Virus record (IMG/VR): IMGVR_UViG_3300036793_000083
Coordinates: 1 to 59,923 of that record
Source of the DNA: a virus
Taxonomy: Duplodnaviria > Caudoviricetes
Direction: 5' to 3' (one strand)
DNA length: 59,923 bases
A program made the translations under genes and the position numbers. This document shows positions 1 to 59,923 of the stretch, piece after piece (within the stretch, counting starts at the first letter, position 1; every line of letters begins with the position of its first letter). The notes beneath the pieces were generated by a model that made no database searches, was not told the origin of the DNA, and saw only the letters and a program-made list of their open reading frames with translations.

Positions 1-416
1 CATCAGCCACTCCACGAAACGCGGGCTGAGCTGTGCGCCGCCTCGCTGGCCAGGCTGCGTCGGCAGGGGTGCGCGACGGCCTAGGACGTGCTCCCATCGC
101 TGGATGGCGGGGGCGTAGTCCCCCCAGTCGATGATCGGGTCGACATGGCCCCCGTGCGCGCCATCGTCTCCAGCGACGGGCGCACCGGACCAACCCTGCC
201 CGCTTCGCCACCCTGATTCGACCCGTAGCTGGTCGCTGTCGGCGTCGGTAACAGTGGTAGGCCAGCCACCGCCGAGGGAAGCATCAGGTCCCCCGAACTG
301 CCGCGCATATTCGGCCCGCCGTTCGTGCCATCCGTCGCGCGGGGCGTCGGTAAGAGGTTGATCGTGGCCCGGAGATCCGGACCACCGTCCCCGTGCGTGC
401 CCGGCCCGAAGCGGTC
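1..416. repeat. Terminal overlap with 59574-59923 (imperfect)
   Basis: 1-134 matches 59574-59707 with 1 mismatch. About 245-416 matches the end of the window. The middle differs and the end copy is 66 bp shorter. Confidence 0.95.
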
Positions 417-1185
417 CGATGCCGTCGGAGTCGGCAGGAGCACTCGGTGGATCGTCTCGCTCAGCGGCCGGCCCGGCTGATCCCCCCATCCCGCGCCACG
501 GGTGGCATCCCTGGTCGTCGGCGTCGGCAGGAGATCCAGCCGAAGGTCCCGCTTGCCCTTCGAGTCCTGCGGCCGGCCGTCCTTCGCGATCGCCGCCGTC
601 GGAGTCGCCAGTAGCGGGCCATGCGAGGATGAAGACCCGGAAACGTGCGTGTGGAGCTCCGACGGAGTCCGAAGCTCGTAGGCCAACCCAGCGCGCGTCA
701 TACCCGAGGTCGGCCAAGTCACCGAGTACGGCTCCGAGTGCCCGCAGAGGCCGACCCTCATCGTCTCCCATACACCACGCGCAGGATTCCAACTCGCTCG
801 GTGCGTCGGCCGACAGTAGTCCTCGGACATTCTCGATCACCACAATCTCGGGTCGCAGTACGCGGATCGCCTCGGCTCCATGAATCCACAGACCAGAGCG
901 GGTACCGGGCATCATGCCGAGGCGCAGGCCCGCGCTGGAGACGTCGGTGCAGGGGAAACCCAGGGTCAGAATGTCCGGACGCTCGACGGCCGGCCAGTCC
1001 ACGGTCGCGACGTCGCCGAGGTTCGGCACGCCCGGGTGGTGATGTTCGAGCACAAGGTTCGCGGCGGGCTCGATCTCGGCATACCAGATCAGGTCGCCGC
1101 CGAGGACATGCCTAACGGCCATCGTCAGACCGCCGTAACCCTCGAACATTCCGGCCACGGTCCAGCGCCGCTCCTGCGTGGTCAT
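1..1185 (-). CDS. DNA (cytosine-5) methyltransferase, 5' part; continues across the circular junction to the stop at 59433
   Basis: My translation from ATG 1185 (ATGA overlap with upstream stop) gives motifs I FEGYGG, IV GFPCTDVS, VI ENV and VIII HARFRVFILA. The frame stays open to base 1 and is missing from the ORF track. Confidence 0.9.
   Translation of the reverse strand, partial: MTTQERRWTVAGMFEGYGGLTMAVRHVLGGDLIWYAEIEPAANLVLEHHHPGVPNLGDVATVDWPAVERPDILTLGFPCTDVSSAGLRLGMMPGTRSGLWIHGAEAIRVLRPEIVVIENVRGLLSADAPSELESCAWCMGDDEGRPLRALGAVLGDLADLGYDARWVGLRASDSVGAPHARFRVFILAWPATGDSDGGDREGRPAAGLEGQAGPSAGSPADADDQGCHPWRGMGGSAGPAAERDDPPSAPADSDGIGPLRAGHARGRWSGSPGHDQPLTDAPRDGWHERRAEYARQFGGPDASLGGGWPTTVTDADSDQLRVESGWRSGQGWSGAPVAGDDGAHGGHVDPIIDWGDYAPAIQRWEHVLGRRAPLPTQPGQRGGAQLSPRFVEWLM
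81..830 (-). CDS. Alternative-frame ORF nested in the methyltransferase, with 5 LL(P/A)TP modules
   Basis: Repeats LLATPTA/LLPTPTT/LLPTPTA/LLPTPRA/LLPTPTA. Differences from the second allele are mostly synonymous in this frame. Confidence 0.7.
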   Translation of the reverse strand: MSEDYCRPTHRASWNPARGVWETMRVGLCGHSEPYSVTWPTSGMTRAGLAYELRTPSELHTHVSGSSSSHGPLLATPTAAIAKDGRPQDSKGKRDLRLDLLPTPTTRDATRGAGWGDQPGRPLSETIHRVLLPTPTASDRFGPGTHGDGGPDLRATINLLPTPRATDGTNGGPNMRGSSGDLMLPSAVAGLPLLPTPTATSYGSNQGGEAGRVGPVRPSLETMARTGAMSTRSSTGGTTPPPSSDGSTS

Positions 1186-2090
1186 CCTGCCGCCTCCATC
1201 AGTTCGGCGATGATCGCCCGCCATTGCGGCAGGCCCTTTTTGCACGTGTCGGGGGACGCGTCGATCGCCGTCGCCAGTGCCTTCGGCCCGATCTTCGCGA
1301 GGTCAACGCCGTCCGCGGCCTGCTGTCGCAGGTAGGCCAGCGCCTTGTCGCGGACGGGACTGGCCGTGCGGGGCGCGGGTGCCTTGCGGCGGGTGTTGTC
1401 CACGACCAGGTGCGGGCCTGCCGTGGTCGTCGTCGGCGCGAGGGCCTTCCGTGCCACCTCAGCGCGGTGCGCGACAGCATCGGTCAGCGCCCGCTCTGCG
1501 GTGGCCCTGCGCGCCAGTTCATCGGCGGTCCGCTTCGCCTCGGCGGTCCGCTCCTGCTGGCTGACCAGCGCCTCACGGTTGGCCTTCGCGGTGCGCGCGT
1601 CGGCCGCGTCCTGCGCCGCCTGCGCGTCGATGCGGGCCTGCTCCTGACGCTGGCGCTCCACCTCGGCTGCCTCGGCCTCGGCGTCCTCGCGACGGCGCTG
1701 CGTGAACGTCATCGCGACCGCGTGGATCAGCAGACCGCCCATCAGGCACGGGATGCCGCCCACCGGGACCGCCAGCAGTGCCGGCGGCTGGATCGCGGCG
1801 GCTTGCAGGTACTCCTCCGTGCCCGCCGCGAGAATGTCACCGAGGATGCCGCCGACCGCCAGCCCGCCCGCGTAACGATGGATCGAGCGGTCAAGGCCCG
1901 GCTGCAGGGACAGGGTGGTGGACGCGAGCATGACACCCGAGGTGGCGACACTGGGAATCCACGCCATATACCAGGGCACGCCGCATCGCTCAGCCAGGTT
2001 GAACAGGGCGATCCAGCCCCATATGAGCAGGGGGATGATCGTCGCGACCAGGCCGATCTGCGGCAGGCGTCCTATCGGGCTACGGCTCAC
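1182..2090 (-). CDS. SpdB-like / DUF2637-type membrane protein (about 4 TM, coiled coil, C-terminal HTH)
   Basis: Hydrophobic N-terminal half (ALFNLAERCGVPWYMAWIP...GGIPCLMGGLLIH), Ala/Glu/Arg coiled coil and HTH-like tail. This is the architecture of actinomycete plasmid spread proteins. Confidence 0.65.
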   Translation of the reverse strand: MSRSPIGRLPQIGLVATIIPLLIWGWIALFNLAERCGVPWYMAWIPSVATSGVMLASTTLSLQPGLDRSIHRYAGGLAVGGILGDILAAGTEEYLQAAAIQPPALLAVPVGGIPCLMGGLLIHAVAMTFTQRRREDAEAEAAEVERQRQEQARIDAQAAQDAADARTAKANREALVSQQERTAEAKRTADELARRATAERALTDAVAHRAEVARKALAPTTTTAGPHLVVDNTRRKAPAPRTASPVRDKALAYLRQQAADGVDLAKIGPKALATAIDASPDTCKKGLPQWRAIIAELMEAAG

Positions 2091-2416
2091 CGGTCGGCCC
2101 CTTCCCCGCGAGCGACCTCGGGCGGTGGAGCGGCCCAGCGTTGCAACGTTTGAAACGGGACTTCGGCGACGTCACGGCCCAGTACCTCGGCCAACATCGC
2201 AGCTATGTCGCGGTACGGGTAGCTGTAGTGGCTGTTCAGGGTCGCGAGCACCACGCCGCCCAACATCGAGTTCCGCTCGCGGTTGCGCCAGCTGCGCGCG
2301 GCTGCGGTCCACAGATCGGACTCGTCGTCGCCGGTCATCAGCGCCGGGCCGCCGAGCAGTTCGGCCACGGCCTCGCGCGGCGTCACCCGGGGTACGTCTC
2401 GCGGTCGTCCTGTCAT
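2087..2416 (-). CDS. Small HTH DNA-binding regulator heading the transfer-like operon
   Basis: YPYRDIAAML...VPFQTLQRWA HTH-like pattern; palindromic operator in its promoter. Confidence 0.55.
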   Translation of the reverse strand: MTGRPRDVPRVTPREAVAELLGGPALMTGDDESDLWTAAARSWRNRERNSMLGGVVLATLNSHYSYPYRDIAAMLAEVLGRDVAEVPFQTLQRWAAPPPEVARGEGADR

Positions 2417-2422
2417 GTGGTC

Positions 2423-2452
2423 AGTGTCTCACGGATGAGACAGGCAGCGCAA
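2423..2452 (-). promoter_or_regulatory. Leaderless promoter with overlapping operator palindrome
   Basis: TTGCGC-18-GACACT, 6 nt before ATG 2416. TGTCTCA-cgga-TGAGACA at 2425-2442. Confidence 0.55.
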
Positions 2453-2492
2453 TGACACCACCGCGCAGCGAGTGAGCACCTGATCCGAACGC

Positions 2493-2530
2493 ACTGACGC
2501 CCCGTCGCATACTCGCGGCGGGGCGTCAGT
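2493..2530 (-). terminator. Strong hairpin, probable terminator insulating the downstream operon
   Basis: 12-bp perfect inverted repeat ACTGACGCCCCG/CGGGGCGTCAGT just after the stop at 2543. Confidence 0.65.
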
Positions 2531-2542
2531 CTTGCGCTGGCG

Positions 2543-2884
2543 TCAGGGCAGATCCTGCTCGACACCCGGATACCACTCGCCGAGTGCAGGGTTACCCGCG
2601 CCGGATGTTGCTGTGCTCAGATAGCTACGGTCATGGGTTGCCGCGTCAGCCTCATCACGCCGATCCGGGTGCACCTGCGCAACCATCGCCTGCACATCCG
2701 CGCCCGCCTCGGTGATCGCGCGCTCCAGCGCCAGCACCAGCAGTCGGGCGTCCGTCTCGGTGAGCGCAACGTTCCGAGTCACGCAGGTCGTTGCCTCGCA
2801 GAGAGCGTCCCCCGGTGGGTCCACCTCGGCCCGGATCGTCACTCGCACGTTCTTTACCATGTCAGCGTCCATCCTGGTCGTCAT
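2543..2884 (-). CDS. Hypothetical protein
   Basis: Tightly packed in the minus-strand operon. Confidence 0.55.
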   Translation of the reverse strand: MTTRMDADMVKNVRVTIRAEVDPPGDALCEATTCVTRNVALTETDARLLVLALERAITEAGADVQAMVAQVHPDRRDEADAATHDRSYLSTATSGAGNPALGEWYPGVEQDLP

Positions 2885-3119
2885 CTGAATACGGAGGAGT
2901 CCACGCGCTCAGCGGCAGATCCCCCGCCTTGCGCATCGCCGCCGCCAGGGACCACGCACGTACGGATAGCGTCCAGGGCTCCGAAGTCCAGTCGCTATCC
3001 GAGTGGTGCGCGTCGCCATCGACCTTGCTCGATGCGCGCAGGGTCGCCGTGATCGTGATCAGGTGCCCGTCGTCCGGCCCCTCGATCGCCATGCTCACCA
3101 TCCCTCGGGTATGCGCCAC
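2862..3119 (-). CDS. Hypothetical protein (start uncertain)
   Basis: Fills the gap between RusA and the 2543-2884 ORF. Confidence 0.5.
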   Translation of the reverse strand: MAHTRGMVSMAIEGPDDGHLITITATLRASSKVDGDAHHSDSDWTSEPWTLSVRAWSLAAAMRKAGDLPLSAWTPPYSDDDQDGR

Positions 3120-3598
3120 ACCGTGATGCGCGCACCAGGCCCACAGCCGTGGGCGGCGATGCGCTTCGTGGCGTGCTGGTCGACTATCAGACAGTCATCC
3201 AGCCAGACCACGCCGGTGAGGGCGTCGAAAATGCTTCGTACTAGCTTGTCGTTATCCCCCGTGCGCTTGATCGCGTACGGCTGCGCGGACTTCGGCGTGC
3301 CGACTGGCCGGCGCATGGTGAAGGCGATATGCACGCCCAGTGGGCCATCCAGCAGTGGCCGGCTGCGCCAGTGCAGCGCGGCGGCCTTTGCGACCGTCTC
3401 ACGCCACGGTTTGACTCGCTTGGACGACTCCACCAGCACGGGCGCTGACTTACCCGTCCTGCGGTTTGTCCGGTGCCCCTTGTAGTCCTTACTGCCCTGC
3501 GGTGCAGGCTGGCCCGGCACCCAGATCGACAGCTCGACGCGGACGCCGGACATGGAGGTGGTCAGGCCACCCCCGGCGTGATAGCGCGGATCGGTCAC
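3095..3598 (-). CDS. rusA: RusA-like Holliday junction resolvase
   Basis: VPGQPAPQGSK...VESSKRVKPWR...DNDKLVRSIFDALTGVVWLDD. Confidence 0.85.
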   Translation of the reverse strand: MTDPRYHAGGGLTTSMSGVRVELSIWVPGQPAPQGSKDYKGHRTNRRTGKSAPVLVESSKRVKPWRETVAKAAALHWRSRPLLDGPLGVHIAFTMRRPVGTPKSAQPYAIKRTGDNDKLVRSIFDALTGVVWLDDCLIVDQHATKRIAAHGCGPGARITVWRIPEGW

Positions 3599-3963
3599 GA
3601 CCCGGGCCGCTCAGGGAAGACACCGTGTGCGGCGAAGTGCTCCAGATAGGCGACCGACAGTCCGGTGCAGGCGGGCAGGTTGTCAACCTTCGCCCACACG
3701 CGGACGTACTGGCCATCGATCTCCGCGTCGAACTCCACCGATGACCACTGGTCGTCGCAGGAGCGGACGTCCAGGTAGTCAGCGCCGAACGAGCGCGCCC
3801 ACGCCGCAAGTTCGGCCGCCGCCGTGCCCTCTGTCGACTGACGCGGCATCACTCGCACCTCACGCCACCGAGGCTGCCCGTACAGGTGCACCTCGGACAG
3901 GTCCGGATGCTTGCGCGTGTGCTCCACCATCGCGGCCAGGTAGCCGGCGAAATCCTCGGACAC
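3595..3963 (-). CDS. Hypothetical protein
   Basis: GTG start after GGGAG; stop overlaps the RusA start. Confidence 0.55.
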   Translation of the reverse strand: MSEDFAGYLAAMVEHTRKHPDLSEVHLYGQPRWREVRVMPRQSTEGTAAAELAAWARSFGADYLDVRSCDDQWSSVEFDAEIDGQYVRVWAKVDNLPACTGLSVAYLEHFAAHGVFPERPGS

Positions 3964-3970
3964 TCCCAGA

Positions 3971-4198
3971 TCACCCTTTCGTCGTGAGTCCAGACTCCGG
4001 ATCGGCGAGGCCAGTCCGGTATCGCGGTGCGTCATGGTCAAGCCCGATCATCGCCAGCAGTTCCGCCAGATCCTCGGCATCGGTGGCGTAGCGCCCGACG
4101 TGACTGGCCGCGAGCAGGCGATCCAAGAGCAGTCGCTGCTCGATGGTCAGCGCCGGGCGCGTCGCCTTCAGCCGAGGAATGGTGAACGTATGCGCCAT
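3971..4198 (-). CDS. Hypothetical protein
   Basis: TGATG coupling with the upstream gene. Confidence 0.5.
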   Translation of the reverse strand: MAHTFTIPRLKATRPALTIEQRLLLDRLLAASHVGRYATDAEDLAELLAMIGLDHDAPRYRTGLADPESGLTTKG

Positions 4199-4434
4199 CA
4201 GAACGGCCCCTTCGTCCACTTCCAGTGACGCGGCGGGCATCCGTAGGTCAGGCCGATGGCGCGGCATAGGCGGTGCTCCAGCGTGCTCGATTCGTCGTAC
4301 GCGTAGGCCGCGCGGTCACCGAGTTCGATCCGCTCCAACTCTGGCCAGTCGCCATAGAAGTGCCTCGGGATACCCGGAGGCATCGGGGACCAGCCCGCAG
4401 GCGCGATCCCGTAGAAGCGCTTCGGGGTCACCAT
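4198..4434 (-). CDS. Hypothetical protein
   Basis: TGATG coupling at both ends. Confidence 0.55.
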   Translation of the reverse strand: MVTPKRFYGIAPAGWSPMPPGIPRHFYGDWPELERIELGDRAAYAYDESSTLEHRLCRAIGLTYGCPPRHWKWTKGPF

Positions 4435-4862
4435 CAGAACGGCGGCGGGTCGTCGTCGTGACCGCCCCCGCGCGGGGCACTGTCCCGGCCGCCGCTCGAA
4501 CGCTCGGCGCGCGACACCTTCGCGGTGGCCCACTTCAGGGACGGGCCGATCTCATCCACCTCTAGCTCGATGATCGTGCGCTTCGCGCCGTCCTTTTCGT
4601 AGCTGCGCTGGCGCAGGCGGCCCTGAACGATCACGCGGTCACCCTTGACCAGCGACTCGGCCACGTGCTCGGCTTCGTCGCGCCAGATGTTGCAGCGCAA
4701 GAACAGCGGATCGGCGTCCTTCCACTTGCCGGACGGCTTGTCGTAGCTCCGCGGCGTGCTGGCGACGGTGAAGTTCGCGACCGCGGCGCCGCTCGGAATG
4801 AATCGCAGTTCAGGGTCACCGGTGAGGTTGCCGATCACGGTGATCGTCGTTTCGCCGGCCAT
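4434..4862 (-). CDS. ssb: Single-stranded DNA-binding protein
   Basis: [21 protein letters not shown]...; acidic DDDPPPF tail. Confidence 0.95.
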
Positions 4863-5239
4863 CAGCTTGCCTTCCTGACTGCCTTGCACAGCCGATCGAT
4901 GCGCCTCGCGTTCGCGGCCACGTTCGTACGGGCCGCCTCGGGTAGCGCCTCGATCATGTCCCGCACGACCGGCCCGGCGACGTCATCCGCCTCGATCTCC
5001 ATGAGGATCCACAGAGCGTCGACAAGGGAGTTCTCATCCGGATCGTCACTGAAGTCGCGCGCCGGGCGTCCCGGGTGAATCAGCGCCGTCTCGGGCGTCG
5101 CGCGGTCGCCTAGCGCCCACCGCAGGGCCACGCGGAAGGCATCACGCAGCGCGCCTTCCTGCGCGTCGTAGTCCACTGAGGTCATGTCCAGCCGGTCCAG
5201 TGTGTCCAGTTCGGCTGCGATCTCCTGCTCGGTGCGCAT
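4862..5239 (-). CDS. Hypothetical protein
   Basis: TAATG and TGATG coupling. Confidence 0.55.
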
Positions 5240-5682
5240 TACGTCGTCACTCCCATCCACGTCACGCCCAATGACTCCAGCCACTTGATCTCGTTCTGCG
5301 TCAGGTCAACCTGCTCGGCACCGAGTGCCACGTGATTGCAGGTCTGCGCCAGGAAGTCGCTCACCATGTCGCCATCGAGCAGGATCCGCGCGTAACCACT
5401 GGGGGAGCACAGATCCATCCAGACGTCCCCGTAGTAGTCCGCTTCGCCGCCTTCATATGGCCGAAGCTGCGCGTCACCTTCGCCCACGGCCATCAGCATC
5501 CCGTCGGCCAGCAGTTCGCGGGCGATCGTCCAGCGCCGGTTGCGACCGAATACCAGCGTCACCGCGATCGGGTCGGCGATGCTCCAGAGCAGGCGCACCC
5601 CGATGGGGCGCCAGCCGTCGTCATCGCCGTCGACCAGCGAACCGGCGCAGATGTGGTCAACGGTCCAGGCGCGCCCCTTCAC
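5239..5682 (-). CDS. SsgA-family sporulation/cell-division protein (SALP)
   Basis: DPIAVTLVF...WTIARELLADGM...VGEGDAQLRP...LCSPSGYARI...VSDFLAQT...VALGAE; GTGA overlap start at 5682. Confidence 0.85.
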   Translation of the reverse strand: MKGRAWTVDHICAGSLVDGDDDGWRPIGVRLLWSIADPIAVTLVFGRNRRWTIARELLADGMLMAVGEGDAQLRPYEGGEADYYGDVWMDLCSPSGYARILLDGDMVSDFLAQTCNHVALGAEQVDLTQNEIKWLESLGVTWMGVTT

Positions 5683-6095
5683 GGTGCGCTGCCGATCCGC
5701 TCGGCCTCGGCGATCAGAGCGGCGTACGCCCGATCGACCCGGAACAGTGCCGATCCGGAGCGCACCGTCAGGCGACGAGTGACGGTGCGGCCATGCTGCT
5801 GGATCGCCTCGGTCAGCGCCTCGCGGGACGCGGCCAGCGCGTCGAGCACCATCTGATACGGCAGATCCTCGGTCGCGGTGGCGACCGCTGCGGCCTCGGC
5901 AAAGTGCCAGGGCTCCTGCGCGATCTTGATATGCCACCACGCCTGAGAGCGCACGTAGTTCGTCGCACCGTGCATCCAGTATCCGCAGGCGCACTCTAAG
6001 GTGCTGATCCCGCTCGGAGTCTGGATCTCGACACCGCAGGCATCCTTGACCAGTTCCTGATCATGCCGAATAACGATCCCGTGCTCGATCATCAC
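5679..6095 (-). CDS. Hypothetical protein (CACG, possible Zn ribbon)
   Basis: Coupled ORF. Confidence 0.5.
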   Translation of the reverse strand: MMIEHGIVIRHDQELVKDACGVEIQTPSGISTLECACGYWMHGATNYVRSQAWWHIKIAQEPWHFAEAAAVATATEDLPYQMVLDALAASREALTEAIQQHGRTVTRRLTVRSGSALFRVDRAYAALIAEAERIGSAP

Positions 6096-6274
6096 CGGTC
6101 ACCGAGCCTGTTACTGCACTCGATGGAACCACCGCTGACCAGATGCAGCACGTCATTACCCGACAGGCTGACCTCAGCTACGATCTTGTGATCCGAATCG
6201 CGAATCTGCAGATACAGGGTCTTATCGGCACCCATCCCGATCTGCGTCGCAAGATGAATCGTCTTGCCCATCAT
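6092..6274 (-). CDS. Hypothetical protein
   Basis: Coupled ORF. Confidence 0.5.
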   Translation of the reverse strand: MMGKTIHLATQIGMGADKTLYLQIRDSDHKIVAEVSLSGNDVLHLVSGGSIECSNRLGDR

Positions 6275-6630
6275 TACCGGTACACCTCCACATCGACATG
6301 CGCGTCATGTTCGGTCCGTGCCGTGACGACGGGGAAGCTGCACGACGGGCAGAGCCAGTCGCCATCGCGACCGTGGCCCGGCGTGAAGAGGTAGACCGTG
6401 GCCCGGCCGTGATCGCTGTCGTGCGAGCAGACCTCATCGGAGCGTTCATCCATCGCGCCCGGGTCGACCTTGCATCGCGGAATGGACAGGTCGGCCAGTT
6501 GCTTCACCGTCCACAACTGACGGCGGATCTCGGGGAGCACATCGGCCAGCGGGCCGAAGTGAGCGGGCGGGTCGCCCTGCTCGACGTGCTGAATGTGCCG
6601 GGCCTGCTGGTCCACAGTGTCATCTCCCAT
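6274..6630 (-). CDS. Hypothetical protein, first gene after a promoter and leader motif
   Basis: CPSC motif; start at ATG 6630 or GTG 6615. Confidence 0.55.
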   Translation of the reverse strand: MGDDTVDQQARHIQHVEQGDPPAHFGPLADVLPEIRRQLWTVKQLADLSIPRCKVDPGAMDERSDEVCSHDSDHGRATVYLFTPGHGRDGDWLCPSCSFPVVTARTEHDAHVDVEVYR

Positions 6631-6687
6631 GTCGTGCCGACCGTCGCCGACAGTGTTGACACTACAGCATGACGTGCGGCCGGTCAA
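6624..6687 (-). promoter_or_regulatory. Sigma70-type promoter plus GACG-hairpin/GACATGGGAG leader (copy 1)
   Basis: TTGACC-17-TAGTGT; GTCGGC-GACG-GTCGGC-ac-GACATGGGAG. Confidence 0.8.
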
Positions 6688-6693
6688 CGCGAA

Positions 6694-6724
6694 GGCGGGC
6701 CGCCTCACAAGGAAGCGACCCGCC
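6694..6724 (-). terminator. Intrinsic terminator
   Basis: GGCGGGUCGCUUC-loop-GAGGCGGCCCGCC followed by UUCGCGUU, after the stop at 6746. Confidence 0.6.
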
Positions 6725-6745
6725 CGTATGTCCCTGCTGCGAGGA

Positions 6746-7537
6746 CTATCCCGCCTGCGCGGTGGTGGCGGTGAGACGTCGCGACTGGGGTGGCACAAAC
6801 ACCGTGACTTGCGGCTCGGTTTGCTGCCCGGCCGCCGCGTCGAGCAGGCACGGGCCGATGGCGCAGCGATACGACCCGCCGATGGTCGCCACCACGGAGC
6901 GCAGGTGATGGGTGCGGTAGACCGCGACCGGCATCTGCCGGCGACCACCTACCTTGCCGAGCACGCCGAGGTAATCCGCGGTCCAGCCGTGCCCCGTCTC
7001 GGGCAGCACCACGTCCCCGTTGTCATCGGTCACGACCTCGTAGGCCGGACCGTCCAGCGCCTCGATCAGCTTCGCCGGGAACGTCGAGCCGTCGCCGGTC
7101 GTGAAGGCCAGCGCCAGGCCGTTCGGAACCTGCGCCGGATCTTCGCGCACCGTCAGGAGGTCTCCCTGCAGATCCAGTTGGCAGCGGTGCGTGACCTCCT
7201 TGCCGAGGCTGTTTACTAACGGCTTGAACGTGGCAATGACGGCCTTGACGTCCTCCAGCGTGACGAACGCGCTGCGGTGCCACGTGCCGTCAGTCGGGAT
7301 GTGCGCCTGCGCGATGATCGAGGACGTGGTGGACGTGCCCACCAGCAACTCTGTCGGCACCGCCTCGATCAGCGGCACCTCACCGTCATCGCCCGCCACG
7401 TCCATGTCGAACTCGCCGGCTGCGGTGTGCAGGAGCACGCCGTGCGTGCTCGCGAGCTCAGCGGCCGGGCACGCGGTCAGCGCCAGATCCTGCAGCATCC
7501 CGACCAGGTAGCGGGTCGGTGCCGTGACTACAGCCAT
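6746..7537 (-). CDS. Hypothetical protein, possibly a divergent sliding-clamp fold
   Basis: Strong RBS AGGAG; weak resemblance to the beta-clamp pattern. Confidence 0.5.
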   Translation of the reverse strand: MAVVTAPTRYLVGMLQDLALTACPAAELASTHGVLLHTAAGEFDMDVAGDDGEVPLIEAVPTELLVGTSTTSSIIAQAHIPTDGTWHRSAFVTLEDVKAVIATFKPLVNSLGKEVTHRCQLDLQGDLLTVREDPAQVPNGLALAFTTGDGSTFPAKLIEALDGPAYEVVTDDNGDVVLPETGHGWTADYLGVLGKVGGRRQMPVAVYRTHHLRSVVATIGGSYRCAIGPCLLDAAAGQQTEPQVTVFVPPQSRRLTATTAQAG

Positions 7538-7602
7538 GCCGTTCTCCTATTCATCCGGTGGAGGTGGCGCTGCGGTGGCGTCACCCGCTACCATCTCGCG
7601 TT

Positions 7603-7696
7603 AGGGAGTGGTCCGACGGGCAGGTGCAAACCTGGCCCCCGACCCATCCGCCTGTATCTCCATGTCCGGGCGGTTGCGGAGGGGGCGCCACTCCCT
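7603..7696 (+). ncRNA. Putative structured small RNA antisense to the GACAUGGAG leader motif
   Basis: 9-bp closing stem, CAGGU-GCAA-ACCUG GNRA hairpin, long hairpin with loop UAUCUCCAUGUC, short U run after. Possible -10 TACCAT at 7589-7594. Confidence 0.6.
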
Positions 7697-7720
7697 TTAC
7701 TTATGCCCTGCTGTCCTGCC

Positions 7721-8038
7721 TTACGCCGCGCGTCCGACTCCGCAGCCTGCCGATCGTGACGGGTGCGGCGTCGTGACTCGCGTGCCTGCGAACGTCGACA
7801 CCGCCCGCTCCCACTGGCGCGCCGACGGGTCATCGGGCATCGCCCGGCGCACCTCAGCCAGCGCGTGACGCATCACCACTACCTCGATGGGCAGCGCCGA
7901 GCCGTCCACCGGCGTGACGCCCGAGACGAGACGGGCCATCAGGTGACGGTCGCGGGTGGCGTCACGCTCCGACGGGTGGCGCGCCAGGTGCATGTCGAGC
8001 ACGCCGACCAGCACGCCGCGCAGGACGCGGTTGCTCAC
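7721..8038 (-). CDS. Hypothetical protein
   Basis: GTG start; operon packing. Confidence 0.45.
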   Translation of the reverse strand: MSNRVLRGVLVGVLDMHLARHPSERDATRDRHLMARLVSGVTPVDGSALPIEVVVMRHALAEVRRAMPDDPSARQWERAVSTFAGTRVTTPHPSRSAGCGVGRAA

Positions 8039-8156
8039 CTCGCCGGCCACGTCGCACCGTCCTGCGCTGCGCACCAGCCGGTACGCGGATCGTGGTCCAG
8101 CACGCACACCGCACCGTTGGGCCCGGCGGACCCGTGGGCCTCGCGCTCCATATCCA

Positions 8157-8999
8157 TCACCGTCTCCTCATCGGCCAGCCGTCCGCATTGCGCTCGACGT
8201 CATCGGCGCGGGCGGGCAGCGTGCGGATCAACTCATCAGCCTCGGCGCGGGTCGTGACGCCCGCCTCGTGATCGCGCTCGATCTTCTGCTCGGCCCGCGG
8301 GTTGCGGAAGTATTCGGCAAGCTGCAGCGAGTGCGCCCGGTACCACTCGCGCTGAGCGCGGTACAGCCGGCCGAGGTCGCCCGACGCCAGCGTGTTCCAC
8401 GCGTCGATCTGCTCAGGCTTAGGGCCATGCCTGCCGGCTGGCCACGAGGTCGCCGAGCGGCGGGCGAGTATCCAGGCCAGCCGCATCGTCGCCTGCGCAT
8501 CGGCCGCCGCGTCGTGCGCACCGTCCAGGACCACGCCGTAGTGCTTGCAGGTGTCGGCTAGCCGGCGACTGCCCGCCCGGTAGCGGTCGCACATGCGGTC
8601 TATCAGCAGTGTGTCGACCACCGGGGGCAGCGCATCGAGATCCAGCGCGGTGCCGAGGTGGCGGCCCATCTCCCTGTCGATGATCGTCAGGTCGAACGGT
8701 GAGTTACAGGTGATCATCGGGCAATCCTGCGACCACCGGCCGGCGAGTACCTGGCCGATCTCCTCGATCACCTGCGCGACGGGTAGGCCCTCGGCCTGCG
8801 CGCGTTCCGTGGGGTAGCCGTGGATCTTCGCCGCCGCGTCCGGGATCGGGCGGGTCGGCTGCGCCACGAAATCCCATCGCTCGACAAGGCGGCTCGGCAT
8901 GTAATGCATCACCGCGGCAGTGATCAGGTGGGCATCCTCGGGATCCGGACTGTCCGTCTCCAGATCCAGACCGATCAGCGGGCCGTCAATCCAGGCCAT
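8157..8999 (-). CDS. DnaQ-like DEDDh 3'-5' exonuclease
   Basis: DLET, NSPFD and HDAAADA motifs. Confidence 0.9.
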   Translation of the reverse strand: MAWIDGPLIGLDLETDSPDPEDAHLITAAVMHYMPSRLVERWDFVAQPTRPIPDAAAKIHGYPTERAQAEGLPVAQVIEEIGQVLAGRWSQDCPMITCNSPFDLTIIDREMGRHLGTALDLDALPPVVDTLLIDRMCDRYRAGSRRLADTCKHYGVVLDGAHDAAADAQATMRLAWILARRSATSWPAGRHGPKPEQIDAWNTLASGDLGRLYRAQREWYRAHSLQLAEYFRNPRAEQKIERDHEAGVTTRAEADELIRTLPARADDVERNADGWPMRRR

Positions 9000-9796
9000 C
9001 AGGCGCCTGCCTCTTCGGCCGCTGATCGGTCTCGTCCGATGCGGACAACCATCGGGCCGATCTTCTCCTCCTCGCCCGCCTCGTTCACGACCAGCGCGTC
9101 CAAGTGGCGATCGCTCTTCAGCTCGGCGTGTATCTGGAGCAAGCGGCCCTTACTGGTGCGCGGGTCCGTGATCTCGGCGACGTAGGAACTCGGCGCGCGG
9201 GTCGCCTTTTCACCGCGGTCGACGCGGGAGGCGTCCGGGTCCGGGTCGCCCGTGGGGATCAGTCCGCCGCTGAGTAGCAGGACGCGCAGGGCCACGCTCT
9301 GCGCCTTCGCGGTGCCCTTGTCGGCCGAGTCCAGCGCCTCGCCCGAGGACTGCAACTGGATGGTGTCGCCCATCGGGCCGACGATCAGATACGTCACGGT
9401 CACCGTGCACTCGCGCATCTGGCTGCCCTTGCTCGACGTGGTGTCCCGGTGCGCCGCGTCGACATGGATCGGCAGGACCGACACGCCGTGGTTGAGCGTG
9501 ATCGGACCGAACGCGCGCACGACCGTATCCACGCCGCGGAAGTTGTAGCCCGTGTTACCCGCGCTGTACCGCTCTGCCTTCGCGATCGAGCCGATATCGC
9601 GACGCACCCGCAGCCACGCCAGGTGAACCGGGATCTGCTCCGGTTCACCCTCGCCGACGACGTAGGCGGACATGTCGATGCCCGGGGAGACCGGAGCGGG
9701 CGCCTCGGGCGGCAGTGCGGGACCGACGCCACCGGCCAGCGGATTGCGCACGAAGGCTGCCGCTGCCTGCTCGGCGCGCTCGGACAGTGAGGTCAC
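8999..9796 (-). CDS. ERF-family single-strand annealing protein
   Basis: YNFRGVDTVV...GEALDSADKGTAKAQS...IPTGDPDPD. Confidence 0.85.
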   Translation of the reverse strand: MTSLSERAEQAAAAFVRNPLAGGVGPALPPEAPAPVSPGIDMSAYVVGEGEPEQIPVHLAWLRVRRDIGSIAKAERYSAGNTGYNFRGVDTVVRAFGPITLNHGVSVLPIHVDAAHRDTTSSKGSQMRECTVTVTYLIVGPMGDTIQLQSSGEALDSADKGTAKAQSVALRVLLLSGGLIPTGDPDPDASRVDRGEKATRAPSSYVAEITDPRTSKGRLLQIHAELKSDRHLDALVVNEAGEEEKIGPMVVRIGRDRSAAEEAGA

Positions 9797-9903
9797 TTCC
9801 GCCTCCAGCGAATAACCACGGTGGGCAGTGGGCAAACGAAGTGGTAGCTACTCCCGCGGTAGTAACCGATCCACCAGTCATTGGTATCGATGTAGACCCT
9901 CAT
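9793..9903 (-). CDS. 36-aa hypothetical protein (MRVYIDTNDWWIGYYRG...)
   Basis: ATGA and GTGA overlaps at both ends; below the ORF-track cutoff. Confidence 0.6.
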   Translation of the reverse strand: MRVYIDTNDWWIGYYRGSSYHFVCPLPTVVIRWRRK

Positions 9904-10946
9904 CGGGAGTACTCCGCTCTGATCGCGTGCGGGACATAGAAGTGGTCGCCCTCTTCCACGGACACACAGTCCGCGAAGGCTTCGGGGTAGCGCTCGGCGA
10001 GGCGCGCCAGGTCCGTCTTACGGCGCGATCGACGGTCGATCGAATACAGCACGCGGTCGCCTACGGTGGCGGCTTGCGCCTTGCCGAGTGCGGCGTAGAG
10101 CCTGGCCTTCGCCGCGTCCTGTTGTTTCTCGGCCTCGGCCCGCGCCGCGCCGGCTAGCAGGTAGGTGGTGAGCAGGTCTTGCACGTCTAGGTCGCGGTCC
10201 ACCTCGATCACGCCCTGCCGCGTCGGGTGGAGTCGCTGATACAGCTCCACCAGATCATCGGCCGGTTCATCGCCGGTCAGCGGCGGCGGGATGCGCGCCA
10301 CGATGTGCTCGAACCAGAGCCGGGCTGCGCTGGCGTCCAGGAACGCCACCAGGCGCTCATGATCGGAGCGCCGGACGACGTACTGCCGGTAGTCGCTGCC
10401 GCCGATCAGGCACACCACGTGGATGTGGTCCAGGCCGGTGACCAGGATCTGCCAGAGCACCTGCGCCAGCACGTCGTCCGGCGGCCCGTCGCGCCAGAGC
10501 TTGCTCGTAAACGCGTTGCGCGTCTTGACCTCCAGCGCGCAGAGCGAGTGCCTGCTGCGGTCTAGCGGGCACTCTCTGCATAGCCGGTCAAGGCTGCACA
10601 TCTGCCACGTCTCGTGTCGGTGCGCAACGATGCCGATCGGCTCGACGGTCGTCCTGTTCCTGCGCGCCCATTCGAACGCCAACGGCTCCTCGAACAGGAC
10701 GCCGAACCGCATGGCGTCGCTCACGTCGTCGGCGTCGTGGGGAAGCGCGCCCGTCTTGTCGTAGTAGACGTGTAACGGGCTGCGATGGTTCTGGCGCATC
10801 CCGTCGTCGTCTGTCAGTTGCATGATGCTCGGCAAGTCAGAGCTACCGATGCCCTCGCGCCGTTTGTCCAGCCACTCCTCGCGCGGTGCGGTGTGATCCA
10901 GCAGGAGCACGCCCGTGGGCGTGACCAGCGTGCCGACGTCAGCCAT
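9900..10946 (-). CDS. YqaJ / lambda-exonuclease family recombination nuclease
   Basis: WLDKRREGIGSSD, CSLDR, LEVKT, AQVLWQ; next to ERF. Confidence 0.9.
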   Translation of the reverse strand: MADVGTLVTPTGVLLLDHTAPREEWLDKRREGIGSSDLPSIMQLTDDDGMRQNHRSPLHVYYDKTGALPHDADDVSDAMRFGVLFEEPLAFEWARRNRTTVEPIGIVAHRHETWQMCSLDRLCRECPLDRSRHSLCALEVKTRNAFTSKLWRDGPPDDVLAQVLWQILVTGLDHIHVVCLIGGSDYRQYVVRRSDHERLVAFLDASAARLWFEHIVARIPPPLTGDEPADDLVELYQRLHPTRQGVIEVDRDLDVQDLLTTYLLAGAARAEAEKQQDAAKARLYAALGKAQAATVGDRVLYSIDRRSRRKTDLARLAERYPEAFADCVSVEEGDHFYVPHAIRAEYSR

Positions 10947-11143
10947 CACCGTCTCCCGAGAGCTATGTCCGCAACGGAGACACCGAGGCGGAACAGCGCT
11001 ACCCACGCAATGATCCATAGCGGAGTAAGCACCCATATCCACGGCCAGTCGATCACGTGGTCAAGTTTCAATCCGACTAGAAGCACGATCGAAAGGGGAG
11101 CCAGGCTGATAGCTGCCCCGAGGATCTGCGTGCGCTTACTCAT
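10946..11143 (-). CDS. Small membrane protein
   Basis: LKLDHVIDWPWIWVLTPLWI hydrophobic motif, common in phages. Confidence 0.65.
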   Translation of the reverse strand: MSKRTQILGAAISLAPLSIVLLVGLKLDHVIDWPWIWVLTPLWIIAWVALFRLGVSVADIALGRR

Positions 11144-11801
11144 CCCTGCCCGCCAGTACGGTCGTCTTCGTCAGTGCCTCGGCGTCGATCAGCGCCCGCG
11201 TCTCCATGACCCACGCGACGCACATCGTCAGGGCCACCTGTTCGTCCAGGCTCAACAGTCCGAACAGGTCGCTGATCATGCGCTGCGGGACGATCAGGCC
11301 CCGCCGCTCCCGCCACACCCTGCTGTCGCTCGGCGAGGTCAGCACCTCCACTAGCCGCTCCTGCGGTGTGTAGCGCGAGGCGTGGGCGCCGTCGTAGCGC
11401 GGGGAGAGGTGGCCCTGGATCACCCACTGTTCCGACGCCCACGTGTACGACACCCGGCGCACCGCGAAGCCTGTCCATTGCGAGTACCGGGCGCCGGCCG
11501 AGGGCGGGACGATGCCGGCGCGGGCCTGCGTGCTCAGTTCGCTCACGGCCCGCGCCTCGGACAGTCCCACCATCTGCATACCGAGCAGCGTGGCCTCCAC
11601 CGTCTGATGCGAGGGGAATGTCTCGGCCCGCGCGTCGGCCGGCAGCTCACCGAGCCCGCGCAGCAGGCCGAGGGTCGCCAGCTCACCGAGCACCACGGAG
11701 TAACGCTGGCGGCGCCAGTCGAGCCGGGCCGTGATCTCCTGCACTGACAGCCGCTCCTCCAGCAGGGGCAGGAGTCGGGACTGTGCGCCGGTCAGCTGCA
11801 T
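11136..11801 (-). CDS. Hypothetical protein with N-terminal HTH-like segment
   Basis: LTGAQSRLLPLLEERLSVQEITARL. Confidence 0.5.
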   Translation of the reverse strand: MQLTGAQSRLLPLLEERLSVQEITARLDWRRQRYSVVLGELATLGLLRGLGELPADARAETFPSHQTVEATLLGMQMVGLSEARAVSELSTQARAGIVPPSAGARYSQWTGFAVRRVSYTWASEQWVIQGHLSPRYDGAHASRYTPQERLVEVLTSPSDSRVWRERRGLIVPQRMISDLFGLLSLDEQVALTMCVAWVMETRALIDAEALTKTTVLAGRDE

Positions 11802-11842
11802 CGGGGTACTCGCTCTCGCTCAGGTGCGGATGGTCGTGCGCA

Positions 11843-11995
11843 TCATGCGGCATTCAGGATTTCCGCCGCCTGGTCCACCGTCATCAGCACGGGGAAGGGC
11901 TCGGAGTGCACGTCACGCACCCAGGCGCGCAGGATGCGGGCCAGCAGGATGCGGGTGCGGAGGTGGGCCAGAAACCACACGATGATCACTCCCAT
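11843..11995 (-). CDS. Small hypothetical protein after leader motif
   Basis: Hand-translated 45-50 aa ORF ending LMTVDQAAEILNAA. Confidence 0.45.
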   Translation of the reverse strand: MGVIIVWFLAHLRTRILLARILRAWVRDVHSEPFPVLMTVDQAAEILNAA

Positions 11996-12055
11996 GTCGT
12001 CATGTCAGCCCGTCGGCTTGGGGTTGACATTACAGTATCGCGGGAGGTGCGTCTA
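11989..12055 (-). promoter_or_regulatory. Promoter plus leader motif (copy 2)
   Basis: TAGACG-17-TAATGT; AGCC-GACG-GGCT...GACATGGGAG. Confidence 0.75.
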
Positions 12056-12058
12056 CAG

Positions 12059-13360
12059 TTACACCCGGTACGGGTCGCCCGGGATCGCGCGGGCGTAATG
12101 GCCCTCGAACCGCAGGGTCGCGGAACCGGTCGGGCCGTTGCGGTGCTTGTCCACTATCAGCACCATCTCGCCGGGCTTGTCCTCCGGACGCCACGCCAAC
12201 ATCACCTTGTCGGCGTGGTGCTTGATCGCGTCCGTGCCGCGGATATCGGAGTCACCGTCCGGGCGTTTGTCCCGCCGGTCGCTCGGCCCGCGGTTGAGCT
12301 GATGCAACAGCAGAATGGGGACGTCCAGTGCCCGCGCCAGATTCTTTAACGCGCGAGCGATCTGATCCAACTGGACGCGCTCCGGGGCGCGGGGGTCGGC
12401 GGGCTCGATGAACGAGAGCTGATCAACGATCACCAGGCCGAGGCCCTGACTCACGAGGTGGCGACACCGGGTCCGGATATCGGACACCGACGCACCCGCC
12501 ATCTGGTCATCGAGGTACAGCGGCCACTCGGTGATGCGCTCGGATGCCCGCTTCACGCGGTCGCGGTCGTCGTCGGTCAGCCGGTGCTCCGTGAGGTGAG
12601 ACCAGGGCACCGTCGCGACGTCGGCCACCAGCCGGGTTAATAACTCCTCGCGACTCATCTCACCGGACAGGTACGCCGTGGGGACACCGCTGCGGGCGGC
12701 CGAGCGGGCGATGTTCAGGGCCAGCAGTGTCTTACCGGTACTGCTGCGCGCGGCCAGTACGACTAGCTCACCGCGGCGCAGGCCACCGAGCAGCAGGTCA
12801 TCCACCTCGGGCCAGGGTGTCGCGACCACGCCGGCTAGCGGGGCGTCCAGTCCGCCCACGAACTCGCCCATCAGCTCAGCCACCGGTACTCCCGGCGTAT
12901 CCGCCCGGTACTGCTCGACGTCCTCCACCTCGCGGCGCACGAACGCCAGCACGTCGTCCAGCCGGTCAGCGCCACCCGACTCGCCCAACTGGACCAGGCG
13001 CAGGCCACCCTGGACGATCCGGCGCCGTTTCGCATGCTCACCGATCGACTCGGCATCGGCGGCCTGACCGTCCAAGCTCGGCATGTGCTCGACGCTGAAC
13101 AGCGTGTGCAGATACGGGGCACCGCCGATCCTCAGCAGTTCCCCGCATCGGCCTAATTCCCGCGCTACCGACTCCGGGTTTATCGCAATGCCAGCGTCCC
13201 ACAGTGTGGACATGGCGGACCAGATAATGCCGTGTTGCCAGGAAAAGAAATCTTCCGTGCCGATGACGCGGTGCGCCGCCTCGAACGCCGCCGTTGAGAG
13301 CATGGCGCGCCCGAGTACGGCGCGCTCCGCTCCCTCGGCGTGGATCGGATCGCCGCTCAC
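12059..13360 (-). CDS. dnaB: DnaB-like replicative helicase
   Basis: AERAVLG, AARSSTGKT, SGEMS, IVDQL, QLNR, DKHRNGPTG. Confidence 0.95.
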   Translation of the reverse strand: MSGDPIHAEGAERAVLGRAMLSTAAFEAAHRVIGTEDFFSWQHGIIWSAMSTLWDAGIAINPESVARELGRCGELLRIGGAPYLHTLFSVEHMPSLDGQAADAESIGEHAKRRRIVQGGLRLVQLGESGGADRLDDVLAFVRREVEDVEQYRADTPGVPVAELMGEFVGGLDAPLAGVVATPWPEVDDLLLGGLRRGELVVLAARSSTGKTLLALNIARSAARSGVPTAYLSGEMSREELLTRLVADVATVPWSHLTEHRLTDDDRDRVKRASERITEWPLYLDDQMAGASVSDIRTRCRHLVSQGLGLVIVDQLSFIEPADPRAPERVQLDQIARALKNLARALDVPILLLHQLNRGPSDRRDKRPDGDSDIRGTDAIKHHADKVMLAWRPEDKPGEMVLIVDKHRNGPTGSATLRFEGHYARAIPGDPYRV

Positions 13361-13364
13361 ACGG

Positions 13365-14498
13365 TCACCGGGTGGCCCGCGCGATGTTGAGCGGCATGAG
13401 GATGTGCCGGTAATCCCCGTCGACCTCGCCATCGGTCACGGGCTGCAGCAGGAACCCCGCCGTCGCCCGTGCGGTGAAGGTCAGCCGCGCCTGCGGTGCC
13501 TCCAGGCACGCCAGCGCGTCGCGCAGGAAGCGATGCGCCACCGCCACGGTGATCGCGGGACCGGCCATGTCGACCAGATCCACGTCGCTGTCCGCGTCTC
13601 CGCGATTGTCACCCGCAGGCCTCACGCCGCACGTGCCATCGGCGAACGCCAGCCGGATATGACCGTGCTCGCCGAGGACGACAGCGGCACCGTCCACCAC
13701 GGCGCGCAACTCTGGCGCGCCCACTGTGACGATGGTGGCCTTACGCTCGGATGCGGCCTCTTCTGGAGCGCTCAGTATCGTCGCGTACTTCGGGTACTCG
13801 CCGGCCAGCAGGCGGCCCGAGACGACGCGGGTGCGCGTCGACACGGTGACCACGCTGCCGTCCTGCGAGATCGCGACCGGACCGTCCACCGTGGCGTGGC
13901 GCAGCATCTCGGCGGGCACGATAAGGCTGGAGACGTCCTCTTGTCCGCCGTCCCACGGGATGGTGGCGCGGGCGAGGCGGTACGTGTCCGTAGCCACCAG
14001 CGAGACCGTCTCGGGCGCGAACTCCACCCGCACGCCGGTCAGCACGCGCCGCGCCTCATCGTTGCTCACCGCGGGCAGCACGCGGTCCAGCGCACGGCCG
14101 AACTCCGCGCCGTCCACGGTGCCGAGACTGCCGGGCGCCACCGGGAAGTGCGGCCACGCCTCGGGATCCAGCTCTGGCAACGCCCACCGGGACCGGCCCG
14201 CCGTGACCGCCATGCGCGAGCCGTCCGCGAGCAAGGTGACCTCGGCCTTCGCCGGTATCACCTTCGCGACCTCGGCCAGCAGGCGGGCGGACACCACGGC
14301 GGTGCCGGGCTCATGCACCACGGCGCCCACCATCGCGGCCGAGCCGAACGTCTCGTAATCGCACGCCTGCAAGCTCAACGACTCGCCGGCTCGCAGCAGG
14401 ACGCCCGCGAGCACGGGATTCCCCGGCTTGCTCGGCGCGATCTTCGCGACCCATCCCGCAGCGTGGGCCAAGTCAGCGCCGGTGCATGACAGCTTCAC
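13365..14498 (-). CDS. dnaN: DNA polymerase III beta sliding clamp
   Basis: PVLAGVLL, ACDYE, VLTGVRVE, VATDTYRLA, RLLAGEYP, ILMPL. Confidence 0.92.
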   Translation of the reverse strand: MKLSCTGADLAHAAGWVAKIAPSKPGNPVLAGVLLRAGESLSLQACDYETFGSAAMVGAVVHEPGTAVVSARLLAEVAKVIPAKAEVTLLADGSRMAVTAGRSRWALPELDPEAWPHFPVAPGSLGTVDGAEFGRALDRVLPAVSNDEARRVLTGVRVEFAPETVSLVATDTYRLARATIPWDGGQEDVSSLIVPAEMLRHATVDGPVAISQDGSVVTVSTRTRVVSGRLLAGEYPKYATILSAPEEAASERKATIVTVGAPELRAVVDGAAVVLGEHGHIRLAFADGTCGVRPAGDNRGDADSDVDLVDMAGPAITVAVAHRFLRDALACLEAPQARLTFTARATAGFLLQPVTDGEVDGDYRHILMPLNIARATR

Positions 14499-14620
14499 AG
14501 CAGGTCACCGCCCTCGGATTCCGTCCCCCGGTGAGAGACGATCGAAACATCGCGGGCATGATCGGGTGCCACACTCGCGTCCCGTGCGGGACGGTGCGGG
14601 GTAGACGGATGCACTGGCAT
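14495..14620 (-). CDS. Small hypothetical protein after leader motif
   Basis: 41-aa ORF whose stop overlaps the clamp GTG (GTGA). Confidence 0.35.
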   Translation of the reverse strand: MPVHPSTPHRPARDASVAPDHARDVSIVSHRGTESEGGDLL

Positions 14621-14630
14621 CAGAGCTTGC

Positions 14631-14655
14631 CTCCATGTCTTCAGGCCGTCGCCTG
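14631..14655 (-). promoter_or_regulatory. Leader motif (copy 3)
   Basis: CAGGC-GACG-GCCTG-aa-GACATGGAG; possible -10 TAAGCT upstream. Confidence 0.75.
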
Positions 14656-14699
14656 TTGTCTCGCCTAGCTTAGCGCGGTGGCGTCAATAGCGCTACCGA

Positions 14700-15170
14700 T
14701 CAGTGGTCATACCAGGGCGCGAGGTGTTCCCAGACGTAGGCCGCGTCCTTGATCAGGCGCTCACCGCAGGCACAGTGCGTCGGGTCGGACTGCCACGGGC
14801 TCGGCGGCCGGGGGATCGGCGCTTCCGGTGGCGGCGCGGTCCAGCTGTAGACCCGGCCGAAGATTCCCCGGCACTGCGGATGCTCGCGGGCGACCTCGCT
14901 GCGGGCGTAGTCGCACCACCCGCCTCGGCGCTGGTGATGCACCGTGTGCATCTCGACGGCCACCGCGATCTGCTGATCCAGGGCGTCGCGCCAATACCAC
15001 CAGCCGCCGCGTTCGCTGCCCTGGATGACGGCGGGCTCGCGGTGGAACGCCTCGCGGATCAGGCGATCGGTCCACGCGCTGCCGGTCGGCCACGCGGTGC
15101 AACGCCACCACGCGGGCGGTGGTGTCTTCGGCTGCCCCGTGGCGGGCTTGCTCGCTGCCCTAGTGGCCAT
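14700..15170 (-). CDS. Hypothetical protein (C-terminal HCACG)
   Basis: Operon packing. Confidence 0.5.
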   Translation of the reverse strand: MATRAASKPATGQPKTPPPAWWRCTAWPTGSAWTDRLIREAFHREPAVIQGSERGGWWYWRDALDQQIAVAVEMHTVHHQRRGGWCDYARSEVAREHPQCRGIFGRVYSWTAPPPEAPIPRPPSPWQSDPTHCACGERLIKDAAYVWEHLAPWYDH

Positions 15171-15810
15171 TGCCGCGCCGCCGGTCCGGGCCTGCCACCG
15201 GCACCTGCTGGCACATCTCGATGAGGCGGGACGTCACGCGTTCCCCGAAGATCGCCGTAAAGTCGCCGGGCAACACGTTCGTGGTGACGATCGTGGGGCG
15301 CTCTGCCTCGTAGCGGGCGTTCACCAGCCGGGCGATCTGCGACTCCACCCACGGGCTACGCGGGCGCTCCGAGCCGAGGTCGTCCACGACCAGCACGGCG
15401 GCGGACGCGTAGCCGGCGAACACCTCCTCCGAGTCCACGCCGTCACGCGGGCGCAGGCTGGCCAACAGGTCCATCTCGTGAGCGAAGCTCCACCCGCAGT
15501 GCACGCCCGAGACGGCCAGCGCCCTTAGTGCCCCGATCGCCTGGTGCGTCTTGCCCCTACCCACCTTGCCGACCAGCAGGAGCGACGGGCCGTGCTGGAT
15601 GGCCGGGTCGCCGACGCCTCGGTGCTCCAGCGCGAGGCGGACCAGGGTGCACACCCAGTCGCGGACGGCCGGGAGATCCGTTGCCGCCTCGGCGAAGCGG
15701 CGCGGGATCCTGCCTTCCGACCAGCGCGCGTTGCTCTCGGTGATCTGCTCCAGCAGGTATCGATCCACGCCGTCCGCCTCGGTGGCGACCGCGATCGGCT
15801 CGGCGCTCAC
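15160..15810 (-). CDS. DnaC/IstB-like helicase-loader ATPase
   Basis: GKVGRGKTH, LVVDDLGSE, TIVTTN, RVTSRL. Confidence 0.9.
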   Translation of the reverse strand: MSAEPIAVATEADGVDRYLLEQITESNARWSEGRIPRRFAEAATDLPAVRDWVCTLVRLALEHRGVGDPAIQHGPSLLLVGKVGRGKTHQAIGALRALAVSGVHCGWSFAHEMDLLASLRPRDGVDSEEVFAGYASAAVLVVDDLGSERPRSPWVESQIARLVNARYEAERPTIVTTNVLPGDFTAIFGERVTSRLIEMCQQVPVAGPDRRRGNGH

Positions 15811-16334
15811 CAGGAACCGCCGAAGCCCTCATGCACGGTGCCGCCGGGCACGTAGAGCGGGTGACGCGGTGCACCGCCCTTCGTGACGCCGAGGCATAGC
15901 GGCACGCGCGGCCAGCGCATAGCGTCGCCGATCAGGTCGTGCACGACCTCGGCCCGGGCAGCGGCGAAGGTGTTCGCACCCCACGCGCAGACCAGGGCCT
16001 CGGCGGTGTTCGCCACCTCGGCCAGCGTCCGGTCATTGTCCTGGCCGACCGGATCACCGTGCTCGCGTAGCTCGCGCGGATCGGTGGCCCGCAGCGCGAA
16101 CAGGTTCACCACGCGGATGCCGCCGAAGTGCCAGCGCCTCGCGAAGCCGATGCAGCGCCGGATCGTCGGGTCATCCGCCTCGGCGTCCGCGGTGGACGGG
16201 TTGAGCATCACCCATGCGAGGACAGGTGCCGAGGCGTCCCACGTACGCCAGAGTTCGTATCGGTAGGTGCCGTCACCGCTGATCGTCGCGCCGGTGCGCA
16301 TTGCGCTCTCATCGAACAGGCTGGCCTGGATCAT
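15807..16334 (-). CDS. DUF1643-family protein
   Basis: YRYELWRTWD...VMLNPSTAD...DDPTIRRC...NLFALRATDP...PRHPLY. Confidence 0.9.
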   Translation of the reverse strand: MIQASLFDESAMRTGATISGDGTYRYELWRTWDASAPVLAWVMLNPSTADAEADDPTIRRCIGFARRWHFGGIRVVNLFALRATDPRELREHGDPVGQDNDRTLAEVANTAEALVCAWGANTFAAARAEVVHDLIGDAMRWPRVPLCLGVTKGGAPRHPLYVPGGTVHEGFGGSW

Positions 16335-17323
16335 CGGATCGCCTCCGCATAGGCATCGTCGGGGATGTGATCGTCGCGGTACGTCGGCGCATGTCGGCCG
16401 CCTCCCGGTGGCGCGGTCATCATCGCCAGCTGCCGCTCGATCGTCGGATAACCCGCGCGGCCCGCGGCTTCGGCGGCGGCCATCACGCGCGCCGGGTCGT
16501 TGCCCGCTGCTAGGCACTCTTTCGCCGCGCGGGACGCCTGGCCGATCTGCCCTCGCGTCGGGCGCACATCACCGCGCGCACCCCGGTACGCGTCGACCCA
16601 CGCGGCGACCACCGTCTGCGCGGTGACGCGATCCGCGCCGGCCGAGTTCTGGTGTGATGCCCGCGTGGGTGCGTCGGGTGGTCCGCCTGCGTTCGGATCA
16701 GGCTTGTCGGCGCTTGCGTCGGTGCTAGCCGGATCGTTCGCGGGGTTGTCCGGGAACAGACCTTGCCAGGAAGCGAAGAGTGTTCCCTGCCCGTCGTCTG
16801 CAGGCTGCGCAGCCTCGGCCGACGCGGCAGCGGCGGTGTTCGTGGCCGGTTGCTTTTCTTGGTTGCAGTTGTTCTTTTGGTTAAGGACTGGTTCGGGTGC
16901 AAACTCTCCGACGACTTTGCACCCCGTATCGGGTGAATCCGGGGCAGACTTTGCACCCCGTGGACGTCGACTTTGCACCCCGTGCGCGACCGACTTTGCA
17001 CCCCGCATGAACGCCACGAGGTCATAGGACTGAGGGCGCCGGTCCACACGGCCGATCGTGGATGACCGGACCAGGGGGTCCGCCGTCTTGGCGATCGTGC
17101 CGTGGTCCTCCAGCGCGCGTAGTGCGTACTGGATGGACCGCTCCGACAGCCCCGTGTAGTCCATGACGGTGCTGACCGCAGGGAAGCAATCCGAGCCGTC
17201 GCGGTCGGCGTGGTTCGCCAGCGCCACCAGGACGAGTTTCGCGCTACTGGAGATGCGACCGGTGCGCGCGTCCAGCGGGAGATCCTGAAACTCGATCGCC
17301 CACGCTGTTGCCTGCAGACTCAT
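16331..17323 (-). CDS. Phage replication initiator (N-terminal winged HTH)
   Basis: AKLVLVALANHAD...CFPAVSTVMDYTGLSERSIQYALRALE; internal iterons; followed by a DnaC-like loader. Confidence 0.85.
   Translation of the reverse strand: MSLQATAWAIEFQDLPLDARTGRISSSAKLVLVALANHADRDGSDCFPAVSTVMDYTGLSERSIQYALRALEDHGTIAKTADPLVRSSTIGRVDRRPQSYDLVAFMRGAKSVAHGVQSRRPRGAKSAPDSPDTGCKVVGEFAPEPVLNQKNNCNQEKQPATNTAAAASAEAAQPADDGQGTLFASWQGLFPDNPANDPASTDASADKPDPNAGGPPDAPTRASHQNSAGADRVTAQTVVAAWVDAYRGARGDVRPTRGQIGQASRAAKECLAAGNDPARVMAAAEAAGRAGYPTIERQLAMMTAPPGGGRHAPTYRDDHIPDDAYAEAIR
16850..17005. repeat. Iteron-type replication origin inside the initiator gene
   Basis: GACTTTGCACCCCG at 16913, 16947, 16969 and 16992; inverted partial copy GGGTGCAAA near 16895; AT-rich tract about 16850-16885. 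Confidence 0.8.
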
Positions 17324-17889
17324 GCCGTCCGCCTCCCGCCGCAACGGTTGCCGCTCGGCATGTGCTGATCCAGGAACCGAGACTCGATCTCGTATGCGTG
17401 CTCGCGGTCGCGACAGCGGAACGCCTGCCAGGTGGCCCACATCTTCCCGCTGCGCCGGTGCTGGCTCATGCGCTTAGTGAAGGCCCGAGTGCTGCCGACG
17501 TAGACCACCGTGGCGTCCTCGGAGAACAGCACGTAGACCACGCTGACTCCGGTGGGTGGCCGGTCGTTTTCCCGCCAGACCTCCATTCCGCAGCCGGACC
17601 ACTCCTGCTCTCCGGTGGGATCTATCCTGCTGTTCGTGCACATGCGCTGCGGTGAGTACGGGATGGCCTCTTGCCAGCGCTTGAGGTAGCCGGCCAGTCC
17701 GCCATCGGCAACGACGCGGTACGTGCGGTACAGCTCGGCCCAGCCGACGCGGTCACCGTTGAACTCGCGGGCCACTGCGATCGCGTACTGGCGCTCAGCG
17801 TCGGCCAGCGCCGCGTCGAGCTTGGCGCGCTTGGCCTGCAGTAGCCGAATGTGCTGTTCCGTGGCGGCGTACTCGGCGGTGGAGTTCAC
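17320..17889 (-). CDS. GIY-YIG nuclease-domain protein
   Basis: VVYVLF...VVYVGST...RMSQH...E...P.GN; probable GTG start at 17889. Confidence 0.7.
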   Translation of the reverse strand: MNSTAEYAATEQHIRLLQAKRAKLDAALADAERQYAIAVAREFNGDRVGWAELYRTYRVVADGGLAGYLKRWQEAIPYSPQRMCTNSRIDPTGEQEWSGCGMEVWRENDRPPTGVSVVYVLFSEDATVVYVGSTRAFTKRMSQHRRSGKMWATWQAFRCRDREHAYEIESRFLDQHMPSGNRCGGRRTA

Positions 17890-18177
17890 CGGGACGCCTG
17901 CACCCGGATAGCACAACGCACCGGGACCGAAGTCGACCGGTGCGCGTGCTCGCGTGAGGTTCCCGACACGGGTGAAGCCTCGGCGGGAACGATACAGCGA
18001 CGGGCGGACGATTGGTAGCGCGATGCACACATACGAAGCTCCACTCAGGTCGTGTCGGGTTGCCCCCTTGCACCGGGCCATACAGGGCGCGAACCTGCAT
18101 GACCCTCTTGATCCTAACGCTCAGCCGTGATGTAAACCACCTGCGTCAACAGATACCGACCGGTAGGATTCGGCACC

Positions 18178-18411
18178 TCACGGCGCCGCCGACCTGTCCG
18201 GCATGGCCGCGATGATCGCCCGTGCGACGGCGGTGGCCATCACGTCCTCGCCGATCTGCTCGGCGTCGACCGCGCTCGACTCCAGCCACTGCGCCATTGC
18301 CTCGGCGGCCTCTGGAGGGACCTGGCCGACGCTCCGCAACGCAGCCGCAGCTACCCGGAGGTACGCCGCGTTCTTGCACATCAGGTCCGTGAAATCCAGC
18401 GTCTCGCCCAT
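18178..18411 (-). CDS. Hypothetical protein
   Basis: RBS GGGGAG. Confidence 0.55.
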   Translation of the reverse strand: MGETLDFTDLMCKNAAYLRVAAAALRSVGQVPPEAAEAMAQWLESSAVDAEQIGEDVMATAVARAIIAAMPDRSAAP

Positions 18412-18445
18412 GCCTTACTCCCCGTGTCAAAACCGATAAGCGACC

Positions 18446-18730
18446 TTATGTCAGGGCCTGACCTGCCCAAACGTCCGACGTGACGGACCGTGAGCGGACG
18501 TCATCCACCCTGCCGAGCGCCCGATTCACCCGCCGAGCACCGTCACCTGACGCCGCGTGCACCGCGCCGGCCGTCGGGCCCGCAGAGTCCGCCCGGACGG
18601 ATGCCGGGCACGGGTGCGCGTCGAACGTCGACTCCGACAAGTACGTGCGGTGACACCGCGGGCAGTGGCAGGAGTCCGGATCGGTCCATTTCGCCCGGCA
18701 CCTCCCGCACTTCGCGACCACTCGCGCCAC
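18446..18730 (-). CDS. FDXHR-type zinc-binding protein
   Basis: CGRC...CHCPRCHRTY...FDAH. Confidence 0.65.
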   Translation of the reverse strand: MARVVAKCGRCRAKWTDPDSCHCPRCHRTYLSESTFDAHPCPASVRADSAGPTAGAVHAASGDGARRVNRALGRVDDVRSRSVTSDVWAGQALT

Positions 18731-18748
18731 GGTGTCACCGCCTCCCGT

Positions 18749-19021
18749 TCAGCTCTTGTCAGCAGTCTGCGAGCCGGTGCGCTTACCCCGCCCGACCGAC
18801 ACCTGCCGAGTCTGGCTCGGCTTCGTGAGCACGCGGTGCAACGTGACGGCCTCCAGGCTGTTCAGCGAGTGAGTCACGGAGCTGATGTTCGGCATCGCAT
18901 CCCTCGCCGCGTCCTCGGACTCGAACGGGCCGAACGCCGCGATCACGCGTCCCTCTTCGTTCGTGCGCAGGACGACGGTCTCCTGCGGCTTGTCGCCGCC
19001 GAGGTCGATCATGTAACCCAT
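18749..19021 (-). CDS. Hypothetical protein
   Basis: FGPFES motif; operon packing. Confidence 0.55.
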   Translation of the reverse strand: MGYMIDLGGDKPQETVVLRTNEEGRVIAAFGPFESEDAARDAMPNISSVTHSLNSLEAVTLHRVLTKPSQTRQVSVGRGKRTGSQTADKS

Positions 19022-19026
19022 GTGTG

Positions 19027-19209
19027 TCAGCCCTTCGGATGGTCGGTGCGTGCGGTCGCCAGCGCGCGATCAAGCTCCCGTTCGAGCAGGTGGTTGATGA
19101 TCCAGTTCTGCGACCGGCCCTGCCCTTCCGGCGTCTCCGCGAACACGGAGAGTTTCTGCTGCACCCGTCCGTTTATGCGGAGCGTGGTCCTGATGCGGTC
19201 GTCTGGCAT
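19027..19209 (-). CDS. Arc-like ribbon-helix-helix regulator
   Basis: RTTLRI...QKL..FA......RSQNWIINHLLE. Imperfect palindrome TGACGCC-N5-GGTGTCA upstream (19230-19248). Confidence 0.7.
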   Translation of the reverse strand: MPDDRIRTTLRINGRVQQKLSVFAETPEGQGRSQNWIINHLLERELDRALATARTDHPKG

Positions 19210-19245
19210 ACCCCCGATCTTACCATTGTTGACGCCTTAGTGGTG

Positions 19246-19395
19246 TCAGGTGACCACCCGTTTCCGCGCGGCCCGTCGCACCGCGCGGAGGATGCCCGAG
19301 GTGATCGAGAGGGCGAGAATCATCACGCCCGCGCCGGTCAGGAACCATACGGGGAACGGACGTACGGGGCGGTTGGTACGGCTGGCTGCGGACAT
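19246..19395 (-). CDS. Small membrane protein
   Basis: RBS GGGAGG; one TM segment. Confidence 0.45.
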   Translation of the reverse strand: MSAASRTNRPVRPFPVWFLTGAGVMILALSITSGILRAVRRAARKRVVT

Positions 19396-19487
19396 GTCTG
19401 CCTCCCTGAATATTGCCCAGTGCCGCATATATGCCCCATGATGATCGAGGGGTCGCGGTAAAGGTTGCGGTCAGGGGAGGTCAAGGC

Positions 19488-20027
19488 ATGGGAACTTCCG
19501 GCGACGGCAACCGGGGACGCACCGGGCGCGGCAAGTGGACGCGCACCCCGGAATACGCCGACCGCGACCGACGGGCCGCCGAGATGTGGGCCGAGGGCGA
19601 GACGTTCGAGGCGATCGCCAGCGAGCTCGAATACGGCCACCGCGGTCACGCCCACCGAGCCGTGAAGCGGCTGTTCGCCGGCATCGATGACGAAGGCCGG
19701 GAAATGATGATCCGGCGTCATCAGGAAGCGCTCGACCTGCTCACCCGGACCGTCATCACCGTGATGCGCACGGATCACTACGTGGTATCCGACGGCCGGG
19801 TGGTCAAGGGCGAGGACGGCCTGCCCCTGATCGATGACGGCCCGGTACTGAGCGCGGTCAACACACAGATCCGCGTCCTGGACCGCTACGCCCGACTGAT
19901 GGGCCTGGACGCACCGAAGCGCGTCGAGCACACCGACGCCGCGTCGGGTGACCTGGATCGGGCCGTGCGGGAACTGGTCGCTGAGCTGTCCGCACGGGCA
20001 GCCGGCGCTCCGGTCCCACCGGAGTGA
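19488..20027 (+). CDS. terS: Terminase small subunit (HTH)
   Basis: HTH (AEMWAEGETFEAIASELEY), RYARLMGLDAP; directly upstream of TerL. Confidence 0.75.
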   Translation: MGTSGDGNRGRTGRGKWTRTPEYADRDRRAAEMWAEGETFEAIASELEYGHRGHAHRAVKRLFAGIDDEGREMMIRRHQEALDLLTRTVITVMRTDHYVVSDGRVVKGEDGLPLIDDGPVLSAVNTQIRVLDRYARLMGLDAPKRVEHTDAASGDLDRAVRELVAELSARAAGAPVPPE

Positions 20028-22819
20028 CGCTGGCCGCTGTCGCGCGCCTCGCCGAGGGACGATCCGGCGAGGAGATCGCGGCACTCACCGGCCGCGTGCG
20101 CGCCGAGGCCGCCCGCCTGCGCACCGCCCGCCTGCACTCGACGCCGCTGGATCTTGCGGTGTCCTGCGACCCGACGCTGGTCCGCACGGCCGCGCTGGAT
20201 CTGGTCAACGCCCGGATCTCCGAGACGGTGCAGCGCCCCGGTGGCCGCCTGGTCGTGAGCGTCCCGCCGCAGGAAGGAAAAGCGCTGGATGCGGCGACAC
20301 CGATCCTGACGGTCAACGGATGGTCAACGATGGCCGACCTGCGCGTCGGTGATCAGGTATTCCACCCCGACGGCCACTCGACGCGAGTTACCGCAGTGTC
20401 ACCCGTGATGCACGAACGTCCGTGTTACCGGGTGACCACGCGCGATGGGCGCAGCGTCGTCGCCGATGGCGAGCATCTATGGACAGTCCAGGATCTACGA
20501 CGGATCACGTCTAAGGGGCCGATTGCTTCGCGGGTCAGGTCCCGTCACTGGGAGACGCTGACCACTGCGCAGTTGATCTACCGGGGATTGCTCCGCGACG
20601 AAGGGCTGCGCCCCAACGGCACTGCGCACCGGGCGTACGCGTTTCGCCTCCCCGTACAGCAGGCGATCGTATCCAAGCCGACCGACCTGCCGATCGACCC
20701 TTACCTGCTCGGTGCGTGGCTCGGGGACGGGGCTAGCAGGTCTGCGCATATCACCGTCGGTGACCAGGACCAGCGGGAGACGCTGGATCAGATCGCGGCA
20801 TGCGCTCGCATCGTGTCCACCCGCCGCGAGGGACGCACTGCATGGTCGATCCGGTTTTCGACAGGGCCGATGCGTGACGGTTTCGAGTCCAGGTGCCGCC
20901 GTCTCGGCGTGTGGGGAAATAAGCACATCCCGGATATCTACTTGTCGGCCGGCACTGAGCAGCGGCTAGCGCTCCTGCAGGGCCTGCTCGACACCGATGG
21001 GTCGATCTTCCGCACGGAGCGATCCAGCCGTGTCGAGTTCACCTCCTGCCGGAAGGTGCTCGCGATCGGCACCCTGTTTCTAGTCAGGTCACTGGGCTGG
21101 CGTGCGACCATCCGCGAGTCAGCCGCCTCGCTCAATGGTCGCGAGGTTGGCCGACGATGGCGGGTGTGCTTCACCCCGGAGCGAGGCGGCTATGAACCGT
21201 TCCGTCTCCGGCGCAAGGCGGAACGCGTGCAGGTATCACAGTCGCGCGCCGGAGAGCTGCACGCCGTGTCCATCGTCGCGATAGAGCCGGTGGAGTCCAC
21301 GCCGGTCCGGTGCATCCAAGTGGATCGACCAGACGGACTGTTCCTCGCCGGCCGTGACCTGATGGCCACGCACAACTCGACGCTCCTGCGCTGGACCTGC
21401 GCACACACGCTGGTGCGCCGTCCCTCGACGCGCCTGGTCTACGCCTCCTATGCCGCGTCGCTGGCCCGCACGTCGGGACGCACGGTGCGCTCGTTCGTCA
21501 AGACGCACGCCCGCGACTGGGGGATCACGGTCGCCTTGGATCACGCCGACGCATCCGACTGGCAGCTGGCAGGCCACGAGGGCAGCGTGTTCACGGTCGG
21601 CATCGGTGGCGGCCTGACCGGTAGGCCCGCCGATGGCCTGATCATCGATGACCCGCTGGCCGGCCGTCAGGAAGCGGACTCCGAGGCGATGCTGTCCGCG
21701 ATGCATGACTGGTGGCAGTCGGTCGCCCGGACCCGTCTCGCTCCCGACGCGTGGGTGATCGTCGTGCAGACCCGATGGACCGAGGACGACCTGGCCGGGC
21801 GCCGGGTCGCCGAGGGCTGGCCGCTGGTGAACATCCCCGCGCTCGCCGACGGTCATGCGCCCGACGCGCTGGCCCGCCCGGTGGGCGAGTGGCTGGAATC
21901 GGCGCGCGGTCGCACCGTGCAGGACTGGCTCGATACCCGCCGCGACGTCGGCGAGCGCGAGTTTCAGGCGATGTATCAAGGTGCGCCTGCCGCGCCCGAG
22001 GGCGGCATCTTCCGTCGTGCGTGGTTCGCCCGTGACCGCGTGGACGTCCGCCCACCGGGTCCCGTGCTGGTGATGGTCGACCCGGCGGACAACTCGGGCG
22101 ATGGCGATGAGGCGGGCGTGTTGGTCGGCTCGATGGACGCGGCGCGGCGGGTGTACGTCGGGCCCGACTACTCGGGGCACTACACCGCGGCGCGCTGGAT
22201 CCGGGTGGCACTACTGGCCGTGGTCCGCCACCGCGCCGGGTCGCTGGCGTATGAGCAGTCGCTGTCTGGCCTGGATCGCAGCACGCGCCACGGTTGGCGT
22301 TCGCTGCGCCAGCAGGCCACCATCCTGCGCCGCCTCGCCGAGCAGTTCGGTGACGATCCGGACGGCTCCCCGTCCGCCACCGTGATCGCCGCTGCCGCTG
22401 CCGAGCTCACGCACCCGACCGATCCGCTCGACACGGTGGCCGAGGTCCGCGCGGAACTGATCGAGCTCTGGCCGCTGGTCGGCGTCACGCTCGACACCTA
22501 CCCGGACACCGGCCCGATCATCCGGCGTGTGACCGCGAAGGGCACAAAGGAACTCCGGGCGCAGCTGGCCGCGCCGCTCTACGAACAGCGGCGGATCTCG
22601 CACATCGGGCACCTGACCGCGCTCGAACATCAGATGGCGACGTGGCAGGTGGGCCAGTCCAGCCCTGACCGGATGGACACCGCCGTGCACCTCGTGATGC
22701 AACTGACCGGCACCGGCCCGGCCTCATTGGAGCGCCCGGTGGGAACGATGCCGACGCGTTCCACGAAGCCGCCGCGCTCTCCCCGTGGCGCCGCGATCAC
22801 GAGGAGTACGACGCGATGA
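20024..22819 (+). CDS. terL: Terminase large subunit with intein
   Basis: P-loop PPQEGK|S, LIIDDP, VQTRW, MVDPA, SPDRMD. Confidence 0.93.
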   Translation: MTLAAVARLAEGRSGEEIAALTGRVRAEAARLRTARLHSTPLDLAVSCDPTLVRTAALDLVNARISETVQRPGGRLVVSVPPQEGKALDAATPILTVNGWSTMADLRVGDQVFHPDGHSTRVTAVSPVMHERPCYRVTTRDGRSVVADGEHLWTVQDLRRITSKGPIASRVRSRHWETLTTAQLIYRGLLRDEGLRPNGTAHRAYAFRLPVQQAIVSKPTDLPIDPYLLGAWLGDGASRSAHITVGDQDQRETLDQIAACARIVSTRREGRTAWSIRFSTGPMRDGFESRCRRLGVWGNKHIPDIYLSAGTEQRLALLQGLLDTDGSIFRTERSSRVEFTSCRKVLAIGTLFLVRSLGWRATIRESAASLNGREVGRRWRVCFTPERGGYEPFRLRRKAERVQVSQSRAGELHAVSIVAIEPVESTPVRCIQVDRPDGLFLAGRDLMATHNSTLLRWTCAHTLVRRPSTRLVYASYAASLARTSGRTVRSFVKTHARDWGITVALDHADASDWQLAGHEGSVFTVGIGGGLTGRPADGLIIDDPLAGRQEADSEAMLSAMHDWWQSVARTRLAPDAWVIVVQTRWTEDDLAGRRVAEGWPLVNIPALADGHAPDALARPVGEWLESARGRTVQDWLDTRRDVGEREFQAMYQGAPAAPEGGIFRRAWFARDRVDVRPPGPVLVMVDPADNSGDGDEAGVLVGSMDAARRVYVGPDYSGHYTAARWIRVALLAVVRHRAGSLAYEQSLSGLDRSTRHGWRSLRQQATILRRLAEQFGDDPDGSPSATVIAAAAAELTHPTDPLDTVAEVRAELIELWPLVGVTLDTYPDTGPIIRRVTAKGTKELRAQLAAPLYEQRRISHIGHLTALEHQMATWQVGQSSPDRMDTAVHLVMQLTGTGPASLERPVGTMPTRSTKPPRSPRGAAITRSTTR
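20282..21376 (+). mobile_element. Class 3 (Ala1) intein with LAGLIDADG homing endonuclease, 365 aa
   Basis: Starts ALD, ends THN|S. WCT triad (EHLW, VRCI, THN); LGAWLGDG and LQGLLDTDG. Confidence 0.9.
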
Positions 22820-22980
22820 GGGACCGATGCCAGCGCAGGCCGCTGACCGCATACGAGGCGTGGAAGGTGGCCACGGGCAGCGCCCGCCTCCAGCGGATCC
22901 GTCGTCGCACGGGTGAGGCGCGGCGCCCGATCCGCCACTGCCGGACCTGCGGTGCGTGGCACGTGGGCGTACGACGGTGA
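22816..22980 (+). CDS. Small Zn-ribbon-like protein
   Basis: Hand-translated 54 aa with HCRTCGAWH; ATGA and GTGA overlaps. Confidence 0.55.
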   Translation: MRDRCQRRPLTAYEAWKVATGSARLQRIRRRTGEARRPIRHCRTCGAWHVGVRR

Positions 22981-23471
22981 CCGCGCAGATCCCGCGATCG
23001 ACGGGTGCCCTGCACGGCCCGGCGTCGTCGCCGCGCCAGGTCCGTCAGGTGATCCTGCGTGTGGAGGAGCCGCAGCCCGGCATGCTGCGCCTGACCACGC
23101 TGACCGCCTCGGGCTGGTCGGTCGCGGTGCGCACGCCGCACGAACTCGCGCGGGCGATCGCGCTGGCGTTCACCGAGGCGCAGGTGGCCGCCTACTCGCG
23201 CTGGCGCGGCCACGAGTACGACGCGGAAGAGATGATCCGGCGCCCGTCCAAGCCGCGTCGCCGGTCCACCGAGCGCTGCGACGTGTACGACCCGCGCGAG
23301 TGGCGCCTGACCAGCGACGGACGCTGGCGAGCGCCAGGGGGCAACGTTTACCGCGAAGAAACCGCTACCGTACAGAGTGTGATGCAGCGCCGTATGCGCC
23401 TCGGGCTGACGGCTCGGCCGGACCCGGTGGATAAGCGCGGACTGCTCGGTGGAGAGGTGGGGTCAACATGA
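22977..23471 (+). CDS. Hypothetical protein
   Basis: Coupled ORF. Confidence 0.6.
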   Translation: MTAQIPRSTGALHGPASSPRQVRQVILRVEEPQPGMLRLTTLTASGWSVAVRTPHELARAIALAFTEAQVAAYSRWRGHEYDAEEMIRRPSKPRRRSTERCDVYDPREWRLTSDGRWRAPGGNVYREETATVQSVMQRRMRLGLTARPDPVDKRGLLGGEVGST

Positions 23472-23806
23472 TCGACGTGCGAGTGCGGACGTACACGGCG
23501 CGGCCGGTCGACGTGGAGGCAGTGATGTGGCCCGGGTCGGCGTCGGCTGCCGAGCCGGTGCTGCGCTGGATCGGGTCGCATGGTGGCGAGGCGCGTTACT
23601 GCGACCCGGCGTGTGTGCACGGTGAGCACCTGCAGATCAGCCGCGCGGGCGGCGTGACGCCGGTGTACCCGGGTGACTGGGTGGTGTGCGGTGTCGATGG
23701 CACGTTCGACGCCGTACGCCCGGCGACGTTCGCGGCGCTGTACGACGAAGTGAGCACCTACCCGTCGGATCTGCCGAACCTGATCCGGCAGGCGGCTGGA
23801 CTGTGA
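23468..23806 (+). CDS. Conserved phage protein (PGDW/PGDY-type)
   Basis: PVDVEAVMW...VYPGDWVV...F..VRPATFAALY. Confidence 0.7.
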   Translation: MIDVRVRTYTARPVDVEAVMWPGSASAAEPVLRWIGSHGGEARYCDPACVHGEHLQISRAGGVTPVYPGDWVVCGVDGTFDAVRPATFAALYDEVSTYPSDLPNLIRQAAGL

Positions 23807-23973
23807 ACGCGGTGGCGGTGGCTGCCGGGCTTGCCTTGCTCGGCGTCGCCGCTGTCACCGCGATGCGCCACCCGCGCAGCGGTGTCGCGCTGGTGCTCGC
23901 GGCGACGGGACTGTTCGCGGCCTCGGGCGTGCTGATGGTCGTGACCGGCCTGACGATGGTGACATGGGGGTGA
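23803..23973 (+). CDS. Small membrane protein
   Basis: 2 TM segments; GTGA overlap. Confidence 0.5.
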   Translation: MNAVAVAAGLALLGVAAVTAMRHPRSGVALVLAATGLFAASGVLMVVTGLTMVTWG

Positions 23974-24194
23974 GCGTGAATCAGTTGCGCGTTCTGTGGA
24001 TCGAGCGGAAATACCACATCCGCAAGCGCCGCGAGGCCCTGCTGATGGCGATCGCCTGGCGACTGCCCCGCGAACTGGTCATGTGGTGCTATGTCCGGGT
24101 TGCCTCGCACGCGACCACCGGACAGTTCAGCGATACCGTCGTGCCCGAGTTGGGCATGGTGGACGCCCTGCATCGATGGGACCAGCCACGATGA
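23970..24194 (+). CDS. Hypothetical protein
   Basis: IAWRLPRELVMWC; coupled. Confidence 0.55.
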   Translation: MSVNQLRVLWIERKYHIRKRREALLMAIAWRLPRELVMWCYVRVASHATTGQFSDTVVPELGMVDALHRWDQPR

Positions 24195-24511
24195 ACACCG
24201 TGCGCGGCCGGTGGTTCCCCGCCTCGGTAGTGCTGCCCGAGTATCGCGAACCGTGGCGCCGCTGCTACGTGCTGGCCGGCGACGCTGGCCTGTACGTCTA
24301 CAAGAGTCCGTCCGAGGACGCGCACTGGCACGCGGGCGTGGACTGGGCAGCCGTGACGCTGCCCCGTGACGACCATGCCGCCCGCCGTGGTTTCGAGGTG
24401 CGCACCGCGCTGGGCCTCGCGGTGGTGACCCTCGGCACCGGCTGCCGCTGCGGGCAGCTCGGCCGCTGGGCAGGCCCACTGTGGGCAAGGTCTGAGATGG
24501 TCCGTGCCTGA
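24191..24511 (+). CDS. Hypothetical protein
   Basis: GCRCG; coupled. Confidence 0.55.
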   Translation: MNTVRGRWFPASVVLPEYREPWRRCYVLAGDAGLYVYKSPSEDAHWHAGVDWAAVTLPRDDHAARRGFEVRTALGLAVVTLGTGCRCGQLGRWAGPLWARSEMVRA

Positions 24512-24803
24512 GTGGTTCACGCCCTGGTGGCTCGCGCTCGACGCCCTGGCCGCCTTCCGGCTGACCCGCCTGATCACACGCGACTCGCTGCCCGGCTTCG
24601 CTCGCCTGCGGGATGCTGCCCTGGATCGCTGGCAGGGCAGCGCGTGGGCAGATCTGATCGAGTGCCCGTGGTGCATCGGTTTCTGGATCGCGTGCTCCGT
24701 GCTCGCGGTGCACGCCCTCGCGCCGGGACTCTGGCCGTGGGCGGCCGCCGCGCTGGCCCTCTCGGCGGTGACTGGCCTGCTGTCCGAGTGGGTGGATCGA
24801 TAG
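24504..24803 (+). CDS. DUF1360-like membrane protein
   Basis: LAAFRLTRLITRD...LIECPWCIGFW; typical position before portal. Confidence 0.8.
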   Translation: MPEWFTPWWLALDALAAFRLTRLITRDSLPGFARLRDAALDRWQGSAWADLIECPWCIGFWIACSVLAVHALAPGLWPWAAAALALSAVTGLLSEWVDR

Positions 24804-24812
24804 GAGGCGCGG

Positions 24813-27476
24813 GTGGCCCTGCTGGATCACCTCCTGATCCGCTCCGCGCCGAGCGCCGCACGCGAACAGCCTGACCTCTCCCCGTTCTGGCGTGCGCAGC
24901 GTGGTACCCGCGTGCTTCGCGCCGATGGCCAGCGGTGGGACCTGACGAAGAGAGACGCCGGTAACCGGATCGCGGTGCTGCGCCAGCAGTGGCAGGCCGA
25001 CGCGTGGGACTACCGCGACATGATCGGGGAGCTTCGTTACGCGCAACGCCTGCTGGCCCGCAGCGTGACCCGCGTGCGCTTTTTTGCGGCCGAGTTGCGC
25101 GACTACCCCGAAGGCCCGGCCGAACTGTCCGGCACCGATCACGACCTGGACACGCAGCTAGCCGCCGACGCGGTGGCGAACCTGTCACGCCTGCCGATGG
25201 ACGACGGCCCGGACGGGTTTATCGCCGCGCTCACGGAGAACATCGAGACGGCCGGCGAGTGCTGGGTTCACGGGGAGCCGCAGGGTCGCAGCGACGAACT
25301 GTGGACGGTGCGCAGTATCAGCGAGATCACCTCCGCAGGCGATCAGGTGATGCTCTCGGAGCTGCCGAACAACGCCCTGTCCGGCCAGCGGATGATCGGC
25401 CAGGATGAAGAGCTGTTGCGGTGCTGGGTGCGTCACCCGCGATGGGGGCAGTTGGCCGACGGGCCGCTGCGCGCCATGCTCGACGTGCTGGAGGAGATCG
25501 TCCTCACCGGCCGGGAGATGCGCGCTGCCAGCCGCTCACGCATCGCGGCGAACGGCGTGCTGTTGATCCCCGACGAGTTGTCCCTGTTGCGCCCGCGCGG
25601 TGACGAAGAGGCAGAGGCCACCTTCGCGGCGTTGGATGACGACTTTTTGAACGACTTCACCCAGGACATGATCGCGCCGATCCGCAACGAGGGCGACGCG
25701 GGCGCGGTGGTTCCCCTGATCCTGCGCGGCCCGGCCGAGCACCTGAAAGAAGTGCGCCAGGTCGTGCTGCAGCGTGACGACGCCTCCAAGCTGGAGGCGC
25801 GATTGTCCGGTGCGGTGCTGCGGATGCTGAAGGGCCTGGATATCCAGCCTGAGCAGGTGCAGGGCATGGGCGCGTCCAATCACTGGACCGCCTGGCTTAT
25901 CGAGGCGAAAGATGTTCGCCAGCAGGTAGAGCCGACCTCGGCCATTGTCGCGTCCTGCCTGACGAAGGCCTTCCTTCGCCCCGCGCTGCTCGCTCTCGGC
26001 CACGATCCGGAGCAGGTCCGTCGGGTGATCGTCGCGAACGACGTCTCCGATCTGGTGGAGAATCCGGACCGCAGCGCCGACGCTAAGGACGCATGGGACC
26101 GCGACGCGATCACCGACGAAGCCCTGCGCGAGGCGCTGGGTTTCGACGCCGACGACGCCCCCGACGGCCATCAGCACCTTGCCCGCCTGCTGGCGAAGGG
26201 ACGCCTCACGCCCGAGGCGGTGCCGTTGATTGCCGCGCTGGAAGGCATGGACATGACCGACGCGGTGCTGCAGCAGGCGCTGAGGATCAGTATCGGCATG
26301 GCCGCGAAGCCTAACCCCGGCCAGCTCGGCGTCGGCGGGCAGAACACACCGCCGTCCGGCAATGCAAACCCTGCCGCGCCCGGCCAGCGCGTGCCGGATC
26401 AGCCGATACCCGCGACGCAGGCCGCGCAGGTGGTGGCGTCGGGCCCGCCGGATCCGCTGGAGGGCTGGACGGTCGACGTCGACACCGCCCGCGAACTGGC
26501 AGCCATCGACGCCGCGCTGGTGGAACGCATCGTCACCGCGGCGGATGCGGCGATCGCGCGGGTGATCGAGCGCGCGGGCGGACGGGCGCGCAACGCGGTG
26601 CGCAAGGACAAGACGCTGGCGGCGAAGGTCGCCGAGGTGGACACGGTGCGCGTCGCCGCTGCCCTCGGCGCTGAGACCCTACTGGCCTACGCGTCGCTGC
26701 CGGATCTGCTCGCGGAGACCTATGACCGGCTGAAATCGCAGGTGAGTCGCTGGCTGGCCGACGCCGCCGAGCAGGCCGCGCGGGTGACGCTGCGTCTGCT
26801 GAAACTGGACCGGCGCAGCCCCCGTGGGCGTGAGGTGTTCGAGCAGGTGACGACGCTCCTGGAGCCTCACCGTGACGCCGCGGTGTCCGCGCTAGTGGAG
26901 TCGATGACCAGCGCCGCCGAGCGCGCGCTGTTCCGTGCCGACCCGCTGGCGCCGCTGCCGGATCAGCGCGGTGAGCAGTTCGACACCCTGGTCAGTCCGT
27001 CCGAGGTGATGGCCGCGGTGCGCATGGCAGGCGGTGGTCAGCCCGGCGATCAGGGCGGACTCGGCACCGGTCCGGTGATCACGGACGCGCTGGAGAGCCA
27101 GGGCGCGCTCCTGCTGGGCCACGAGTGGCAGTACCACCCGGAGCGGTCGCGTAACACGTTTCCTCCGCATCTCGCGCTGGACCAGGCGCGGTTCACGACG
27201 TTCACTGACCCGAAGCTCCGCCCGGACCTCCGGGCGGCGTGGGTCGGTCCATTCCTGCATCCCGGTGACCATCTGGGGTGCAGGTGCAGCACCTCACCCA
27301 TCGTCGCGGTGCCCGAGGCGGGCGCGGATCTGTCACGGCTGCGCGAGCCGACGGATCCGCTGCAGCGGGCACTAGCGGAGTCGGATACTGCGGCGGGCCG
27401 ACAGGGCACCTCGGCGCAGCGTCAGGTGGAGGTGCGGGACCGGCTCACTCGCGCCGTGATCGAGAGGGCGGCGTAA
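24813..27476 (+). CDS. Portal protein fused to a MuF-like minor head domain
   Basis: WQADAWDYRDMIGELRY, SNHWTAW portal motifs; C-terminal HPGDHLGCRC. Confidence 0.8.
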   Translation: MALLDHLLIRSAPSAAREQPDLSPFWRAQRGTRVLRADGQRWDLTKRDAGNRIAVLRQQWQADAWDYRDMIGELRYAQRLLARSVTRVRFFAAELRDYPEGPAELSGTDHDLDTQLAADAVANLSRLPMDDGPDGFIAALTENIETAGECWVHGEPQGRSDELWTVRSISEITSAGDQVMLSELPNNALSGQRMIGQDEELLRCWVRHPRWGQLADGPLRAMLDVLEEIVLTGREMRAASRSRIAANGVLLIPDELSLLRPRGDEEAEATFAALDDDFLNDFTQDMIAPIRNEGDAGAVVPLILRGPAEHLKEVRQVVLQRDDASKLEARLSGAVLRMLKGLDIQPEQVQGMGASNHWTAWLIEAKDVRQQVEPTSAIVASCLTKAFLRPALLALGHDPEQVRRVIVANDVSDLVENPDRSADAKDAWDRDAITDEALREALGFDADDAPDGHQHLARLLAKGRLTPEAVPLIAALEGMDMTDAVLQQALRISIGMAAKPNPGQLGVGGQNTPPSGNANPAAPGQRVPDQPIPATQAAQVVASGPPDPLEGWTVDVDTARELAAIDAALVERIVTAADAAIARVIERAGGRARNAVRKDKTLAAKVAEVDTVRVAAALGAETLLAYASLPDLLAETYDRLKSQVSRWLADAAEQAARVTLRLLKLDRRSPRGREVFEQVTTLLEPHRDAAVSALVESMTSAAERALFRADPLAPLPDQRGEQFDTLVSPSEVMAAVRMAGGGQPGDQGGLGTGPVITDALESQGALLLGHEWQYHPERSRNTFPPHLALDQARFTTFTDPKLRPDLRAAWVGPFLHPGDHLGCRCSTSPIVAVPEAGADLSRLREPTDPLQRALAESDTAAGRQGTSAQRQVEVRDRLTRAVIERAA

Positions 27477-29260
27477 TGGCCGATCAGCAGAACACGGGCG
27501 GGATGGTCGCACTCGTCCCCTCCGATGACCACGCGCAGCAGATGGCGGTCGATGGCGGACTCGATCCCGGTGACCTGCATCTGACGCTGGTCTACCTCGG
27601 CGACGACGTGACCGATTGGGACGACGACCAGCAACAGCAGGTGGTCGACTCCGCGCAGCAGATGGCCAGCGCCATGTCGCCGGTGCAGGGCCGTGCGTTC
27701 GCTCACGCCGGTTTCAACCCGGACGGCTACCAGGACCGGCCACCGTGCGCGGTGTACTTGATCGGCGATGCACCCGGCCTCTCGGATGCACGCGACGCGC
27801 TGGCACCGCTGGCCTCGGCCGATCAGCATGAGCCGTTCGTGCCGCACGTGACGGCAGGCGAGGGCATCGATCCGTCGGGCCTGAGCTTCACGGGTCCGGT
27901 GACGTTCGACAAGATGCGCGTAGCGATGGGTGATCAGGTGACCGACATGCCACTGACCGGCGAGGCAGACCAGGGCGACGGCGCGGACAACCTCGCCGCC
28001 GCGGTGTCCGCGAAGCAACGCAGCAACGCGCAGGACGCTGGCGACACCTACCCGGGAACCGACAAGTTCCCCGTGAAGACGCGCGACCAGTTCAGTAAGG
28101 CGTGTGGCCTCGCGGGGAACAGCGACCTGCCCGGCGACAAGGTGCGCAAGTGGCTGATGAGTGTGGCCAAGCGCAAGGGCTGGACTGATCTCATCCCGGA
28201 CACGTGGAACCCTGACGGGTCGCTGACCGCTGCCGCCACCGCTCCCGAGGCGGTCCCCATCGAGTGGTTCCGCGATCCAGGGCTGGACGGACCGACGCCG
28301 CTGACCGTGGCCGACGATGGGCGGGTGTACGGCCATCTCGCGACCTGGCAGAGCGATCACATCGGATTCCCGGGCAAGCGGATCAAGCCGCCGCGCTCGG
28401 CTGCCGACTACGCCTACTTCCACACGGGCTCCCGGCTCACGGCGGATGGCGAGGAACAGCGCCCGATCGCCACGGGCCACATCACGCTCGACACCGGCCA
28501 CGCCGAGATGACCGCCGACGCCCGCGCGGCCTCGGCCCACTATGACAACACCGGGTCGTTGGCGGCCGACGTGTGCGCGGGCGAGGACGCGCACGGCATA
28601 TGGGTGGCGGGTGCGACGGTGCCGGGCCTGGATGAATTGCGGCTGCACAAACTGCGCGCGTGCGGACTCTCCGGTGACTGGCGGCGCATCGGCGCAGGCT
28701 TGGAACTGGTCGCAGCGCTGTCCGTGCCGACGCCCGGGTTCCCGATCCCCCGCAGCCGTGTCGCCTCGGCCGGCGAGCCGGTGGCGCTGGTCGCCGCGGG
28801 CGCGATGGCACCGGCCCCGGTGTTGGACCAGGACTCGATCGCCGAGGCGGTGGTGGCCCGCCTGGACCGGCGCGACGCCGACCGTGCCGAGCGCGAGGCA
28901 CTGACCGCGGCACTGCTGGAGGACGACACCGCCGAGCGGCTGGAGCTGATGGCCGATCTCGTCGCCGACGATCTGGAGGGCCTGACCGCATCCGCCGATG
29001 TGCTGACCGCGGCGCAGAATTGGGTACAGCAGACCGGTGGCCTTCCGCAGTACATCAAGCGGATCTCTGACCACCTGCGCGCGAAGGGCATGGACCAGTC
29101 GCGGTCGATCGCAGTCGCGGTCAACGCCGCCAAGCGAATGTGTGCCACCGGTGACCTGAATTTCCCGGGCCTGCAGCAGGTGAACGCCGGGTCTAAGGCC
29201 GAGGCGTGCGCAGCGGTGGCCGACTGGGAGCGCAAGAAAGCCCAGTCCCACGCGACGTGA
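27476..29260 (+). CDS. Capsid maturation protease with N-terminal 2H phosphoesterase domain
   Basis: HLTL and HVTA (2H motifs); GRVYGHLATW...SGDWR protease-type domain; lies between portal and capsid. Confidence 0.72.
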   Translation: MADQQNTGGMVALVPSDDHAQQMAVDGGLDPGDLHLTLVYLGDDVTDWDDDQQQQVVDSAQQMASAMSPVQGRAFAHAGFNPDGYQDRPPCAVYLIGDAPGLSDARDALAPLASADQHEPFVPHVTAGEGIDPSGLSFTGPVTFDKMRVAMGDQVTDMPLTGEADQGDGADNLAAAVSAKQRSNAQDAGDTYPGTDKFPVKTRDQFSKACGLAGNSDLPGDKVRKWLMSVAKRKGWTDLIPDTWNPDGSLTAAATAPEAVPIEWFRDPGLDGPTPLTVADDGRVYGHLATWQSDHIGFPGKRIKPPRSAADYAYFHTGSRLTADGEEQRPIATGHITLDTGHAEMTADARAASAHYDNTGSLAADVCAGEDAHGIWVAGATVPGLDELRLHKLRACGLSGDWRRIGAGLELVAALSVPTPGFPIPRSRVASAGEPVALVAAGAMAPAPVLDQDSIAEAVVARLDRRDADRAEREALTAALLEDDTAERLELMADLVADDLEGLTASADVLTAAQNWVQQTGGLPQYIKRISDHLRAKGMDQSRSIAVAVNAAKRMCATGDLNFPGLQQVNAGSKAEACAAVADWERKKAQSHAT

Positions 29261-29422
29261 CACGCGTGTGCGCATTGCGCGGATTGCGCGGCGCCTACCG
29301 TTCGGCGCAATGAAGGGGTATCGCGCCCGCACGACGACGCGCATAGCGCACCGGCCAGGCGGTCAGCGGTAACGGCGTAGCCGGCGGCCCCGGTGTCGAT
29401 CCTGCCTGACCGAGAGGCCGCC

Positions 29423-31492
29423 ATGTCTATCGAGCAGATCCGCGAACTTCTGTCCCGCCTGCGCGGCGACGGTGCCGACCCGACGTCGGTGACCGACGCG
29501 CAGCTGGCCGAGGCACGCGCGGCCATCACCGAGCAGGCCCGTGGCGACACCTCCGCGATGGCGCTCGATGACCTGCGCACCCTGCGCGACGCCCGCGCCG
29601 CCGTGGTGGAGCTGCAGACCAGCCGGGCCGCCGAGGCGACCGAACGCGAGGGCCTGCTGTCCGAGCTCACCGAGCCGACACCGGAGCCTTCCGAGGGTGA
29701 GATCACCGAGACTGAGGACCCGGCCGAGCCGGGCACGCGCACCCCGGGCGAGGCGCCGTCACCGGACGCACCGGCGCCCACGCCCGGGGTGCCTGACCCC
29801 GGGTCGACAGCACCGGCCGCGCAGCCTGCAGCCGTAGCCGCCTCGGGCCGCCGTGCGCCGAGTGGATCGATCGGGCGGGCCGCTCCCGCGCCCGATCCCG
29901 CGCTGGCGATCGTGGCCAGCACCACCGCGGCAGGCGGTACCGCGAGCTTCGCTGCGGGCGACGCCATCCCCGACCTCGGCGGACTGGCCCGCGCGATGGC
30001 CGAGCGCATCTCCACCTTGACGAAGAGTCGCGCCGCCGACGGTGAGCGCATCCACGTCGCCCGGGTGACGCGTCAGTATCCCGAGGCGCACCGGCTGAGC
30101 AATGACGCCAGTTTCGATGCGAACCACCGGAAGATCGAGGCGGTGACCAGCGCCGAGGCACTGGTGGCCGCCGGTGGACTCTGCGCCCCGCCGCAGACCC
30201 TCTACGACATTGAGGTGATCGGGTCATCGTCCCGCCCGATCCGTGCGGCCCTCACCCCGTTCATGGTGGAGCGCGGTGCGATCCAGTACCGCCCGAATAC
30301 CTCGGCTGCCGCAGCGGTGAACGGGGTGGGCGTGTGGACGCTGACCGACGACGCAGAGGCGGGTATCGGCGTCACCGATCCGAGCAAGGCGTGTTTCGAG
30401 GTGCCCTGCCCCGGACTGCAGACCGCGCAGATCCAGGCCATTTACCAGTGCCTGGAGTTCTCCAACATCACCGCGCGCTACGACCCGGAATCAACGGCGG
30501 CGAACGTGCGTTCCGGCGTGATCGCCCATACCCGTCTCGCCGAGAATCAACTACTCGCGGCGATCTATGCGACCAGCAAGATTGTCACGGTGGGCGCGCA
30601 GCAGGTCGGCGCGGTGCGTCACGTGCTGGTCGGCCTCGACAAGATCCTGGCCTACTACCGCAACCGGCACCGCATCGATGAGTCGGTCTCGCTGACCTGG
30701 ATCGTCCCGGCATGGGTCCGCAACATGTTCCGCGCCGACCTCGCCTACCAGATGGCGGCGGCGGACTGGCAGAGCGCACTGGCGGTGTCCGAGCAGATGA
30801 TCGACACGTGGCTGAGCGCCCGCGGCGTGACGCCCGCATGGCACCTGGATGGCGGGATCGGCGGCACAAACGAGATCCAGACGATCGCCATCACCGGCAC
30901 GCCGACGGGCGGCACGTTCACGCTGACCTACAGCGGCCAGACCACCGCTGCGATCCCGTACAACGCCACCGCAGCGCAGGTCAGTGCGGCATTGCAGGCG
31001 CTGAGCAACCTCACGGTGGACAACATCACCGCTGCGGGCGGACCGCTACCGGGCACCAGCGTCACGGTGCAGTTCAGCATCGGCTTCGGTGTCGACGCGG
31101 CGCTGATGACCGCGGCGGGGAGCTTCACCGGTGGATCCTCGCCCGCGGTGGCGGTGACGACGACCACGGCGCCGTCCACGACGGCCACGGTCAACAGCAT
31201 CAGCATCCCGGAGCAGGTCTACGACAATGTGAGCGCGGGCGCCACGGTTCCGCAGTTCCCGACCAGCGTCGACACGGCGCTGTTCGTCACCGGGACAAAG
31301 CTCTTCCTGGACGGCGGCACGTTGGATCTCGGCGTGGTGCGTGACTCGCAGCTCAACGCCCGCAACCGGTATCGCCAGTTCTTCGAGACGTTCGAGGGCG
31401 TGGCCGATCGCGGTATCGAGTCCCTGCGCGTCGTGATACCGGCCGGGCCGAGCGGCATGAGCGCGGGCACCGTCAGTGTGACCAGCGGCTGA
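29423..31492 (+). CDS. Major capsid protein with N-terminal scaffold region and inserted accessory domain
   Basis: AAGGLCAP..TLYD, GTLDLGVVRDSQLN..N.Y..F.ETFEG. Confidence 0.85.
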   Translation: MSIEQIRELLSRLRGDGADPTSVTDAQLAEARAAITEQARGDTSAMALDDLRTLRDARAAVVELQTSRAAEATEREGLLSELTEPTPEPSEGEITETEDPAEPGTRTPGEAPSPDAPAPTPGVPDPGSTAPAAQPAAVAASGRRAPSGSIGRAAPAPDPALAIVASTTAAGGTASFAAGDAIPDLGGLARAMAERISTLTKSRAADGERIHVARVTRQYPEAHRLSNDASFDANHRKIEAVTSAEALVAAGGLCAPPQTLYDIEVIGSSSRPIRAALTPFMVERGAIQYRPNTSAAAAVNGVGVWTLTDDAEAGIGVTDPSKACFEVPCPGLQTAQIQAIYQCLEFSNITARYDPESTAANVRSGVIAHTRLAENQLLAAIYATSKIVTVGAQQVGAVRHVLVGLDKILAYYRNRHRIDESVSLTWIVPAWVRNMFRADLAYQMAAADWQSALAVSEQMIDTWLSARGVTPAWHLDGGIGGTNEIQTIAITGTPTGGTFTLTYSGQTTAAIPYNATAAQVSAALQALSNLTVDNITAAGGPLPGTSVTVQFSIGFGVDAALMTAAGSFTGGSSPAVAVTTTTAPSTTATVNSISIPEQVYDNVSAGATVPQFPTSVDTALFVTGTKLFLDGGTLDLGVVRDSQLNARNRYRQFFETFEGVADRGIESLRVVIPAGPSGMSAGTVSVTSG

Positions 31493-31493
31493 C

Positions 31494-32330
31494 ATGTTCT
31501 CCACGGTTCCCGGTGTCCTCGCGGCGCCTCCAGCCCTCGGGCTGGTGGCGTCCGCGGTGCGCCCGCAGGATCCGGACACGCGCTGGACGGCGGGCATGGC
31601 GTGGATACCGGAGCGCTGCGGGATCACCTACCAGTTGATTCCGTACTGCTCGGACGCCGACCCGGACACCCACGACGCGGACACCACGGGCGCTGTCTAC
31701 TACCGCCCGCCTGCGGTCCGCTTCGCAGTCGCGTGCACCACGATGGGCGGCGGCGTGGACTCCGAGCGGATGCTGCGCGTGGTCGACGCGGCCACTCCGT
31801 ACGTGATCGCACGCGAACTGTGGAGCGGAACCGCGGCGCAGGCCGAGGCGAACTACGCGACTCCCTTCGGCGGCACGGGCACTAACCCGTATCTCGCCTC
31901 GGGCGCCGCCTCGGTGGTCGGGTCGGGCGGTACCTCGCCGGCGGTGGCCCTCGGCCTGCTGGAGCAGGCCGCACTGGACGCCGGAATGGGCCAGCGGGTG
32001 ATGCTGCACATCCCTCCGGACGTCCTGCCGTTGTTCGGACTCGGGCAGATCAGGATGATCGGTAACGACCTGCTGACCATGAACGGCTCCTACGTCATCG
32101 CCGACGCGGGATATCCGGGCAGCGGGCCCGCCGGGCAGGACCCGGGCGCGACGGTATGGGCCTACGCGACGTCACTCGTGTCGGTCCGGATGACCGGCAT
32201 AGAGATCGAGGACGTGCCGGTCCAGACAGTGGACCGCGCGACGAACACGATGACCGTGTGGGCAAACCGGGTGATCGCGGCGACGTTCGACCCGTGCGTG
32301 CACTTCGCCACCGAGATCACGAGGGAGTGA
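31494..32330 (+). CDS. Minor capsid / head-associated structural protein
   Basis: Position after the capsid gene; IADAGYPG, DRATNT. Confidence 0.6.
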   Translation: MFSTVPGVLAAPPALGLVASAVRPQDPDTRWTAGMAWIPERCGITYQLIPYCSDADPDTHDADTTGAVYYRPPAVRFAVACTTMGGGVDSERMLRVVDAATPYVIARELWSGTAAQAEANYATPFGGTGTNPYLASGAASVVGSGGTSPAVALGLLEQAALDAGMGQRVMLHIPPDVLPLFGLGQIRMIGNDLLTMNGSYVIADAGYPGSGPAGQDPGATVWAYATSLVSVRMTGIEIEDVPVQTVDRATNTMTVWANRVIAATFDPCVHFATEITRE

Positions 32331-32333
32331 GCG

Positions 32334-33320
32334 ATGCCCGCCTATGACGGATCCGGCACCCTGTTCGCGCGGGGCTGCCGCTTCACGAAGCTGGACGCCA
32401 GCGGGGCGCCACTGGTGGGCGCGAACAACTGCTACGTGACGGACGCCCTGGTCACGTTGGATGTCGGCCTGACCTTCACCGCGAATAAGGCCGTCGAGCA
32501 GCTGAACGGCAAAGGCGCGGTGTGTGTCTCATACCAGGCGCCGGACACCCTGGTCAGCGGCAGCATCGCGAAAATGTCCGTCTGCACCCCGGATCCGAAC
32601 ATCATGGCCTTCCTGATCGGCGGCGCGGTCGTGATCGGCGGCGTCGGGTCGACTAACGAGGTGCAGTCCCTGGCGATCACCGGCACGCCGACGGGCGGCA
32701 CGTTCACGCTCACGTTCTCCGGGCAGACCACCTCGGCCATCGCCTACAACGCCACCGCAGCCACGGTGCAGGCGGCACTGGAGGCGCTGAGCAACATCGA
32801 CCCGGGCGACGTGACCGCCACGGGAGGCGCGCTGCCCGCCATCGCGGTAACGCTGACCTTCGGCGGCCAGTACGCCGGGACCGACGTCCCCGCGGTCACC
32901 GTGACGGGCAGCTTCACCGGCGGCAGTTCACCGGCGGCGGCGATCACCACCACTACCCCGGGCACGGGCGGCATGGCGATCGGCTACCGGGCACCGCAGG
33001 TCAACACCGACGCGACTCCGAACGGCGTGGCCATCGAGATATGGACCAGCGCCATAGAGAACAACGCGCCGGCCACCGTGCTGCCGTACTTCCAATGGGT
33101 GTTCCCCCGCTGCCACATGCAGCTCTCCAGCGCGATGACCCTCGGCGCGGCGGCGGCCGGTACGCCCGAGTTCGGCGGGACCTGTACGCAGAACTCGGGC
33201 TTCGGGGATGGCCCGCTGAATGACATTGCGTTTGGCACGGACCGCGTGTGGCAGTTCTGCCGGGTCGCCGCCGATCCCACCACGTCGCCGGGCTTCGTCA
33301 CCGTGCTGGCCGACGCCTAA
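32334..33320 (+). CDS. Major tail protein with inserted accessory domain
   Basis: RFTKLDASG...CVSY...CTPDP...YFQWVFP...FGDGP. Confidence 0.75.
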   Translation: MPAYDGSGTLFARGCRFTKLDASGAPLVGANNCYVTDALVTLDVGLTFTANKAVEQLNGKGAVCVSYQAPDTLVSGSIAKMSVCTPDPNIMAFLIGGAVVIGGVGSTNEVQSLAITGTPTGGTFTLTFSGQTTSAIAYNATAATVQAALEALSNIDPGDVTATGGALPAIAVTLTFGGQYAGTDVPAVTVTGSFTGGSSPAAAITTTTPGTGGMAIGYRAPQVNTDATPNGVAIEIWTSAIENNAPATVLPYFQWVFPRCHMQLSSAMTLGAAAAGTPEFGGTCTQNSGFGDGPLNDIAFGTDRVWQFCRVAADPTTSPGFVTVLADA

Positions 33321-33330
33321 GATCACCGCT

Positions 33331-34080
33331 ATGGGCGACGCAACCCCGGCCGATCCCCCGCTGACCGGCGACGTATGCGGCGCGTGGGCGCAGGTAGACG
33401 CCCTGGCCGACGACGTGCGAGAGCTGCATGGCGACGCGCTCTGGTGCTCGATTCTCGCCACCGCCTCGGATGTGCTCTGGTCGGCCACCGGGCGGCGCTG
33501 GCGCAACGTCTCGATCAGCGAGACGGTGCAGGTGTACGGCCTGCCGTGCGTGCCGTGGGGCGGCTACCTCGCGACGTCGGCCGTCGGCTACGGGTACGGC
33601 TACAACACCGGCCTGCGCGGTGCTCGGCTGTACCGCGACGAGATCCCCCGTGCGCTGCGCCTGCCCCGTGACGACGTGACCGCCGTGACCGCCGTGACGC
33701 TGAACGGTGAGGCGCTGGACGACTGGGAGCTACACGGCAACTGGCTGGCTCGCCTCGATCGGTTCGGCTGGCACCGCGATACGGATATCACGTATTCGTA
33801 TGGCAAGCCGCGCCCCGCTCCCGGTGAGCTCGCGACGATCACCCTGGCCAGCGAGATCGGCCGATGGATGGCGGGCAAGGGCTGCCAGCTCCCGCAGCGC
33901 GTCCAGTCGGTGACGCGGCAGGGGGTGAGCTTCGCCGTGCTCGATGACCTGAAATTCTTGGACGACGGCTTGACGGGCATAGCGAGCGTCGACATGTGGA
34001 TCACCAGCGTCAACCCGTCGCACCAGCGGCGTAATGCCCTGTCCTGGTCGCCCGATCGCCTCCCCGTCAGGAGACCGTGA
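33331..34080 (+). CDS. Head-to-tail adaptor
   Basis: ASDVLWSATGRR...CQLPQRVQSVTRQGVS...TGIASVDMWITSVNP. Confidence 0.75.
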   Translation: MGDATPADPPLTGDVCGAWAQVDALADDVRELHGDALWCSILATASDVLWSATGRRWRNVSISETVQVYGLPCVPWGGYLATSAVGYGYGYNTGLRGARLYRDEIPRALRLPRDDVTAVTAVTLNGEALDDWELHGNWLARLDRFGWHRDTDITYSYGKPRPAPGELATITLASEIGRWMAGKGCQLPQRVQSVTRQGVSFAVLDDLKFLDDGLTGIASVDMWITSVNPSHQRRNALSWSPDRLPVRRP

Positions 34081-34262
34081 TGCAGGAACGCCCCGATGAC
34101 CCGTACTCCCCGCACGTCCTGGTGGCCGAGCCGTCGGGCCTGGCGGGGGATGACCTGGACACTCTGCGACGGGTGGACCTGATCGAGGTGGCCCGCGATC
34201 GCGGCCTGGCCATCCGGGGCGGCCGAGCGGAGCTGATCGAGCGCATCAGGGCGGCGTCCTGA
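34077..34262 (+). CDS. Small SAP-like domain protein
   Basis: LDTLRRVDLIEVARDRGLAIRGGRAELIERI. Confidence 0.6.
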   Translation: MMQERPDDPYSPHVLVAEPSGLAGDDLDTLRRVDLIEVARDRGLAIRGGRAELIERIRAAS

Positions 34263-34263
34263 C

Positions 34264-34791
34264 GTGGCGGCAGGGCAGGCGGTGGACGTCGCTGCCGTTG
34301 CGCAGGCGACCCTGGCAGCGGTGGAGGCCCACTACGGCGCCACCGCATCGGACCGGCTGCCCGACCGTCGGATCATCGCGTCAGGCGACGCCCGCACGCA
34401 GGCATGGGACTGTGAGCAGGTGACGGTGACCCTCGGCGGCATTCTGTGGGGCGCAGCACCGGGCCTCGGGTCGGTCCCGCAGCCGACCGGCCATGTCCTG
34501 TCCTCGGTGACCGTGCCGCATGTGGTGATCGTGGTGCAGATCGTGCGCCGGGTGCCCGTCTCGGAGGACCCGACCACCCCGCCGACCGCGCGGGACGTCA
34601 CCGTGGCTGGCCTGGCGCTGATGCGGGACGCGGGCCTGCTCTCGCAGGCGCTGGTGGAGTTGTGCGGGCGCGCAGGTGCACTGCGGACGTTCGGCGCGGC
34701 GCAGGCAGGCGACATGGCCACGCTCGGACCGGCGGGCGGGTACGCCGCGGTGGAGGGCACGCTGTCGGTGACCACGGGACCACTGCAGTGA
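34264..34791 (+). CDS. Head-tail connector / tail terminator-like protein
   Basis: AWDCEQVTV...GPAGG; position. Confidence 0.55.
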   Translation: MAAGQAVDVAAVAQATLAAVEAHYGATASDRLPDRRIIASGDARTQAWDCEQVTVTLGGILWGAAPGLGSVPQPTGHVLSSVTVPHVVIVVQIVRRVPVSEDPTTPPTARDVTVAGLALMRDAGLLSQALVELCGRAGALRTFGAAQAGDMATLGPAGGYAAVEGTLSVTTGPLQ

Positions 34792-35081
34792 GCGCCGACG
34801 GGCAGGCCGATATCGGCCACGGCCACGTCATCGAGTACGTCCGCGATCCCAACGGCACCGCGATCGGCCTGCATGACTACCACGACCGTCCCGACGGATC
34901 GGGGCGCTGCGCTGCGGGGTTCGTGTTCTTCGATATCCCCGAGGCGCAGTCCTATATGGCCACGAAGGCGAACTCTTGGCAGGTGGAGTCCCGAGAGCCA
35001 CTGACCCTCTCCCCGTCTCTGTTGTGTCGAGCTTGCGGGGATCACGGGTTTATCCGCGCCGGGAGATGGGTCCCGGCATGA
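34788..35081 (+). CDS. DUF6527-like Cys/His protein
   Basis: PLTLSPSLLC..CGDHGFIRAGRW. Confidence 0.65.
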   Translation: MSADGQADIGHGHVIEYVRDPNGTAIGLHDYHDRPDGSGRCAAGFVFFDIPEAQSYMATKANSWQVESREPLTLSPSLLCRACGDHGFIRAGRWVPA

Positions 35082-35488
35082 GCGCCAGCGTGACCAGCGT
35101 GACCGTCGACACCGCGGCGCTACGGAAGGTGTTCCACGACCAGCGCGGGGCGATCGGTCAGGATCTCGACAAGCGTGGTCGACGCGTACTCGACCACGCC
35201 CGGCGTGGCGTCGGCGTCGACACGGGCCTGCTGCTCTCCACCATCCGCATGAACCGGGGAGACAACTCGCGCGGGCAGTACCTCGACGTCATCGCGGGCG
35301 TGCAGGGCCTCACGCCCTATCTCGGCTACCACATGGAGGGCACCCGCCCGCACATCATCCGGCCACGCCGGACGGGCGGGTGGCTGCGGTTCACCTCGGG
35401 CGGTCGTGTGGTGTACGCCAAACAGGTCAACCACCCGGGCACGCGGCCTAATAGGTTCTTGGAGGCCGCGCTGCGCTTCGCCGTCTAG
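35078..35488 (+). CDS. HK97 gp10-like tail completion protein
   Basis: VDTGLLLSTI...EGTRPHIIRP...VNHPGTRPNRFL. Confidence 0.8.
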   Translation: MSASVTSVTVDTAALRKVFHDQRGAIGQDLDKRGRRVLDHARRGVGVDTGLLLSTIRMNRGDNSRGQYLDVIAGVQGLTPYLGYHMEGTRPHIIRPRRTGGWLRFTSGGRVVYAKQVNHPGTRPNRFLEAALRFAV

Positions 35489-35513
35489 GGGCAAGGAAGC
35501 GCAGCGCGGTGCC

Positions 35514-35924
35514 TTAGAGGGTGCTCAGCTCGGCACGTGCACCGGCGATCTCGGCGCACCGTGCGTAGATATCGGACGTCCGGCCGCTGGTCCGGTCGGC
35601 GCACATCCGCCAGTAGCCCGGCTTCGTATTCGGGTCGCAGGCGTTGATCATGGCGTCGGCGGCGCTGTCAATATCGCGCTGCCGTAGCTCAGACTCGGTG
35701 AGTGCGGGCGTGTGCGAGGCGATTGGCCACACGCACTCGGCGGTGAACACGAAGCCCTCGGGCCGGTCCGGGCGGCAGTCCAGCGCGACGGTTGACACCG
35801 CCTCCCCGCAGTCCCAGGTCAGCGCCCGGGTGACGACTCCGCGACGGGCGGGGAACTCGGGGGTGTCCACGATGACGGGGCACCCGGGAACGAGTGCCGC
35901 GAAGTATGCCGGTTGACCGGACAT
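35514..35924 (-). CDS. Moron-like hypothetical gene antisense within the tail module
   Basis: Has its own promoter and leader motif. Confidence 0.65.
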   Translation of the reverse strand: MSGQPAYFAALVPGCPVIVDTPEFPARRGVVTRALTWDCGEAVSTVALDCRPDRPEGFVFTAECVWPIASHTPALTESELRQRDIDSAADAMINACDPNTKPGYWRMCADRTSGRTSDIYARCAEIAGARAELSTL

Positions 35925-35930
35925 TGATCT

Positions 35931-36030
35931 CTCCATGTCGTCTGCGCCCCGTCGGGCGGGAATTCTGCGGTGACACTGGCTTATCGGTCCCGCCACTGTT
36001 GACGTTACAGCGGCCATATCGGCGAGTCAA
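35931..36030 (-). promoter_or_regulatory. Promoter plus leader motif (copy 4)
   Basis: TTGACT-17-TAACGT; CGCCC-GACG-GGGCG-cagac-GACATGGAG. Confidence 0.8.
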
Positions 36031-36098
36031 TGCCGTCACACGACTCGCGTACTCACGTGGCGTCGCGGTCACGCGCCTGCGCTGACCAGCATGGACGC

Positions 36099-36536
36099 AT
36101 GACGACCGCGAACGCACCGGCGCCCATCCTGGCGCCCAAGCGCTACGACGACGACGGCGACACGCGCACCAGCCGGGTGCCGTTCATCGCCGTATTCCGT
36201 CGTGACGGCGTGCCCGAGGATCACCAGTTCCTCGCGCTGCCCGCCATCGACTACAAGGCGACGATCGAGATGGCCACCGCTGGCGACACCATGCGCCAGG
36301 TCCGGGCGATGAACCGCCTGATCCGCCGGTGCCTGGTCGATGACGACGGCGTGTCCGTTAACCACGTGCCCGCCGAGGGCGAGGCCGCGCCGTCGTTCGC
36401 CGAGGGATCCTCGCGCCGACGATGGGCGTACCTGATGGACGACGACGACGGCGCGACCATCAGCGACAAGGTGATCACCGCGATGTACCGCGACCTGTTC
36501 CGCGAGGCGGCAGGTGGACGCCCTACGTCGAGGTGA
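36099..36536 (+). CDS. Tail assembly chaperone
   Basis: Upstream of the tape measure gene; ends GRPT. Confidence 0.65.
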   Translation: MTTANAPAPILAPKRYDDDGDTRTSRVPFIAVFRRDGVPEDHQFLALPAIDYKATIEMATAGDTMRQVRAMNRLIRRCLVDDDGVSVNHVPAEGEAAPSFAEGSSRRRWAYLMDDDDGATISDKVITAMYRDLFREAAGGRPTSR

Positions 36537-36817
36537 TGGGCGTCCTGTCCCTCACCTCGGATCGCGCCATCGGCCCGTACCTGCGCGGGCGTCTCTGGAT
36601 CGCAGGCATCCGCGACGCGACGTCGCTGGTGACCGCGCTCGACGTGCTGGAGGTGATCCTGATGGACACCCCGCAGGAAGCGCTGGCCGAGAAACGCCGG
36701 TCCCTGGACGTGGCGGTCGCGGTCGCCGAGGCGCGCGCCGGGATAGTGGACCGCGCTTCGTGGGGGCTCTCGCCTGAGCAGCAGGCCGCCACCGCTCCCC
36801 TGCTCGGCGGTGCGTGA
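36536..36817 (+). CDS. Second tail assembly chaperone ORF (-1 frame)
   Basis: G/T-like pair directly before the tape measure gene. Confidence 0.55.
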   Translation: MGVLSLTSDRAIGPYLRGRLWIAGIRDATSLVTALDVLEVILMDTPQEALAEKRRSLDVAVAVAEARAGIVDRASWGLSPEQQAATAPLLGGA

Positions 36818-39240
36818 TGGCCGAAGTCATCATCAGCGAGGCCGCGGTACGCATCCAGGTGGACAGTGCGGGCGCGGAGGACGACGCGGCCCGCTCCGGT
36901 GCGCTGGCCGGCTCGGCGTTCGCCGACGCGGCCGACCACGGCAGTAAGGGTGCGCTGCAGGACGCGATCAAGCAGTCCGGCCCGCAGCTGACCGCGGACG
37001 CCGAGGTGGCGGGAGACGCCGCCGGCAAGGGGTTCAAAGACAAGTTCGCCGGCCAGACAAAGAACATGCCCGCGGCCGACGTGCCGATCAACGCGCTCGA
37101 CGTCGCGTTCAAAAAACAGGTGTCCGATGCGGTCAGTGAGGTGGAGAAGAAAGCGGCCAACATCCCGCTGAACGCCGACGGTGAGGCGCTGCGCACGAAG
37201 GTGAGTGCGCAGATCAAGGAAATTCAGGACACGCTGAAAATCCAGGTGCCTACCGAGCCGGGGGACGCGGTGGAGTACCGGCGCAAGCTGGCCGAGATGG
37301 TCAAGTTGGCCAGCGCCGGTGTCACCGCGAACGTCAAGGTCGACACCGACACGTCGGCGCTGGGCAAGCTCAGCTCCGCGTTCAAGGATCTGATCAACGT
37401 TGCCAAAGGCGTCGATGACACGTTCAAGGGGCTGACCGGATCGGGCAACGGCGCTGGCGGCATGATCAAGAATCTGATCGGCCTGTCCGCGAACGGACTA
37501 CAGCCTGCCATGTCCTCACTCGGCGGATCGATCGCCAGCACTGCCGCATCGGTGGGACTGATGGCATTGAAAGCGCCGCTGATGGCAGCCGCGATCACCC
37601 TCGGCGCGGGCGCTGCCGTGTCGGCGGTCGGCGCGCTGGTCGCGATCATCGGCTCGGTGCCGCCATTACTGCTCAGCATCGGTGCGCCGATGCTCCTGTT
37701 CACCCTCGGCATGGACGGCCTGAAAACGGCGGCCGTCAATCTGGTGAAGCCGTTCGATGACCTGAAGGTGGCGGTGAACACCGCGTTCGCCAACGATTTC
37801 CGGCCCGTGTTCGATTCGTTGCAGGGCGTGATCAAGGCCGTCAATATCGGGCTGGTCGGCATCGTCTCGGAACTGTCGTTCTTTGCTCGCGACCTCGCGA
37901 ACGTGATCAACACGGTGGAGGGCACCCAGAAGATCGAGACGGCACTAGGAGGCGTGCAACTGTTCCTGGACCACGTGCGCGAGGGCGCCGTGTCCGCCTT
38001 TAACGCGATCCTGAACATACTGGCGACGCAGGATCTGTACCGGATCTGGGGGGATATCGTCGGCGGCGCGTTGCTCCGCGTCGGCGACCTGTTCAACGAA
38101 CTAGCGAACGACAACGCCCTGGCACCGGCGATGGTGCAGGTGAAGGACGTACTCCTGTCCATAGTTGACCTCATTGTCCAGCTGGCGCGCGGGTCGCTGG
38201 AATTCTTCACCGCGGCCGGTCCGGGGTTCACCGCGTTCTTTCGCGATATCAGCCACCTGATCGAGGGCGTTGACTGGAAGTCACTGGGTGGCGCGTTCGC
38301 CAGTATGCTCGAACGGCTCGGTAATGTACTGCTGGCCATTCCGCCCGACAAGTGGCAGGCGATCGGCGATGCTATCGGAGCGCTCGCGCAGAAATTCATC
38401 GACTGGGTGTCCTCGGGCGGGATCCCCGACCTGATCGGCGCACTCGCCGGACTGGTGTCCATCATGATCGATATCAGCGGAGCGATCGAGGGGCTGATCA
38501 AGGGGATCGAGACGCTGAACAAGTACCTCGACGCGATCCAGAATTTCTTTTACGACAAGTTCACGAAGCCGACCATTGACGCGGCGAAGGCGCTGGCCTC
38601 ATTCTTCGGCATCGCCAGCCCGGCACAGTGGTTTATCGACCTCGGGCAGAACATCGGAGCCGGGCTCCTCATCGGACTGGAAGGCAAGATCGGGGACGTC
38701 CTGAACTTTTTTGCCGACCTGCCCGGCCGGATCATCGGTGCCCTCGGCGACCTCGGCGGCCGGATGCTGCAGTCCGGTGCCGATGCGGTCGCGGGCTTCG
38801 TGCGCGGTATCGAGGGCGCGATCTCCAGCGCCGCGCAGGCCGCTGCCCGGATGGCGCAGGAGGCGTGGGACGCGGCTAAACGCGTGCTCGGCATCTCCAG
38901 CCCGTCCACCGTGTTCGCGGATATCGGCTCGAACACCGTGGAAGGTTTCTTGCAGGGCCTTCAGGGTCGGATGACCGAGATCCTGCCGCTGTTGCGCCAG
39001 GTGTTCGCGCAGGTCGCCGCGCAGGCGGGCAACGTCGATATCTCGGGATTGCTCTCGCCGGTCAGCCTCACCGGCACCGCCGACGTCACCGGCATCGGCG
39101 CAGGCCTGCCGCAGTTCCCGACCGCGCAGGCGATCCAGGCCGCGATGACCACGGCGCTACAGCAGGCGCAGTGGAAGGTCAGCGGGCGCGACCTGGCTCT
39201 GGTCACGAACAACGCGAACAGTTGGGCGGCGACACGATGA
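36817..39240 (+). CDS. Tape measure protein
   Basis: Long Ala/Gly-rich helical protein with LGISSPS and FGIASPA motifs. Confidence 0.85.
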   Translation: MAEVIISEAAVRIQVDSAGAEDDAARSGALAGSAFADAADHGSKGALQDAIKQSGPQLTADAEVAGDAAGKGFKDKFAGQTKNMPAADVPINALDVAFKKQVSDAVSEVEKKAANIPLNADGEALRTKVSAQIKEIQDTLKIQVPTEPGDAVEYRRKLAEMVKLASAGVTANVKVDTDTSALGKLSSAFKDLINVAKGVDDTFKGLTGSGNGAGGMIKNLIGLSANGLQPAMSSLGGSIASTAASVGLMALKAPLMAAAITLGAGAAVSAVGALVAIIGSVPPLLLSIGAPMLLFTLGMDGLKTAAVNLVKPFDDLKVAVNTAFANDFRPVFDSLQGVIKAVNIGLVGIVSELSFFARDLANVINTVEGTQKIETALGGVQLFLDHVREGAVSAFNAILNILATQDLYRIWGDIVGGALLRVGDLFNELANDNALAPAMVQVKDVLLSIVDLIVQLARGSLEFFTAAGPGFTAFFRDISHLIEGVDWKSLGGAFASMLERLGNVLLAIPPDKWQAIGDAIGALAQKFIDWVSSGGIPDLIGALAGLVSIMIDISGAIEGLIKGIETLNKYLDAIQNFFYDKFTKPTIDAAKALASFFGIASPAQWFIDLGQNIGAGLLIGLEGKIGDVLNFFADLPGRIIGALGDLGGRMLQSGADAVAGFVRGIEGAISSAAQAAARMAQEAWDAAKRVLGISSPSTVFADIGSNTVEGFLQGLQGRMTEILPLLRQVFAQVAAQAGNVDISGLLSPVSLTGTADVTGIGAGLPQFPTAQAIQAAMTTALQQAQWKVSGRDLALVTNNANSWAATR

Positions 39241-40109
39241 CCACCGCGAGCGTGCTGACCGACGCCGACCTGCGGTATTTCTACCTCGGTCCGCTCGGCT
39301 ACCTGCGACAGCTCCCGCTGATCGCGCTGACCACGCCCACCGGGGCGAACGATGACCTGATAGGCGGGATGACGGCCAGCCTCGACGGCACGGGGACGCT
39401 GGACATGATGGGCCATCGGCGCACCTGGCAACTGTCCTGGGTGTGCCTCACGCCCGGTGAGCTCGCAACCGCGCAGGCGATGTTTCAGGGACTCTCACGC
39501 CTGCCGCTGCGGGTGATCGACCCGCGGGCAGGGAACCGGCTCACCCGCTCAGGCGCCTCGGGCGGGTCCTACTCGCTGGACACTTCGGCGCACACGGTCA
39601 CGGCGGGCACCGTCGCCTACGTCGCGGTGACCGACTACCCGGCGGCGTATCTCGGCCTGCTCGACGGCGGGGTGGCATGGTCGGTCCCGGTGTCCACCGT
39701 GTGCACGCTGCGGGTGGACGCGACCGGCAAGATCCCGCTGATCCCGGGCGAGACGGTCACCGTCGGCCTGCTGGTCAAGGGCACCCTGAACGCACAGCTC
39801 GGCGTGCAGTATTACGACGTCGCAGGCAGCGCTGGCAGTACCGCGCTGGGCACCAGCGTGACGCTGGCAGGCTGGGCGTGGCTGACCTATACGTTCACCC
39901 CGAGTGCTGGTCAGGTGTCCGCCAGCTTGATCCTGGTGGCTGCCAGCGGTGCGGCCAGGACGGTCACCGTCGGGCCTGGACTCTGGCACCCGGACAACAC
40001 CGACTGGTGCCCGGGGACCGGCTGCCCGGTGGTGCTGGCCAGCGCGATGACGCAGACCTATCCGGGACTGTCGCGCGTCGACTCCGCGATCACTCTGCGG
40101 GAGGCGTGA
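39237..40109 (+). CDS. Minor tail (distal-tail-like) protein
   Basis: Follows the tape measure gene; beta-rich. Confidence 0.65.
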   Translation: MTTASVLTDADLRYFYLGPLGYLRQLPLIALTTPTGANDDLIGGMTASLDGTGTLDMMGHRRTWQLSWVCLTPGELATAQAMFQGLSRLPLRVIDPRAGNRLTRSGASGGSYSLDTSAHTVTAGTVAYVAVTDYPAAYLGLLDGGVAWSVPVSTVCTLRVDATGKIPLIPGETVTVGLLVKGTLNAQLGVQYYDVAGSAGSTALGTSVTLAGWAWLTYTFTPSAGQVSASLILVAASGAARTVTVGPGLWHPDNTDWCPGTGCPVVLASAMTQTYPGLSRVDSAITLREA

Positions 40110-40257
40110 TGCGCTGGCGTTCCATCGCCGCGGAGAACATCAGCGCCGCGAGCGTCAGGCCCGCGCCGGTGAGCATGAATCTCCACTGCCCCGTCCAGAG
40201 CCACGCGATCGCGCCGAGGATCAGCAGGGTCAGCGCCAGCGCGTCGAGCACACTCAT
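40090..40257 (-). CDS. Small 2-TM membrane protein antisense in the tail module
   Basis: MSVLDALALTLLILGAIAWLWTGQWRFML...; fills the gap between tail genes. Confidence 0.55.
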   Translation of the reverse strand: MSVLDALALTLLILGAIAWLWTGQWRFMLTGAGLTLAALMFSAAMERQRITPPAE

Positions 40258-40311
40258 CGGTGAATGCTCCCGGCGGGCGGTCGCCGGTCCTCTTGTCAGC
40301 ACGCGACCAGT

Positions 40312-42804
40312 ATGGCATCAGGTGCCCCCGTGTTGATCCCGACAGACCCGCTCGACGCCGCCGCGCTGGCCGCAGCCCTGCTGCCCGGCCAGCGCCGCCA
40401 ACTGCGCAGCACGGTAGAGATCGACTGGAATCGCGACGGCGGCTACAGCCACGCCCTCTCGGATGTATCAGCGGCAGTCGGTAATCCCTCCATGCAGTGG
40501 GAGCTGGCCGACGGTGCGCCCGGATCCATGCGGGTGCAGTCGGGCACGTCGTCGCGCACGCTCACCCTGATCATGAACGGCCACGTGATCAGCGCCGGGC
40601 AGTGGATGCCGGTGGCCGAAGTGTTCGCGCCCTACAACACCGCCAGTCCGCTCTACGGCGTGCGCAAGCTCGACACCCCGGTGCGCTGGACCATTAGCGT
40701 CGCCACCTCGCGGGGCTGGATCCCCACGCGCCAGTTCACCGGCACGATCGGCGAGCCGACGGTGCAGCGCTCCAGCAACACCGTGACCCTCGTGTGCAGC
40801 GACATACCGCCGACCCTGCGCGGCCCGGTGCACTACCCGTCGTGGGCGGTGGACGGCGCGGCGGCCGGGCGGATGGGCAGCGACGAAGCCATGCGCGGGC
40901 TCGCGAGCGCCGTGGTCGACGGGATTTTCAACGCCGCTGGCCTGCTCACCCGGCCGCGCCCGCCGTGGATGTCGAGCACCGGCGTGCTGGCGATGTGCTG
41001 GCTGCCGCTGACCGGCTCGTTCGCGCCCGCCGTCGGCAAACAGCTAAGTCAAGCCCCGTGGGGCAACTTCCAATTGTTCCCGTCCACCTACAACATTTCC
41101 CCCGGGCGTCGCGGCGACGGGGCGTACTGGATCGATGGCCCGTTCGGTCAGGCCCGCAACTCGGATGCCCTGACCTACCCCGGGTCGCTGATCTACACGG
41201 GGCGCGACACGCAGCCACTGATCGCCGGTCGGTCCACGGGCATGAGCGCCTGGATCTACTGCGGGCCGACGGTCGCCGGCTACGACCCGACGCCCGCGGC
41301 GACCCTTCGCCAGCCGGTGCTGCGCTGTTACTTCGGCTTCGTGATCAGCGGCGGCAACTACTACGCGCAGCGCATCAGCATCGCCAGCAACGGCTCGGTG
41401 CTGCAGCTGCAGGTGGAGACCGGCGGAACACTCATCTACAGAGCGGACTGGACGCCGCCGAGCACCGCGTGGCGTCACGTATGGGCGCAGGTGGACCACT
41501 CGGGCGCGACGGTGACCGCCAAACTCATCGTGGATGGTGTGACGCAGATCAGCTACACGGCCAGCGGTTCGAGCAACAGCGAGGCAGCGACCGCGCTGAA
41601 CGTGTTGTTCTTTCCGCAGGAAGGCATCCACTGGCGCGGCGGGCTGCCGATGGCCGACGTGATGGCCTGGCAGGAGACCGGCGCTCCGGTCGCGGTGCCC
41701 GAGCGGACGGTGACGGCGCTGGCGACAGTGGATCGCTCGCTCAATGAGATCAGCTACGTGCCCCCGCCGGGCCCGACCGCATGGGACGACCTGAAGGCCA
41801 TCAGCTCGGCCGAGTCCGCCTCGATCAGCACCGACGCGTACGGGCAGGTGCACTGGCGCAACCGCGTCACCGCGCGATCCAGCGCGACGCCCGAGACGAT
41901 CACTCTGGCCTCGCCGGTGGACGTCGGCACCGTCGAGAGCCAGTCCGACCACGCGAACACCGTGGCGATCACCACGCAGCCCGGGCAGGCGTCCTGGCAG
42001 GTGGCCTGGACGCTGCCCGCGGTGGACACCATGCCGGTACCGGTCGGTGCGTCGACCTGGATCTTCCCGACTGATCCCACGGTGATCGCGATCGAGACGG
42101 GCACCGTGCCGAGGCTGTATCAGAGCCTCGCCGGCACCCTGCAGGGTGGCCTCACCTCGACACTGCCCGCGTGGTTCTCCAGCGTCGACAGCGGTTACGT
42201 CTTCGTCTATGACGGCACGGAGACCGAGGAGTGGACCAATCAACTGATGGTCGACACCTCGAACCAGTCGGGCCTGAACGATGGCCAGCGGGTGCGCATC
42301 GCGGTCAGCGACACGGGTGCGCTGCCGGGGCGCTTCCGGCTGATCTCCAGCGCGAACACCGATCCGCAGCCGGCGCTGCGGATCGCCGGATTGATCCTCG
42401 CGAAGCCGCCCGGCGACACCGCGACGATCACCTGGCCCGAGACGCTGGCGGCCGACGGGGGCGCGGTGCTGCCGCTCAGCCTCGCCGGTGGCGATTGGTA
42501 TCAGGATCTCGCCTCGGTGACCGCGACCGCGATGTTCCTGCTACGCCGGGCCTCCCAGCAGATCCCCGTATTCGACACGTTCGAGACGGTGGGCGACCCG
42601 CGCCGGGATGTGGCCGACCCGTGCCTGCTCCTGCTCGGCGGCAACGGCCAGCGGGTGATCGGATTCCACGCGGCCATCACGCGCTCGTTCACCGGCTCAC
42701 AGCTGCGCGACTCGCTGACCATCCGGGCGACGCACGGGCCGCGCCGGTGGGCGCTCGGAGACGCGGTGTACGGGCAACTTGAGTCGTCCGCGATCCTCGG
42801 ATAA
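40312..42804 (+). CDS. Large minor tail / baseplate protein
   Basis: VEIDWNRDG, LamG-like segment, GDPRRDVAD. Confidence 0.7.
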   Translation: MASGAPVLIPTDPLDAAALAAALLPGQRRQLRSTVEIDWNRDGGYSHALSDVSAAVGNPSMQWELADGAPGSMRVQSGTSSRTLTLIMNGHVISAGQWMPVAEVFAPYNTASPLYGVRKLDTPVRWTISVATSRGWIPTRQFTGTIGEPTVQRSSNTVTLVCSDIPPTLRGPVHYPSWAVDGAAAGRMGSDEAMRGLASAVVDGIFNAAGLLTRPRPPWMSSTGVLAMCWLPLTGSFAPAVGKQLSQAPWGNFQLFPSTYNISPGRRGDGAYWIDGPFGQARNSDALTYPGSLIYTGRDTQPLIAGRSTGMSAWIYCGPTVAGYDPTPAATLRQPVLRCYFGFVISGGNYYAQRISIASNGSVLQLQVETGGTLIYRADWTPPSTAWRHVWAQVDHSGATVTAKLIVDGVTQISYTASGSSNSEAATALNVLFFPQEGIHWRGGLPMADVMAWQETGAPVAVPERTVTALATVDRSLNEISYVPPPGPTAWDDLKAISSAESASISTDAYGQVHWRNRVTARSSATPETITLASPVDVGTVESQSDHANTVAITTQPGQASWQVAWTLPAVDTMPVPVGASTWIFPTDPTVIAIETGTVPRLYQSLAGTLQGGLTSTLPAWFSSVDSGYVFVYDGTETEEWTNQLMVDTSNQSGLNDGQRVRIAVSDTGALPGRFRLISSANTDPQPALRIAGLILAKPPGDTATITWPETLAADGGAVLPLSLAGGDWYQDLASVTATAMFLLRRASQQIPVFDTFETVGDPRRDVADPCLLLLGGNGQRVIGFHAAITRSFTGSQLRDSLTIRATHGPRRWALGDAVYGQLESSAILG

Positions 42805-42816
42805 CAGGAGCACCTG

Positions 42817-43383
42817 ATGCCGACGTATCCCACGCTGCCGGGCACCTATGCGCCAGGCGACACGCCCACGGCGGACGAACTCGACGCGATCGTTACCACG
42901 CTGACCATGCTCACCGGTCCGCCGTCGTGCGAGGTGCGCCTGACCTCGGACGTCACGCAGACGAACACCGATATCATCGCGCAGAACGGGTGGAACGTGC
43001 CGAGCGGCGCGGACCCGATGGGCATGGCGAACCTCTCGGCCACCTCGGGCACCGCGTCGTGGATCCAGATCCCCACCGGATGGGCGGGGCGCTACGTGAT
43101 GCACTTCCACGCCATCGTCACCGGACTGTCCAGCCCGGCCAGCGCCGCCGCGCACATCACGCTGAACTCCACCACGGTCACCACCGCGGCGATCGCGTCC
43201 GACCTGGACGGTGCCACCGCGGGCGGCGCGATCGAGCTCGACGCACACCGCGAGCGGGTGATGGCCGCGGGCGACAAGTTGTTCTGGTCCACGTGGGCCA
43301 GCACCACGGGCGGAACCCTGAAGGCAGCGAACCTGACGAGTGTGCTCACCATGCTCACGGTCCGATGGGTGGGTCAGGTCTGA
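42817..43383 (+). CDS. Minor tail protein
   Basis: RBS AGGAG; position. Confidence 0.6.
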   Translation: MPTYPTLPGTYAPGDTPTADELDAIVTTLTMLTGPPSCEVRLTSDVTQTNTDIIAQNGWNVPSGADPMGMANLSATSGTASWIQIPTGWAGRYVMHFHAIVTGLSSPASAAAHITLNSTTVTTAAIASDLDGATAGGAIELDAHRERVMAAGDKLFWSTWASTTGGTLKAANLTSVLTMLTVRWVGQV

Positions 43384-43459
43384 TCGCGACCGCGACATGG
43401 CGTGATCCTCATGATGCGACAGTCCATCGCGTCCAGTGGCGCGCGGAAGGCGGGCGACG

Positions 43460-43678
43460 ATGATCCCCCCGAGGATCGCTAACGGCGTGGTCATCCTGGT
43501 CAGCATCGTGTTCGCGATCAACTTCGGCGCGCAGTTCTTTGTACCGAGCTACAAGCCAGACCCGTACATCTACGGGGTTTTCATGACGTTGGTGGGTGGA
43601 AGTTTCGCCTTGAAACATCCCGGGCGGGCTACTCCTGAACCGCCGACACCGAAAGCGGGAGAAAGTATCCGGAGGTGA
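43460..43678 (+). CDS. 2-TM membrane protein (lysis-associated)
   Basis: Hydrophobic; lysis cluster. Confidence 0.55.
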   Translation: MIPPRIANGVVILVSIVFAINFGAQFFVPSYKPDPYIYGVFMTLVGGSFALKHPGRATPEPPTPKAGESIRR

Positions 43679-44199
43679 CCGTGGGTGACCTTGCGTACAT
43701 CGTGGCGGTCGCACTCTCGTCCGTCGTCGGCTTCATCGTCGGCTTCATCGTGGGGGCAGTGGTGAACAGTCGCAGCGTGGCCATCCGGCATGGCCTGCTC
43801 TCGGCCAATACGTTCGTGGGGGGGCTGGTGCTCCTGATCGGCATACTTGGGTCGGTCCTCATCGGCCAGCAGTCGAGCCGTCTCAGTGCGGTGGCCGACT
43901 GCCAGACCCGCGGCTTCGCGGCGTTCTCCGATGCGCTGAACGCCAGGAACACCGCGCAGGAAGGGCAGATTCAGGGCCTGCGCGAGCAGGCGCAGCAACA
44001 GCTACGCCAGAACCAGGCGCAGTTGGCCCTGCTGTCCACGCCACCGGGCAATCCGGAGCTCGGCTCGCAGGCCATCGAGACATACCGGCGCGCGGTGGCC
44101 GCCCACAATGTGGCATTGCAGCAGTTGATCGACGCGCAGGAGCAGGTCAGCCAGTCGCGCCGGGACAACCCGCTGTATCTGCCGAAGTGTGGAGGCTGA
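43675..44199 (+). CDS. Membrane protein with coiled-coil C-terminus (lysis-associated)
   Basis: 2 TM segments, Cys pair, Gln-rich helix. Confidence 0.6.
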   Translation: MTVGDLAYIVAVALSSVVGFIVGFIVGAVVNSRSVAIRHGLLSANTFVGGLVLLIGILGSVLIGQQSSRLSAVADCQTRGFAAFSDALNARNTAQEGQIQGLREQAQQQLRQNQAQLALLSTPPGNPELGSQAIETYRRAVAAHNVALQQLIDAQEQVSQSRRDNPLYLPKCGG

Positions 44200-44202
44200 C
44201 CG

Positions 44203-44814
44203 GTGATCTATACCCCGTACATCCTCGGCGGTGCCGTGGTGATCGCCTCGGCGGCACTGCTCACGGTGGACGCGTCGCAGGCGCAGGACCGTGCGATGCG
44301 GGGTGAGTCGCTGGCCGTCCAGGTGCGTCAGGCGTGCACGGTCGGGCAGCCCGAGGTGGCCAGCGAACTGCGCCGTAGCGGTGCGTGCGGCGCAGCGGAG
44401 ACGGTGATCGCGGGCATCCCCGGCCCGGCCGGTATGCGCGGCGCGACCGGTCCCGCTGGCCCGCGCGGCGACCAGGGACCACCCGGGCCGCAGGGCCCGC
44501 CGGGCCCGTCGGGCCCGGCGGGCGTTCCCGGATCACCCGGCGCACCAGGCACGTCCGGGCAGCAGGGCAGCGTCGGACCGCAGGGGGACACCGGCCCGCG
44601 CGGTCCGGCTGGGGTCACCGGGCCGCCGTGTCCCGCCGGGCAGGAACGGGTGATGGTCACCTACGCCGACGGGCGCACTGGATCGGGCTGCGTCCTGCCC
44701 ACCGTGCCGCCGACCGTCACGCCCGCACCGACCACTACAGCGCCACCGTCACCGCCGAGTAGCACCATGCCATCGCCGAGCGACGTCCCGCCGATCATCG
44801 GAGGTTTCTCATGA
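44203..44814 (+). CDS. Membrane-anchored collagen-like (Gly-X-Y) protein
   Basis: About 24 GXY triplets. Confidence 0.8.
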
Positions 44815-45020
44815 CCTGGATCCCGCATCGCAAGGTGGCCACCGCGAGCACAGTCGGCCCCGTCGTCGTAGCCCTGCTGGCATGGATCACGCCGGATCTG
44901 CCCGCGCCCGTGGTGGCGGTGGCGGCCTCGCTGGTCACGGCGGGCGTGGCCTACTGGACACCTTCGCCGATCGCCACATCCGTCGCGGTGCCCGTACAGG
45001 GGGAAGCCCCGCACGCGTGA
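44811..45020 (+). CDS. Holin-like small membrane protein
   Basis: PHRKVATAS, 2 TM segments, VAYWTP. Confidence 0.55.
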
Positions 45021-45089
45021 CGGGGGGTCGATCCGCGTACGGGGCTCGGCGGGTCACCTTCCCGGGCGTAACCCGCTGACCCGATCGTA

Positions 45090-45320
45090 CTAGTCGATCA
45101 GCGACACGTCGTGAGTCCGCCATCCCTGCGGTGTGGCGGGCGCGTCCACCGGTGTCCGCTGTCGACGGTTCACCGCGCGGGCGACCAGGACGGCCAGCGC
45201 GATGCCGAGCAGGACCCACGCGATCACGCCGAGTTCAGAGAACGCGACGACGACGATCACCGCCGTACCGAAGGCGATCCGCAGCGGCGACGGTCGGCGT
45301 CGGCGGTAGCAACGTCTCAT
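45090..45320 (-). CDS. Small membrane protein antisense in the lysis region
   Basis: Basic N-terminus plus 2 TM segments. Confidence 0.5.
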   Translation of the reverse strand: MRRCYRRRRPSPLRIAFGTAVIVVVAFSELGVIAWVLLGIALAVLVARAVNRRQRTPVDAPATPQGWRTHDVSLID

Positions 45321-45400
45321 GACTCGTTATCGCCACCATGGCGACACCGTTACACGCGACTGACCCGGTTGCGCCTCACCCGTGTGGTGCACTCCGGATC

Positions 45401-45655
45401 ATGATGCGTACAAGGGGATTCATCGCTGCCGGTGCCGCCACCGTTGCCGCTCTCGGGCTGGTCGGCGCGGGCACCGCCGAGGCCGCGCCGGCAACCGGAC
45501 CGGTGCAGTGCGCGAGCAACGTGACCGCTGCAGTACTGGCCAGCCTCACGGCTAACCACGTGCCGGTCACCTCCGGTCAGGTGATCCAGTACCTACAGAT
45601 CGTCGTCGTCAACGGCGTCGGCGCTATTCAGTCCTGCGTGGTCATTGTCCCGTAA
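45401..45655 (+). CDS. Small secreted hydrophobic protein with 2 Cys
   Basis: Signal peptide ending AEA|A; TAATG coupling to endolysin. Confidence 0.6.
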   Translation: MMRTRGFIAAGAATVAALGLVGAGTAEAAPATGPVQCASNVTAAVLASLTANHVPVTSGQVIQYLQIVVVNGVGAIQSCVVIVP

Positions 45656-46608
45656 TGCTGGGCCTCGACTTCGCGGGAGGACGGCCGGGCGCCAGTGCGA
45701 TCAAGGCGGCCGGCTACCACTTCGTGTGCCGGTACCTCTCGCCAGGCGGTAGCGGACTGCCCGGCAAGCTCTTACTTCCTGGCGAGTACGACGAATATAT
45801 GGCCGCGGGCGTCGCGGTGGTCGCGAATTGGGAGACCAGCTCGGACCGGTCGCTCGGCGGGTATGCCGCGGGCGTGGCCGACGCGCAGGCCGCTCGCGCC
45901 ACGTGCATCGCGGTCGGCCATCCGGAGCTGCGACCGATTTATTTCTCGGTGGATTTCGACGCCTCGCCGAGCCAGCAGGGCGCGATCGATGACTACCTGC
46001 GCGGCGCGGCCTCGGTGCTCGGCGGGCCCGACCGGATCGGCGTCTACGGGTCGTACTACGTGTGCCAGCGCTGCGCCGCCAGCGGGACTGCTCAGTGGTT
46101 CTGGCAGACCGGCGCATGGAGCGGCGGACAACGCTGGGCAGGCGCACACATCTATCAGCGCATCGGCTTCGTCTCGGTGGCGGGTGTGCAGTGCGACGTG
46201 AACGAAGCCCTCGCGCCGGACTTCGGCCACGCCCCGTACTCCGGACCGGTCACGCTGATGGGCCGACGCCGTAGTCGACGCAGGGATGAGGAGAACACAG
46301 TGCAGCTACCGGCGACCACTACCCGGCTCGACATGCAGGTGCCCACCGACGTGATCGGCGGATGGTGCGGCGCGGCGAACCTGCTCCTGACCGCCAACAC
46401 CGGCGGCGCCACGGTCTACGGCGTGTACGCGGTGAGCGACCGAGGCGCCACCCCGCCACTCGTCGCGCCGCTGGCAACCAACGATCACGGTCAGCCCTAT
46501 GTGCAGTGGTGGCCCTGGAAGGTGTCGCTCCCCTCGGGCGTGACCAGCGTGATCGTCAACTACACGGCGCCCGCGGGCATGGTCGCGCGCATCGAGTATC
46601 AGAACTGA
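45655..46608 (+). CDS. Endolysin, DUF1906 / Rv2525c-like glycoside hydrolase
   Basis: LDFAG..P.ASAIKAAGY.FVCRYLS, PIYFSVDFD, IGVYG, WQTGAWSGG. Confidence 0.88.
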   Translation: MLGLDFAGGRPGASAIKAAGYHFVCRYLSPGGSGLPGKLLLPGEYDEYMAAGVAVVANWETSSDRSLGGYAAGVADAQAARATCIAVGHPELRPIYFSVDFDASPSQQGAIDDYLRGAASVLGGPDRIGVYGSYYVCQRCAASGTAQWFWQTGAWSGGQRWAGAHIYQRIGFVSVAGVQCDVNEALAPDFGHAPYSGPVTLMGRRRSRRRDEENTVQLPATTTRLDMQVPTDVIGGWCGAANLLLTANTGGATVYGVYAVSDRGATPPLVAPLATNDHGQPYVQWWPWKVSLPSGVTSVIVNYTAPAGMVARIEYQN

Positions 46609-47027
46609 TGGCCGACTCGTCCACCGATGCCTACCGGCCGGTCCTGCCGGTGAAGGTAGGCGTGACCCGGTGGATCCAGTTCCGTGCGCTACGTGACGCG
46701 GGAAACGCGCTGTTCGACCCGACGGGATGGGCAATCCGCGGGGTGGCGAAGCGGGGCACGCCCGACGGGGACGTGGTGGCCGAGTGGGTCAGCGGGTCGC
46801 CGACCGGCACGCAGGGCCTCGCCGAGGTGATCCCCGCAGACCTGACCGTGGATCCGGCCGCCGACCCGTCGGAGTACTGGGTGCAGCTGAACATCTCGGC
46901 GGCTATGTCGGACGCCTGGAATTTCCACCACGCACCGCTCGATGTGGAGGTCACCGAGCCGAGCGGTGATCAGCGGCAGGAAGTGTTCAGCGCCCTGATC
47001 GAGACGATCCCGACCACCGTGCACTGA
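46608..47027 (+). CDS. Hypothetical structural/accessory protein
   Basis: TGATG coupling; beta-rich. Confidence 0.5.
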   Translation: MADSSTDAYRPVLPVKVGVTRWIQFRALRDAGNALFDPTGWAIRGVAKRGTPDGDVVAEWVSGSPTGTQGLAEVIPADLTVDPAADPSEYWVQLNISAAMSDAWNFHHAPLDVEVTEPSGDQRQEVFSALIETIPTTVH

Positions 47028-47036
47028 GGAGAGACC

Positions 47037-47342
47037 GTGCCGATCGTGCTGATGGGCAACACCGACGCCGTGCATGTCACTGCGGACGGCAACACTGTCC
47101 CGTTGCCCGGGCGCCTCATCACCACCGCGAGCGTGCTGGCCACCGAGGACACCGTGGCGCAGCAGGCCATGACCATCACTGCCGAGGTGGCCACCGGCGC
47201 GACGATGGACGGCGTGTGGCGATCGCACTCCCGTGCCGCCGCGCCCGCGTGGGTGGAGTCCGACAGCCCTGACCTCGCGCAGGCGCTCGCGAGCCACTAC
47301 GGCTGCCCCATCGGCCGCCCCGACGACTGGGAGACGCCGTGA
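47037..47342 (+). CDS. Hypothetical protein
   Basis: RBS GAGGAG. Confidence 0.6.
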   Translation: MPIVLMGNTDAVHVTADGNTVPLPGRLITTASVLATEDTVAQQAMTITAEVATGATMDGVWRSHSRAAAPAWVESDSPDLAQALASHYGCPIGRPDDWETP

Positions 47343-47965
47343 AGCCGAACTCCGGGAACGATATCCAGGCATCCCAGATGGGCGGGGACGTCGCGGGCAT
47401 CACCGGCACCGCCACCGCCACCACTGCGACGTCCCTGACCGGCACGGGAACTCCGTTCGTCGCCTCGGCCTATATCGGGCACATGGTCGTGGCGGGCAGC
47501 GTGTACGGCGTGATCACCGCGAACACGACCTCCGTGCTGACCGTGGGCGAGTGGCTGACCGCGAACGCACCCGGCACCGTCGCCTCCACGCCCGGGGCTA
47601 CCTCGACGTTCGTGATCCTGCCCGGCAACGCGCCCGCCTGGTATCACGCCCTGACCGCCGACGCCACCACGCCCGCCAGTGGCGACACCACGCTGCCCAG
47701 TGAGATCACCACGGCGGCTGGCGGATTGAAACGCAAGCCGGCCACCTACGCCCATACGACCGGTGCGAACAGTTACACCCTCACGACGGTGTTCACGGCC
47801 AACGCCTCGGACACGCTGCCGGTGACGATCGCGAAGGGCGGCACGTTCCAAACTCTCACCGGCGCCACGGGTAAGCCCCTGTACGAGACGCTACTGACGC
47901 CGGCCACAGCCACCCTGTCCGCGAGCGGCGATCAGCTCACCGTCACGCAGACCGTCACGACCTAG
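47339..47965 (+). CDS. Thr-rich virion/fibre-associated protein
   Basis: DTTLPSEIT..GGLKRKPATYAHT.G...YTL, GDQLTVT. Confidence 0.6.
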   Translation: MKPNSGNDIQASQMGGDVAGITGTATATTATSLTGTGTPFVASAYIGHMVVAGSVYGVITANTTSVLTVGEWLTANAPGTVASTPGATSTFVILPGNAPAWYHALTADATTPASGDTTLPSEITTAAGGLKRKPATYAHTTGANSYTLTTVFTANASDTLPVTIAKGGTFQTLTGATGKPLYETLLTPATATLSASGDQLTVTQTVTT

Positions 47966-47982
47966 CAGGCGGGAGGGCAGGC

Positions 47983-49968
47983 GTGGCCTTCCCTGCCGTC
48001 GCCACCATCGCGAATTCGACGCTGACCAGTTCAGGCACCACGCACGCCATCAGCGTGCCGACCGGCATCGCGGCCGGTGACCTGCTGATCGGCCTGATGG
48101 GCGCGAACTCCGGATCGAACGTGACGATCACGTGGGGCGGATCGTTTACGCAATTATTCCAGGCCACCGGGACCACCGTCCCGCTGTCGGTTGCCTACAA
48201 GTTCGCCGTGGGTGGCGAAACGACGTTCAACAACACGACCAGCGCCAGCGCCACCTCGGCTACGCGGATCATCCGGATCACGGGGGCGCACGCCACCACG
48301 CCGCCCGCGCTCGGCACCGAGGTGGTCAGCCTCGGCACCACGCCTAACCCGCCGAGCCTTGATCCCGCGGCGTGGGCCACTGAGGACACGCTCTGGCTGG
48401 CGATAGTGATGGTGGCCAGCGCGTCCGGGTCGGCCAGCGCCGCGCCCTCCGGATTCTCCGGGCTCACCACGCACACCGGTGGCGTCGAGATCGGGCACGC
48501 GTGGCTCCAGCTGCGCGCGTCATCGGAGGACCCGGGCACCTTCACGACCTCACCGAGCACGTCCTATCGCGTCAACACGATGGCCGTGCGCCCGCTGATC
48601 GCCACGTCGCTGACAGCGGCCATGACGGACACCGCAGCGGCGACGGACGTGGCAGCGCGAGCGGTGGTGCTGGCTCGCACGCTGACCGACTCGGCCGGTG
48701 CGACGGACACCGCAGCTAGGGCGACCCTTCGGGCACGAGCGGTGGCCGACAGTGCACCGGCGACGGACGTGATGGGCAGCGCCTCGGTTCGCTCCCGTGC
48801 ACTCACCGACACCGCAGGCGCCACGGACTCGATGCCGCGGGCACTCGTCCAGGTGCGCACGCAGACCGACTCCGCGCCAGCGTCGGACGCCTCGGTGCGT
48901 TCGGCGCTGGCCCGCGCCCGTGCGATGACCGACAGCGCGCCGACTAGCGACGTCGTGACGCGAAGCGCGCAGGCCCTCGCTCGATCCCTGACGGATACTG
49001 CTGCAGCCTCGGACTCGATGGGCCGCGCGATCCCGCCCGCGCGCTCGATGACCGACTCGGCCGGTGCCACCGATGCGCTGCCTCGCGGCCTACAGCAGGC
49101 CCGTGCTGCGAGCGACACCGCAGGCGCGGCCGACGTCCTGGCACGGGGCACGGTCCGCGCCCGCTCGATGGCCGACTCGGCACCTGCGGTCGACAGCATC
49201 GGCCCGCAGGCCGTCCGAGCTCGCGCGCTCACGGACTCCGCGCCCGCCGGTGACGCCGCGGTGCGCAGCCTCGCCACCGCTCGCTCCCTTATCGACGCCG
49301 CGCCCGCGGTCGACTCGGCCGGGCAGGTCGACCGCGACGCCCGCGGCGTCACCGACTCTGCGCCGGCCACCGACTCGATAGGCCGTGCGGTGGCACTCGC
49401 CCGCGCCATCCCCTCCGCAGCGCCAGCGGGCGACAGCATCGGCCCGTCGGCCACCCGCGCCCGTGCGATGACCGACTCGGCCGGTGCTGCCGACACAGTG
49501 ACCGCGACGGTATCGCTGTCGCGCGTCCTGCTCGACTCGGCCGCTGCCACCGATGCGGTGAATGCCGCCGTCGTCGCGGGCTCGGTGCGGATCGCCGTCG
49601 CCATGACGGACACCGCTCCCGCGTCCGATGTGATGGGTACCCGTGGCCTCACCGCGCGGATCGTGCTCGACGTTGCGCCTGCAGCCGACGGGACAGGCCG
49701 CACGCTGCGGTTGGCCAGGGTCATGCTCGACTCGGCACCCGCGGCCGACGCGGTTGGCCAGCGCGCGCACGTCACCTACCGGTTCCCGCTGCGGGCGGGC
49801 GAGGTTGCGGTGGTGGGCGTCGCGGTCGGCCGGGCATGGGTGGTCGGCGTGGCGTCCGGGCTGGTCGGCGTGGTCCCGGTGGCCAGCGGTGTCGCCGAGG
49901 TCGTGACGGTCGCCGACTCCGCAGCGGTGGCCGTGGTGCCGGTGGCCACCGCCGTCGCGCGGGCATAG
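47983..49968 (+). CDS. Fibre-like protein with about 19 tandem 20-aa repeats
   Basis: Repeat consensus AR(A/S)(L/M)TDSAPATD...; beta-rich N-terminal domain. Confidence 0.7.
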   Translation: MAFPAVATIANSTLTSSGTTHAISVPTGIAAGDLLIGLMGANSGSNVTITWGGSFTQLFQATGTTVPLSVAYKFAVGGETTFNNTTSASATSATRIIRITGAHATTPPALGTEVVSLGTTPNPPSLDPAAWATEDTLWLAIVMVASASGSASAAPSGFSGLTTHTGGVEIGHAWLQLRASSEDPGTFTTSPSTSYRVNTMAVRPLIATSLTAAMTDTAAATDVAARAVVLARTLTDSAGATDTAARATLRARAVADSAPATDVMGSASVRSRALTDTAGATDSMPRALVQVRTQTDSAPASDASVRSALARARAMTDSAPTSDVVTRSAQALARSLTDTAAASDSMGRAIPPARSMTDSAGATDALPRGLQQARAASDTAGAADVLARGTVRARSMADSAPAVDSIGPQAVRARALTDSAPAGDAAVRSLATARSLIDAAPAVDSAGQVDRDARGVTDSAPATDSIGRAVALARAIPSAAPAGDSIGPSATRARAMTDSAGAADTVTATVSLSRVLLDSAAATDAVNAAVVAGSVRIAVAMTDTAPASDVMGTRGLTARIVLDVAPAADGTGRTLRLARVMLDSAPAADAVGQRAHVTYRFPLRAGEVAVVGVAVGRAWVVGVASGLVGVVPVASGVAEVVTVADSAAVAVVPVATAVARA

Positions 49969-49970
49969 AG

Positions 49971-50026
49971 CGGCCCACCGAGGCCGGATCGTCTGGGGGA
50001 CGGGGAACGGGTTGCTCGGTGGGCCG
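49971..50026. terminator. Inverted repeat at the convergence of late and early transcription
   Basis: CGGCCCACCGAG / CTCGGTGGGCCG, 12 bp. Confidence 0.5.
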
Positions 50027-50041
50027 TGATCAGCGTAGCGG

Positions 50042-50266
50042 TCAGGCTGGCGGCGGCGCGAAGATACTGGTCAGGTTCGGCGCGATGTTGAACGGACCGA
50101 ACGGCCCCACATTCACGTTCACTGGCACCTGACACACCAGCGACGAGAGCAGTGGGTAGCAGGTCACCGGAGTCGGCGCGGGCGTCGCCGTGTCGGCCAG
50201 CGCGATACCGCTCACGCCGAGCGTTGCTACCGCTACCAGCGCGACGAGACAGCCGAGACGGCGCAT
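50042..50266 (-). CDS. Small secreted hydrophobic protein with 2 mature Cys
   Basis: Signal peptide ALA|D; QVPVNVNV; TGATG coupling. Confidence 0.6.
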   Translation of the reverse strand: MRRLGCLVALVAVATLGVSGIALADTATPAPTPVTCYPLLSSLVCQVPVNVNVGPFGPFNIAPNLTSIFAPPPA

Positions 50267-50544
50267 CACTTGAACAGCGCCGTAACTTTGCCCATCAGGG
50301 CCTCGGCCACGCCGAGCATCGCCCACGGGCCAGCGCTGGTCACCTTTTTCATCTCGCCGGGCAGGCCCTGCAGTGCGGTCAACAGTTGGTGGATGAACTG
50401 CTGCGTACCGGCGTCGGGGATCGCGCCCACGATCTCGTCCACCGTCACGTGACCGTCGGCAAGCGCGAGCTTGATCGACCCGGCGCTCTCGAACAGGTCG
50501 GTGAGCAGCAGGTTTAAATCCGGATAATCAGTTTCGAAAGACAC
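50266..50544 (-). CDS. Hypothetical protein
   Basis: RBS GGGGAGG. Confidence 0.65.
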   Translation of the reverse strand: MSFETDYPDLNLLLTDLFESAGSIKLALADGHVTVDEIVGAIPDAGTQQFIHQLLTALQGLPGEMKKVTSAGPWAMLGVAEALMGKVTALFK

Positions 50545-50605
50545 GGGAACCCTCCCCTAGTCGGCATGATCCGCAGGGGAGGGTAACCCGATCGGTGGCG
50601 TCTAT

Positions 50606-50860
50606 TCAGTGGTCACGCGTGTCAGGCCGCTCCGGACGAAACCCCGTCTTCAGGTGGCCGGATGATCCCATTCGGGCCAGCCGGGCGGCCAGCGTGATGT
50701 TCTGCCCACGCCGGGCGGCCAGCTCCTGCACCTGATCCAGCGGGTATCCGCGCACCTCGCTGATGCCGCGTCGCGACAGCTCCCGGCGGGCTGATGCTGC
50801 CGAGCCGAGGCCGAGCAGTTCCGCGGCGCGCTCGCCCGAGATCAGACCGTGGTCACTCAT
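50606..50860 (-). CDS. Small HTH-like protein
   Basis: ISGERAAELLGLGSAASARRELSRRGI. Confidence 0.55.
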   Translation of the reverse strand: MSDHGLISGERAAELLGLGSAASARRELSRRGISEVRGYPLDQVQELAARRGQNITLAARLARMGSSGHLKTGFRPERPDTRDH

Positions 50861-51129
50861 GACGTGCCCTGCCTTCCTAGTTTGTCCGTGCGGGCGTGAA
50901 CCTCGCGCCGTTGCTCGGCAGTGAGTCCGCCGAAGATCCCCGACTTCGGCCGCTCCCTCAGCGCCCACTCGCGGCACTCGATGAGACTCGGGCAGTGGCG
51001 GCATATGGCCTTCGCCTGCCTGGCCCTGGCCTGCGCGCCTGCGGGACCGTCGGAAAAGAACAGATCCGGGTCCTCATCGCGGCAGGCTGCGACGTGGCGC
51101 CAGTCGTCGGTCGCAGCCTCGCCGGTCAT
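50857..51129 (-). CDS. WhiB-family transcription factor
   Basis: W...AACRDEDPDLFF...AKAICRHCP...ECREWAL...GIFGGLTAEQR. Confidence 0.93.
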   Translation of the reverse strand: MTGEAATDDWRHVAACRDEDPDLFFSDGPAGAQARARQAKAICRHCPSLIECREWALRERPKSGIFGGLTAEQRREVHARTDKLGRQGTS

Positions 51130-51338
51130 GACACCTTCGCCGCTCTCATGCACTCGGCGTGAGCGGTGGACTGTGCCCATACCAGCTGGGCAGTCGCGTC
51201 CACAAGGTGCTGATGTGTGACGCGCGAGCGGGTGCCGTGACCGGCTACGACCCGGCGTCGGATCAGTGCCGTGCTCTGCTCGATCAGGGCGGCGATCTCG
51301 GCACAGTCGCCGAGGTGGCCCGTCTGCGTTTCGTGCAT
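51126..51338 (-). CDS. Hypothetical protein after leader motif
   Basis: ATG 6 nt after GACATGGAG. Confidence 0.55.
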   Translation of the reverse strand: MHETQTGHLGDCAEIAALIEQSTALIRRRVVAGHGTRSRVTHQHLVDATAQLVWAQSTAHAECMRAAKVS

Positions 51339-51344
51339 GTCCGT

Positions 51345-51368
51345 CTCCATGTCTCTGCCCCGTCGGGC
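51345..51368 (-). promoter_or_regulatory. Leader motif (copy 5), intra-operonic
   Basis: GCCC-GACG-GGGC-aga-GACATGGAG directly after a stop codon, with no promoter. Confidence 0.75.
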
Positions 51369-51374
51369 CAGTTG

Positions 51375-51848
51375 CTAGCTGAGGTAGCGCTTCGCCATGC
51401 TGCGGATGACGTCCTCACCGACGCGGGCCGAGCCGGTGCGCTGCGCGTCGCGCTCGATGCAGGTCTCTAGCGGCACGTCGGTAAAGTCGACCAGTTCCCA
51501 CCGTCCCCCGCCGCGCTCGATCGTCGCCTGCTGTGCGCGGAGGTAGCCGGGGTTCAGGTTGGTCGCGTCCAGGATGACGTCCACCCTGCGGATGAGTAGC
51601 AGGATCAGCGCGGCGTCGATCATGTCCGTGATGATGTTCTCGAACGTCGGAACGGTCGGGCCGTAGCCGACGGTCATCATGGCCCGCATGTCGTCGCGGG
51701 ACAGTCGCACCAGTCGCTTAGGGTCCTCGCCCGCATCGAGGTGACGCTGGATCTCGGCCCGCGCCCACGAGGTCTTCCCGCAGCCGGGCAGTCCGACGGT
51801 GATCCGGACCAGCGGACGCCTGCACTTGCCGGTCCACGTCTCGCTCAT
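51375..51848 (-). CDS. Polynucleotide-kinase-like P-loop kinase (AAA_33)
   Basis: GLPGCGKT, LSRDDMR, VILDATNL, DVPLETCIERDAQR. Confidence 0.85.
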   Translation of the reverse strand: MSETWTGKCRRPLVRITVGLPGCGKTSWARAEIQRHLDAGEDPKRLVRLSRDDMRAMMTVGYGPTVPTFENIITDMIDAALILLLIRRVDVILDATNLNPGYLRAQQATIERGGGRWELVDFTDVPLETCIERDAQRTGSARVGEDVIRSMAKRYLS

Positions 51849-52060
51849 GACTTGCCCTCCAGCCAGTCCGCGCGGGCCAGCAGGTCGGCGGCGATCGCGC
51901 GCAGCTTCGCCGGGTCGTTGAACAGCACGTGCCCGCCCATGCGCACCTCGCGGCCGAACGCGTCGCAACTGTCCACGAGGTATTGGCTGCCGTTGCCGTC
52001 GTCCGTGACGATGAGGTACTGCGGGGTGGCCGTAGTCGGCTCGTTCTGTGTCTCGCTCAT
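51845..52060 (-). CDS. Hypothetical protein (leaderless)
   Basis: Promoter directly upstream. Confidence 0.6.
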   Translation of the reverse strand: MSETQNEPTTATPQYLIVTDDGNGSQYLVDSCDAFGREVRMGGHVLFNDPAKLRAIAADLLARADWLEGKS

Positions 52061-52066
52061 GGGACA

Positions 52067-52095
52067 AGTATGCCGCGCAGCGCGGCAGGTGTCAA
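52067..52095 (-). promoter_or_regulatory. Sigma70-type leaderless promoter
   Basis: TTGACA-17-CATACT, 6 nt before ATG 52060. Confidence 0.7.
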
Positions 52096-52625
52096 GCCGC
52101 TAGGTCGTACTGCTGCGCGCGCAACATGTCGCGATACTCGCGCTGCGCCACTGCCAGCGACTTCGGCACACGGCGGGGGTTGTCCAGGTTGAACGTGTGG
52201 TTATGCAGCGGGCGGCGCCACCGGATGTTGACCGCCTCGCGCCGGTCCAATAGGGCCTCGGGCATCCGGTGCCACCACGGCAGGGTGTGCCAACTGGTCA
52301 CCAGATCCGCCCACGGTTGCGCGGGTGCCCCCCAGTGGTCCGAGCCGTACAGGTGCTCTCGGATGCGCTCAGCGGCGTCACGGTGGCGCGTCTGCCCGAC
52401 GTAGAGCAGGACGTGGCGACGGATGCGCAGCGCGGCCAGCAGGCGACGCCACCACGGCAGGTATCCGCCTAGCTCGCGGATCACGTCCAGGTGGCGCCGG
52501 CCATACACGACGTACACGTACCCCGGACGCAACGAGCGCCACCATCGCACCGTCAGCCATCCGCCGAGCACGATCGAGGCCAGTCCGACCAGCGCGAGAA
52601 TGACCAGCATCGTCGTCGCGTCCAT
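52092..52625 (-). CDS. Membrane-anchored GIY-YIG-like protein
   Basis: N-terminal TM; GYVY...LYVGQT...RIREH...E..NI....PLHN. Confidence 0.65.
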   Translation of the reverse strand: MDATTMLVILALVGLASIVLGGWLTVRWWRSLRPGYVYVVYGRRHLDVIRELGGYLPWWRRLLAALRIRRHVLLYVGQTRHRDAAERIREHLYGSDHWGAPAQPWADLVTSWHTLPWWHRMPEALLDRREAVNIRWRRPLHNHTFNLDNPRRVPKSLAVAQREYRDMLRAQQYDLAA

Positions 52626-52924
52626 CAGAACGCCCCCACGTACGTGATCAGGTGCCACGCCACGTAGGCCAGCATCCCCACGACGAACAGAAATCCGACG
52701 GCGGTGGACGCCATCGCGATACGGAACGGCCAGAGCGAGTAGCGGAATCGGACGTGAGCACGCGCGACCGGATCCGGCCCGTCATCCTGCTCGGCCTCGA
52801 TCAGCGCGCCGTCCTCGCGCGAGGCCATTCTGCACGCCTCGCAATCATCGCTCAGCGCGTGCAGCCAGCAGTCCCACGGATCAGTCCGACCCTCGGGACA
52901 TACCGGCCGCTCCCCCGTCGTCAT
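52625..52924 (-). CDS. Cys-containing membrane protein
   Basis: Cys/His cluster plus C-terminal TM. Confidence 0.55.
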   Translation of the reverse strand: MTTGERPVCPEGRTDPWDCWLHALSDDCEACRMASREDGALIEAEQDDGPDPVARAHVRFRYSLWPFRIAMASTAVGFLFVVGMLAYVAWHLITYVGAF

Positions 52925-52927
52925 GGC

Positions 52928-53080
52928 TCAGCCGCTCGCGATCGTTTGGGCGAAGGTGATGGCCGACGTAAATGCAGTGTGCACGAAGTGCCCGGCCATC
53001 GCGGGATTAGTGAACACGTATCCGAGCAGGAACAGCACGAACACCCACCATAGAACCGTGCCGAAGTGGAACCGTGGCAT
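52928..53080 (-). CDS. 50-aa membrane protein
   Basis: Hand-translated MPRFHFGTVLWWVFVLFLLGYVFTNP...; RBS GGGAGG. Confidence 0.6.
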   Translation of the reverse strand: MPRFHFGTVLWWVFVLFLLGYVFTNPAMAGHFVHTAFTSAITFAQTIASG

Positions 53081-53094
53081 GACGCCCTCCCTCT

Positions 53095-53298
53095 CTACTT
53101 AGCGTGCCGATCTGCGGACCTCGACTGTCTACCGACGGCCAAGCCTTCCATCCTGGCGACCGCCATGCAGACGCAGAGGATGAGTGAGAACGGGAGTCCC
53201 GTCCACCACGAAGTGGACCCGCGCAATAGCCAGTGAGCGGACACCAGGGCGATCACGCCGAGGATAAGTGCCACCTCCGAGTGCCTGAGTTTCATCAC
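53095..53298 (-). CDS. 2-TM membrane protein
   Basis: Hydrophobic ORF. Confidence 0.55.
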   Translation of the reverse strand: MMKLRHSEVALILGVIALVSAHWLLRGSTSWWTGLPFSLILCVCMAVARMEGLAVGRQSRSADRHAK

Positions 53299-53474
53299 AC
53301 GCGCTCCGTATCAATTTATGGGGACCAGGGGGCGCAGGTGCCGGACGGCTGTTGCTCGCAACCGCATGGTCGGCCCTTGCCCTGATGCGATGAAGGGTTT
53401 AACGCCTCGCACTGGTCCCTATGTGGTGACCTGGCCGTAGCGGGCGGCCACGGTCACGTGGTCTATGGAGTTGG

Positions 53475-53624
53475 TCAGCCTTCGTCGCAGTAGCGACAGC
53501 CTTCATAGCACTCAACGAGGGTGATGTATCCGCCACACTCGCAGTTATTTTCCGCGTCCTCGGGGTCGTACTCCGCGTCGCAATCGCCGCACCTGCCGAA
53601 GCACTCTAGGATGTAGTCAATCAT
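53475..53624 (-). CDS. Acidic 8-Cys microprotein (paralog B)
   Basis: MIDYILECFGRCGDCDAEYDPEDAENNCECGGYITLVECYEGCRYCDEG. Confidence 0.75.
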   Translation of the reverse strand: MIDYILECFGRCGDCDAEYDPEDAENNCECGGYITLVECYEGCRYCDEG

Positions 53625-53714
53625 CTCAGTCCGTCCGGTGAGCCTTCCATAAGTCGATCAGGCCGAGTGTGGTGATGGTGCCGATGAGGGCGCCTGAGTA
53701 GATCAGTACGAGGA

Positions 53715-53861
53715 TCACTCGCGCACGTCCTCGCAGAAATCGCAACCATCGACGCACGCGACCAGTTGAATCACGCCGCCGCACTCGCACTCTGCGTCAT
53801 GCTCGTCCGGGTCGTACTCGCTCGCGCACTCGTCGCACTCGCCGTAGCACTCTTCGTCCAC
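53715..53861 (-). CDS. Acidic 8-Cys microprotein (paralog A)
   Basis: MDEECYGECDECASEYDPDEHDAECECGGVIQLVACVDGCDFCEDVRE. Confidence 0.75.
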   Translation of the reverse strand: MDEECYGECDECASEYDPDEHDAECECGGVIQLVACVDGCDFCEDVRE

Positions 53862-53864
53862 GTC

Positions 53865-54098
53865 TCAGCCCTCGCAGTACTGGCAGCCGTTACCGTCGCA
53901 CCACACGCACGGGTCTGGGAATACCGCCGTGAACGTGCCGCTCAGGTGGTCGCGGATGACAGTCGTGGCGTTCGGAGTCAGGGCATCGTTCACGTAGACA
54001 TTCTCGTGACCGTCCAGGGCAATGAGCTGATCCACTAGGGCCAGCACTGCAGCCTTATCCACGCCGAACTCACGTGCGATTGTTTCGATCTCGTCCAT
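53865..54098 (-). CDS. Early hypothetical protein, C-terminal CxxC...CxxC
   Basis: First gene after the promoter and leader motif. Confidence 0.65.
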   Translation of the reverse strand: MDEIETIAREFGVDKAAVLALVDQLIALDGHENVYVNDALTPNATTVIRDHLSGTFTAVFPDPCVWCDGNGCQYCEG

Positions 54099-54103
54099 TG
54101 GCC

Positions 54104-54165
54104 CTCCATGTCTCGGCCCGTCGGCCTGTAGTGACGACAGTACCGACGCGGCGCGGATGTGTCAA
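54104..54165 (-). promoter_or_regulatory. Promoter plus leader motif (copy 6)
   Basis: TTGACA-17-TACTGT; GGCC-GACG-GGCC-ga-GACATGGAG. Confidence 0.8.
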
Positions 54166-54186
54166 CAGCGGTACCGGTACCCTCGG

Positions 54187-54367
54187 CGGGGTACTCGGTA
54201 CCCTGCGGTGCGGGGTACTCGCCGGGGTAGTGCCCGGGGTAGTCGGCTCGCGCGGTGCGGGGTATTCCCGCAGGTCGCACCGCAATACCCCGGGCTCGAT
54301 TACCCCGGCGACTACCCCGCGGACTACCCCGCCCGGTACCCCGGCGACTACCCGGGTGTTTACCCCG
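54187..54367. repeat. Bipartite inverted array of TACCCCG repeats, about 12-bp period
   Basis: CGGGGTA at 54187, 54211, 54223, 54235, 54258. TACCC(C)G at 54286, 54301, 54313, 54325, 54337, 54349, 54361. Confidence 0.9.
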
Positions 54368-54467
54368 GGGTGTACACAAACACACCACCGCCGACCCTGG
54401 TGGCTGCAACGGGTCGGCGGTGGTGACGGTCCAGCGGTCCGAGCGGTGCGGAATGGCAATCCGCGCG

Positions 54468-55013
54468 TCAGATCCGGCGCAACTGCTCGGTGATATGAGC
54501 GCGCGAACTCGGCAGGTGCCGGACCGTGCTATTCGTGCCGGTCAGCGCCTCACGGTGCTCGCTCAGTCGATCCATGCGCGCCGTTTTCTCGGCCTCCAAA
54601 TCGGCCACGCGACGCTGCGCGCGTCCGGCCTGCGTGAACGACAGCACCGACAGTGCCAGCATCCCCACGCCTATCACGTAGTAGATCGGCTCTGACCAGC
54701 GGAAACCGATCGCGGGCAGCAGGATCAGCACGCCGAGCAGGCCGAAGCCAGCACACGCCCGCCACCACTCCTGCCGGCGGGCCTCGGCGTTGCCCACGTA
54801 GTGCCGGTGATCCCTGGTCAGCGCGTCGGCGCTGCGGTCCACCGCGTCCAGCTGCGGGAGGTTCGCCCGCATCGTCAGGATCCGCCGCGCCAGCTCCCGC
54901 GCCTCGGTCGCGAACTCCTGACCCTCGGGCGTGTCCATGCCCGCGCGGTCCCGGCGGCGTCCCGCGAGCTCCAGCGCGGCGTCCAGTTCGTCCATCTCGT
55001 CCATGCTCCCCAT
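54468..55013 (-). CDS. 2-TM coiled-coil membrane protein
   Basis: Two hydrophobic helices flanked by coiled coils. Confidence 0.6.
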   Translation of the reverse strand: MGSMDEMDELDAALELAGRRRDRAGMDTPEGQEFATEARELARRILTMRANLPQLDAVDRSADALTRDHRHYVGNAEARRQEWWRACAGFGLLGVLILLPAIGFRWSEPIYYVIGVGMLALSVLSFTQAGRAQRRVADLEAEKTARMDRLSEHREALTGTNSTVRHLPSSRAHITEQLRRI

Positions 55014-55031
55014 CCCCTACCCTCGGTGACC

Positions 55032-55139
55032 CAAACAAACAAACAAACACACCACGCACCGGGGGGGTGTGCGTCCTGCTGACCTGCACCTATGCGGGCA
55101 GGGTCCCCCCGCGGGGTGGTGTGTTTGTTTGTTTGTTTG
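55032..55139. repeat. 24-bp perfect inverted repeat of (CAAA)4CACACCAC directly 3' of the translocase
   Basis: 55032-55055 vs 55116-55139, with an inner G/C-run stem. Confidence 0.92.
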
Positions 55140-55145
55140 CCTCAC

Positions 55146-56762
55146 TCACAGTGCCCGGTAGCCGTCTCCGGTGCGGGCCACCGTGGTCATCCTGCCCAGC
55201 GTGTTCGTGATGATCTGCCGGTCGGTGACCCTCCAGCCATGCTTCTGCATGGCCTCATCGATCTCGGCGCGGCCCAGTGACTGCCCGGGGCGCTCGCGCA
55301 GCACGACCTCGATCCGCTCGGCCCACGTCGTCCGGTCGCGCCGGTCGGCCAGGCTGGTCACGGACGCGACCTCGCTCGGTGCGGCCGTCGACTTCAGGTG
55401 CTCGGCGTCGGCCTCGGCGACTAGCGCCATTAGCGTCTCGTCGTCGGCGAACTCCTCTGGAATGGCTATTCCGAACTCCCGGCGGCCCTGCGCGAGTTTC
55501 GCCGCCAGGTCGCGGTCGCATTGCGGGATTCCGTCGTCGCGCCGTTCATCGTCGTCTTCCTGCTCGGCCGAGGCGACCAGTGCGGCCGGTTGCTCAGCGG
55601 TTCCGCGCACTGATACCGACTGTCGCTCACCGGTGAGGTACGCCATAAACTCATCGTCTACCAGTCGCCGCCGGTTCGCGTAGATCGGCCCTGCCGCCCG
55701 TGCGGAGCGTTCGTCCAACTGCGGCGGTCCGGCGGGCGTCCATAGTTGCTGCCTCATGCGCGACACGTCGGACACGCGCAGGCCGGAATGCAGGACCGGC
55801 TTAGTCCGGTCATCGGTCTGGATATAGGGCGCCTTCAGTCGAATAGGCGGTGCGCCGATCTTGTCATTGATCCAGAACACCCCGGGCGCCTCGGGGATGA
55901 TGAGCTTCCAGTTGCCGAACATCCGGCCGTAGGCGTCTCTGTCGTTCACCATGAAGCCGCCGGTGTACTTCAGTTGCGCCTGCAGAATGTTGCCCTTGTC
56001 GCCGAAGCCCACGTTGATATCGGTCTGCGTGGCGAACATGTCGAACGCGTCGGCCGAGGTGCCGCCGCGCGTATGGTCGGCCGCCATCGTGTCGGTGAAC
56101 ATGGTGCGACCCTCGAACTTGACATGCGCCGAGTGGTCCTCCAAAAGAAACGACGTCTCGTCAAGAATCAGGATGATGGTCGGCCACGGGCCGCGGTCGC
56201 CGGGCGGCAATGCCTGCCGATAACGGCTGACCCGCATCATCGCCGTCATCATGTCCAGCGTGTCCGCGGTACCGTTCGCAATCCAGTCGATCGGGCACGG
56301 AATGCCTGCGTCGTAGTACGGCCCGGCCCACGAGTGCACCAGATCCGACAGTTTCTGATTCCCGCCGACCCAGACGACAGCGTTCGTGTCCGGACGGGAC
56401 GGGTCGCAGCACCGGGTGATATAGGCGATCGCACACTGCACCTCGGACGACTTGCCCGACGTGGACATGCCGATCCACTGGCCGTGCTGAGTGAGCAGTA
56501 TCCCCGGGTGGAGCTTGCCGTTCATCCGGCGGCCGAACGGCTGCATCGGTTCCTTGATCGAGGCGTACCCGGGCGGGTCCTTGTACTCGTACACCCAGCC
56601 TGCGACGTCCCGTTCATTGACGGTGATACGGAAGTCGCCCGCGCCGCGCTGCTCGGTGATCTCCACCCAGTCCGACATGATGCGGACGCCCAGCACCTCG
56701 GAGAGCGACCTAGCTAGCTGCTCGGCCTCATCCGGTCCGAGGACCGTGACCACGGGCGCCAT
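55146..56762 (-). CDS. FtsK/SpoIIIE-family (TraB-like) DNA translocase: ATPase plus C-terminal wHTH
   Basis: H..WIGMSTSGKS Walker A, ILILDE Walker B, FATQ, PGVFW; wHTH-like C-terminal tail. Confidence 0.75.
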   Translation of the reverse strand: MAPVVTVLGPDEAEQLARSLSEVLGVRIMSDWVEITEQRGAGDFRITVNERDVAGWVYEYKDPPGYASIKEPMQPFGRRMNGKLHPGILLTQHGQWIGMSTSGKSSEVQCAIAYITRCCDPSRPDTNAVVWVGGNQKLSDLVHSWAGPYYDAGIPCPIDWIANGTADTLDMMTAMMRVSRYRQALPPGDRGPWPTIILILDETSFLLEDHSAHVKFEGRTMFTDTMAADHTRGGTSADAFDMFATQTDINVGFGDKGNILQAQLKYTGGFMVNDRDAYGRMFGNWKLIIPEAPGVFWINDKIGAPPIRLKAPYIQTDDRTKPVLHSGLRVSDVSRMRQQLWTPAGPPQLDERSARAAGPIYANRRRLVDDEFMAYLTGERQSVSVRGTAEQPAALVASAEQEDDDERRDDGIPQCDRDLAAKLAQGRREFGIAIPEEFADDETLMALVAEADAEHLKSTAAPSEVASVTSLADRRDRTTWAERIEVVLRERPGQSLGRAEIDEAMQKHGWRVTDRQIITNTLGRMTTVARTGDGYRAL

Positions 56763-57364
56763 TACGCCTGTCCTCTCTGTGCTGCCTTACTCGGGATGTG
56801 CACCAGGAAGTCGACGCCGAACACGTCGCCCGTCTCCTCATCGACGTTTGGCTCCCATCCGTCGATGACCACCGATCCGAGGTCCGCCCGGCGCAGCGCC
56901 TCGCGCATGTACAGCGACGTGTCGTCCACTGGCTCGGCCGCCTTGACCTCGACGGGTGCCGGATCGGGCTTCGGCGGCAACTTCGCCAGCGCGTCATGCG
57001 TCACGGCGTACGCCCACTCGGCACCGGACAGGCCCAGCAGGACCAGCGGCATCACCGGCCACCACTCGGGCCGTAGCTGCCAAGTCATCGCCCACGCGAC
57101 GTGCGCGCCGATCGCCACCCGGATCAGCGTCGCAATGTGCCGGCGCCGACCCTCGGGCAGGCCGTAGAACGGGCGGGTCCGGTGCACCAGCTGGCCGGTG
57201 GCCGTCATCGCGAGCAGGCCGAGCAGTAGGATCGTCACGATCACACCCGCCAGCGGGACCAGCCCGGCATGCGGCCAGAACACGATGACCGGCGCCGCGC
57301 CGATGCCGAGGGTGGCGATGGCACCGACTGCCGGCCAGAACTCGCGCCACGTCACGCCGTCCAT
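56762..57364 (-). CDS. 4-TM membrane protein, probable membrane half of the translocase
   Basis: TM helices; TAATG coupling to the ATPase. Confidence 0.65.
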   Translation of the reverse strand: MDGVTWREFWPAVGAIATLGIGAAPVIVFWPHAGLVPLAGVIVTILLLGLLAMTATGQLVHRTRPFYGLPEGRRRHIATLIRVAIGAHVAWAMTWQLRPEWWPVMPLVLLGLSGAEWAYAVTHDALAKLPPKPDPAPVEVKAAEPVDDTSLYMREALRRADLGSVVIDGWEPNVDEETGDVFGVDFLVHIPSKAAQRGQA

Positions 57365-57375
57365 ATCTGCCTCCC

Positions 57376-57675
57376 TCAGCCTGCGGATCGTTCGCGGTGG
57401 CTGGCAGCGAGACCACTGCGGTGCACTGCGACGAGATCCATGCCGCGCGCCTGGATGAACAGCCCCTGCGCCTGAGCTCTCAGCCAGTCCGCGTCCCGCT
57501 GCCGGTCATCACCGCACTCGGCCGCCTGCGCCATCAGCGCCTGGGCCTCGCTGCGGGCGCCGTTCGCCTTGCCTTCCCACCATGCCGATGAGGCAGCGGC
57601 GGCGTCCGCGATATCACCGTGCATGGCCCGCTCACTGGCGGGCGTTGCGGATCTGTCGACTGCCACCGCTGCCAT
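57376..57675 (-). CDS. 99-aa Ala-rich helical protein with WEG motif
   Basis: Paralogous to the C-terminal 91 aa of the upstream ORF. Confidence 0.65.
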   Translation of the reverse strand: MAAVAVDRSATPASERAMHGDIADAAAASSAWWEGKANGARSEAQALMAQAAECGDDRQRDADWLRAQAQGLFIQARGMDLVAVHRSGLAASHRERSAG

Positions 57676-57678
57676 CGG

Positions 57679-59436
57679 TCAGCCCGCCGACTTCTCGCGG
57701 TGGTGACCCGCGATCCGGCCACGGTTCGCCGCCACGGTCGACTGGTTGGCGGCCTCGGTCAGCGCCCGCTCACCACCGGCGGCCAGATTGGGGTCGCCGG
57801 ATCCGCTGTACTTCTCACCGGTCGCCCGGTTGGACGTAGCCTTGCCGTCCCAGTAGGCGGCCGACGCGCTGGCGGCGTTCGCGATATCACTGTGCATCTG
57901 CCGCTCCGTGCCCGCACTGGCCGACGTGTCGACCGGCGTTGATCCCTCAGCCATGCCCTTCACTCCCTTCACTGCGGGCGCCGGTGCTGGTGCCCGTTCC
58001 GTACTTCCACCGCCACGGATGGCGGCGGCTAATCCACCGTCGTCGCCGGACGACAAGTAGCGATGCGTCGGCGGCGTGACGGTGACCGTCTTCGCCGGAC
58101 CCTCGGCGCGGATCGGCGTCGGCGGTCCGGTCGGACGCGGAGGTTCGACCGTGGCGGCCTTGCGGATCTCGTTCGCCAAGTTGCGCTCGGCCCGCGGGAC
58201 CTTCGGCTTCGCTTCGGGCGCGGCGGCTGGCGGCTTCACCCCTGCTGCCACCGGCGCCAGCGGACCCGGGTCGGGCGGTGGCGCCTTGCGTGCCTCGCGC
58301 CACTTGGCCAGTCGCGCCCGGGTGGCCGCTGCCTTGCCGGTCGGTGCGTCGGCCTTCGGCGCTGGCTTGCCGCCCGCCGGTTTGCTGTCGGTCGGCGTCG
58401 GCCCGTTCGGCGCGGGCACCACGGCGGGCTTGCTGCCGTTGCCCTCACCCGGCCGGTTCGGTCCGAGCCACCACTGACGACGGGTCTGCGGGTCGACCGG
58501 CTTACCGCCAGTCGCGTGCGGCTTGCCGGGCTTCGTGCCATTGCCGCCACCGGATCCGCCGTTGCCGTTGGGCCGCCCACCGTTACCGCCGTTGCGACCG
58601 CCACCGCCACCCGAGTTCGAGCGGCCACCACCTCGGCCACCGTTCGATCCGGGCGCGGGCGTCGGCTTGGGCCCGGCGGGACTGCCACCGTTGCGCCGCT
58701 CCTGACGACGCTGGCGACGACTGGCGGGCTTCGCGGGTGCCGGTGCAGGTGCGGGCCGTCCACTCGGCGCGGGCCGTGCTCCAGGCGCGGCAGGACGTCC
58801 TGCGGGTGCCTGCTCGGCGCGGCGACGACGCTCTGCCGCCTCGCGTCGTCCACGCGGTGTCATCTGCTCGCGGGCACGGTCACGCATCCCGCGCGGTTCC
58901 TGTCCGGCCGGGCGCGCACCTCGCGGAGCGGCGCCACCGGGCGAACGGGGAGCGGCGCCGCGTGGATGCGACGACGGTGCGCGGCCAGCCGGTGCGGGCG
59001 CGTGGGGTGCGCCGCCGCCCATCGGATGACGCCAACTGCGCGGCTGGCGGGGCTGGCGAGGTTGCGCGTCACGCCGGGCCTGACGTCGTGAGGTCGGGCG
59101 GGTCGTCGTCGTCACCGAGCCGTCAGGGTTGACCTTCTGCACTGTCGCCAATGCTCGGCGGCCGACGTGCCGCGCGATCGCTGCGAACAGCATCAGCGCC
59201 GCTGCCGCGATCAGCACGATGATGGCCAGCACTGGCGACACCGCGAACAGGGCCACTCCGATACCGGCCAGCGCGACCAGGGCGACGATGCCGAGGGCGC
59301 TGCCGGGCGCGCTGCCCGTTGACTTCAGGGCGGCAACCTTGTCCGCCTGCGTGGCGGGCGACGGTGCGGCGGGCTCGGACTTCGGCGGTGCCGGTGCGCT
59401 GGCGAACATGGCCGGCGGCGTCTTCGTCTCGCTCAT
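57679..59436 (-). CDS. Membrane-anchored Pro/Gly/Arg-rich protein with C-terminal WDG helical domain
   Basis: 2 TM near the N-terminus, long low-complexity linker, possible internal start at 57954. Confidence 0.65.
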   Translation of the reverse strand: MSETKTPPAMFASAPAPPKSEPAAPSPATQADKVAALKSTGSAPGSALGIVALVALAGIGVALFAVSPVLAIIVLIAAAALMLFAAIARHVGRRALATVQKVNPDGSVTTTTRPTSRRQARRDAQPRQPRQPRSWRHPMGGGAPHAPAPAGRAPSSHPRGAAPRSPGGAAPRGARPAGQEPRGMRDRAREQMTPRGRREAAERRRRAEQAPAGRPAAPGARPAPSGRPAPAPAPAKPASRRQRRQERRNGGSPAGPKPTPAPGSNGGRGGGRSNSGGGGGRNGGNGGRPNGNGGSGGGNGTKPGKPHATGGKPVDPQTRRQWWLGPNRPGEGNGSKPAVVPAPNGPTPTDSKPAGGKPAPKADAPTGKAAATRARLAKWREARKAPPPDPGPLAPVAAGVKPPAAAPEAKPKVPRAERNLANEIRKAATVEPPRPTGPPTPIRAEGPAKTVTVTPPTHRYLSSGDDGGLAAAIRGGGSTERAPAPAPAVKGVKGMAEGSTPVDTSASAGTERQMHSDIANAASASAAYWDGKATSNRATGEKYSGSGDPNLAAGGERALTEAANQSTVAANRGRIAGHHREKSAG

Positions 59437-59923
59437 ACGATCACCTCGGGTGCGGTCAGCAGGTAGTGGAGGGCGACGGCTGCCTGTTGCGGCACCACGC
59501 CATTACCCAGCAGTTTCAGTGCCTCATTGCGGGAGACGCCCGGCACGGCGGTCACGTAGCCGTAATCCAGGCCCATCAGCCACTCCACGAAACGCGGGCT
59601 GAGCTGTGCGCCGCCTCGCTGGCCAGGCTGCGTCGGCAGGGGTGCGCGACGGCCTAGGACGTGCTCCCATCGCTGGATGGCGGGGGCGTAGTCACCCCAG
59701 TCGATGACTCGCTCCGCGGCAGGCGTGCTAGCGCGTTCTCCACCCTCGGCATCGGCAGGAGCGGCAGGCCCGCCACCGCAGAGGGCAGCATCAGGTCCCC
59801 CGAGCTGCCGTGCATATTCGGCCCGCCGTTCGTGCCATCCGTCGCGCGGGGCGTCGGTAAGAGGTTGATCGTGGCCCGGAGATCCGGACCACCGTCCCCG
59901 TGCGTGCCCGGCCCGAAGCGGTC
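59433..59923 (-). CDS. C5 methyltransferase 3' part (second allele of the variable region)
   Basis: DWGDYAPAIQRWE...FVEWLMGL...LKLLGNGVVPQQA (motifs IX/X); ATGA overlap with the next gene. Confidence 0.85.
   Translation of the reverse strand, partial: PLRAGHARGRWSGSPGHDQPLTDAPRDGWHERRAEYARQLGGPDAALCGGGPAAPADAEGGERASTPAAERVIDWGDYAPAIQRWEHVLGRRAPLPTQPGQRGGAQLSPRFVEWLMGLDYGYVTAVPGVSRNEALKLLGNGVVPQQAAVALHYLLTAPEVIV

What the first reader, a model, noticed from the sequence alone, without database searches (positions are those of the whole stretch)
6624..54126. Six-copy leader element: co-varying cGACGg hairpin plus GACAUGG(G)AG
Seen on the minus strand at 6624-6651, 11989-12018, 14631-14655, 35931-35958, 51345-51368 and 54104-54126. 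The loop C-GACG-G is invariant. The stems differ yet always pair: GUCGGC/GUCGGC, AGCC/GGCU, CAGGC/GCCUG, CGCCC/GGGCG, GCCC/GGGC, GGCC/GGCC. This points to selection on RNA structure. Each is followed 2-8 nt later by GACATGG(G)AG overlapping the RBS. Four copies lie just after 17-bp-spaced promoters and one is intra-operonic. Known analogues are cluster K mycobacteriophage start-associated sequences and lambda boxA/boxB nut sites. Inference: a protein- and/or sRNA-recognised translational or antitermination element.
Basis: partly seen in the sequence, partly recalled or inferred. Interest (0 to 1): 0.75.

Follow-up and report, generated by a model that had tools for sequence, protein, structure and literature searches.

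The report
Covarying hairpin-plus-RBS leader of phage genes
An uncultured actinobacterial phage starts six non-structural genes with the same small RNA module, a hairpin at the predicted mRNA 5' end plus an unusually conserved ribosome-binding box, which resembles the unexplained "start-associated sequences" of mycobacteriophages but has base-pairing that is clearly under selection.

Summary
All six minus-strand copies exist at the stated coordinates (6 observed, 0.27 expected). The C-GACG-G loop is invariant, and the stems differ yet pair (27 of 30 cells, 0/500 shuffles).

The window is a complete, circularly permuted 59.9-kb actinophage genome. Its only accessible distant relative with non-structural genes is a 104-kb IMG/VR phage (G001). 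G001 carries the same module about 30 times as GACACGGAGG. Eighteen of 28 listed sites (27 GACACGGAGG, one GACACGGAGA) have an upstream hairpin with an RCGG loop.

Hairpins go with promoter-like motifs (13/18 against 0/10 box-only sites). They begin 5-7 nt after the -10 hexamer, so they sit at the predicted 5' end of the transcript. Internal G.U pairs (6) with no A.C pairs point to RNA rather than DNA.

The element matches no Rfam family and is not a Streptomyces leader. GACAY does not extend Shine-Dalgarno pairing.

Best reading: a portable 5'-UTR cassette that combines a 5'-terminal hairpin with an extended RBS. It controls stability and translation of non-structural genes and is probably read by an unidentified factor. 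It is a structured variant of the SAS/ESAS kind of element. The mechanism is untested.

The parts
6624..6652 (-). Copy 1. Hairpin UGUCGGC-GACG-GUCGGCA (6652-6635) with two G.U pairs. Box GACATGGGAG 6633-6624. GTG start 6615-6613, 113-aa ORF of unknown function.
6659..6687 (-). Sigma-70-like promoter of copy 1: TTGACC (6687-6682), 17 nt, TAGTGT (6664-6659). The -10 ends 6 nt before the hairpin.
11989..12018 (-). Copy 2. Hairpin AGCC-GACG-GGCU (12018-12007). An 8-nt spacer that holds a partial box duplicate (GACATGAC). Box GACATGGGAG 11998-11989. GTG start 11980, 45-aa ORF.
12027..12062 (-). Promoter-like motifs of copy 2: TAGACG-N17-TAATGT (12055-12027), overlapping GTAACT-N17-CGATA (12062-12036, the 'class B' motif shared with G001).
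14631..14655 (-). Copy 3. Hairpin CAGGC-GACG-GCCUG (14655-14642). Box GACATGGAG 14639-14631. ATG at 14620 opens a 41-codon ORF with low GC3 that overlaps the start of the DNA pol III beta-clamp gene. TTGACG at 14687-14682 has no convincing -10.
35931..35958 (-). Copy 4. Hairpin CGCCC-GACG-GGGCG (35958-35945). Box GACATGGAG 35939-35931. ATG 35924, 136-aa ORF. This is a lone leftward gene inside the rightward structural module.
35982..36030 (-). Promoter-like motifs of copy 4: TTGACT-N17-TAACGT (36030-36002) and GTAACG-N17-CGATA (36008-35982).
51345..51368 (-). Copy 5. Hairpin GCCC-GACG-GGGC (51368-51357), 6 nt after the TAG stop (51377-51375) of the kinase-like gene. Box GACATGGAG 51353-51345. 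ATG 51338, 70-aa ORF followed by a WhiB-like gene. No promoter motif.
54104..54126 (-). Copy 6. Hairpin GGCC-GACG-GGCC (54126-54115). Box GACATGGAG 54112-54104. ATG 54098, 77-aa ORF.
54137..54165 (-). Sigma-70-like promoter of copy 6: TTGACA (54165-54160), 17 nt, TACTGT (54142-54137). The -10 ends 10 nt before the hairpin.
7658..7666 (-). Box-only copy, GACATGGAG, in the 184-nt gap upstream of gene 6746-7537. It has no GACG hairpin, and only a 20-codon ORF starting at the box ATG (7663) follows.
18418..18428 (-). Diverged box GACACGGGGAG, 6 nt before the ATG of gene 18178-18411. It is preceded by a different hairpin whose loop lacks RCGG. A possible degenerate copy.

Best explanation
The element is a portable, RNA-level 5'-UTR cassette used by non-structural (early or middle) genes of this phage lineage. 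It has two parts.

(1) The box. An extended ribosome-binding box, GACAYGGAG(G), sits 5-10 nt before the start codon. Its GGAG(G) is the Shine-Dalgarno sequence. The GACAY part is conserved but cannot pair with 16S rRNA.

(2) The hairpin. A 4-8 bp hairpin of free stem sequence lies 1-8 nt upstream. Its loop ends in RCGG: C-GACG-G in this phage, mostly U-GCGG-A in the relative.

The hairpin is present where a promoter precedes the gene. It starts at about +1 of the predicted transcript, so it would be a base-paired 5' terminus.

Proposed working:
- The 5'-terminal hairpin shields the primary transcript from 5'-end-dependent decay and displays the RCGG loop.
- The loop and the box both contain an RYGG word (ACGG or GCGG in loops, AUGG or ACGG in boxes).
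- One trans-acting factor, from the phage or the host, reads both. This gives the non-structural genes a common control of translation initiation, either boosting it or shutting it off.

Shown here: reality of the element, covariation, the promoter link, position relative to starts, and conservation in a distant relative.

Inferred: that transcripts begin at the hairpin, that the hairpin stabilises them, and that a dedicated factor exists.
For: - Enrichment: 6 observed against 0.27 expected.
- Stems pair through different sequences. The six window copies give 27/30 cells paired, covariation 0.76 against 0.215, 0/500 shuffles. Adding eight G001 tetraloop copies gives 56/56 paired cells in the inner four pairs, every pair changed on both sides, 0/500 shuffles.
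- Relative G001 shares structural proteins at 45-61% identity. It has 27 GACACGGAGG sites, and CCTCCGTGTC is its commonest 10-mer.
- An RCGG-loop hairpin lies within 10 nt upstream of 15/27 G001 boxes against 13/222 other GGAG-start sites (p = 8e-10). In the window the figures are 6/9 against 7/91 (p = 1e-4).
- The first genes downstream are not homologous between the two phages, so the cassette is portable.
- Promoter link: 13/18 hairpin sites in G001 carry a promoter-like motif against 0/10 box-only sites (p = 2.5e-4).
- The -10 hexamer ends 5-7 nt before the stem in 7 G001 sites, and 6, 8 and 10 nt before it in window sites 1, 2 and 6.
- Two promoter classes feed the same leader.
- Strand-specific pairing: 6 internal G.U pairs and 0 internal A.C pairs in the RCGG hairpins.
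- All copies point the same way as the downstream gene, and none lies in the rightward structural module.
- GACAY does not extend pairing with the 16S 3' tail read from a Streptomyces genome. No complement of the box exists in that 16S.
Against: - No transcription start, RNA half-life, or binding partner has been measured.
- No RNA-binding protein was recognised among 77 window ORFs or 98 G001 ORFs.
- The two unknown proteins shared by both phages that I checked gave no lead to RNA binding.
- Leader folding energies are not better than shuffles (z from +0.31 to -1.0).
- A generic best-stem search allowing A.C pairs instead of G.U found stems just as long in G001 (mean 5.52 against 5.26). The strand-asymmetry argument therefore rests on only six internal G.U pairs, read off the listing.
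- Copy 5 has a hairpin without a promoter. Copy 4 has its sigma-70-like promoter 45 nt away. Five of 18 G001 hairpins have no recognised promoter.
- The G001 hairpins were chosen by a hairpin finder (8 of 18 hairpin sites, out of 27 boxes), so their pairing percentage is biased upward. The six window copies were chosen by sequence pattern only.
- Only two independent lineages could be compared.
Confidence: 0.5

Rival explanations
1. A purely cis-acting leader with no dedicated factor. The hairpin is only a 5'-end stabiliser, and the box is only a strong, unstructured ribosome-binding site that was copied along with it.
For: - The hairpin lies at the predicted +1.
- GGAG(G) lies at canonical spacing from the start codon.
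- No partner protein was found.
Against: - It does not explain why the loop (RCGG) and the non-pairing GACAY are conserved across about 35 copies and two phages at about 50% protein identity, while the stems drift freely.
- GACAY does not pair with the anti-SD tail.
Confidence: 0.2
2. An endonuclease target. The hairpin and GGAG box mark a cleavage site. Cleavage either matures polycistronic mRNA into hairpin-capped units or inactivates early mRNAs at the SD, as T4 RegB does (RegB behaviour recalled, not read here).
For: - Copy 5 and several G001 copies lie inside operons, where processing would create a new 5' end.
- GGAG is invariant.
- The element is restricted to non-structural genes.
Against: - No nuclease candidate linked to the element was found.
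- The stems are too short for RNase III.
- Most hairpins already sit at predicted primary 5' ends.
Confidence: 0.1
3. A DNA-level element: an operator or promoter-proximal site bound by a transcription factor. This is what has been proposed for the inverted repeats of cluster K ESAS.
For: - Tight coupling to promoters at constant distance.
- The ESAS precedent (passages in PMC3203893 and PMC11373665).
- Both phages encode WhiB-like regulators.
Against: - The arms have no conserved sequence, yet complementarity is kept. This is the reverse of a half-site operator.
- There are G.U but no A.C pairs inside stems.
- The conserved centre is asymmetric.
- The box is fixed relative to the start codon, not to the promoter, and also occurs without any promoter.
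Confidence: 0.07
4. A transcription antitermination or pausing RNA that acts on RNA polymerase just after initiation, in the manner of lambda nut or HK022 put (both recalled).
For: - Position directly downstream of promoters.
- A hairpin with a conserved loop plus a conserved linear box.
Against: - The linear box is fused to the SD and start codon.
- Box-only copies sit at internal gene starts.
- No boxA-like sequence, N-like protein or NusG-like protein was detected by Pfam.
- The terminator-like scans of 1-20,000 and 40,000-59,923 found no more sites than in shuffles.
Confidence: 0.07

Closest known systems
[quoted passage not shown]
   Same: - A short asymmetric motif that contains the SD core but is conserved beyond what 16S pairing explains.
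- The motif lies a few nt before the start codons of a subset of genes.
- It is confined to non-structural genes and to one orientation.
- About half the copies carry an additional upstream inverted-repeat feature tied to a sigma-70-like promoter.
- The genes served are unrelated to one another.
- The function is unknown.
   Different: - The motif sequence differs (GACAYGGAG against GGGATAGGAGCCC).
- Here the inverted repeat is a short hairpin downstream of the -10, with a conserved loop and freely varying, compensating arms.
[quoted passage not shown]
SAS/ESAS-like motifs of cluster EF Microbacterium phages (PMC7302621, passages read)
   Same: - Ten copies of a 13-bp RBS-position motif, each with a weakly conserved upstream extension.
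- Independent of cluster K in sequence, which shows that this kind of feature recurs in actinophages.
   Different: - The consensus is GGGAAAGGACCCC.
- The upstream part is centred on a conserved GTAGAG word.
- No hairpin was reported.
CsrA/RsmA-type targets (recalled from general knowledge, not read here)
   Same: - Bipartite architecture: one recognition word in the loop of a short upstream hairpin and a second overlapping the SD.
- The box matches A-N-GGA.
   Different: - The window's loops lack GGA (0 of 6).
- No CsrA domain was found in 77 window ORFs or 98 G001 ORFs.
5'-terminal stabiliser stem-loops such as the E. coli ompA leader, the T7 gene 10 leader and the B. subtilis aprE leader (recalled)
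   Same: A hairpin at the very 5' end of the transcript followed by a strong RBS.
   Different: Those are single-gene features with no shared conserved loop. Here a family of about 6-30 copies per genome shares loop and box sequence.
Lambda nut sites (boxA and boxB; recalled)
   Same: A hairpin recognised through its loop plus a conserved linear box, downstream of early promoters.
   Different: - The order is reversed.
- The box is the RBS.
- Copies occur at internal gene starts.
- No N-like partner was found.

Membership tests
SAS/ESAS-type start-associated elements (kind of feature, not a sequence family) | A conserved asymmetric motif at the RBS position, a few nt before the start codons of a subset of genes | tested here: met
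   GGAG lies 5-10 nt before ATG or GTG in all 6 window copies and in most of the 28 listed G001 box sites (an ORF of at least 25 codons starts within 10-29 nt of the box start at 26 of 28).
SAS/ESAS-type start-associated elements (kind of feature, not a sequence family) | Conservation beyond what pairing with the 16S rRNA 3' end explains | tested here: met
   The 16S 3' end of a Streptomyces genome reads ...GGATCACCTCCTTTCT. The GACAY positions would face UUUCU and give no contiguous extension. The host of this phage is unknown, so the 16S is a stand-in.
SAS/ESAS-type start-associated elements (kind of feature, not a sequence family) | Restricted to non-structural genes, in one orientation relative to the gene | tested here: met
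   All copies are on the coding strand of leftward non-structural genes, plus one lone leftward gene at 35.9 kb. None is in the rightward structural module. The pattern is the same in G001.
Cluster K SAS (sequence family) | 13-bp consensus GGGATAGGAGCCC with at most 2 departures | tested here: not met
   The box is GACAYGGAG(G) and shares only GGAG with that consensus (consensus taken from PMC3203893).
Cluster K ESAS | A pair of about 17-bp imperfect inverted repeats with a conserved half-site sequence that enclose or overlap a SigA-like promoter | tested here: not met
   The arms are 4-8 nt, have no conserved sequence, and lie downstream of the -10.
Lambda-type nut site | A boxA-like linear element upstream of a boxB hairpin, with an N-type antiterminator | tested here: not met
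   The conserved linear box lies downstream of the hairpin and is fused to the SD. There is no N-like or NusG-like Pfam hit. The boxA consensus is recalled, not taken from a call.
CsrA/Rsm target | GGA in the hairpin loop and at the SD, with a CsrA-family protein present | tested here: not met
   Loop GGA occurs in 0/6 window copies. No CsrA domain was found among the ORFs scanned. Small ORFs under about 40 aa were not all scanned.
5'-terminal stabiliser hairpin | The hairpin begins within a few nt of the transcript's 5' end | not testable with these tools
   Only predicted. The -10 hexamer ends 5-7 nt before the stem in 7 G001 copies, and 6, 8 and 10 nt before it in window copies 1, 2 and 6. 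No transcription start data are available.
Intrinsic terminator | A G+C-rich hairpin followed by a U tract | tested here: not met
   No T run follows any copy. None was listed by the terminator scans of 1-20,000 and 40,000-59,923, which cover five of the six copies. The scan of 20,000-40,000, which holds copy 4, returned an error, so copy 4 rests on direct reading.
Any Rfam family | A match at the gathering threshold | tested here: not met
   0 matches in the window and 0 in G001.

The most novel reading that the evidence does not exclude
The hairpin loop (RCGG) and the RBS box (RYGG-AG) are two binding sites for a single, still unknown RNA-binding factor, which defines a phage-wide translational regulon. 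Every primary transcript of the non-structural genes would carry a 5'-terminal 'tag' hairpin and every tagged cistron a matching RBS word. One protein, perhaps an actinobacterial or actinophage functional analogue of CsrA in a phylum I recall as lacking CsrA (not checked here), could then switch the whole early programme on or off. If so, this would be the first mechanistic handle on the SAS/ESAS class of actinophage elements, whose role was still described as unknown in the passages I read from the 2011, 2020, 2024 and 2025 papers.
Probability: 0.3. Interest if true: 0.78.

Novelty: new variant of a known kind. Interest (0 to 1): 0.6.

Why it matters
Start-associated sequences were described in 2011. 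In the passages I read from the 2024 and 2025 papers (PMC11373665, PMC12699233), their roles are still called unknown or in need of experimental verification.

This lineage offers a cleaner case for four reasons:
- The upstream part is demonstrably an RNA hairpin, with compensating stems and a conserved loop.
- The hairpin sits at the predicted transcript 5' end and appears only where a promoter does.
- The RBS box also occurs alone at internal cistrons.
- Two promoter classes feed the same leader. In the relative, one class looks ECF-sigma-dependent, and that relative encodes an ECF sigma factor.

This separates the transcriptional and post-transcriptional parts of such cassettes. It also gives short, portable sequences (about 35 nt) that can be tested directly in Streptomyces reporters. 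If they work, they could serve as defined expression parts for high-G+C actinomycetes.

Tried and rejected
(1) Box AUG as the real start codon, or a CAU:AUG mini-hairpin. The AUG is in frame with the ORF in 4 of 6 copies, but the relative has ACG at that position. Rejected.

(2) GACAY as an SD extension, or pairing elsewhere in 16S. Rejected.

(3) A host-type leader. Five actinomycete genomes (51.9 Mb) gave 29 pattern matches against 8 for the reversed pattern. Of the 10 sites fetched, only 1 had a stem of 4 bp or more, and none resembled the element.

(4) A known RNA family. None was found.

(5) Close relatives:
- None in the phage collection.
- None as prophages in GTDB genomes.
- The SsgA-based search found nothing.
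- The beta-clamp search of IMG/VR found nothing.
- The single metagenome scan returned only cellular DnaB genes, because the generated patterns were generic.
- The P0004 query found only distant loci.
- The loader alignment added contigs that lack any enrichment of the box.

The one recurrent family was the cyanophage manA RNA.

(7) A covariance model was not built. MAFFT could not keep the arms in register once the variable spacer and box were included. I used fixed-geometry windows and scripts instead.

(8) Search for a trans factor:
- Pfam, PHROGs and NCBIfam on window ORFs.
- PDB sequence searches of the two shared unknown proteins.
- An Atlas lead for the protein at 6746-7537, pointing to a viral clamp-like protein.
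- Pfam on 98 G001 ORFs.
No RNA binder was recognised.

(9) A generic G.U-against-A.C stem comparison was not discriminating.

(10) An apparent extra copy at 15435(-) lies inside the helicase-loader coding sequence (VDSEEVF) and was dismissed.

(11) Searches of the earlier-findings index found nothing on this genome or motif.

(12) Literature: no paper holding 'start associated sequences' together with 'Streptomyces phage' describes such a motif in Streptomyces phages (one hit, on Microbacterium phages). The motif strings occur only as unrelated primers or aptamers in the 20 of 1,929 hits listed.

Full report
**What the window is**

The 59,923-base window is a whole virus record. A C-5 cytosine methylase gene runs across its ends (1245..1 continuing into 59921..59433), so the sequence is circularly permuted.

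G+C is 66-71%. Pfam finds these proteins:
- DnaB
- a DNA polymerase III beta clamp
- an IstB-like helicase loader
- ERF and YqaJ recombination proteins
- SSB and RusA
- an SsgA-like and a WhiB-like protein
- a terminase containing a LAGLIDADG domain

This is the gene content of a phage of a sporulating actinomycete.

Genes at about 19.4-50 kb run rightward and are structural or lysis genes. Those at 19.4 kb down to 1, continuing from 59.9 to 50.3 kb, run leftward and are non-structural. There are no tRNAs and no Rfam matches.

The six sites read exactly as described.

- CGACGG-N4-20-GACATGG occurs 6 times against 0.27 expected, with 0 of 100 shuffles reaching 6.
- CGACGG by itself is at chance level (152 against 144.5).
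- All six have stems of 4-7 bp closing on C-GACG-G. Only 10 of the other 146 CGACGG sites do.
- Genome-wide there are 16 such hairpins against 8.9 +/- 2.9 in shuffles. The six with the box are all intergenic and on the coding strand.
- On the six alone, which were picked by sequence pattern and not by pairing, 27 of 30 cells pair and three pairs change on both sides. The covariation score is 0.76 against 0.215 +/- 0.105, with 0/500 shuffles as high. Sliding the partner columns destroys the signal.
- RNAfold places the hairpin in the MFE structure of every leader, but the energies are not better than shuffles (z from +0.31 to -1.0).

There is also a box-only copy at 7658-7666. A diverged box, GACACGGGGAG, lies at 18418-18428. 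A scan allowing two mismatches found no further convincing copy. A look-alike at 15435 lies inside the loader coding sequence.

**Promoters in the window**

TTGAC-N17-TAnnGT occurs three times in the genome, each time upstream of a copy (sites 1, 4 and 6). A TAGAC version precedes site 2.

- The -10 ends 6 nt before the stem at site 1, 8 nt at site 2 and 10 nt at site 6.
- At site 4 the gap is 45 nt.
- Site 3 has TTGACG without a credible -10.
- Site 5 follows a stop codon by 6 nt.

Not every promoter carries the element. TTGACA-N17-CATACT at 52095-52067 lies 6 nt before an ATG and has no leader.

**Relatives**

No near relative exists in the phage collection or as a prophage in GTDB genomes.

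Protein searches showed DnaB relatives at 45-57% identity on phage-sized contigs. Only one could be fetched: IMG/VR record G001, 104,286 bp with terminal repeats. It shares portal, capsid-region, tail, terminase, DnaB, loader, WhiB and kinase-like proteins at 32-61% identity.

A 44-kb record, G006, is close to G001. It shows two orthologous copies with the hairpin unchanged. In one of them the flanks differ from G001.

**The same module in G001**

The commonest 10-mer in G001 is the reverse complement of GACACGGAGG. There are 27 exact sites and 28 GACAYGGAG sites, on both strands. All lie outside the structural module except one lone leftward gene inside it. Most lie within about 5-14 nt of a start codon.

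Eighteen of these are preceded, 1-6 nt upstream, by a hairpin of 5-8 bp. The arms differ from copy to copy. The loops are GCGG (8), AGCGG or AGCGGA (4), GACGG (2), AACGG (2), CGACGGA (1) and CAGCGGU (1). The shared feature with the window's GACG-G is an RCGG word at the 3' side of the loop.

A stricter automatic count gives 15/27 boxes with such a hairpin, against 13/222 other GGAG-start sites (p = 8e-10). In the window the count is 6/9 against 7/91.

I combined the six window copies with the eight GCGG tetraloops in fixed 20-nt windows. The inner four pairs are paired in 56/56 cells, and every one of the eight pairs shows double-sided changes. The closing pair itself switches: C-G 6, U-A 6, U.G 2. 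Covariation is 0.79 against 0.24, with 0/500 shuffles as high.

One caveat applies. The G001 copies in that alignment were chosen with a hairpin finder and are 8 of 18.

Because the box reads ACG in G001 where the window reads AUG, the box AUG is neither a start codon nor a pairing partner of the start codon.

**RNA or DNA**

The arms carry no conserved sequence while complementarity is kept. That is the opposite of a half-site operator.

Within the RCGG hairpins I count six internal G.U pairs and no internal A.C pair. This fits pairing on the sense strand only.

A generic best-stem search was not discriminating, however. Allowing A.C instead of G.U gave stems as long in G001 (5.52 against 5.26). 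This argument is therefore suggestive, not decisive.

**The hairpin marks promoters, the box marks starts**

In G001, 13 of 18 hairpin sites carry a promoter-like motif, against 0 of 10 box-only sites (p = 2.5e-4). The motifs lie at a constant distance from the box.

There are two classes.
- Class A is TTGAC-N16/17-TAnnnT. It ends 5-7 nt before the first stem base in seven copies. This places +1 at the foot of the stem.
- Class B is GTAAC(A/G)-N17-CGATAC. It occurs 16 times in G001, and 6 of these feed an element directly. It looks ECF-sigma-like.

G001 encodes an ECF-type sigma factor. The window does not (tblastn E > 0.4). It still has three class B-like matches, two of them at copies 2 and 4. 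With so few matches, this could be chance.

The first genes behind the elements share no homology between the two phages. The module is therefore a portable cassette, not part of a gene family.

**What it is not**

- It has no U tract, so it is not an intrinsic terminator. No T run follows any copy. The scans of 1-20,000 and 40,000-59,923 list none of the five copies they cover. The scan of the middle third failed.
- It matches no Rfam family.
- It is not a general Streptomyces leader. Five actinomycete genomes totalling 51.9 Mb gave 29 pattern matches, about 0.6 per Mb against 100 per Mb in the phage. The ten sites I fetched lack the hairpin.
- GACAY cannot extend pairing with the 16S 3' tail ...GGAUCACCUCCUUUCU, read from a Streptomyces genome. 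That 16S holds no complement of the box. The true host is unknown.

**How it most likely works**

I commit to an RNA-level 5'-UTR cassette.

- The hairpin forms the base-paired 5' terminus of primary transcripts. I infer that this protects them from 5'-end-dependent decay. The precedents for 5' stem-loop stabilisers are recalled from E. coli and B. subtilis work, not read here.
- The box is an extended ribosome-binding site.
- The loop and the GACAY part are conserved, although the stems drift and 16S cannot pair with GACAY. I therefore think a sequence-specific factor reads them.
- Both the loop (ACGG or GCGG) and the box (AUGG or ACGG) contain an RYGG word. This suggests one factor with two sites, as in CsrA-type control (recalled).

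No such factor was identified.

My probabilities:
- About 0.85 that this is a selected RNA-level cis element.
- About 0.5 for the cassette-plus-factor mechanism.
- 0.2 for a cis-only stabiliser plus strong RBS.
- 0.1 for a cleavage site.
- 0.07 each for a DNA operator and for an antitermination RNA.

**Comparison with what is known**

[quoted passage not shown] They are 13-bp RBS-position motifs at 11-19 non-structural genes. About half have upstream inverted repeats (PMC3203893, passages read).

[quoted passage not shown] A 2024 paper reads the ESAS as a SigA-like promoter plus an inverted repeat and still calls the roles of SAS and ESAS unknown (PMC11373665, passages read). Cluster EF Microbacterium phages have an independent analogue (PMC7302621, passages read). 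A 2025 survey of 188 cluster K genomes states that the function still needs experimental verification (PMC12699233, passages read).

The present element shares the architecture and genomic distribution. It differs in sequence and in having a true covarying hairpin downstream of the -10. It works like an SAS/ESAS but is not a member of those sequence families.

In the searchable library, my searches found no description of this motif or of SAS-like elements in Streptomyces-type phages. Supplementary figures of the cited papers are PDFs that I could not read. Subscription journals are outside the library.

**Verdict**

It is a new, RNA-structured variant of a known but unexplained kind of actinophage regulatory cassette. 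The mechanism is inferred, not shown.

Noticed in passing
window 54186-54379: Two facing arrays of 12-bp-period repeats lie just upstream of the copy-6 promoter: CGGGGTA about 6 times, then TACCCCG about 6-7 times. They look like iterons of a replication origin or a multi-site protein-binding array.
   Followed up: partly
window 55026-55145: A 41-nt inverted repeat, 88% complementary and rich in (CAAA)n/(GTTT)n, with a 38-nt centre. It lies in the gap between genes 55146-56762 and 54468-55013.
   Followed up: no
window 1-1245 and 59433-59921 (minus strand): A C-5 cytosine DNA methylase gene runs across the ends of the record. The genome is therefore circularly permuted and its coordinate origin is arbitrary.
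   Followed up: partly
window 52067-52095 (minus strand): TTGACA-N17-CATACT lies only 6 nt before the ATG of gene 51375-52067. This is a candidate leaderless transcript, and it lacks the hairpin/box leader.
   Followed up: no
G001 (L209-L214); sigma gene at G001 87304-87954 (minus strand): The relative encodes an ECF-type sigma factor. It carries 16 copies of GTAAC(A/G)-N17-CGATAC, a likely phage-specific promoter class. Six of the 16 drive the hairpin/box leader directly. The window has three such motifs (45353, 36008 and 12062, minus strand) but no sigma homologue.
   Followed up: partly
IMG/VR loci L042, L063, L068, L107, L043, L002 (L039 also in the same conserved family but without an Rfam hit): Low-G+C viral contigs that matched the search pattern by accident share a conserved structured region. 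Rfam identifies it as manA RNA (RF01745). It is unrelated to the element studied.
   Followed up: yes
window 20024-22819 (plus strand); G001 DnaB at 82507-84900: The large terminase of the window and the DnaB of the relative each contain a LAGLIDADG/homing-endonuclease domain. These are probably inteins sitting in different genes in the two phages.
   Followed up: no
window 14495-14620 (minus strand): The ORF directly behind copy 3 has only 41 codons and a low GC3 (0.64). It overlaps the start of the beta-clamp gene by 4 nt. It may be a coupling or leader ORF rather than a protein gene.
   Followed up: partly
window 11999-12006 (minus strand): The spacer of copy 2 holds a partial tandem duplicate of the box (GACATGAC followed by GACATGGGAG).
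   Followed up: no
window 5239-5994 and 50857-51180; G001 53556-54008 and 39600-39869: Both phages encode SsgA-like and WhiB-like proteins, which are regulators of host cell division and development. In both phages the WhiB-like gene is the second gene behind a hairpin/box leader, although the first genes are unrelated.
   Followed up: partly

Follow-up and report, generated by a model that had tools for sequence, protein, structure and literature searches.

The small structured RNAs C4 of P1 and P7, CI of P4 and CA of N15 pair through their loops with ribosome-binding regions, and C4-type RNAs are processed from the immunity operons of temperate elements, with one target operon that they bind at one or two sites. 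Lambda OOP is a short RNA, expressed from its own promoter and ended by its own terminator, that lies antisense within an early operon and complementary to read-through mRNA between two early genes; to our knowledge, it acts as a cis-antisense RNA only and has no dispersed trans targets. RNAs with C-rich loops, such as 6C/B11, RsaE and RNAIII, pair with Shine-Dalgarno sequences in Gram-positive bacteria and actinobacteria. Phage T4 encodes the translational repressor RegA and the endoribonuclease RegB, proteins that shut off many early mRNAs through a signal overlapping GGAG.

The start-associated boxes (SAS) of Cluster K phages, which lie on ribosome-binding sites, have been known since 2011 (PMC3203893), and papers from 2024 (PMC11373665) and 2025 still state their function to be unknown, with an "either RNA or protein" factor under consideration. 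As described in these papers, SAS and ESAS resemble the boxes reported here in being asymmetric, in containing a Shine-Dalgarno core while the box as a whole extends past the pairing reach of 16S rRNA, and in standing a few nucleotides before the starts of many non-structural genes, nearly all in one orientation. Additionally, a subset is preceded by a promoter and an inverted repeat, and one odd copy lies away from gene starts.

The comparable boxes were found in 59,923 nucleotides of DNA (the window, meaning the whole stretch analysed) from an uncultured soil actinophage. Six minus-strand leaders share a common layout, in which a covarying C(GACG)G hairpin is followed by GACATGG(G)AG and a start codon, with 0 or 1 nt between GACATG and GAG, and the genes that they precede are small (41-136 aa):

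54096-54126, minus strand: leader 1; hairpin GGCC-GACG-GGCC, GACATGGAG, 5 nt, ATG of a 77-aa ORF; TTGACA-17 nt-TACTGT upstream
51336-51368, minus strand: leader 2; hairpin GCCC-GACG-GGGC, GACATGGAG, 6 nt, ATG of a 70-aa ORF; comes immediately after a stop codon, with no promoter-like site
35922-35958, minus strand: leader 3; 5-bp hairpin with GACG loop, GACATGGAG, 6 nt, ATG of a 136-aa ORF
14618-14655, minus strand: leader 4; 5-bp hairpin with GACG loop, GACATGGAG, 10 nt, ATG of a 41-aa ORF
11978-12018, minus strand: leader 5; hairpin AGCC-GACG-GGCT, GACATGGGAG, 8 nt, GTG of a 45-aa ORF; -10-like TAATGT upstream
6613-6652, minus strand: leader 6; 7-bp hairpin with GACG loop, GACATGGGAG, 8 nt, GTG of a 113-aa ORF; TTGACC-17 nt-TAGTGT upstream

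Across both strands of the window, GACATGGAG occurs six times against 0.76 expected, a count reached in none of 100 shuffles, and GACATGGGAG occurs twice against 0.17 expected, which 3 of 100 shuffles reach. Six of these eight copies (four of GACATGGAG, two of GACATGGGAG) are those of the leaders, while the remaining two lie at 3549 on the plus strand, inside a minus-strand coding frame, and on the minus strand of the element described below. Leader 3 retains an identical hairpin and box in a 92% identical relative (G001/L122), in which the upstream spacer is altered. The placement of the boxes, on the minus strand in six of six leaders and 5-10 nt before ATG or GTG, is of the SAS type as an analogy of function and not as membership. 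The sequences themselves differ, since the Cluster K SAS is the 13-bp GGGATAGGAGCCC, for which the window holds no match with up to two mismatches (1.63 expected). Furthermore, the repeat upstream of the window's boxes is a short hairpin whose conserved GACG loop and covarying stem fit RNA pairing, whereas the ESAS repeats were judged not to do so. The odd copy also differs: in the window it is oriented like the leaders, so that an anti-box RNA would need transcription of the opposite strand, whereas the copy of Anaya is reversed, with the anti-box on the gene strand.

This odd copy belongs to the element at 7603-7696, which is located between two leftward genes:

6746-7537, minus strand: downstream gene for an FtsK-like protein of 263 aa (phrog_6152), its ATG 66 nt from the element; GC3 0.87
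7721-8107, minus strand: upstream gene for a 128-aa protein of unassigned family, its stop codon 24 nt from the element; GC3 0.83

The FtsK-like protein has tblastn matches to genes annotated as FtsK-like DNA translocase at 27-29% identity, and four FtsK-like proteins (P0002-P0005) are 89-46% identical to it; the 128-aa protein has no Pfam or PHROG match. Genes of the neighbourhood encode DnaQ-like, Erf, RecE/YqaJ, DnaB and FtsK-like proteins. A first-pass annotation of the sequence had proposed a multi-branched small RNA at this site, and all of the sequence features that it listed are present where it placed them:

7589-7594, plus strand: -10-like hexamer TACCAT (TANNNT), 8 nt before the closing helix
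7603-7611 with 7688-7696, plus strand: closing helix AGGGAGTGG/CCACTCCCT, 9 bp, from sequence and ViennaRNA fold
7603-7611, plus strand: 5' strand of the closing helix, AGGGAGUGG; the distant relative's counterpart helix is GTCGAGCGG/CCGCTCGAC
7613-7620, plus strand: junction mini-hairpin CC-GACG-GG (CCGACGGG), sharing C(GACG)G with the loops of the leader hairpins
7621-7634, plus strand: hairpin CAGGT-GCAA-ACCTG, 5 bp, GNRA tetraloop GCAA (UUGC on the opposite strand)
7635-7686, plus strand: long imperfect arm with the anti-box in its apical loop; holds two of the fold's three G.U pairs
7658-7666, plus strand: loop 9-mer CTCCATGTC, from sequence
7658-7671, plus strand: anti-box 14-mer CTCCATGTCCGGGC, its first 9 nt the reverse complement of the leader box GACATGGAG
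7688-7696, plus strand: 3' strand of the closing helix, CCACUCCCU, from sequence and fold
7696-7704, plus strand: U-rich run UUUACUUAU after the helix (TTTACTTAT from 7696), from sequence

The complementarity that had been pointed out, exact to four leaders (GACATGGAG) and with one bulge to two more (GACATGGGAG), was confirmed, as was the presence of the leaders' CGACGG core in the element, which is found in the mini-hairpin at 7613-7620 and likewise in the distant relative. Folding of both strands with ViennaRNA returned the described multi-branched structure for the plus strand at -56.6 kcal/mol (z -3.81, none of 200 shuffles equally stable), compared with -48.1 kcal/mol for the minus strand (z -1.90, 9 of 200). 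Among 14958 94-nt windows on both strands, after regression on composition, the plus strand of the element ranks 20th (residual z -4.37) and its minus strand 211th. About eight other loci in the genome match or exceed this stability, several of them symmetrically on both strands, so the stability of the element is not by itself unique. The 9-mer is predicted to be unpaired in the plus-strand RNA with a mean probability of 0.82, and the box on the minus-strand RNA is predicted to be unpaired as well (0.91). The GCAA loop exists on the plus strand only, and the closing helix and a GCCCCC/GGGGGC helix form perfect inverted repeats. A repeat search found no further copies of the element within the window; a 12-nt match to 3546-3557, which has no counterpart in the distant relative, is probably due to chance.

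Scans of 6400-8400 returned no sigma-70 consensus promoter, including a -35 match for the TACCAT hexamer or a promoter of the FtsK-like gene's own, and no intrinsic terminator on either strand, where the terminator was defined as a simple G+C-rich hairpin with at least 5 T in 8, a definition that does not accept a branched plus-strand structure followed by TTTACTTAT. ARAGORN found no tRNA or tmRNA genes in the window. The Infernal/Rfam search that had been proposed yielded no match for the whole window at gathering scores (cmscan), and 7450-7800 at E<=10 returned only ftsZ-DE (RF02985; plus strand, 7618-7675, E 0.24), whose 18.9 bits lie so far under the gathering threshold of 72.2 that the element is not a member of this family. 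The ftsZ-DE alignment covers two hairpins, the second with a CUCC-containing loop. Literature searches with the box sequence and with ftsZ-DE gave unrelated papers only.

The interval 7400-7900 had no blastn match in phage records, an exact 22-mer of the element had none in IMG/VR, and single-protein locus searches in IMG/VR and metagenomes gave no relative; alignment-based searches gave none in IMG/VR or genome contigs and one in metagenomes, the distantly related metagenome locus L119, whose flanking FtsK-like protein is 48% identical to that of the window. Other loci that fitted the element pattern were rejected as chance. L120 and L121, from IMG/VR, lie in coding regions; L125 and L127, from genome contigs, lie in a conserved protein-coding gene that we take, by eye, to be a sulfatase; L124 reads as coding sequence; and L123 and L126 show a hairpin downstream of a frame, presumably the C-terminus of a glutamine synthetase, with no protein similarity to the window. 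As for the leader pattern, at least 117 IMG/VR stretches fit it, with one match each; among those listed, L032 is the only relative (blastn), and it covers 26168-37468 of the window, outside the element.

In L119, the module is collinear with that of the window, and both lie on the strand antisense to the genes. The order is TANNNT, a gap of 8 nt (window) or 7 nt (L119), a 9-bp helix, 2 nt, CGACGG, the arms, the identical 14-mer CTCCATGTCCGGGC, the 3' strand of the helix and TTTAC; in L119 the hexamer reads TAGGAT and stands 7 nt ahead of the closing helix on the corresponding strand. Comparison of the closing helix with its L119 counterpart, which is longer than and replaced an initial AGTGG...CCACT assignment, showed five identical pairs, four changed on both sides and none broken, and all compensatory changes are Watson-Crick. 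The 14-mer, identical at 14 of 14 positions (L119 3855-3842), is the best conserved part of the module, most of the rest of which has diverged while it stays. The number and length of the arms differ between the two phages, and the place of the GNRA hairpin is taken in L119 by a different 7-bp hairpin with a UAUU loop and one U.G pair. The complement of TTTAC in L119 is read as three successive codons ending in A or T (GTA AAT AGT), within a gene whose GC3 is 0.80, which suggests selection at the nucleotide level. The equivalent of leader 6 directly follows the FtsK-like gene in L119. The gene upstream of the module is not the same in the two phages, so the junction is mosaic. The element at 7603-7696 is a real, conserved and discrete module.

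The strands of the module behave differently in folding. In L119, the antisense strand reaches z -3.07 (1 of 200 shuffles equally stable), compared with z -0.38 for the sense strand (65 of 200). The resulting asymmetry of 17.8 kcal/mol is reached by 0.7% of the 433 windows of that locus, the top ones overlapping this site, while for the 8.5 kcal/mol of the window the proportion is 5%, among 600 windows taken from the region of minus-strand genes. G.U pairs in the minimum-free-energy folds are found on the antisense strand in 3 of 36 pairs (window) and 8 of 51 (L119), as opposed to none of the 32 and 42 pairs, respectively, on the sense strand. The plus polarity proposed at first pass is supported, with the plus strand as the better candidate for the active strand, since the fold excess and the G.U pairs are confined to the antisense strand in both phages. 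A local 74-nt fold of L119 favours the sense strand, and the 9-mer in L119 is predicted to be mostly paired, with an internal CAUCGAG (mean unpaired probability 0.34).

Near relatives at about 90% identity, X3 and X4, are represented by contigs only, and with 40 of 187 substitutions and 12 of 30 indels among the differences listed, their variants are partly known. Among these, the hexamer of X4 keeps T, A and T and is altered at its fourth base only (C>G at 7592), while its 5' flank (7578-7602) differs by 5 substitutions and 2 indels and 7603-7634 shows no listed change; X3, most of whose substitutions are unlisted, shows no listed difference at the five positions within 7578-7596 that vary in X4. 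X4 contigs match the reference to 7696 and diverge beyond, so that G+C-rich sequence stands in place of the U-rich run, which in X3 is 2 nt shorter. Indels of X3 and X4 cluster at 7654-7660, in the apical loop of the long arm, and include insertions that split the 9-mer (TT after 7654, CGG after 7656, CA or TCCA after 7660). Both gaps listed for the X4 contig that crosses leader 6 lie elsewhere, and leader 6 is without a listed indel. The loop-variant X4 and the leader-keeping G001 (92%, leader 3 exact) may be different genomes.

The most likely reading, which we hold tentatively and at less than even confidence, is that a plus-strand small RNA gene, about 100 nt long, has 7603-7696 as its body and that its antisense product would pair through the anti-box. 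We infer that transcription would run counter to the leftward early genes, driven by a -10-type promoter, TACCAT at 7589-7594, and would begin at about 7601-7603 and end in or near the U-rich run at 7696-7704. No RNA run is among the 8 sequencing runs listed for the stretch, a result that is neutral with regard to expression. Such an RNA would fold into a three-arm junction closed by the 9-bp helix, and its conserved 14-nt block CUCCAUGUCCGGGC could pair with the start-associated box GACAUGG(G)AG, including the Shine-Dalgarno GGAG, which would hinder ribosome binding. Its cis target would be the early mRNA that reads through immediately ahead of the FtsK-like gene, with full complementarity, and its trans targets the six dispersed leaders, with a complementarity of 9-11 nt. 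The sign and timing of the regulation are guesses, early-gene shut-off in the lytic cycle being one example.

The interpretation given in the first-pass annotation is supported in part. Regarding the promoter and the U run, TACCAT is matched by TAGGAT in L119 and TTTAC is present in both, but there is no -35 and the run is replaced in X4. Regarding a loop acting in trans, the 9-mer is predicted to be exposed in the window RNA and the 14-mer is kept, but the 9-mer is predicted to be mostly paired in L119 and is split in X3 and X4, and the duplexes are at background. Specifically, the predicted arm-leader duplexes range from -20.3 to -33.9 kcal/mol over the six leaders, not exceeding a genome background of -26.4 +/- 3.9 kcal/mol, and such energies are uninformative in this G+C-rich genome. 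Moreover, the plus-strand complementarity to the leaders follows automatically from the orientation of the element's box copy, which equals that of all six leaders and of the local genes.

That orientation is equally the starting point of the main rival, which we regard as somewhat unlikely, namely that the element acts in cis on the sense strand of the leftward early mRNA, between the 128-aa and FtsK-like genes. The box would then be an orphan seventh copy at a hairpin tip, read by whatever reads the leaders (the 30S subunit via GGAG, or a phage or host protein) and serving the downstream gene as a standby site, a decoy, or a signal for processing or stability. This is simpler a priori; unless the FtsK-like gene has its own promoter, and the scan of 6400-8400 found none, a sense RNA has to be present. 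The box is predicted to be accessible on that strand, and the L119 copy is also sense-oriented, similarly distant from the FtsK-like ATG (145 nt, against 121 nt in the window) and overlaps in part the 3' end of a gene whose transcription on that strand is certain. The spacing within the leader boxes is itself variable, so a two-part recognition could tolerate the 2-nt insertion of X3 and X4. However, the sense fold is no better than shuffles in L119 and only weakly better in the window, every G.U pair falls on the opposite strand, the C(GACG)G hairpin found ahead of the box in six of six leaders is missing from this copy, and the TANNNT and TTTAC at the helix ends of the opposite strand in both phages are left unexplained. 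Translation from the same copy, as an ordinary leader of a very small ORF (19 codons from ATG 7647, or 20 from the box-internal ATG), is close to refuted. The 10 nt from GGAG to ATG 7647 lie within the 5-10 nt of the six leaders, whose genes are small as well, but X3 deletes 7646, the middle base of the ATG numbered from 7647, and the listed insertions, as we read them, bring X3 to a stop four codons past the box ATG and in X4 move GGAG and ATG further apart. Because neither small frame after the box survives in X3, the element's box copy is not a working ribosome-binding site. The frame has a GC3 of 0.65 and no coding signature, and a 65-aa frame after the L119 box was dismissed, with a weak codon signature and no homolog in the window (best E 0.18).

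Alternatively, the module could be a generic structural element, such as a processing or stabilising hairpin, an insulator or a terminator, with the box a remnant of a leader since lost or of a recombination event and without a role of its own. The abundance of strong hairpins and palindromes in this genome, where at least eight other loci equal or exceed the element in stability, is consistent with this, as are the mosaic junction and the concentration of indels in the box-bearing apical loop of the near relatives, as if the loop sequence were irrelevant; yet the exact 9-mer is expected only about 0.001 times in a given 94-nt stretch (from 0.76 per window), the 14-mer has been kept amid near-total divergence of the module, and the terminator scan was empty on both strands. 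This reading is quite unlikely. A DNA-level site, whether an inverted-repeat protein target or a cruciform (operator, origin-associated or recombination site), would suit a replication and recombination module with DnaQ-like, Erf, RecE/YqaJ, DnaB and FtsK-like neighbours. The perfect inverted repeats of the closing and GCCCCC/GGGGGC helices could form one, Watson-Crick-only compensatory changes would equally preserve a DNA palindrome, and DNA-binding proteins are favoured for the Cluster K ESAS inverted repeats by the authors of PMC3203893. In a cruciform, however, the one-strand G.U pairs (3 in the window, 8 in L119) would be mismatches, and the arms are imperfect, branched and variable in number and length between the two phages; the element is also unrepeated elsewhere in the window, and a DNA site is very improbable.

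Set against the known regulators, the putative antisense RNA would share with lambda OOP the layout of an RNA embedded antisense in an early operon, with no sequence or structural relation to it; the candidate has TANNNT 7-8 nt ahead of the helix in both the window and L119, no -35 and no canonical terminator, and a U-rich run that is absent in X4. The first-pass annotation had likened the element to P1 C4, P4 CI and N15 CA as immunity RNAs, an analogy that is unsupported: unlike the C4 type, the candidate has six dispersed putative targets, no Rfam C4 match and no lysogeny genes found. Phage_integrase, Resolvase and HTH_3 have no match in the record, which is about 80% complete, in agreement with the earlier remark that no integrase or cI is visible. 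Like the C-rich-loop RNAs, the element has a GC-rich hairpin with CUCC in its loop; unlike them, its complementarity runs 5 nt past the Shine-Dalgarno core into a phage-specific box. The factor proposed here is an RNA, whereas RegA and RegB of T4 are proteins, and no such protein was identified.

The window offers boxes unrelated to SAS in sequence that follow the same logic, together with a conserved structured module in which the complement of the box lies on a strand that has a promoter-like signal of its own. Provided that the RNA exists, a single short molecule could govern a dispersed early-gene regulon at the level of translation, which is not described for actinophages in the literature searched; the earlier statement that no such system is known there agrees with our searches on actinophage small RNAs, which gave nothing relevant. 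It would also suggest an RNA answer to the SAS question. Should the element act on the sense strand instead, it would remain a new cis element, one linked to this box. A broader possibility, which we consider unlikely and which would make the SAS question, open since 2011, directly testable in Mycolicibacterium smegmatis, is that small box-mirroring hairpin RNAs, and not proteins, are the missing box-reading factor that switches the early set off or on in actinophages. The window would be the first case, and a second, independent one would be a hairpin conserved at the right end of Cluster K1 mycobacteriophages, in which the loop CCUCCUAUCC is the mirror of the SAS of these phages.

The structured module at 7603-7696 is genuine, discrete and conserved, and it is linked to the start-associated box of the phage, a GACATG(G)GAG-type motif lying over the ribosome-binding sites of six leaders. 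The record that carries it is linear, 59,923 nt long, about 80% complete and 64-73% G+C; it reads as a tailed actinophage, and searches of it for integrase, resolvase and HTH_3 domains gave no hit. Terminase, portal, protease, major head and tape-measure genes occupy the + strand at 20-39 kb, and a replication and recombination block runs leftward at 1-18 kb, where the element sits in a 183-nt gap separating two minus-strand genes:

1-18 kb, minus strand: SsgA-like gene, FtsK-like gene, DnaQ-like exonuclease, Erf, RecE/YqaJ, DnaB, O-like initiator
6746-7537, minus strand: FtsK-like gene, GC3 0.87, clear coding signature
7721-8107, minus strand: gene upstream of the element, GC3 0.83, clear coding signature

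An SsgA-domain protein, of a family involved in Streptomyces sporulation and cell division, is encoded at 5239-5994 on the minus strand (Pfam E 3.7e-18), which points to a sporulating actinomycete as the putative host.

Every feature listed for the element in the first-pass annotation was located in the window sequence, and its multi-branched drawing of the + strand was reproduced: a helix of 9-10 bp closes the structure, inside which lie a CC-GACG-GG mini-hairpin, a hairpin capped by a GNRA loop and a long arm whose apical loop carries CUCCAUGUC. With both strands folded, the + strand reaches -56.6 kcal/mol (z -3.81; 0 of 200 shuffles equally stable), against -48.1 kcal/mol (z -1.90) for the minus strand. 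Corrected for composition, the + strand element ranks 20th among 14,958 windows of 94 nt, and about eight other loci equal or exceed it, so that structure alone is not exceptional in the window. Rfam yielded no match at gathering scores and below them only a weak one, to ftsZ-DE (18.9 bits vs a gathering score of 72.2, E 0.24), and the Rfam check placed the element outside the C4/CI/CA family to which it had been likened. ARAGORN found no tRNA; ftsZ-DE, a tRNA-like RNA and a canonical terminator were each tested and rejected.

A distant relative, the metagenome locus L119, encodes an FtsK-like protein 48% identical to that of the window, with a different gene upstream. There the local hairpin around a shared 14-mer, taken alone, gives no significant fold, and its wobble pairs favour the sense strand; the whole gap, folded on the counterpart of the window's + strand, gives a branched structure at 3813-3946 of -74.8 kcal/mol. 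Over 3815-3944 (130 nt) the antisense strand has a z of -3.07, its stability being matched by 1 shuffle in 200, versus -0.38 and 65 of 200 for the sense strand. Compared side by side, the window's + strand and its L119 equivalent are collinear over the module:

Hexamer: TACCAT in the window, TAGGAT in L119, then 8 and 7 nt, respectively, to the helix
Closing helix, 9 bp: AGGGAGTGG/CCACTCCCT in the window, GTCGAGCGG/CCGCTCGAC in L119
CGACGG: 2 nt past the 5' strand of the helix in both phages
14-mer CTCCATGTCCGGGC: identical in both, preceding the 3' strand of the helix
TTTAC: 0-8 nt past the 3' strand of the helix in both

Five pairs of the closing helix are identical, four are changed on both sides and none is broken; the arms between CGACGG and the 14-mer differ in shape. 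G.U pairs are confined to folds of the antisense strand (3 of 36 pairs in the window, 8 of 51 in L119), the other strand having 0 of 32 and 0 of 42. The between-strand energy difference falls in the 5% tail in the window and in the 0.7% tail in L119, where the top windows are the module site itself. Half of the L119 module overlaps the final codons of the upstream gene (GC3 0.80), in which the complement of TTTAC forms three consecutive A/T-ending codons. Additionally, an 8-9-nt word occurs three times in L119, at 3815-3823, 3869-3876 and 3936-3944 (GTCGAGCGG once, its complement twice), and these repeats permit either a short or a long helix, but not both at once, to form around the box, which could be an RNA switch.

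Close relatives of the element are known only as soil-metagenome contigs, and the changes given here are among those they carry. In X4, one such relative, the changes listed include five substitutions and two indels in the 25 nt before the element, the sequence beyond 7696 is replaced, and no listed change falls in 7603-7634, so that the borders of conservation coincide with the helix ends. The indels listed for X4 and a second relative, X3, concentrate in the apical loop, as insertions of TT after 7654, CGG after 7656 and CA or TCCA after 7660 that split CTCCA from CATGTC and interrupt the loop 9-mer. In a 5,091-nt contig of X3, an approximately 91% relative, 12 nt at 7519-7532, close to where the FtsK-like gene begins, are swapped for 148 other letters.

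The expected number of GACATGGAG copies is 0.76 and the observed number 6; for GACATGGGAG the figures are 0.17 and 2. Six copies make up a single class, the leaders, and every one of these lies on the minus strand. In each leader a 3-7 bp hairpin stands 1-8 nt ahead of the box, which is followed after 5-10 nt by an ATG or GTG; the hairpin stems vary in sequence between copies under a constant C-GACG-G top. Three are preceded by promoter-like sites, with a -35-like hexamer (TTGACA, TTGACC or a weaker GTAGAC), 17-18 nt and TA(C/G/A)TGT, from which the hairpin would form the extreme 5' end of the mRNA; another begins directly after a stop codon. The leader genes encode products of 41-136 aa, for which no Pfam or PHROG match was found. 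Leader 3 is unchanged in a 92% relative, the adjoining spacer varying, and L119 has two leaders of the same kind, one of them matching in place, after its FtsK-like gene. Frames read from the sequence contexts of eight leaders (window 1-6; L119 4862 on the + strand and 7672 on the minus strand) place the box-internal ATG (GAC ATG GAG) in frame with the downstream start in six (4 of 6 in the window, 2 of 2 in L119); chance agreement is one third, giving by our own arithmetic a probability of about 0.02, and for some genes the true start codon might lie within the box. The only + strand box copy, at 3546-3557, gives a minus-strand mRNA segment CUCCAUGUCCGG inside gene 3095-3598 and shares 12 nt with the element's + strand, a match that is probably due to chance because it is not conserved in L119.

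The best single reading, reached independently of the first-pass argument, is a predicted discrete RNA from the + strand, and the balance tips slightly towards its existence. Its complementarity to the box follows from the element's own box copy, which is oriented as in the leaders, and the tentative proposal that it works through this anti-box, in cis or in trans, has somewhat less than an even chance. Transcription of both strands would inevitably lead to cis pairing with read-through mRNA ahead of the FtsK-like gene. Action in trans on the six leaders is a more daring and less secure part of the reading, and the full multi-operon silencer originally envisaged is unlikely. The anti-box is exposed in the window model (unpaired probability 0.82) and largely paired in that of L119 (0.34), near relatives interrupt the 9-mer, and duplex energies between element and leaders lie within the genome background.

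A cis element in the sense strand, in which the box copy has its leader orientation and the folds have no G.U pairs, is somewhat unlikely. Generic structure with a vestigial box is quite doubtful, and a DNA site, weighed with the confinement of G.U pairs to one strand, has little chance. The element's box copy could serve a single start codon of a small ORF, but X3 lacks 7646, its middle base, and by our own reading of the insertions listed acquires a stop four codons past the box's own ATG; the small-ORF leader is therefore disposed of, its residual chance being close to nil. The module is a candidate phage antisense RNA, and probably a new variant of one.

Lambda OOP is a small RNA on the strand opposite to an early operon and inside it, and C-rich-loop sRNAs of Gram-positive bacteria target SD sequences; the element would resemble both in its action. 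The nearest described counterparts of the leaders are the start-associated sequences (SAS/ESAS) of Cluster K mycobacteriophages, which the leaders would parallel in function with a different motif, the SAS consensus having 0 matches in the window. In two reports (PMC3203893, PMC11373665), the role of SAS/ESAS is still termed unknown and an RNA factor is explicitly left open; according to Pope et al. (PMC3203893), each K1 genome has one reversed SAS away from gene starts. In the K1 phage Anaya (JF704106) this lies at 59870-59882, with 1 mismatch, where gp96 and gp97 are separated by 385 nt free of genes; on the gene strand the SAS complement CCUCCUAUCC forms the apical loop of a hairpin (59849-59900 of the record), in a region conserved in 142 phage records. 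An alignment of 11 Cluster K phages, chosen from a 'spread' listing and not at random, gave compensatory change in 8 of 37 predicted pairs, and G.U pairs recur on the gene strand. Anaya, Adephagia, Validus, Bella96, Peanam and Amelie keep the exact anti-SAS loop (6 of 11), which is changed or deleted in Ekdilam, Amgine, TClif, Yuna and Keshu (5 of 11), although the SAS consensus is unchanged in all four checked of these five, with 17-18 forward copies each. The precedent therefore points in two directions: an unrelated box system does have a hairpin that mirrors its box, yet the box can be kept without that hairpin.

Of all loci in the window, 55025-55145 is the most structured: a near-perfect long palindrome of (CAAA)n/(TTTG)n repeats (about -75 kcal/mol on both strands) that could serve as an origin, as a terminator or as a site for protein binding. 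At 54205-54325, immediately upstream of leader 1's promoter-like site, copies of a CGGGGTA-type repeat in direct and inverted orientation make up a long hairpin (-86 kcal/mol on both strands) that looks like an operator or iteron array. At 2450-2590, around which strand usage seems to switch, a perfect 16-bp G+C-rich hairpin of equal stability on both strands may be a bidirectional terminator. Lastly, a 13-bp inverted repeat (GACCGATCAGCGG...) at 8940-9065 spans the DnaQ-like/Erf gene junction within coding sequence.
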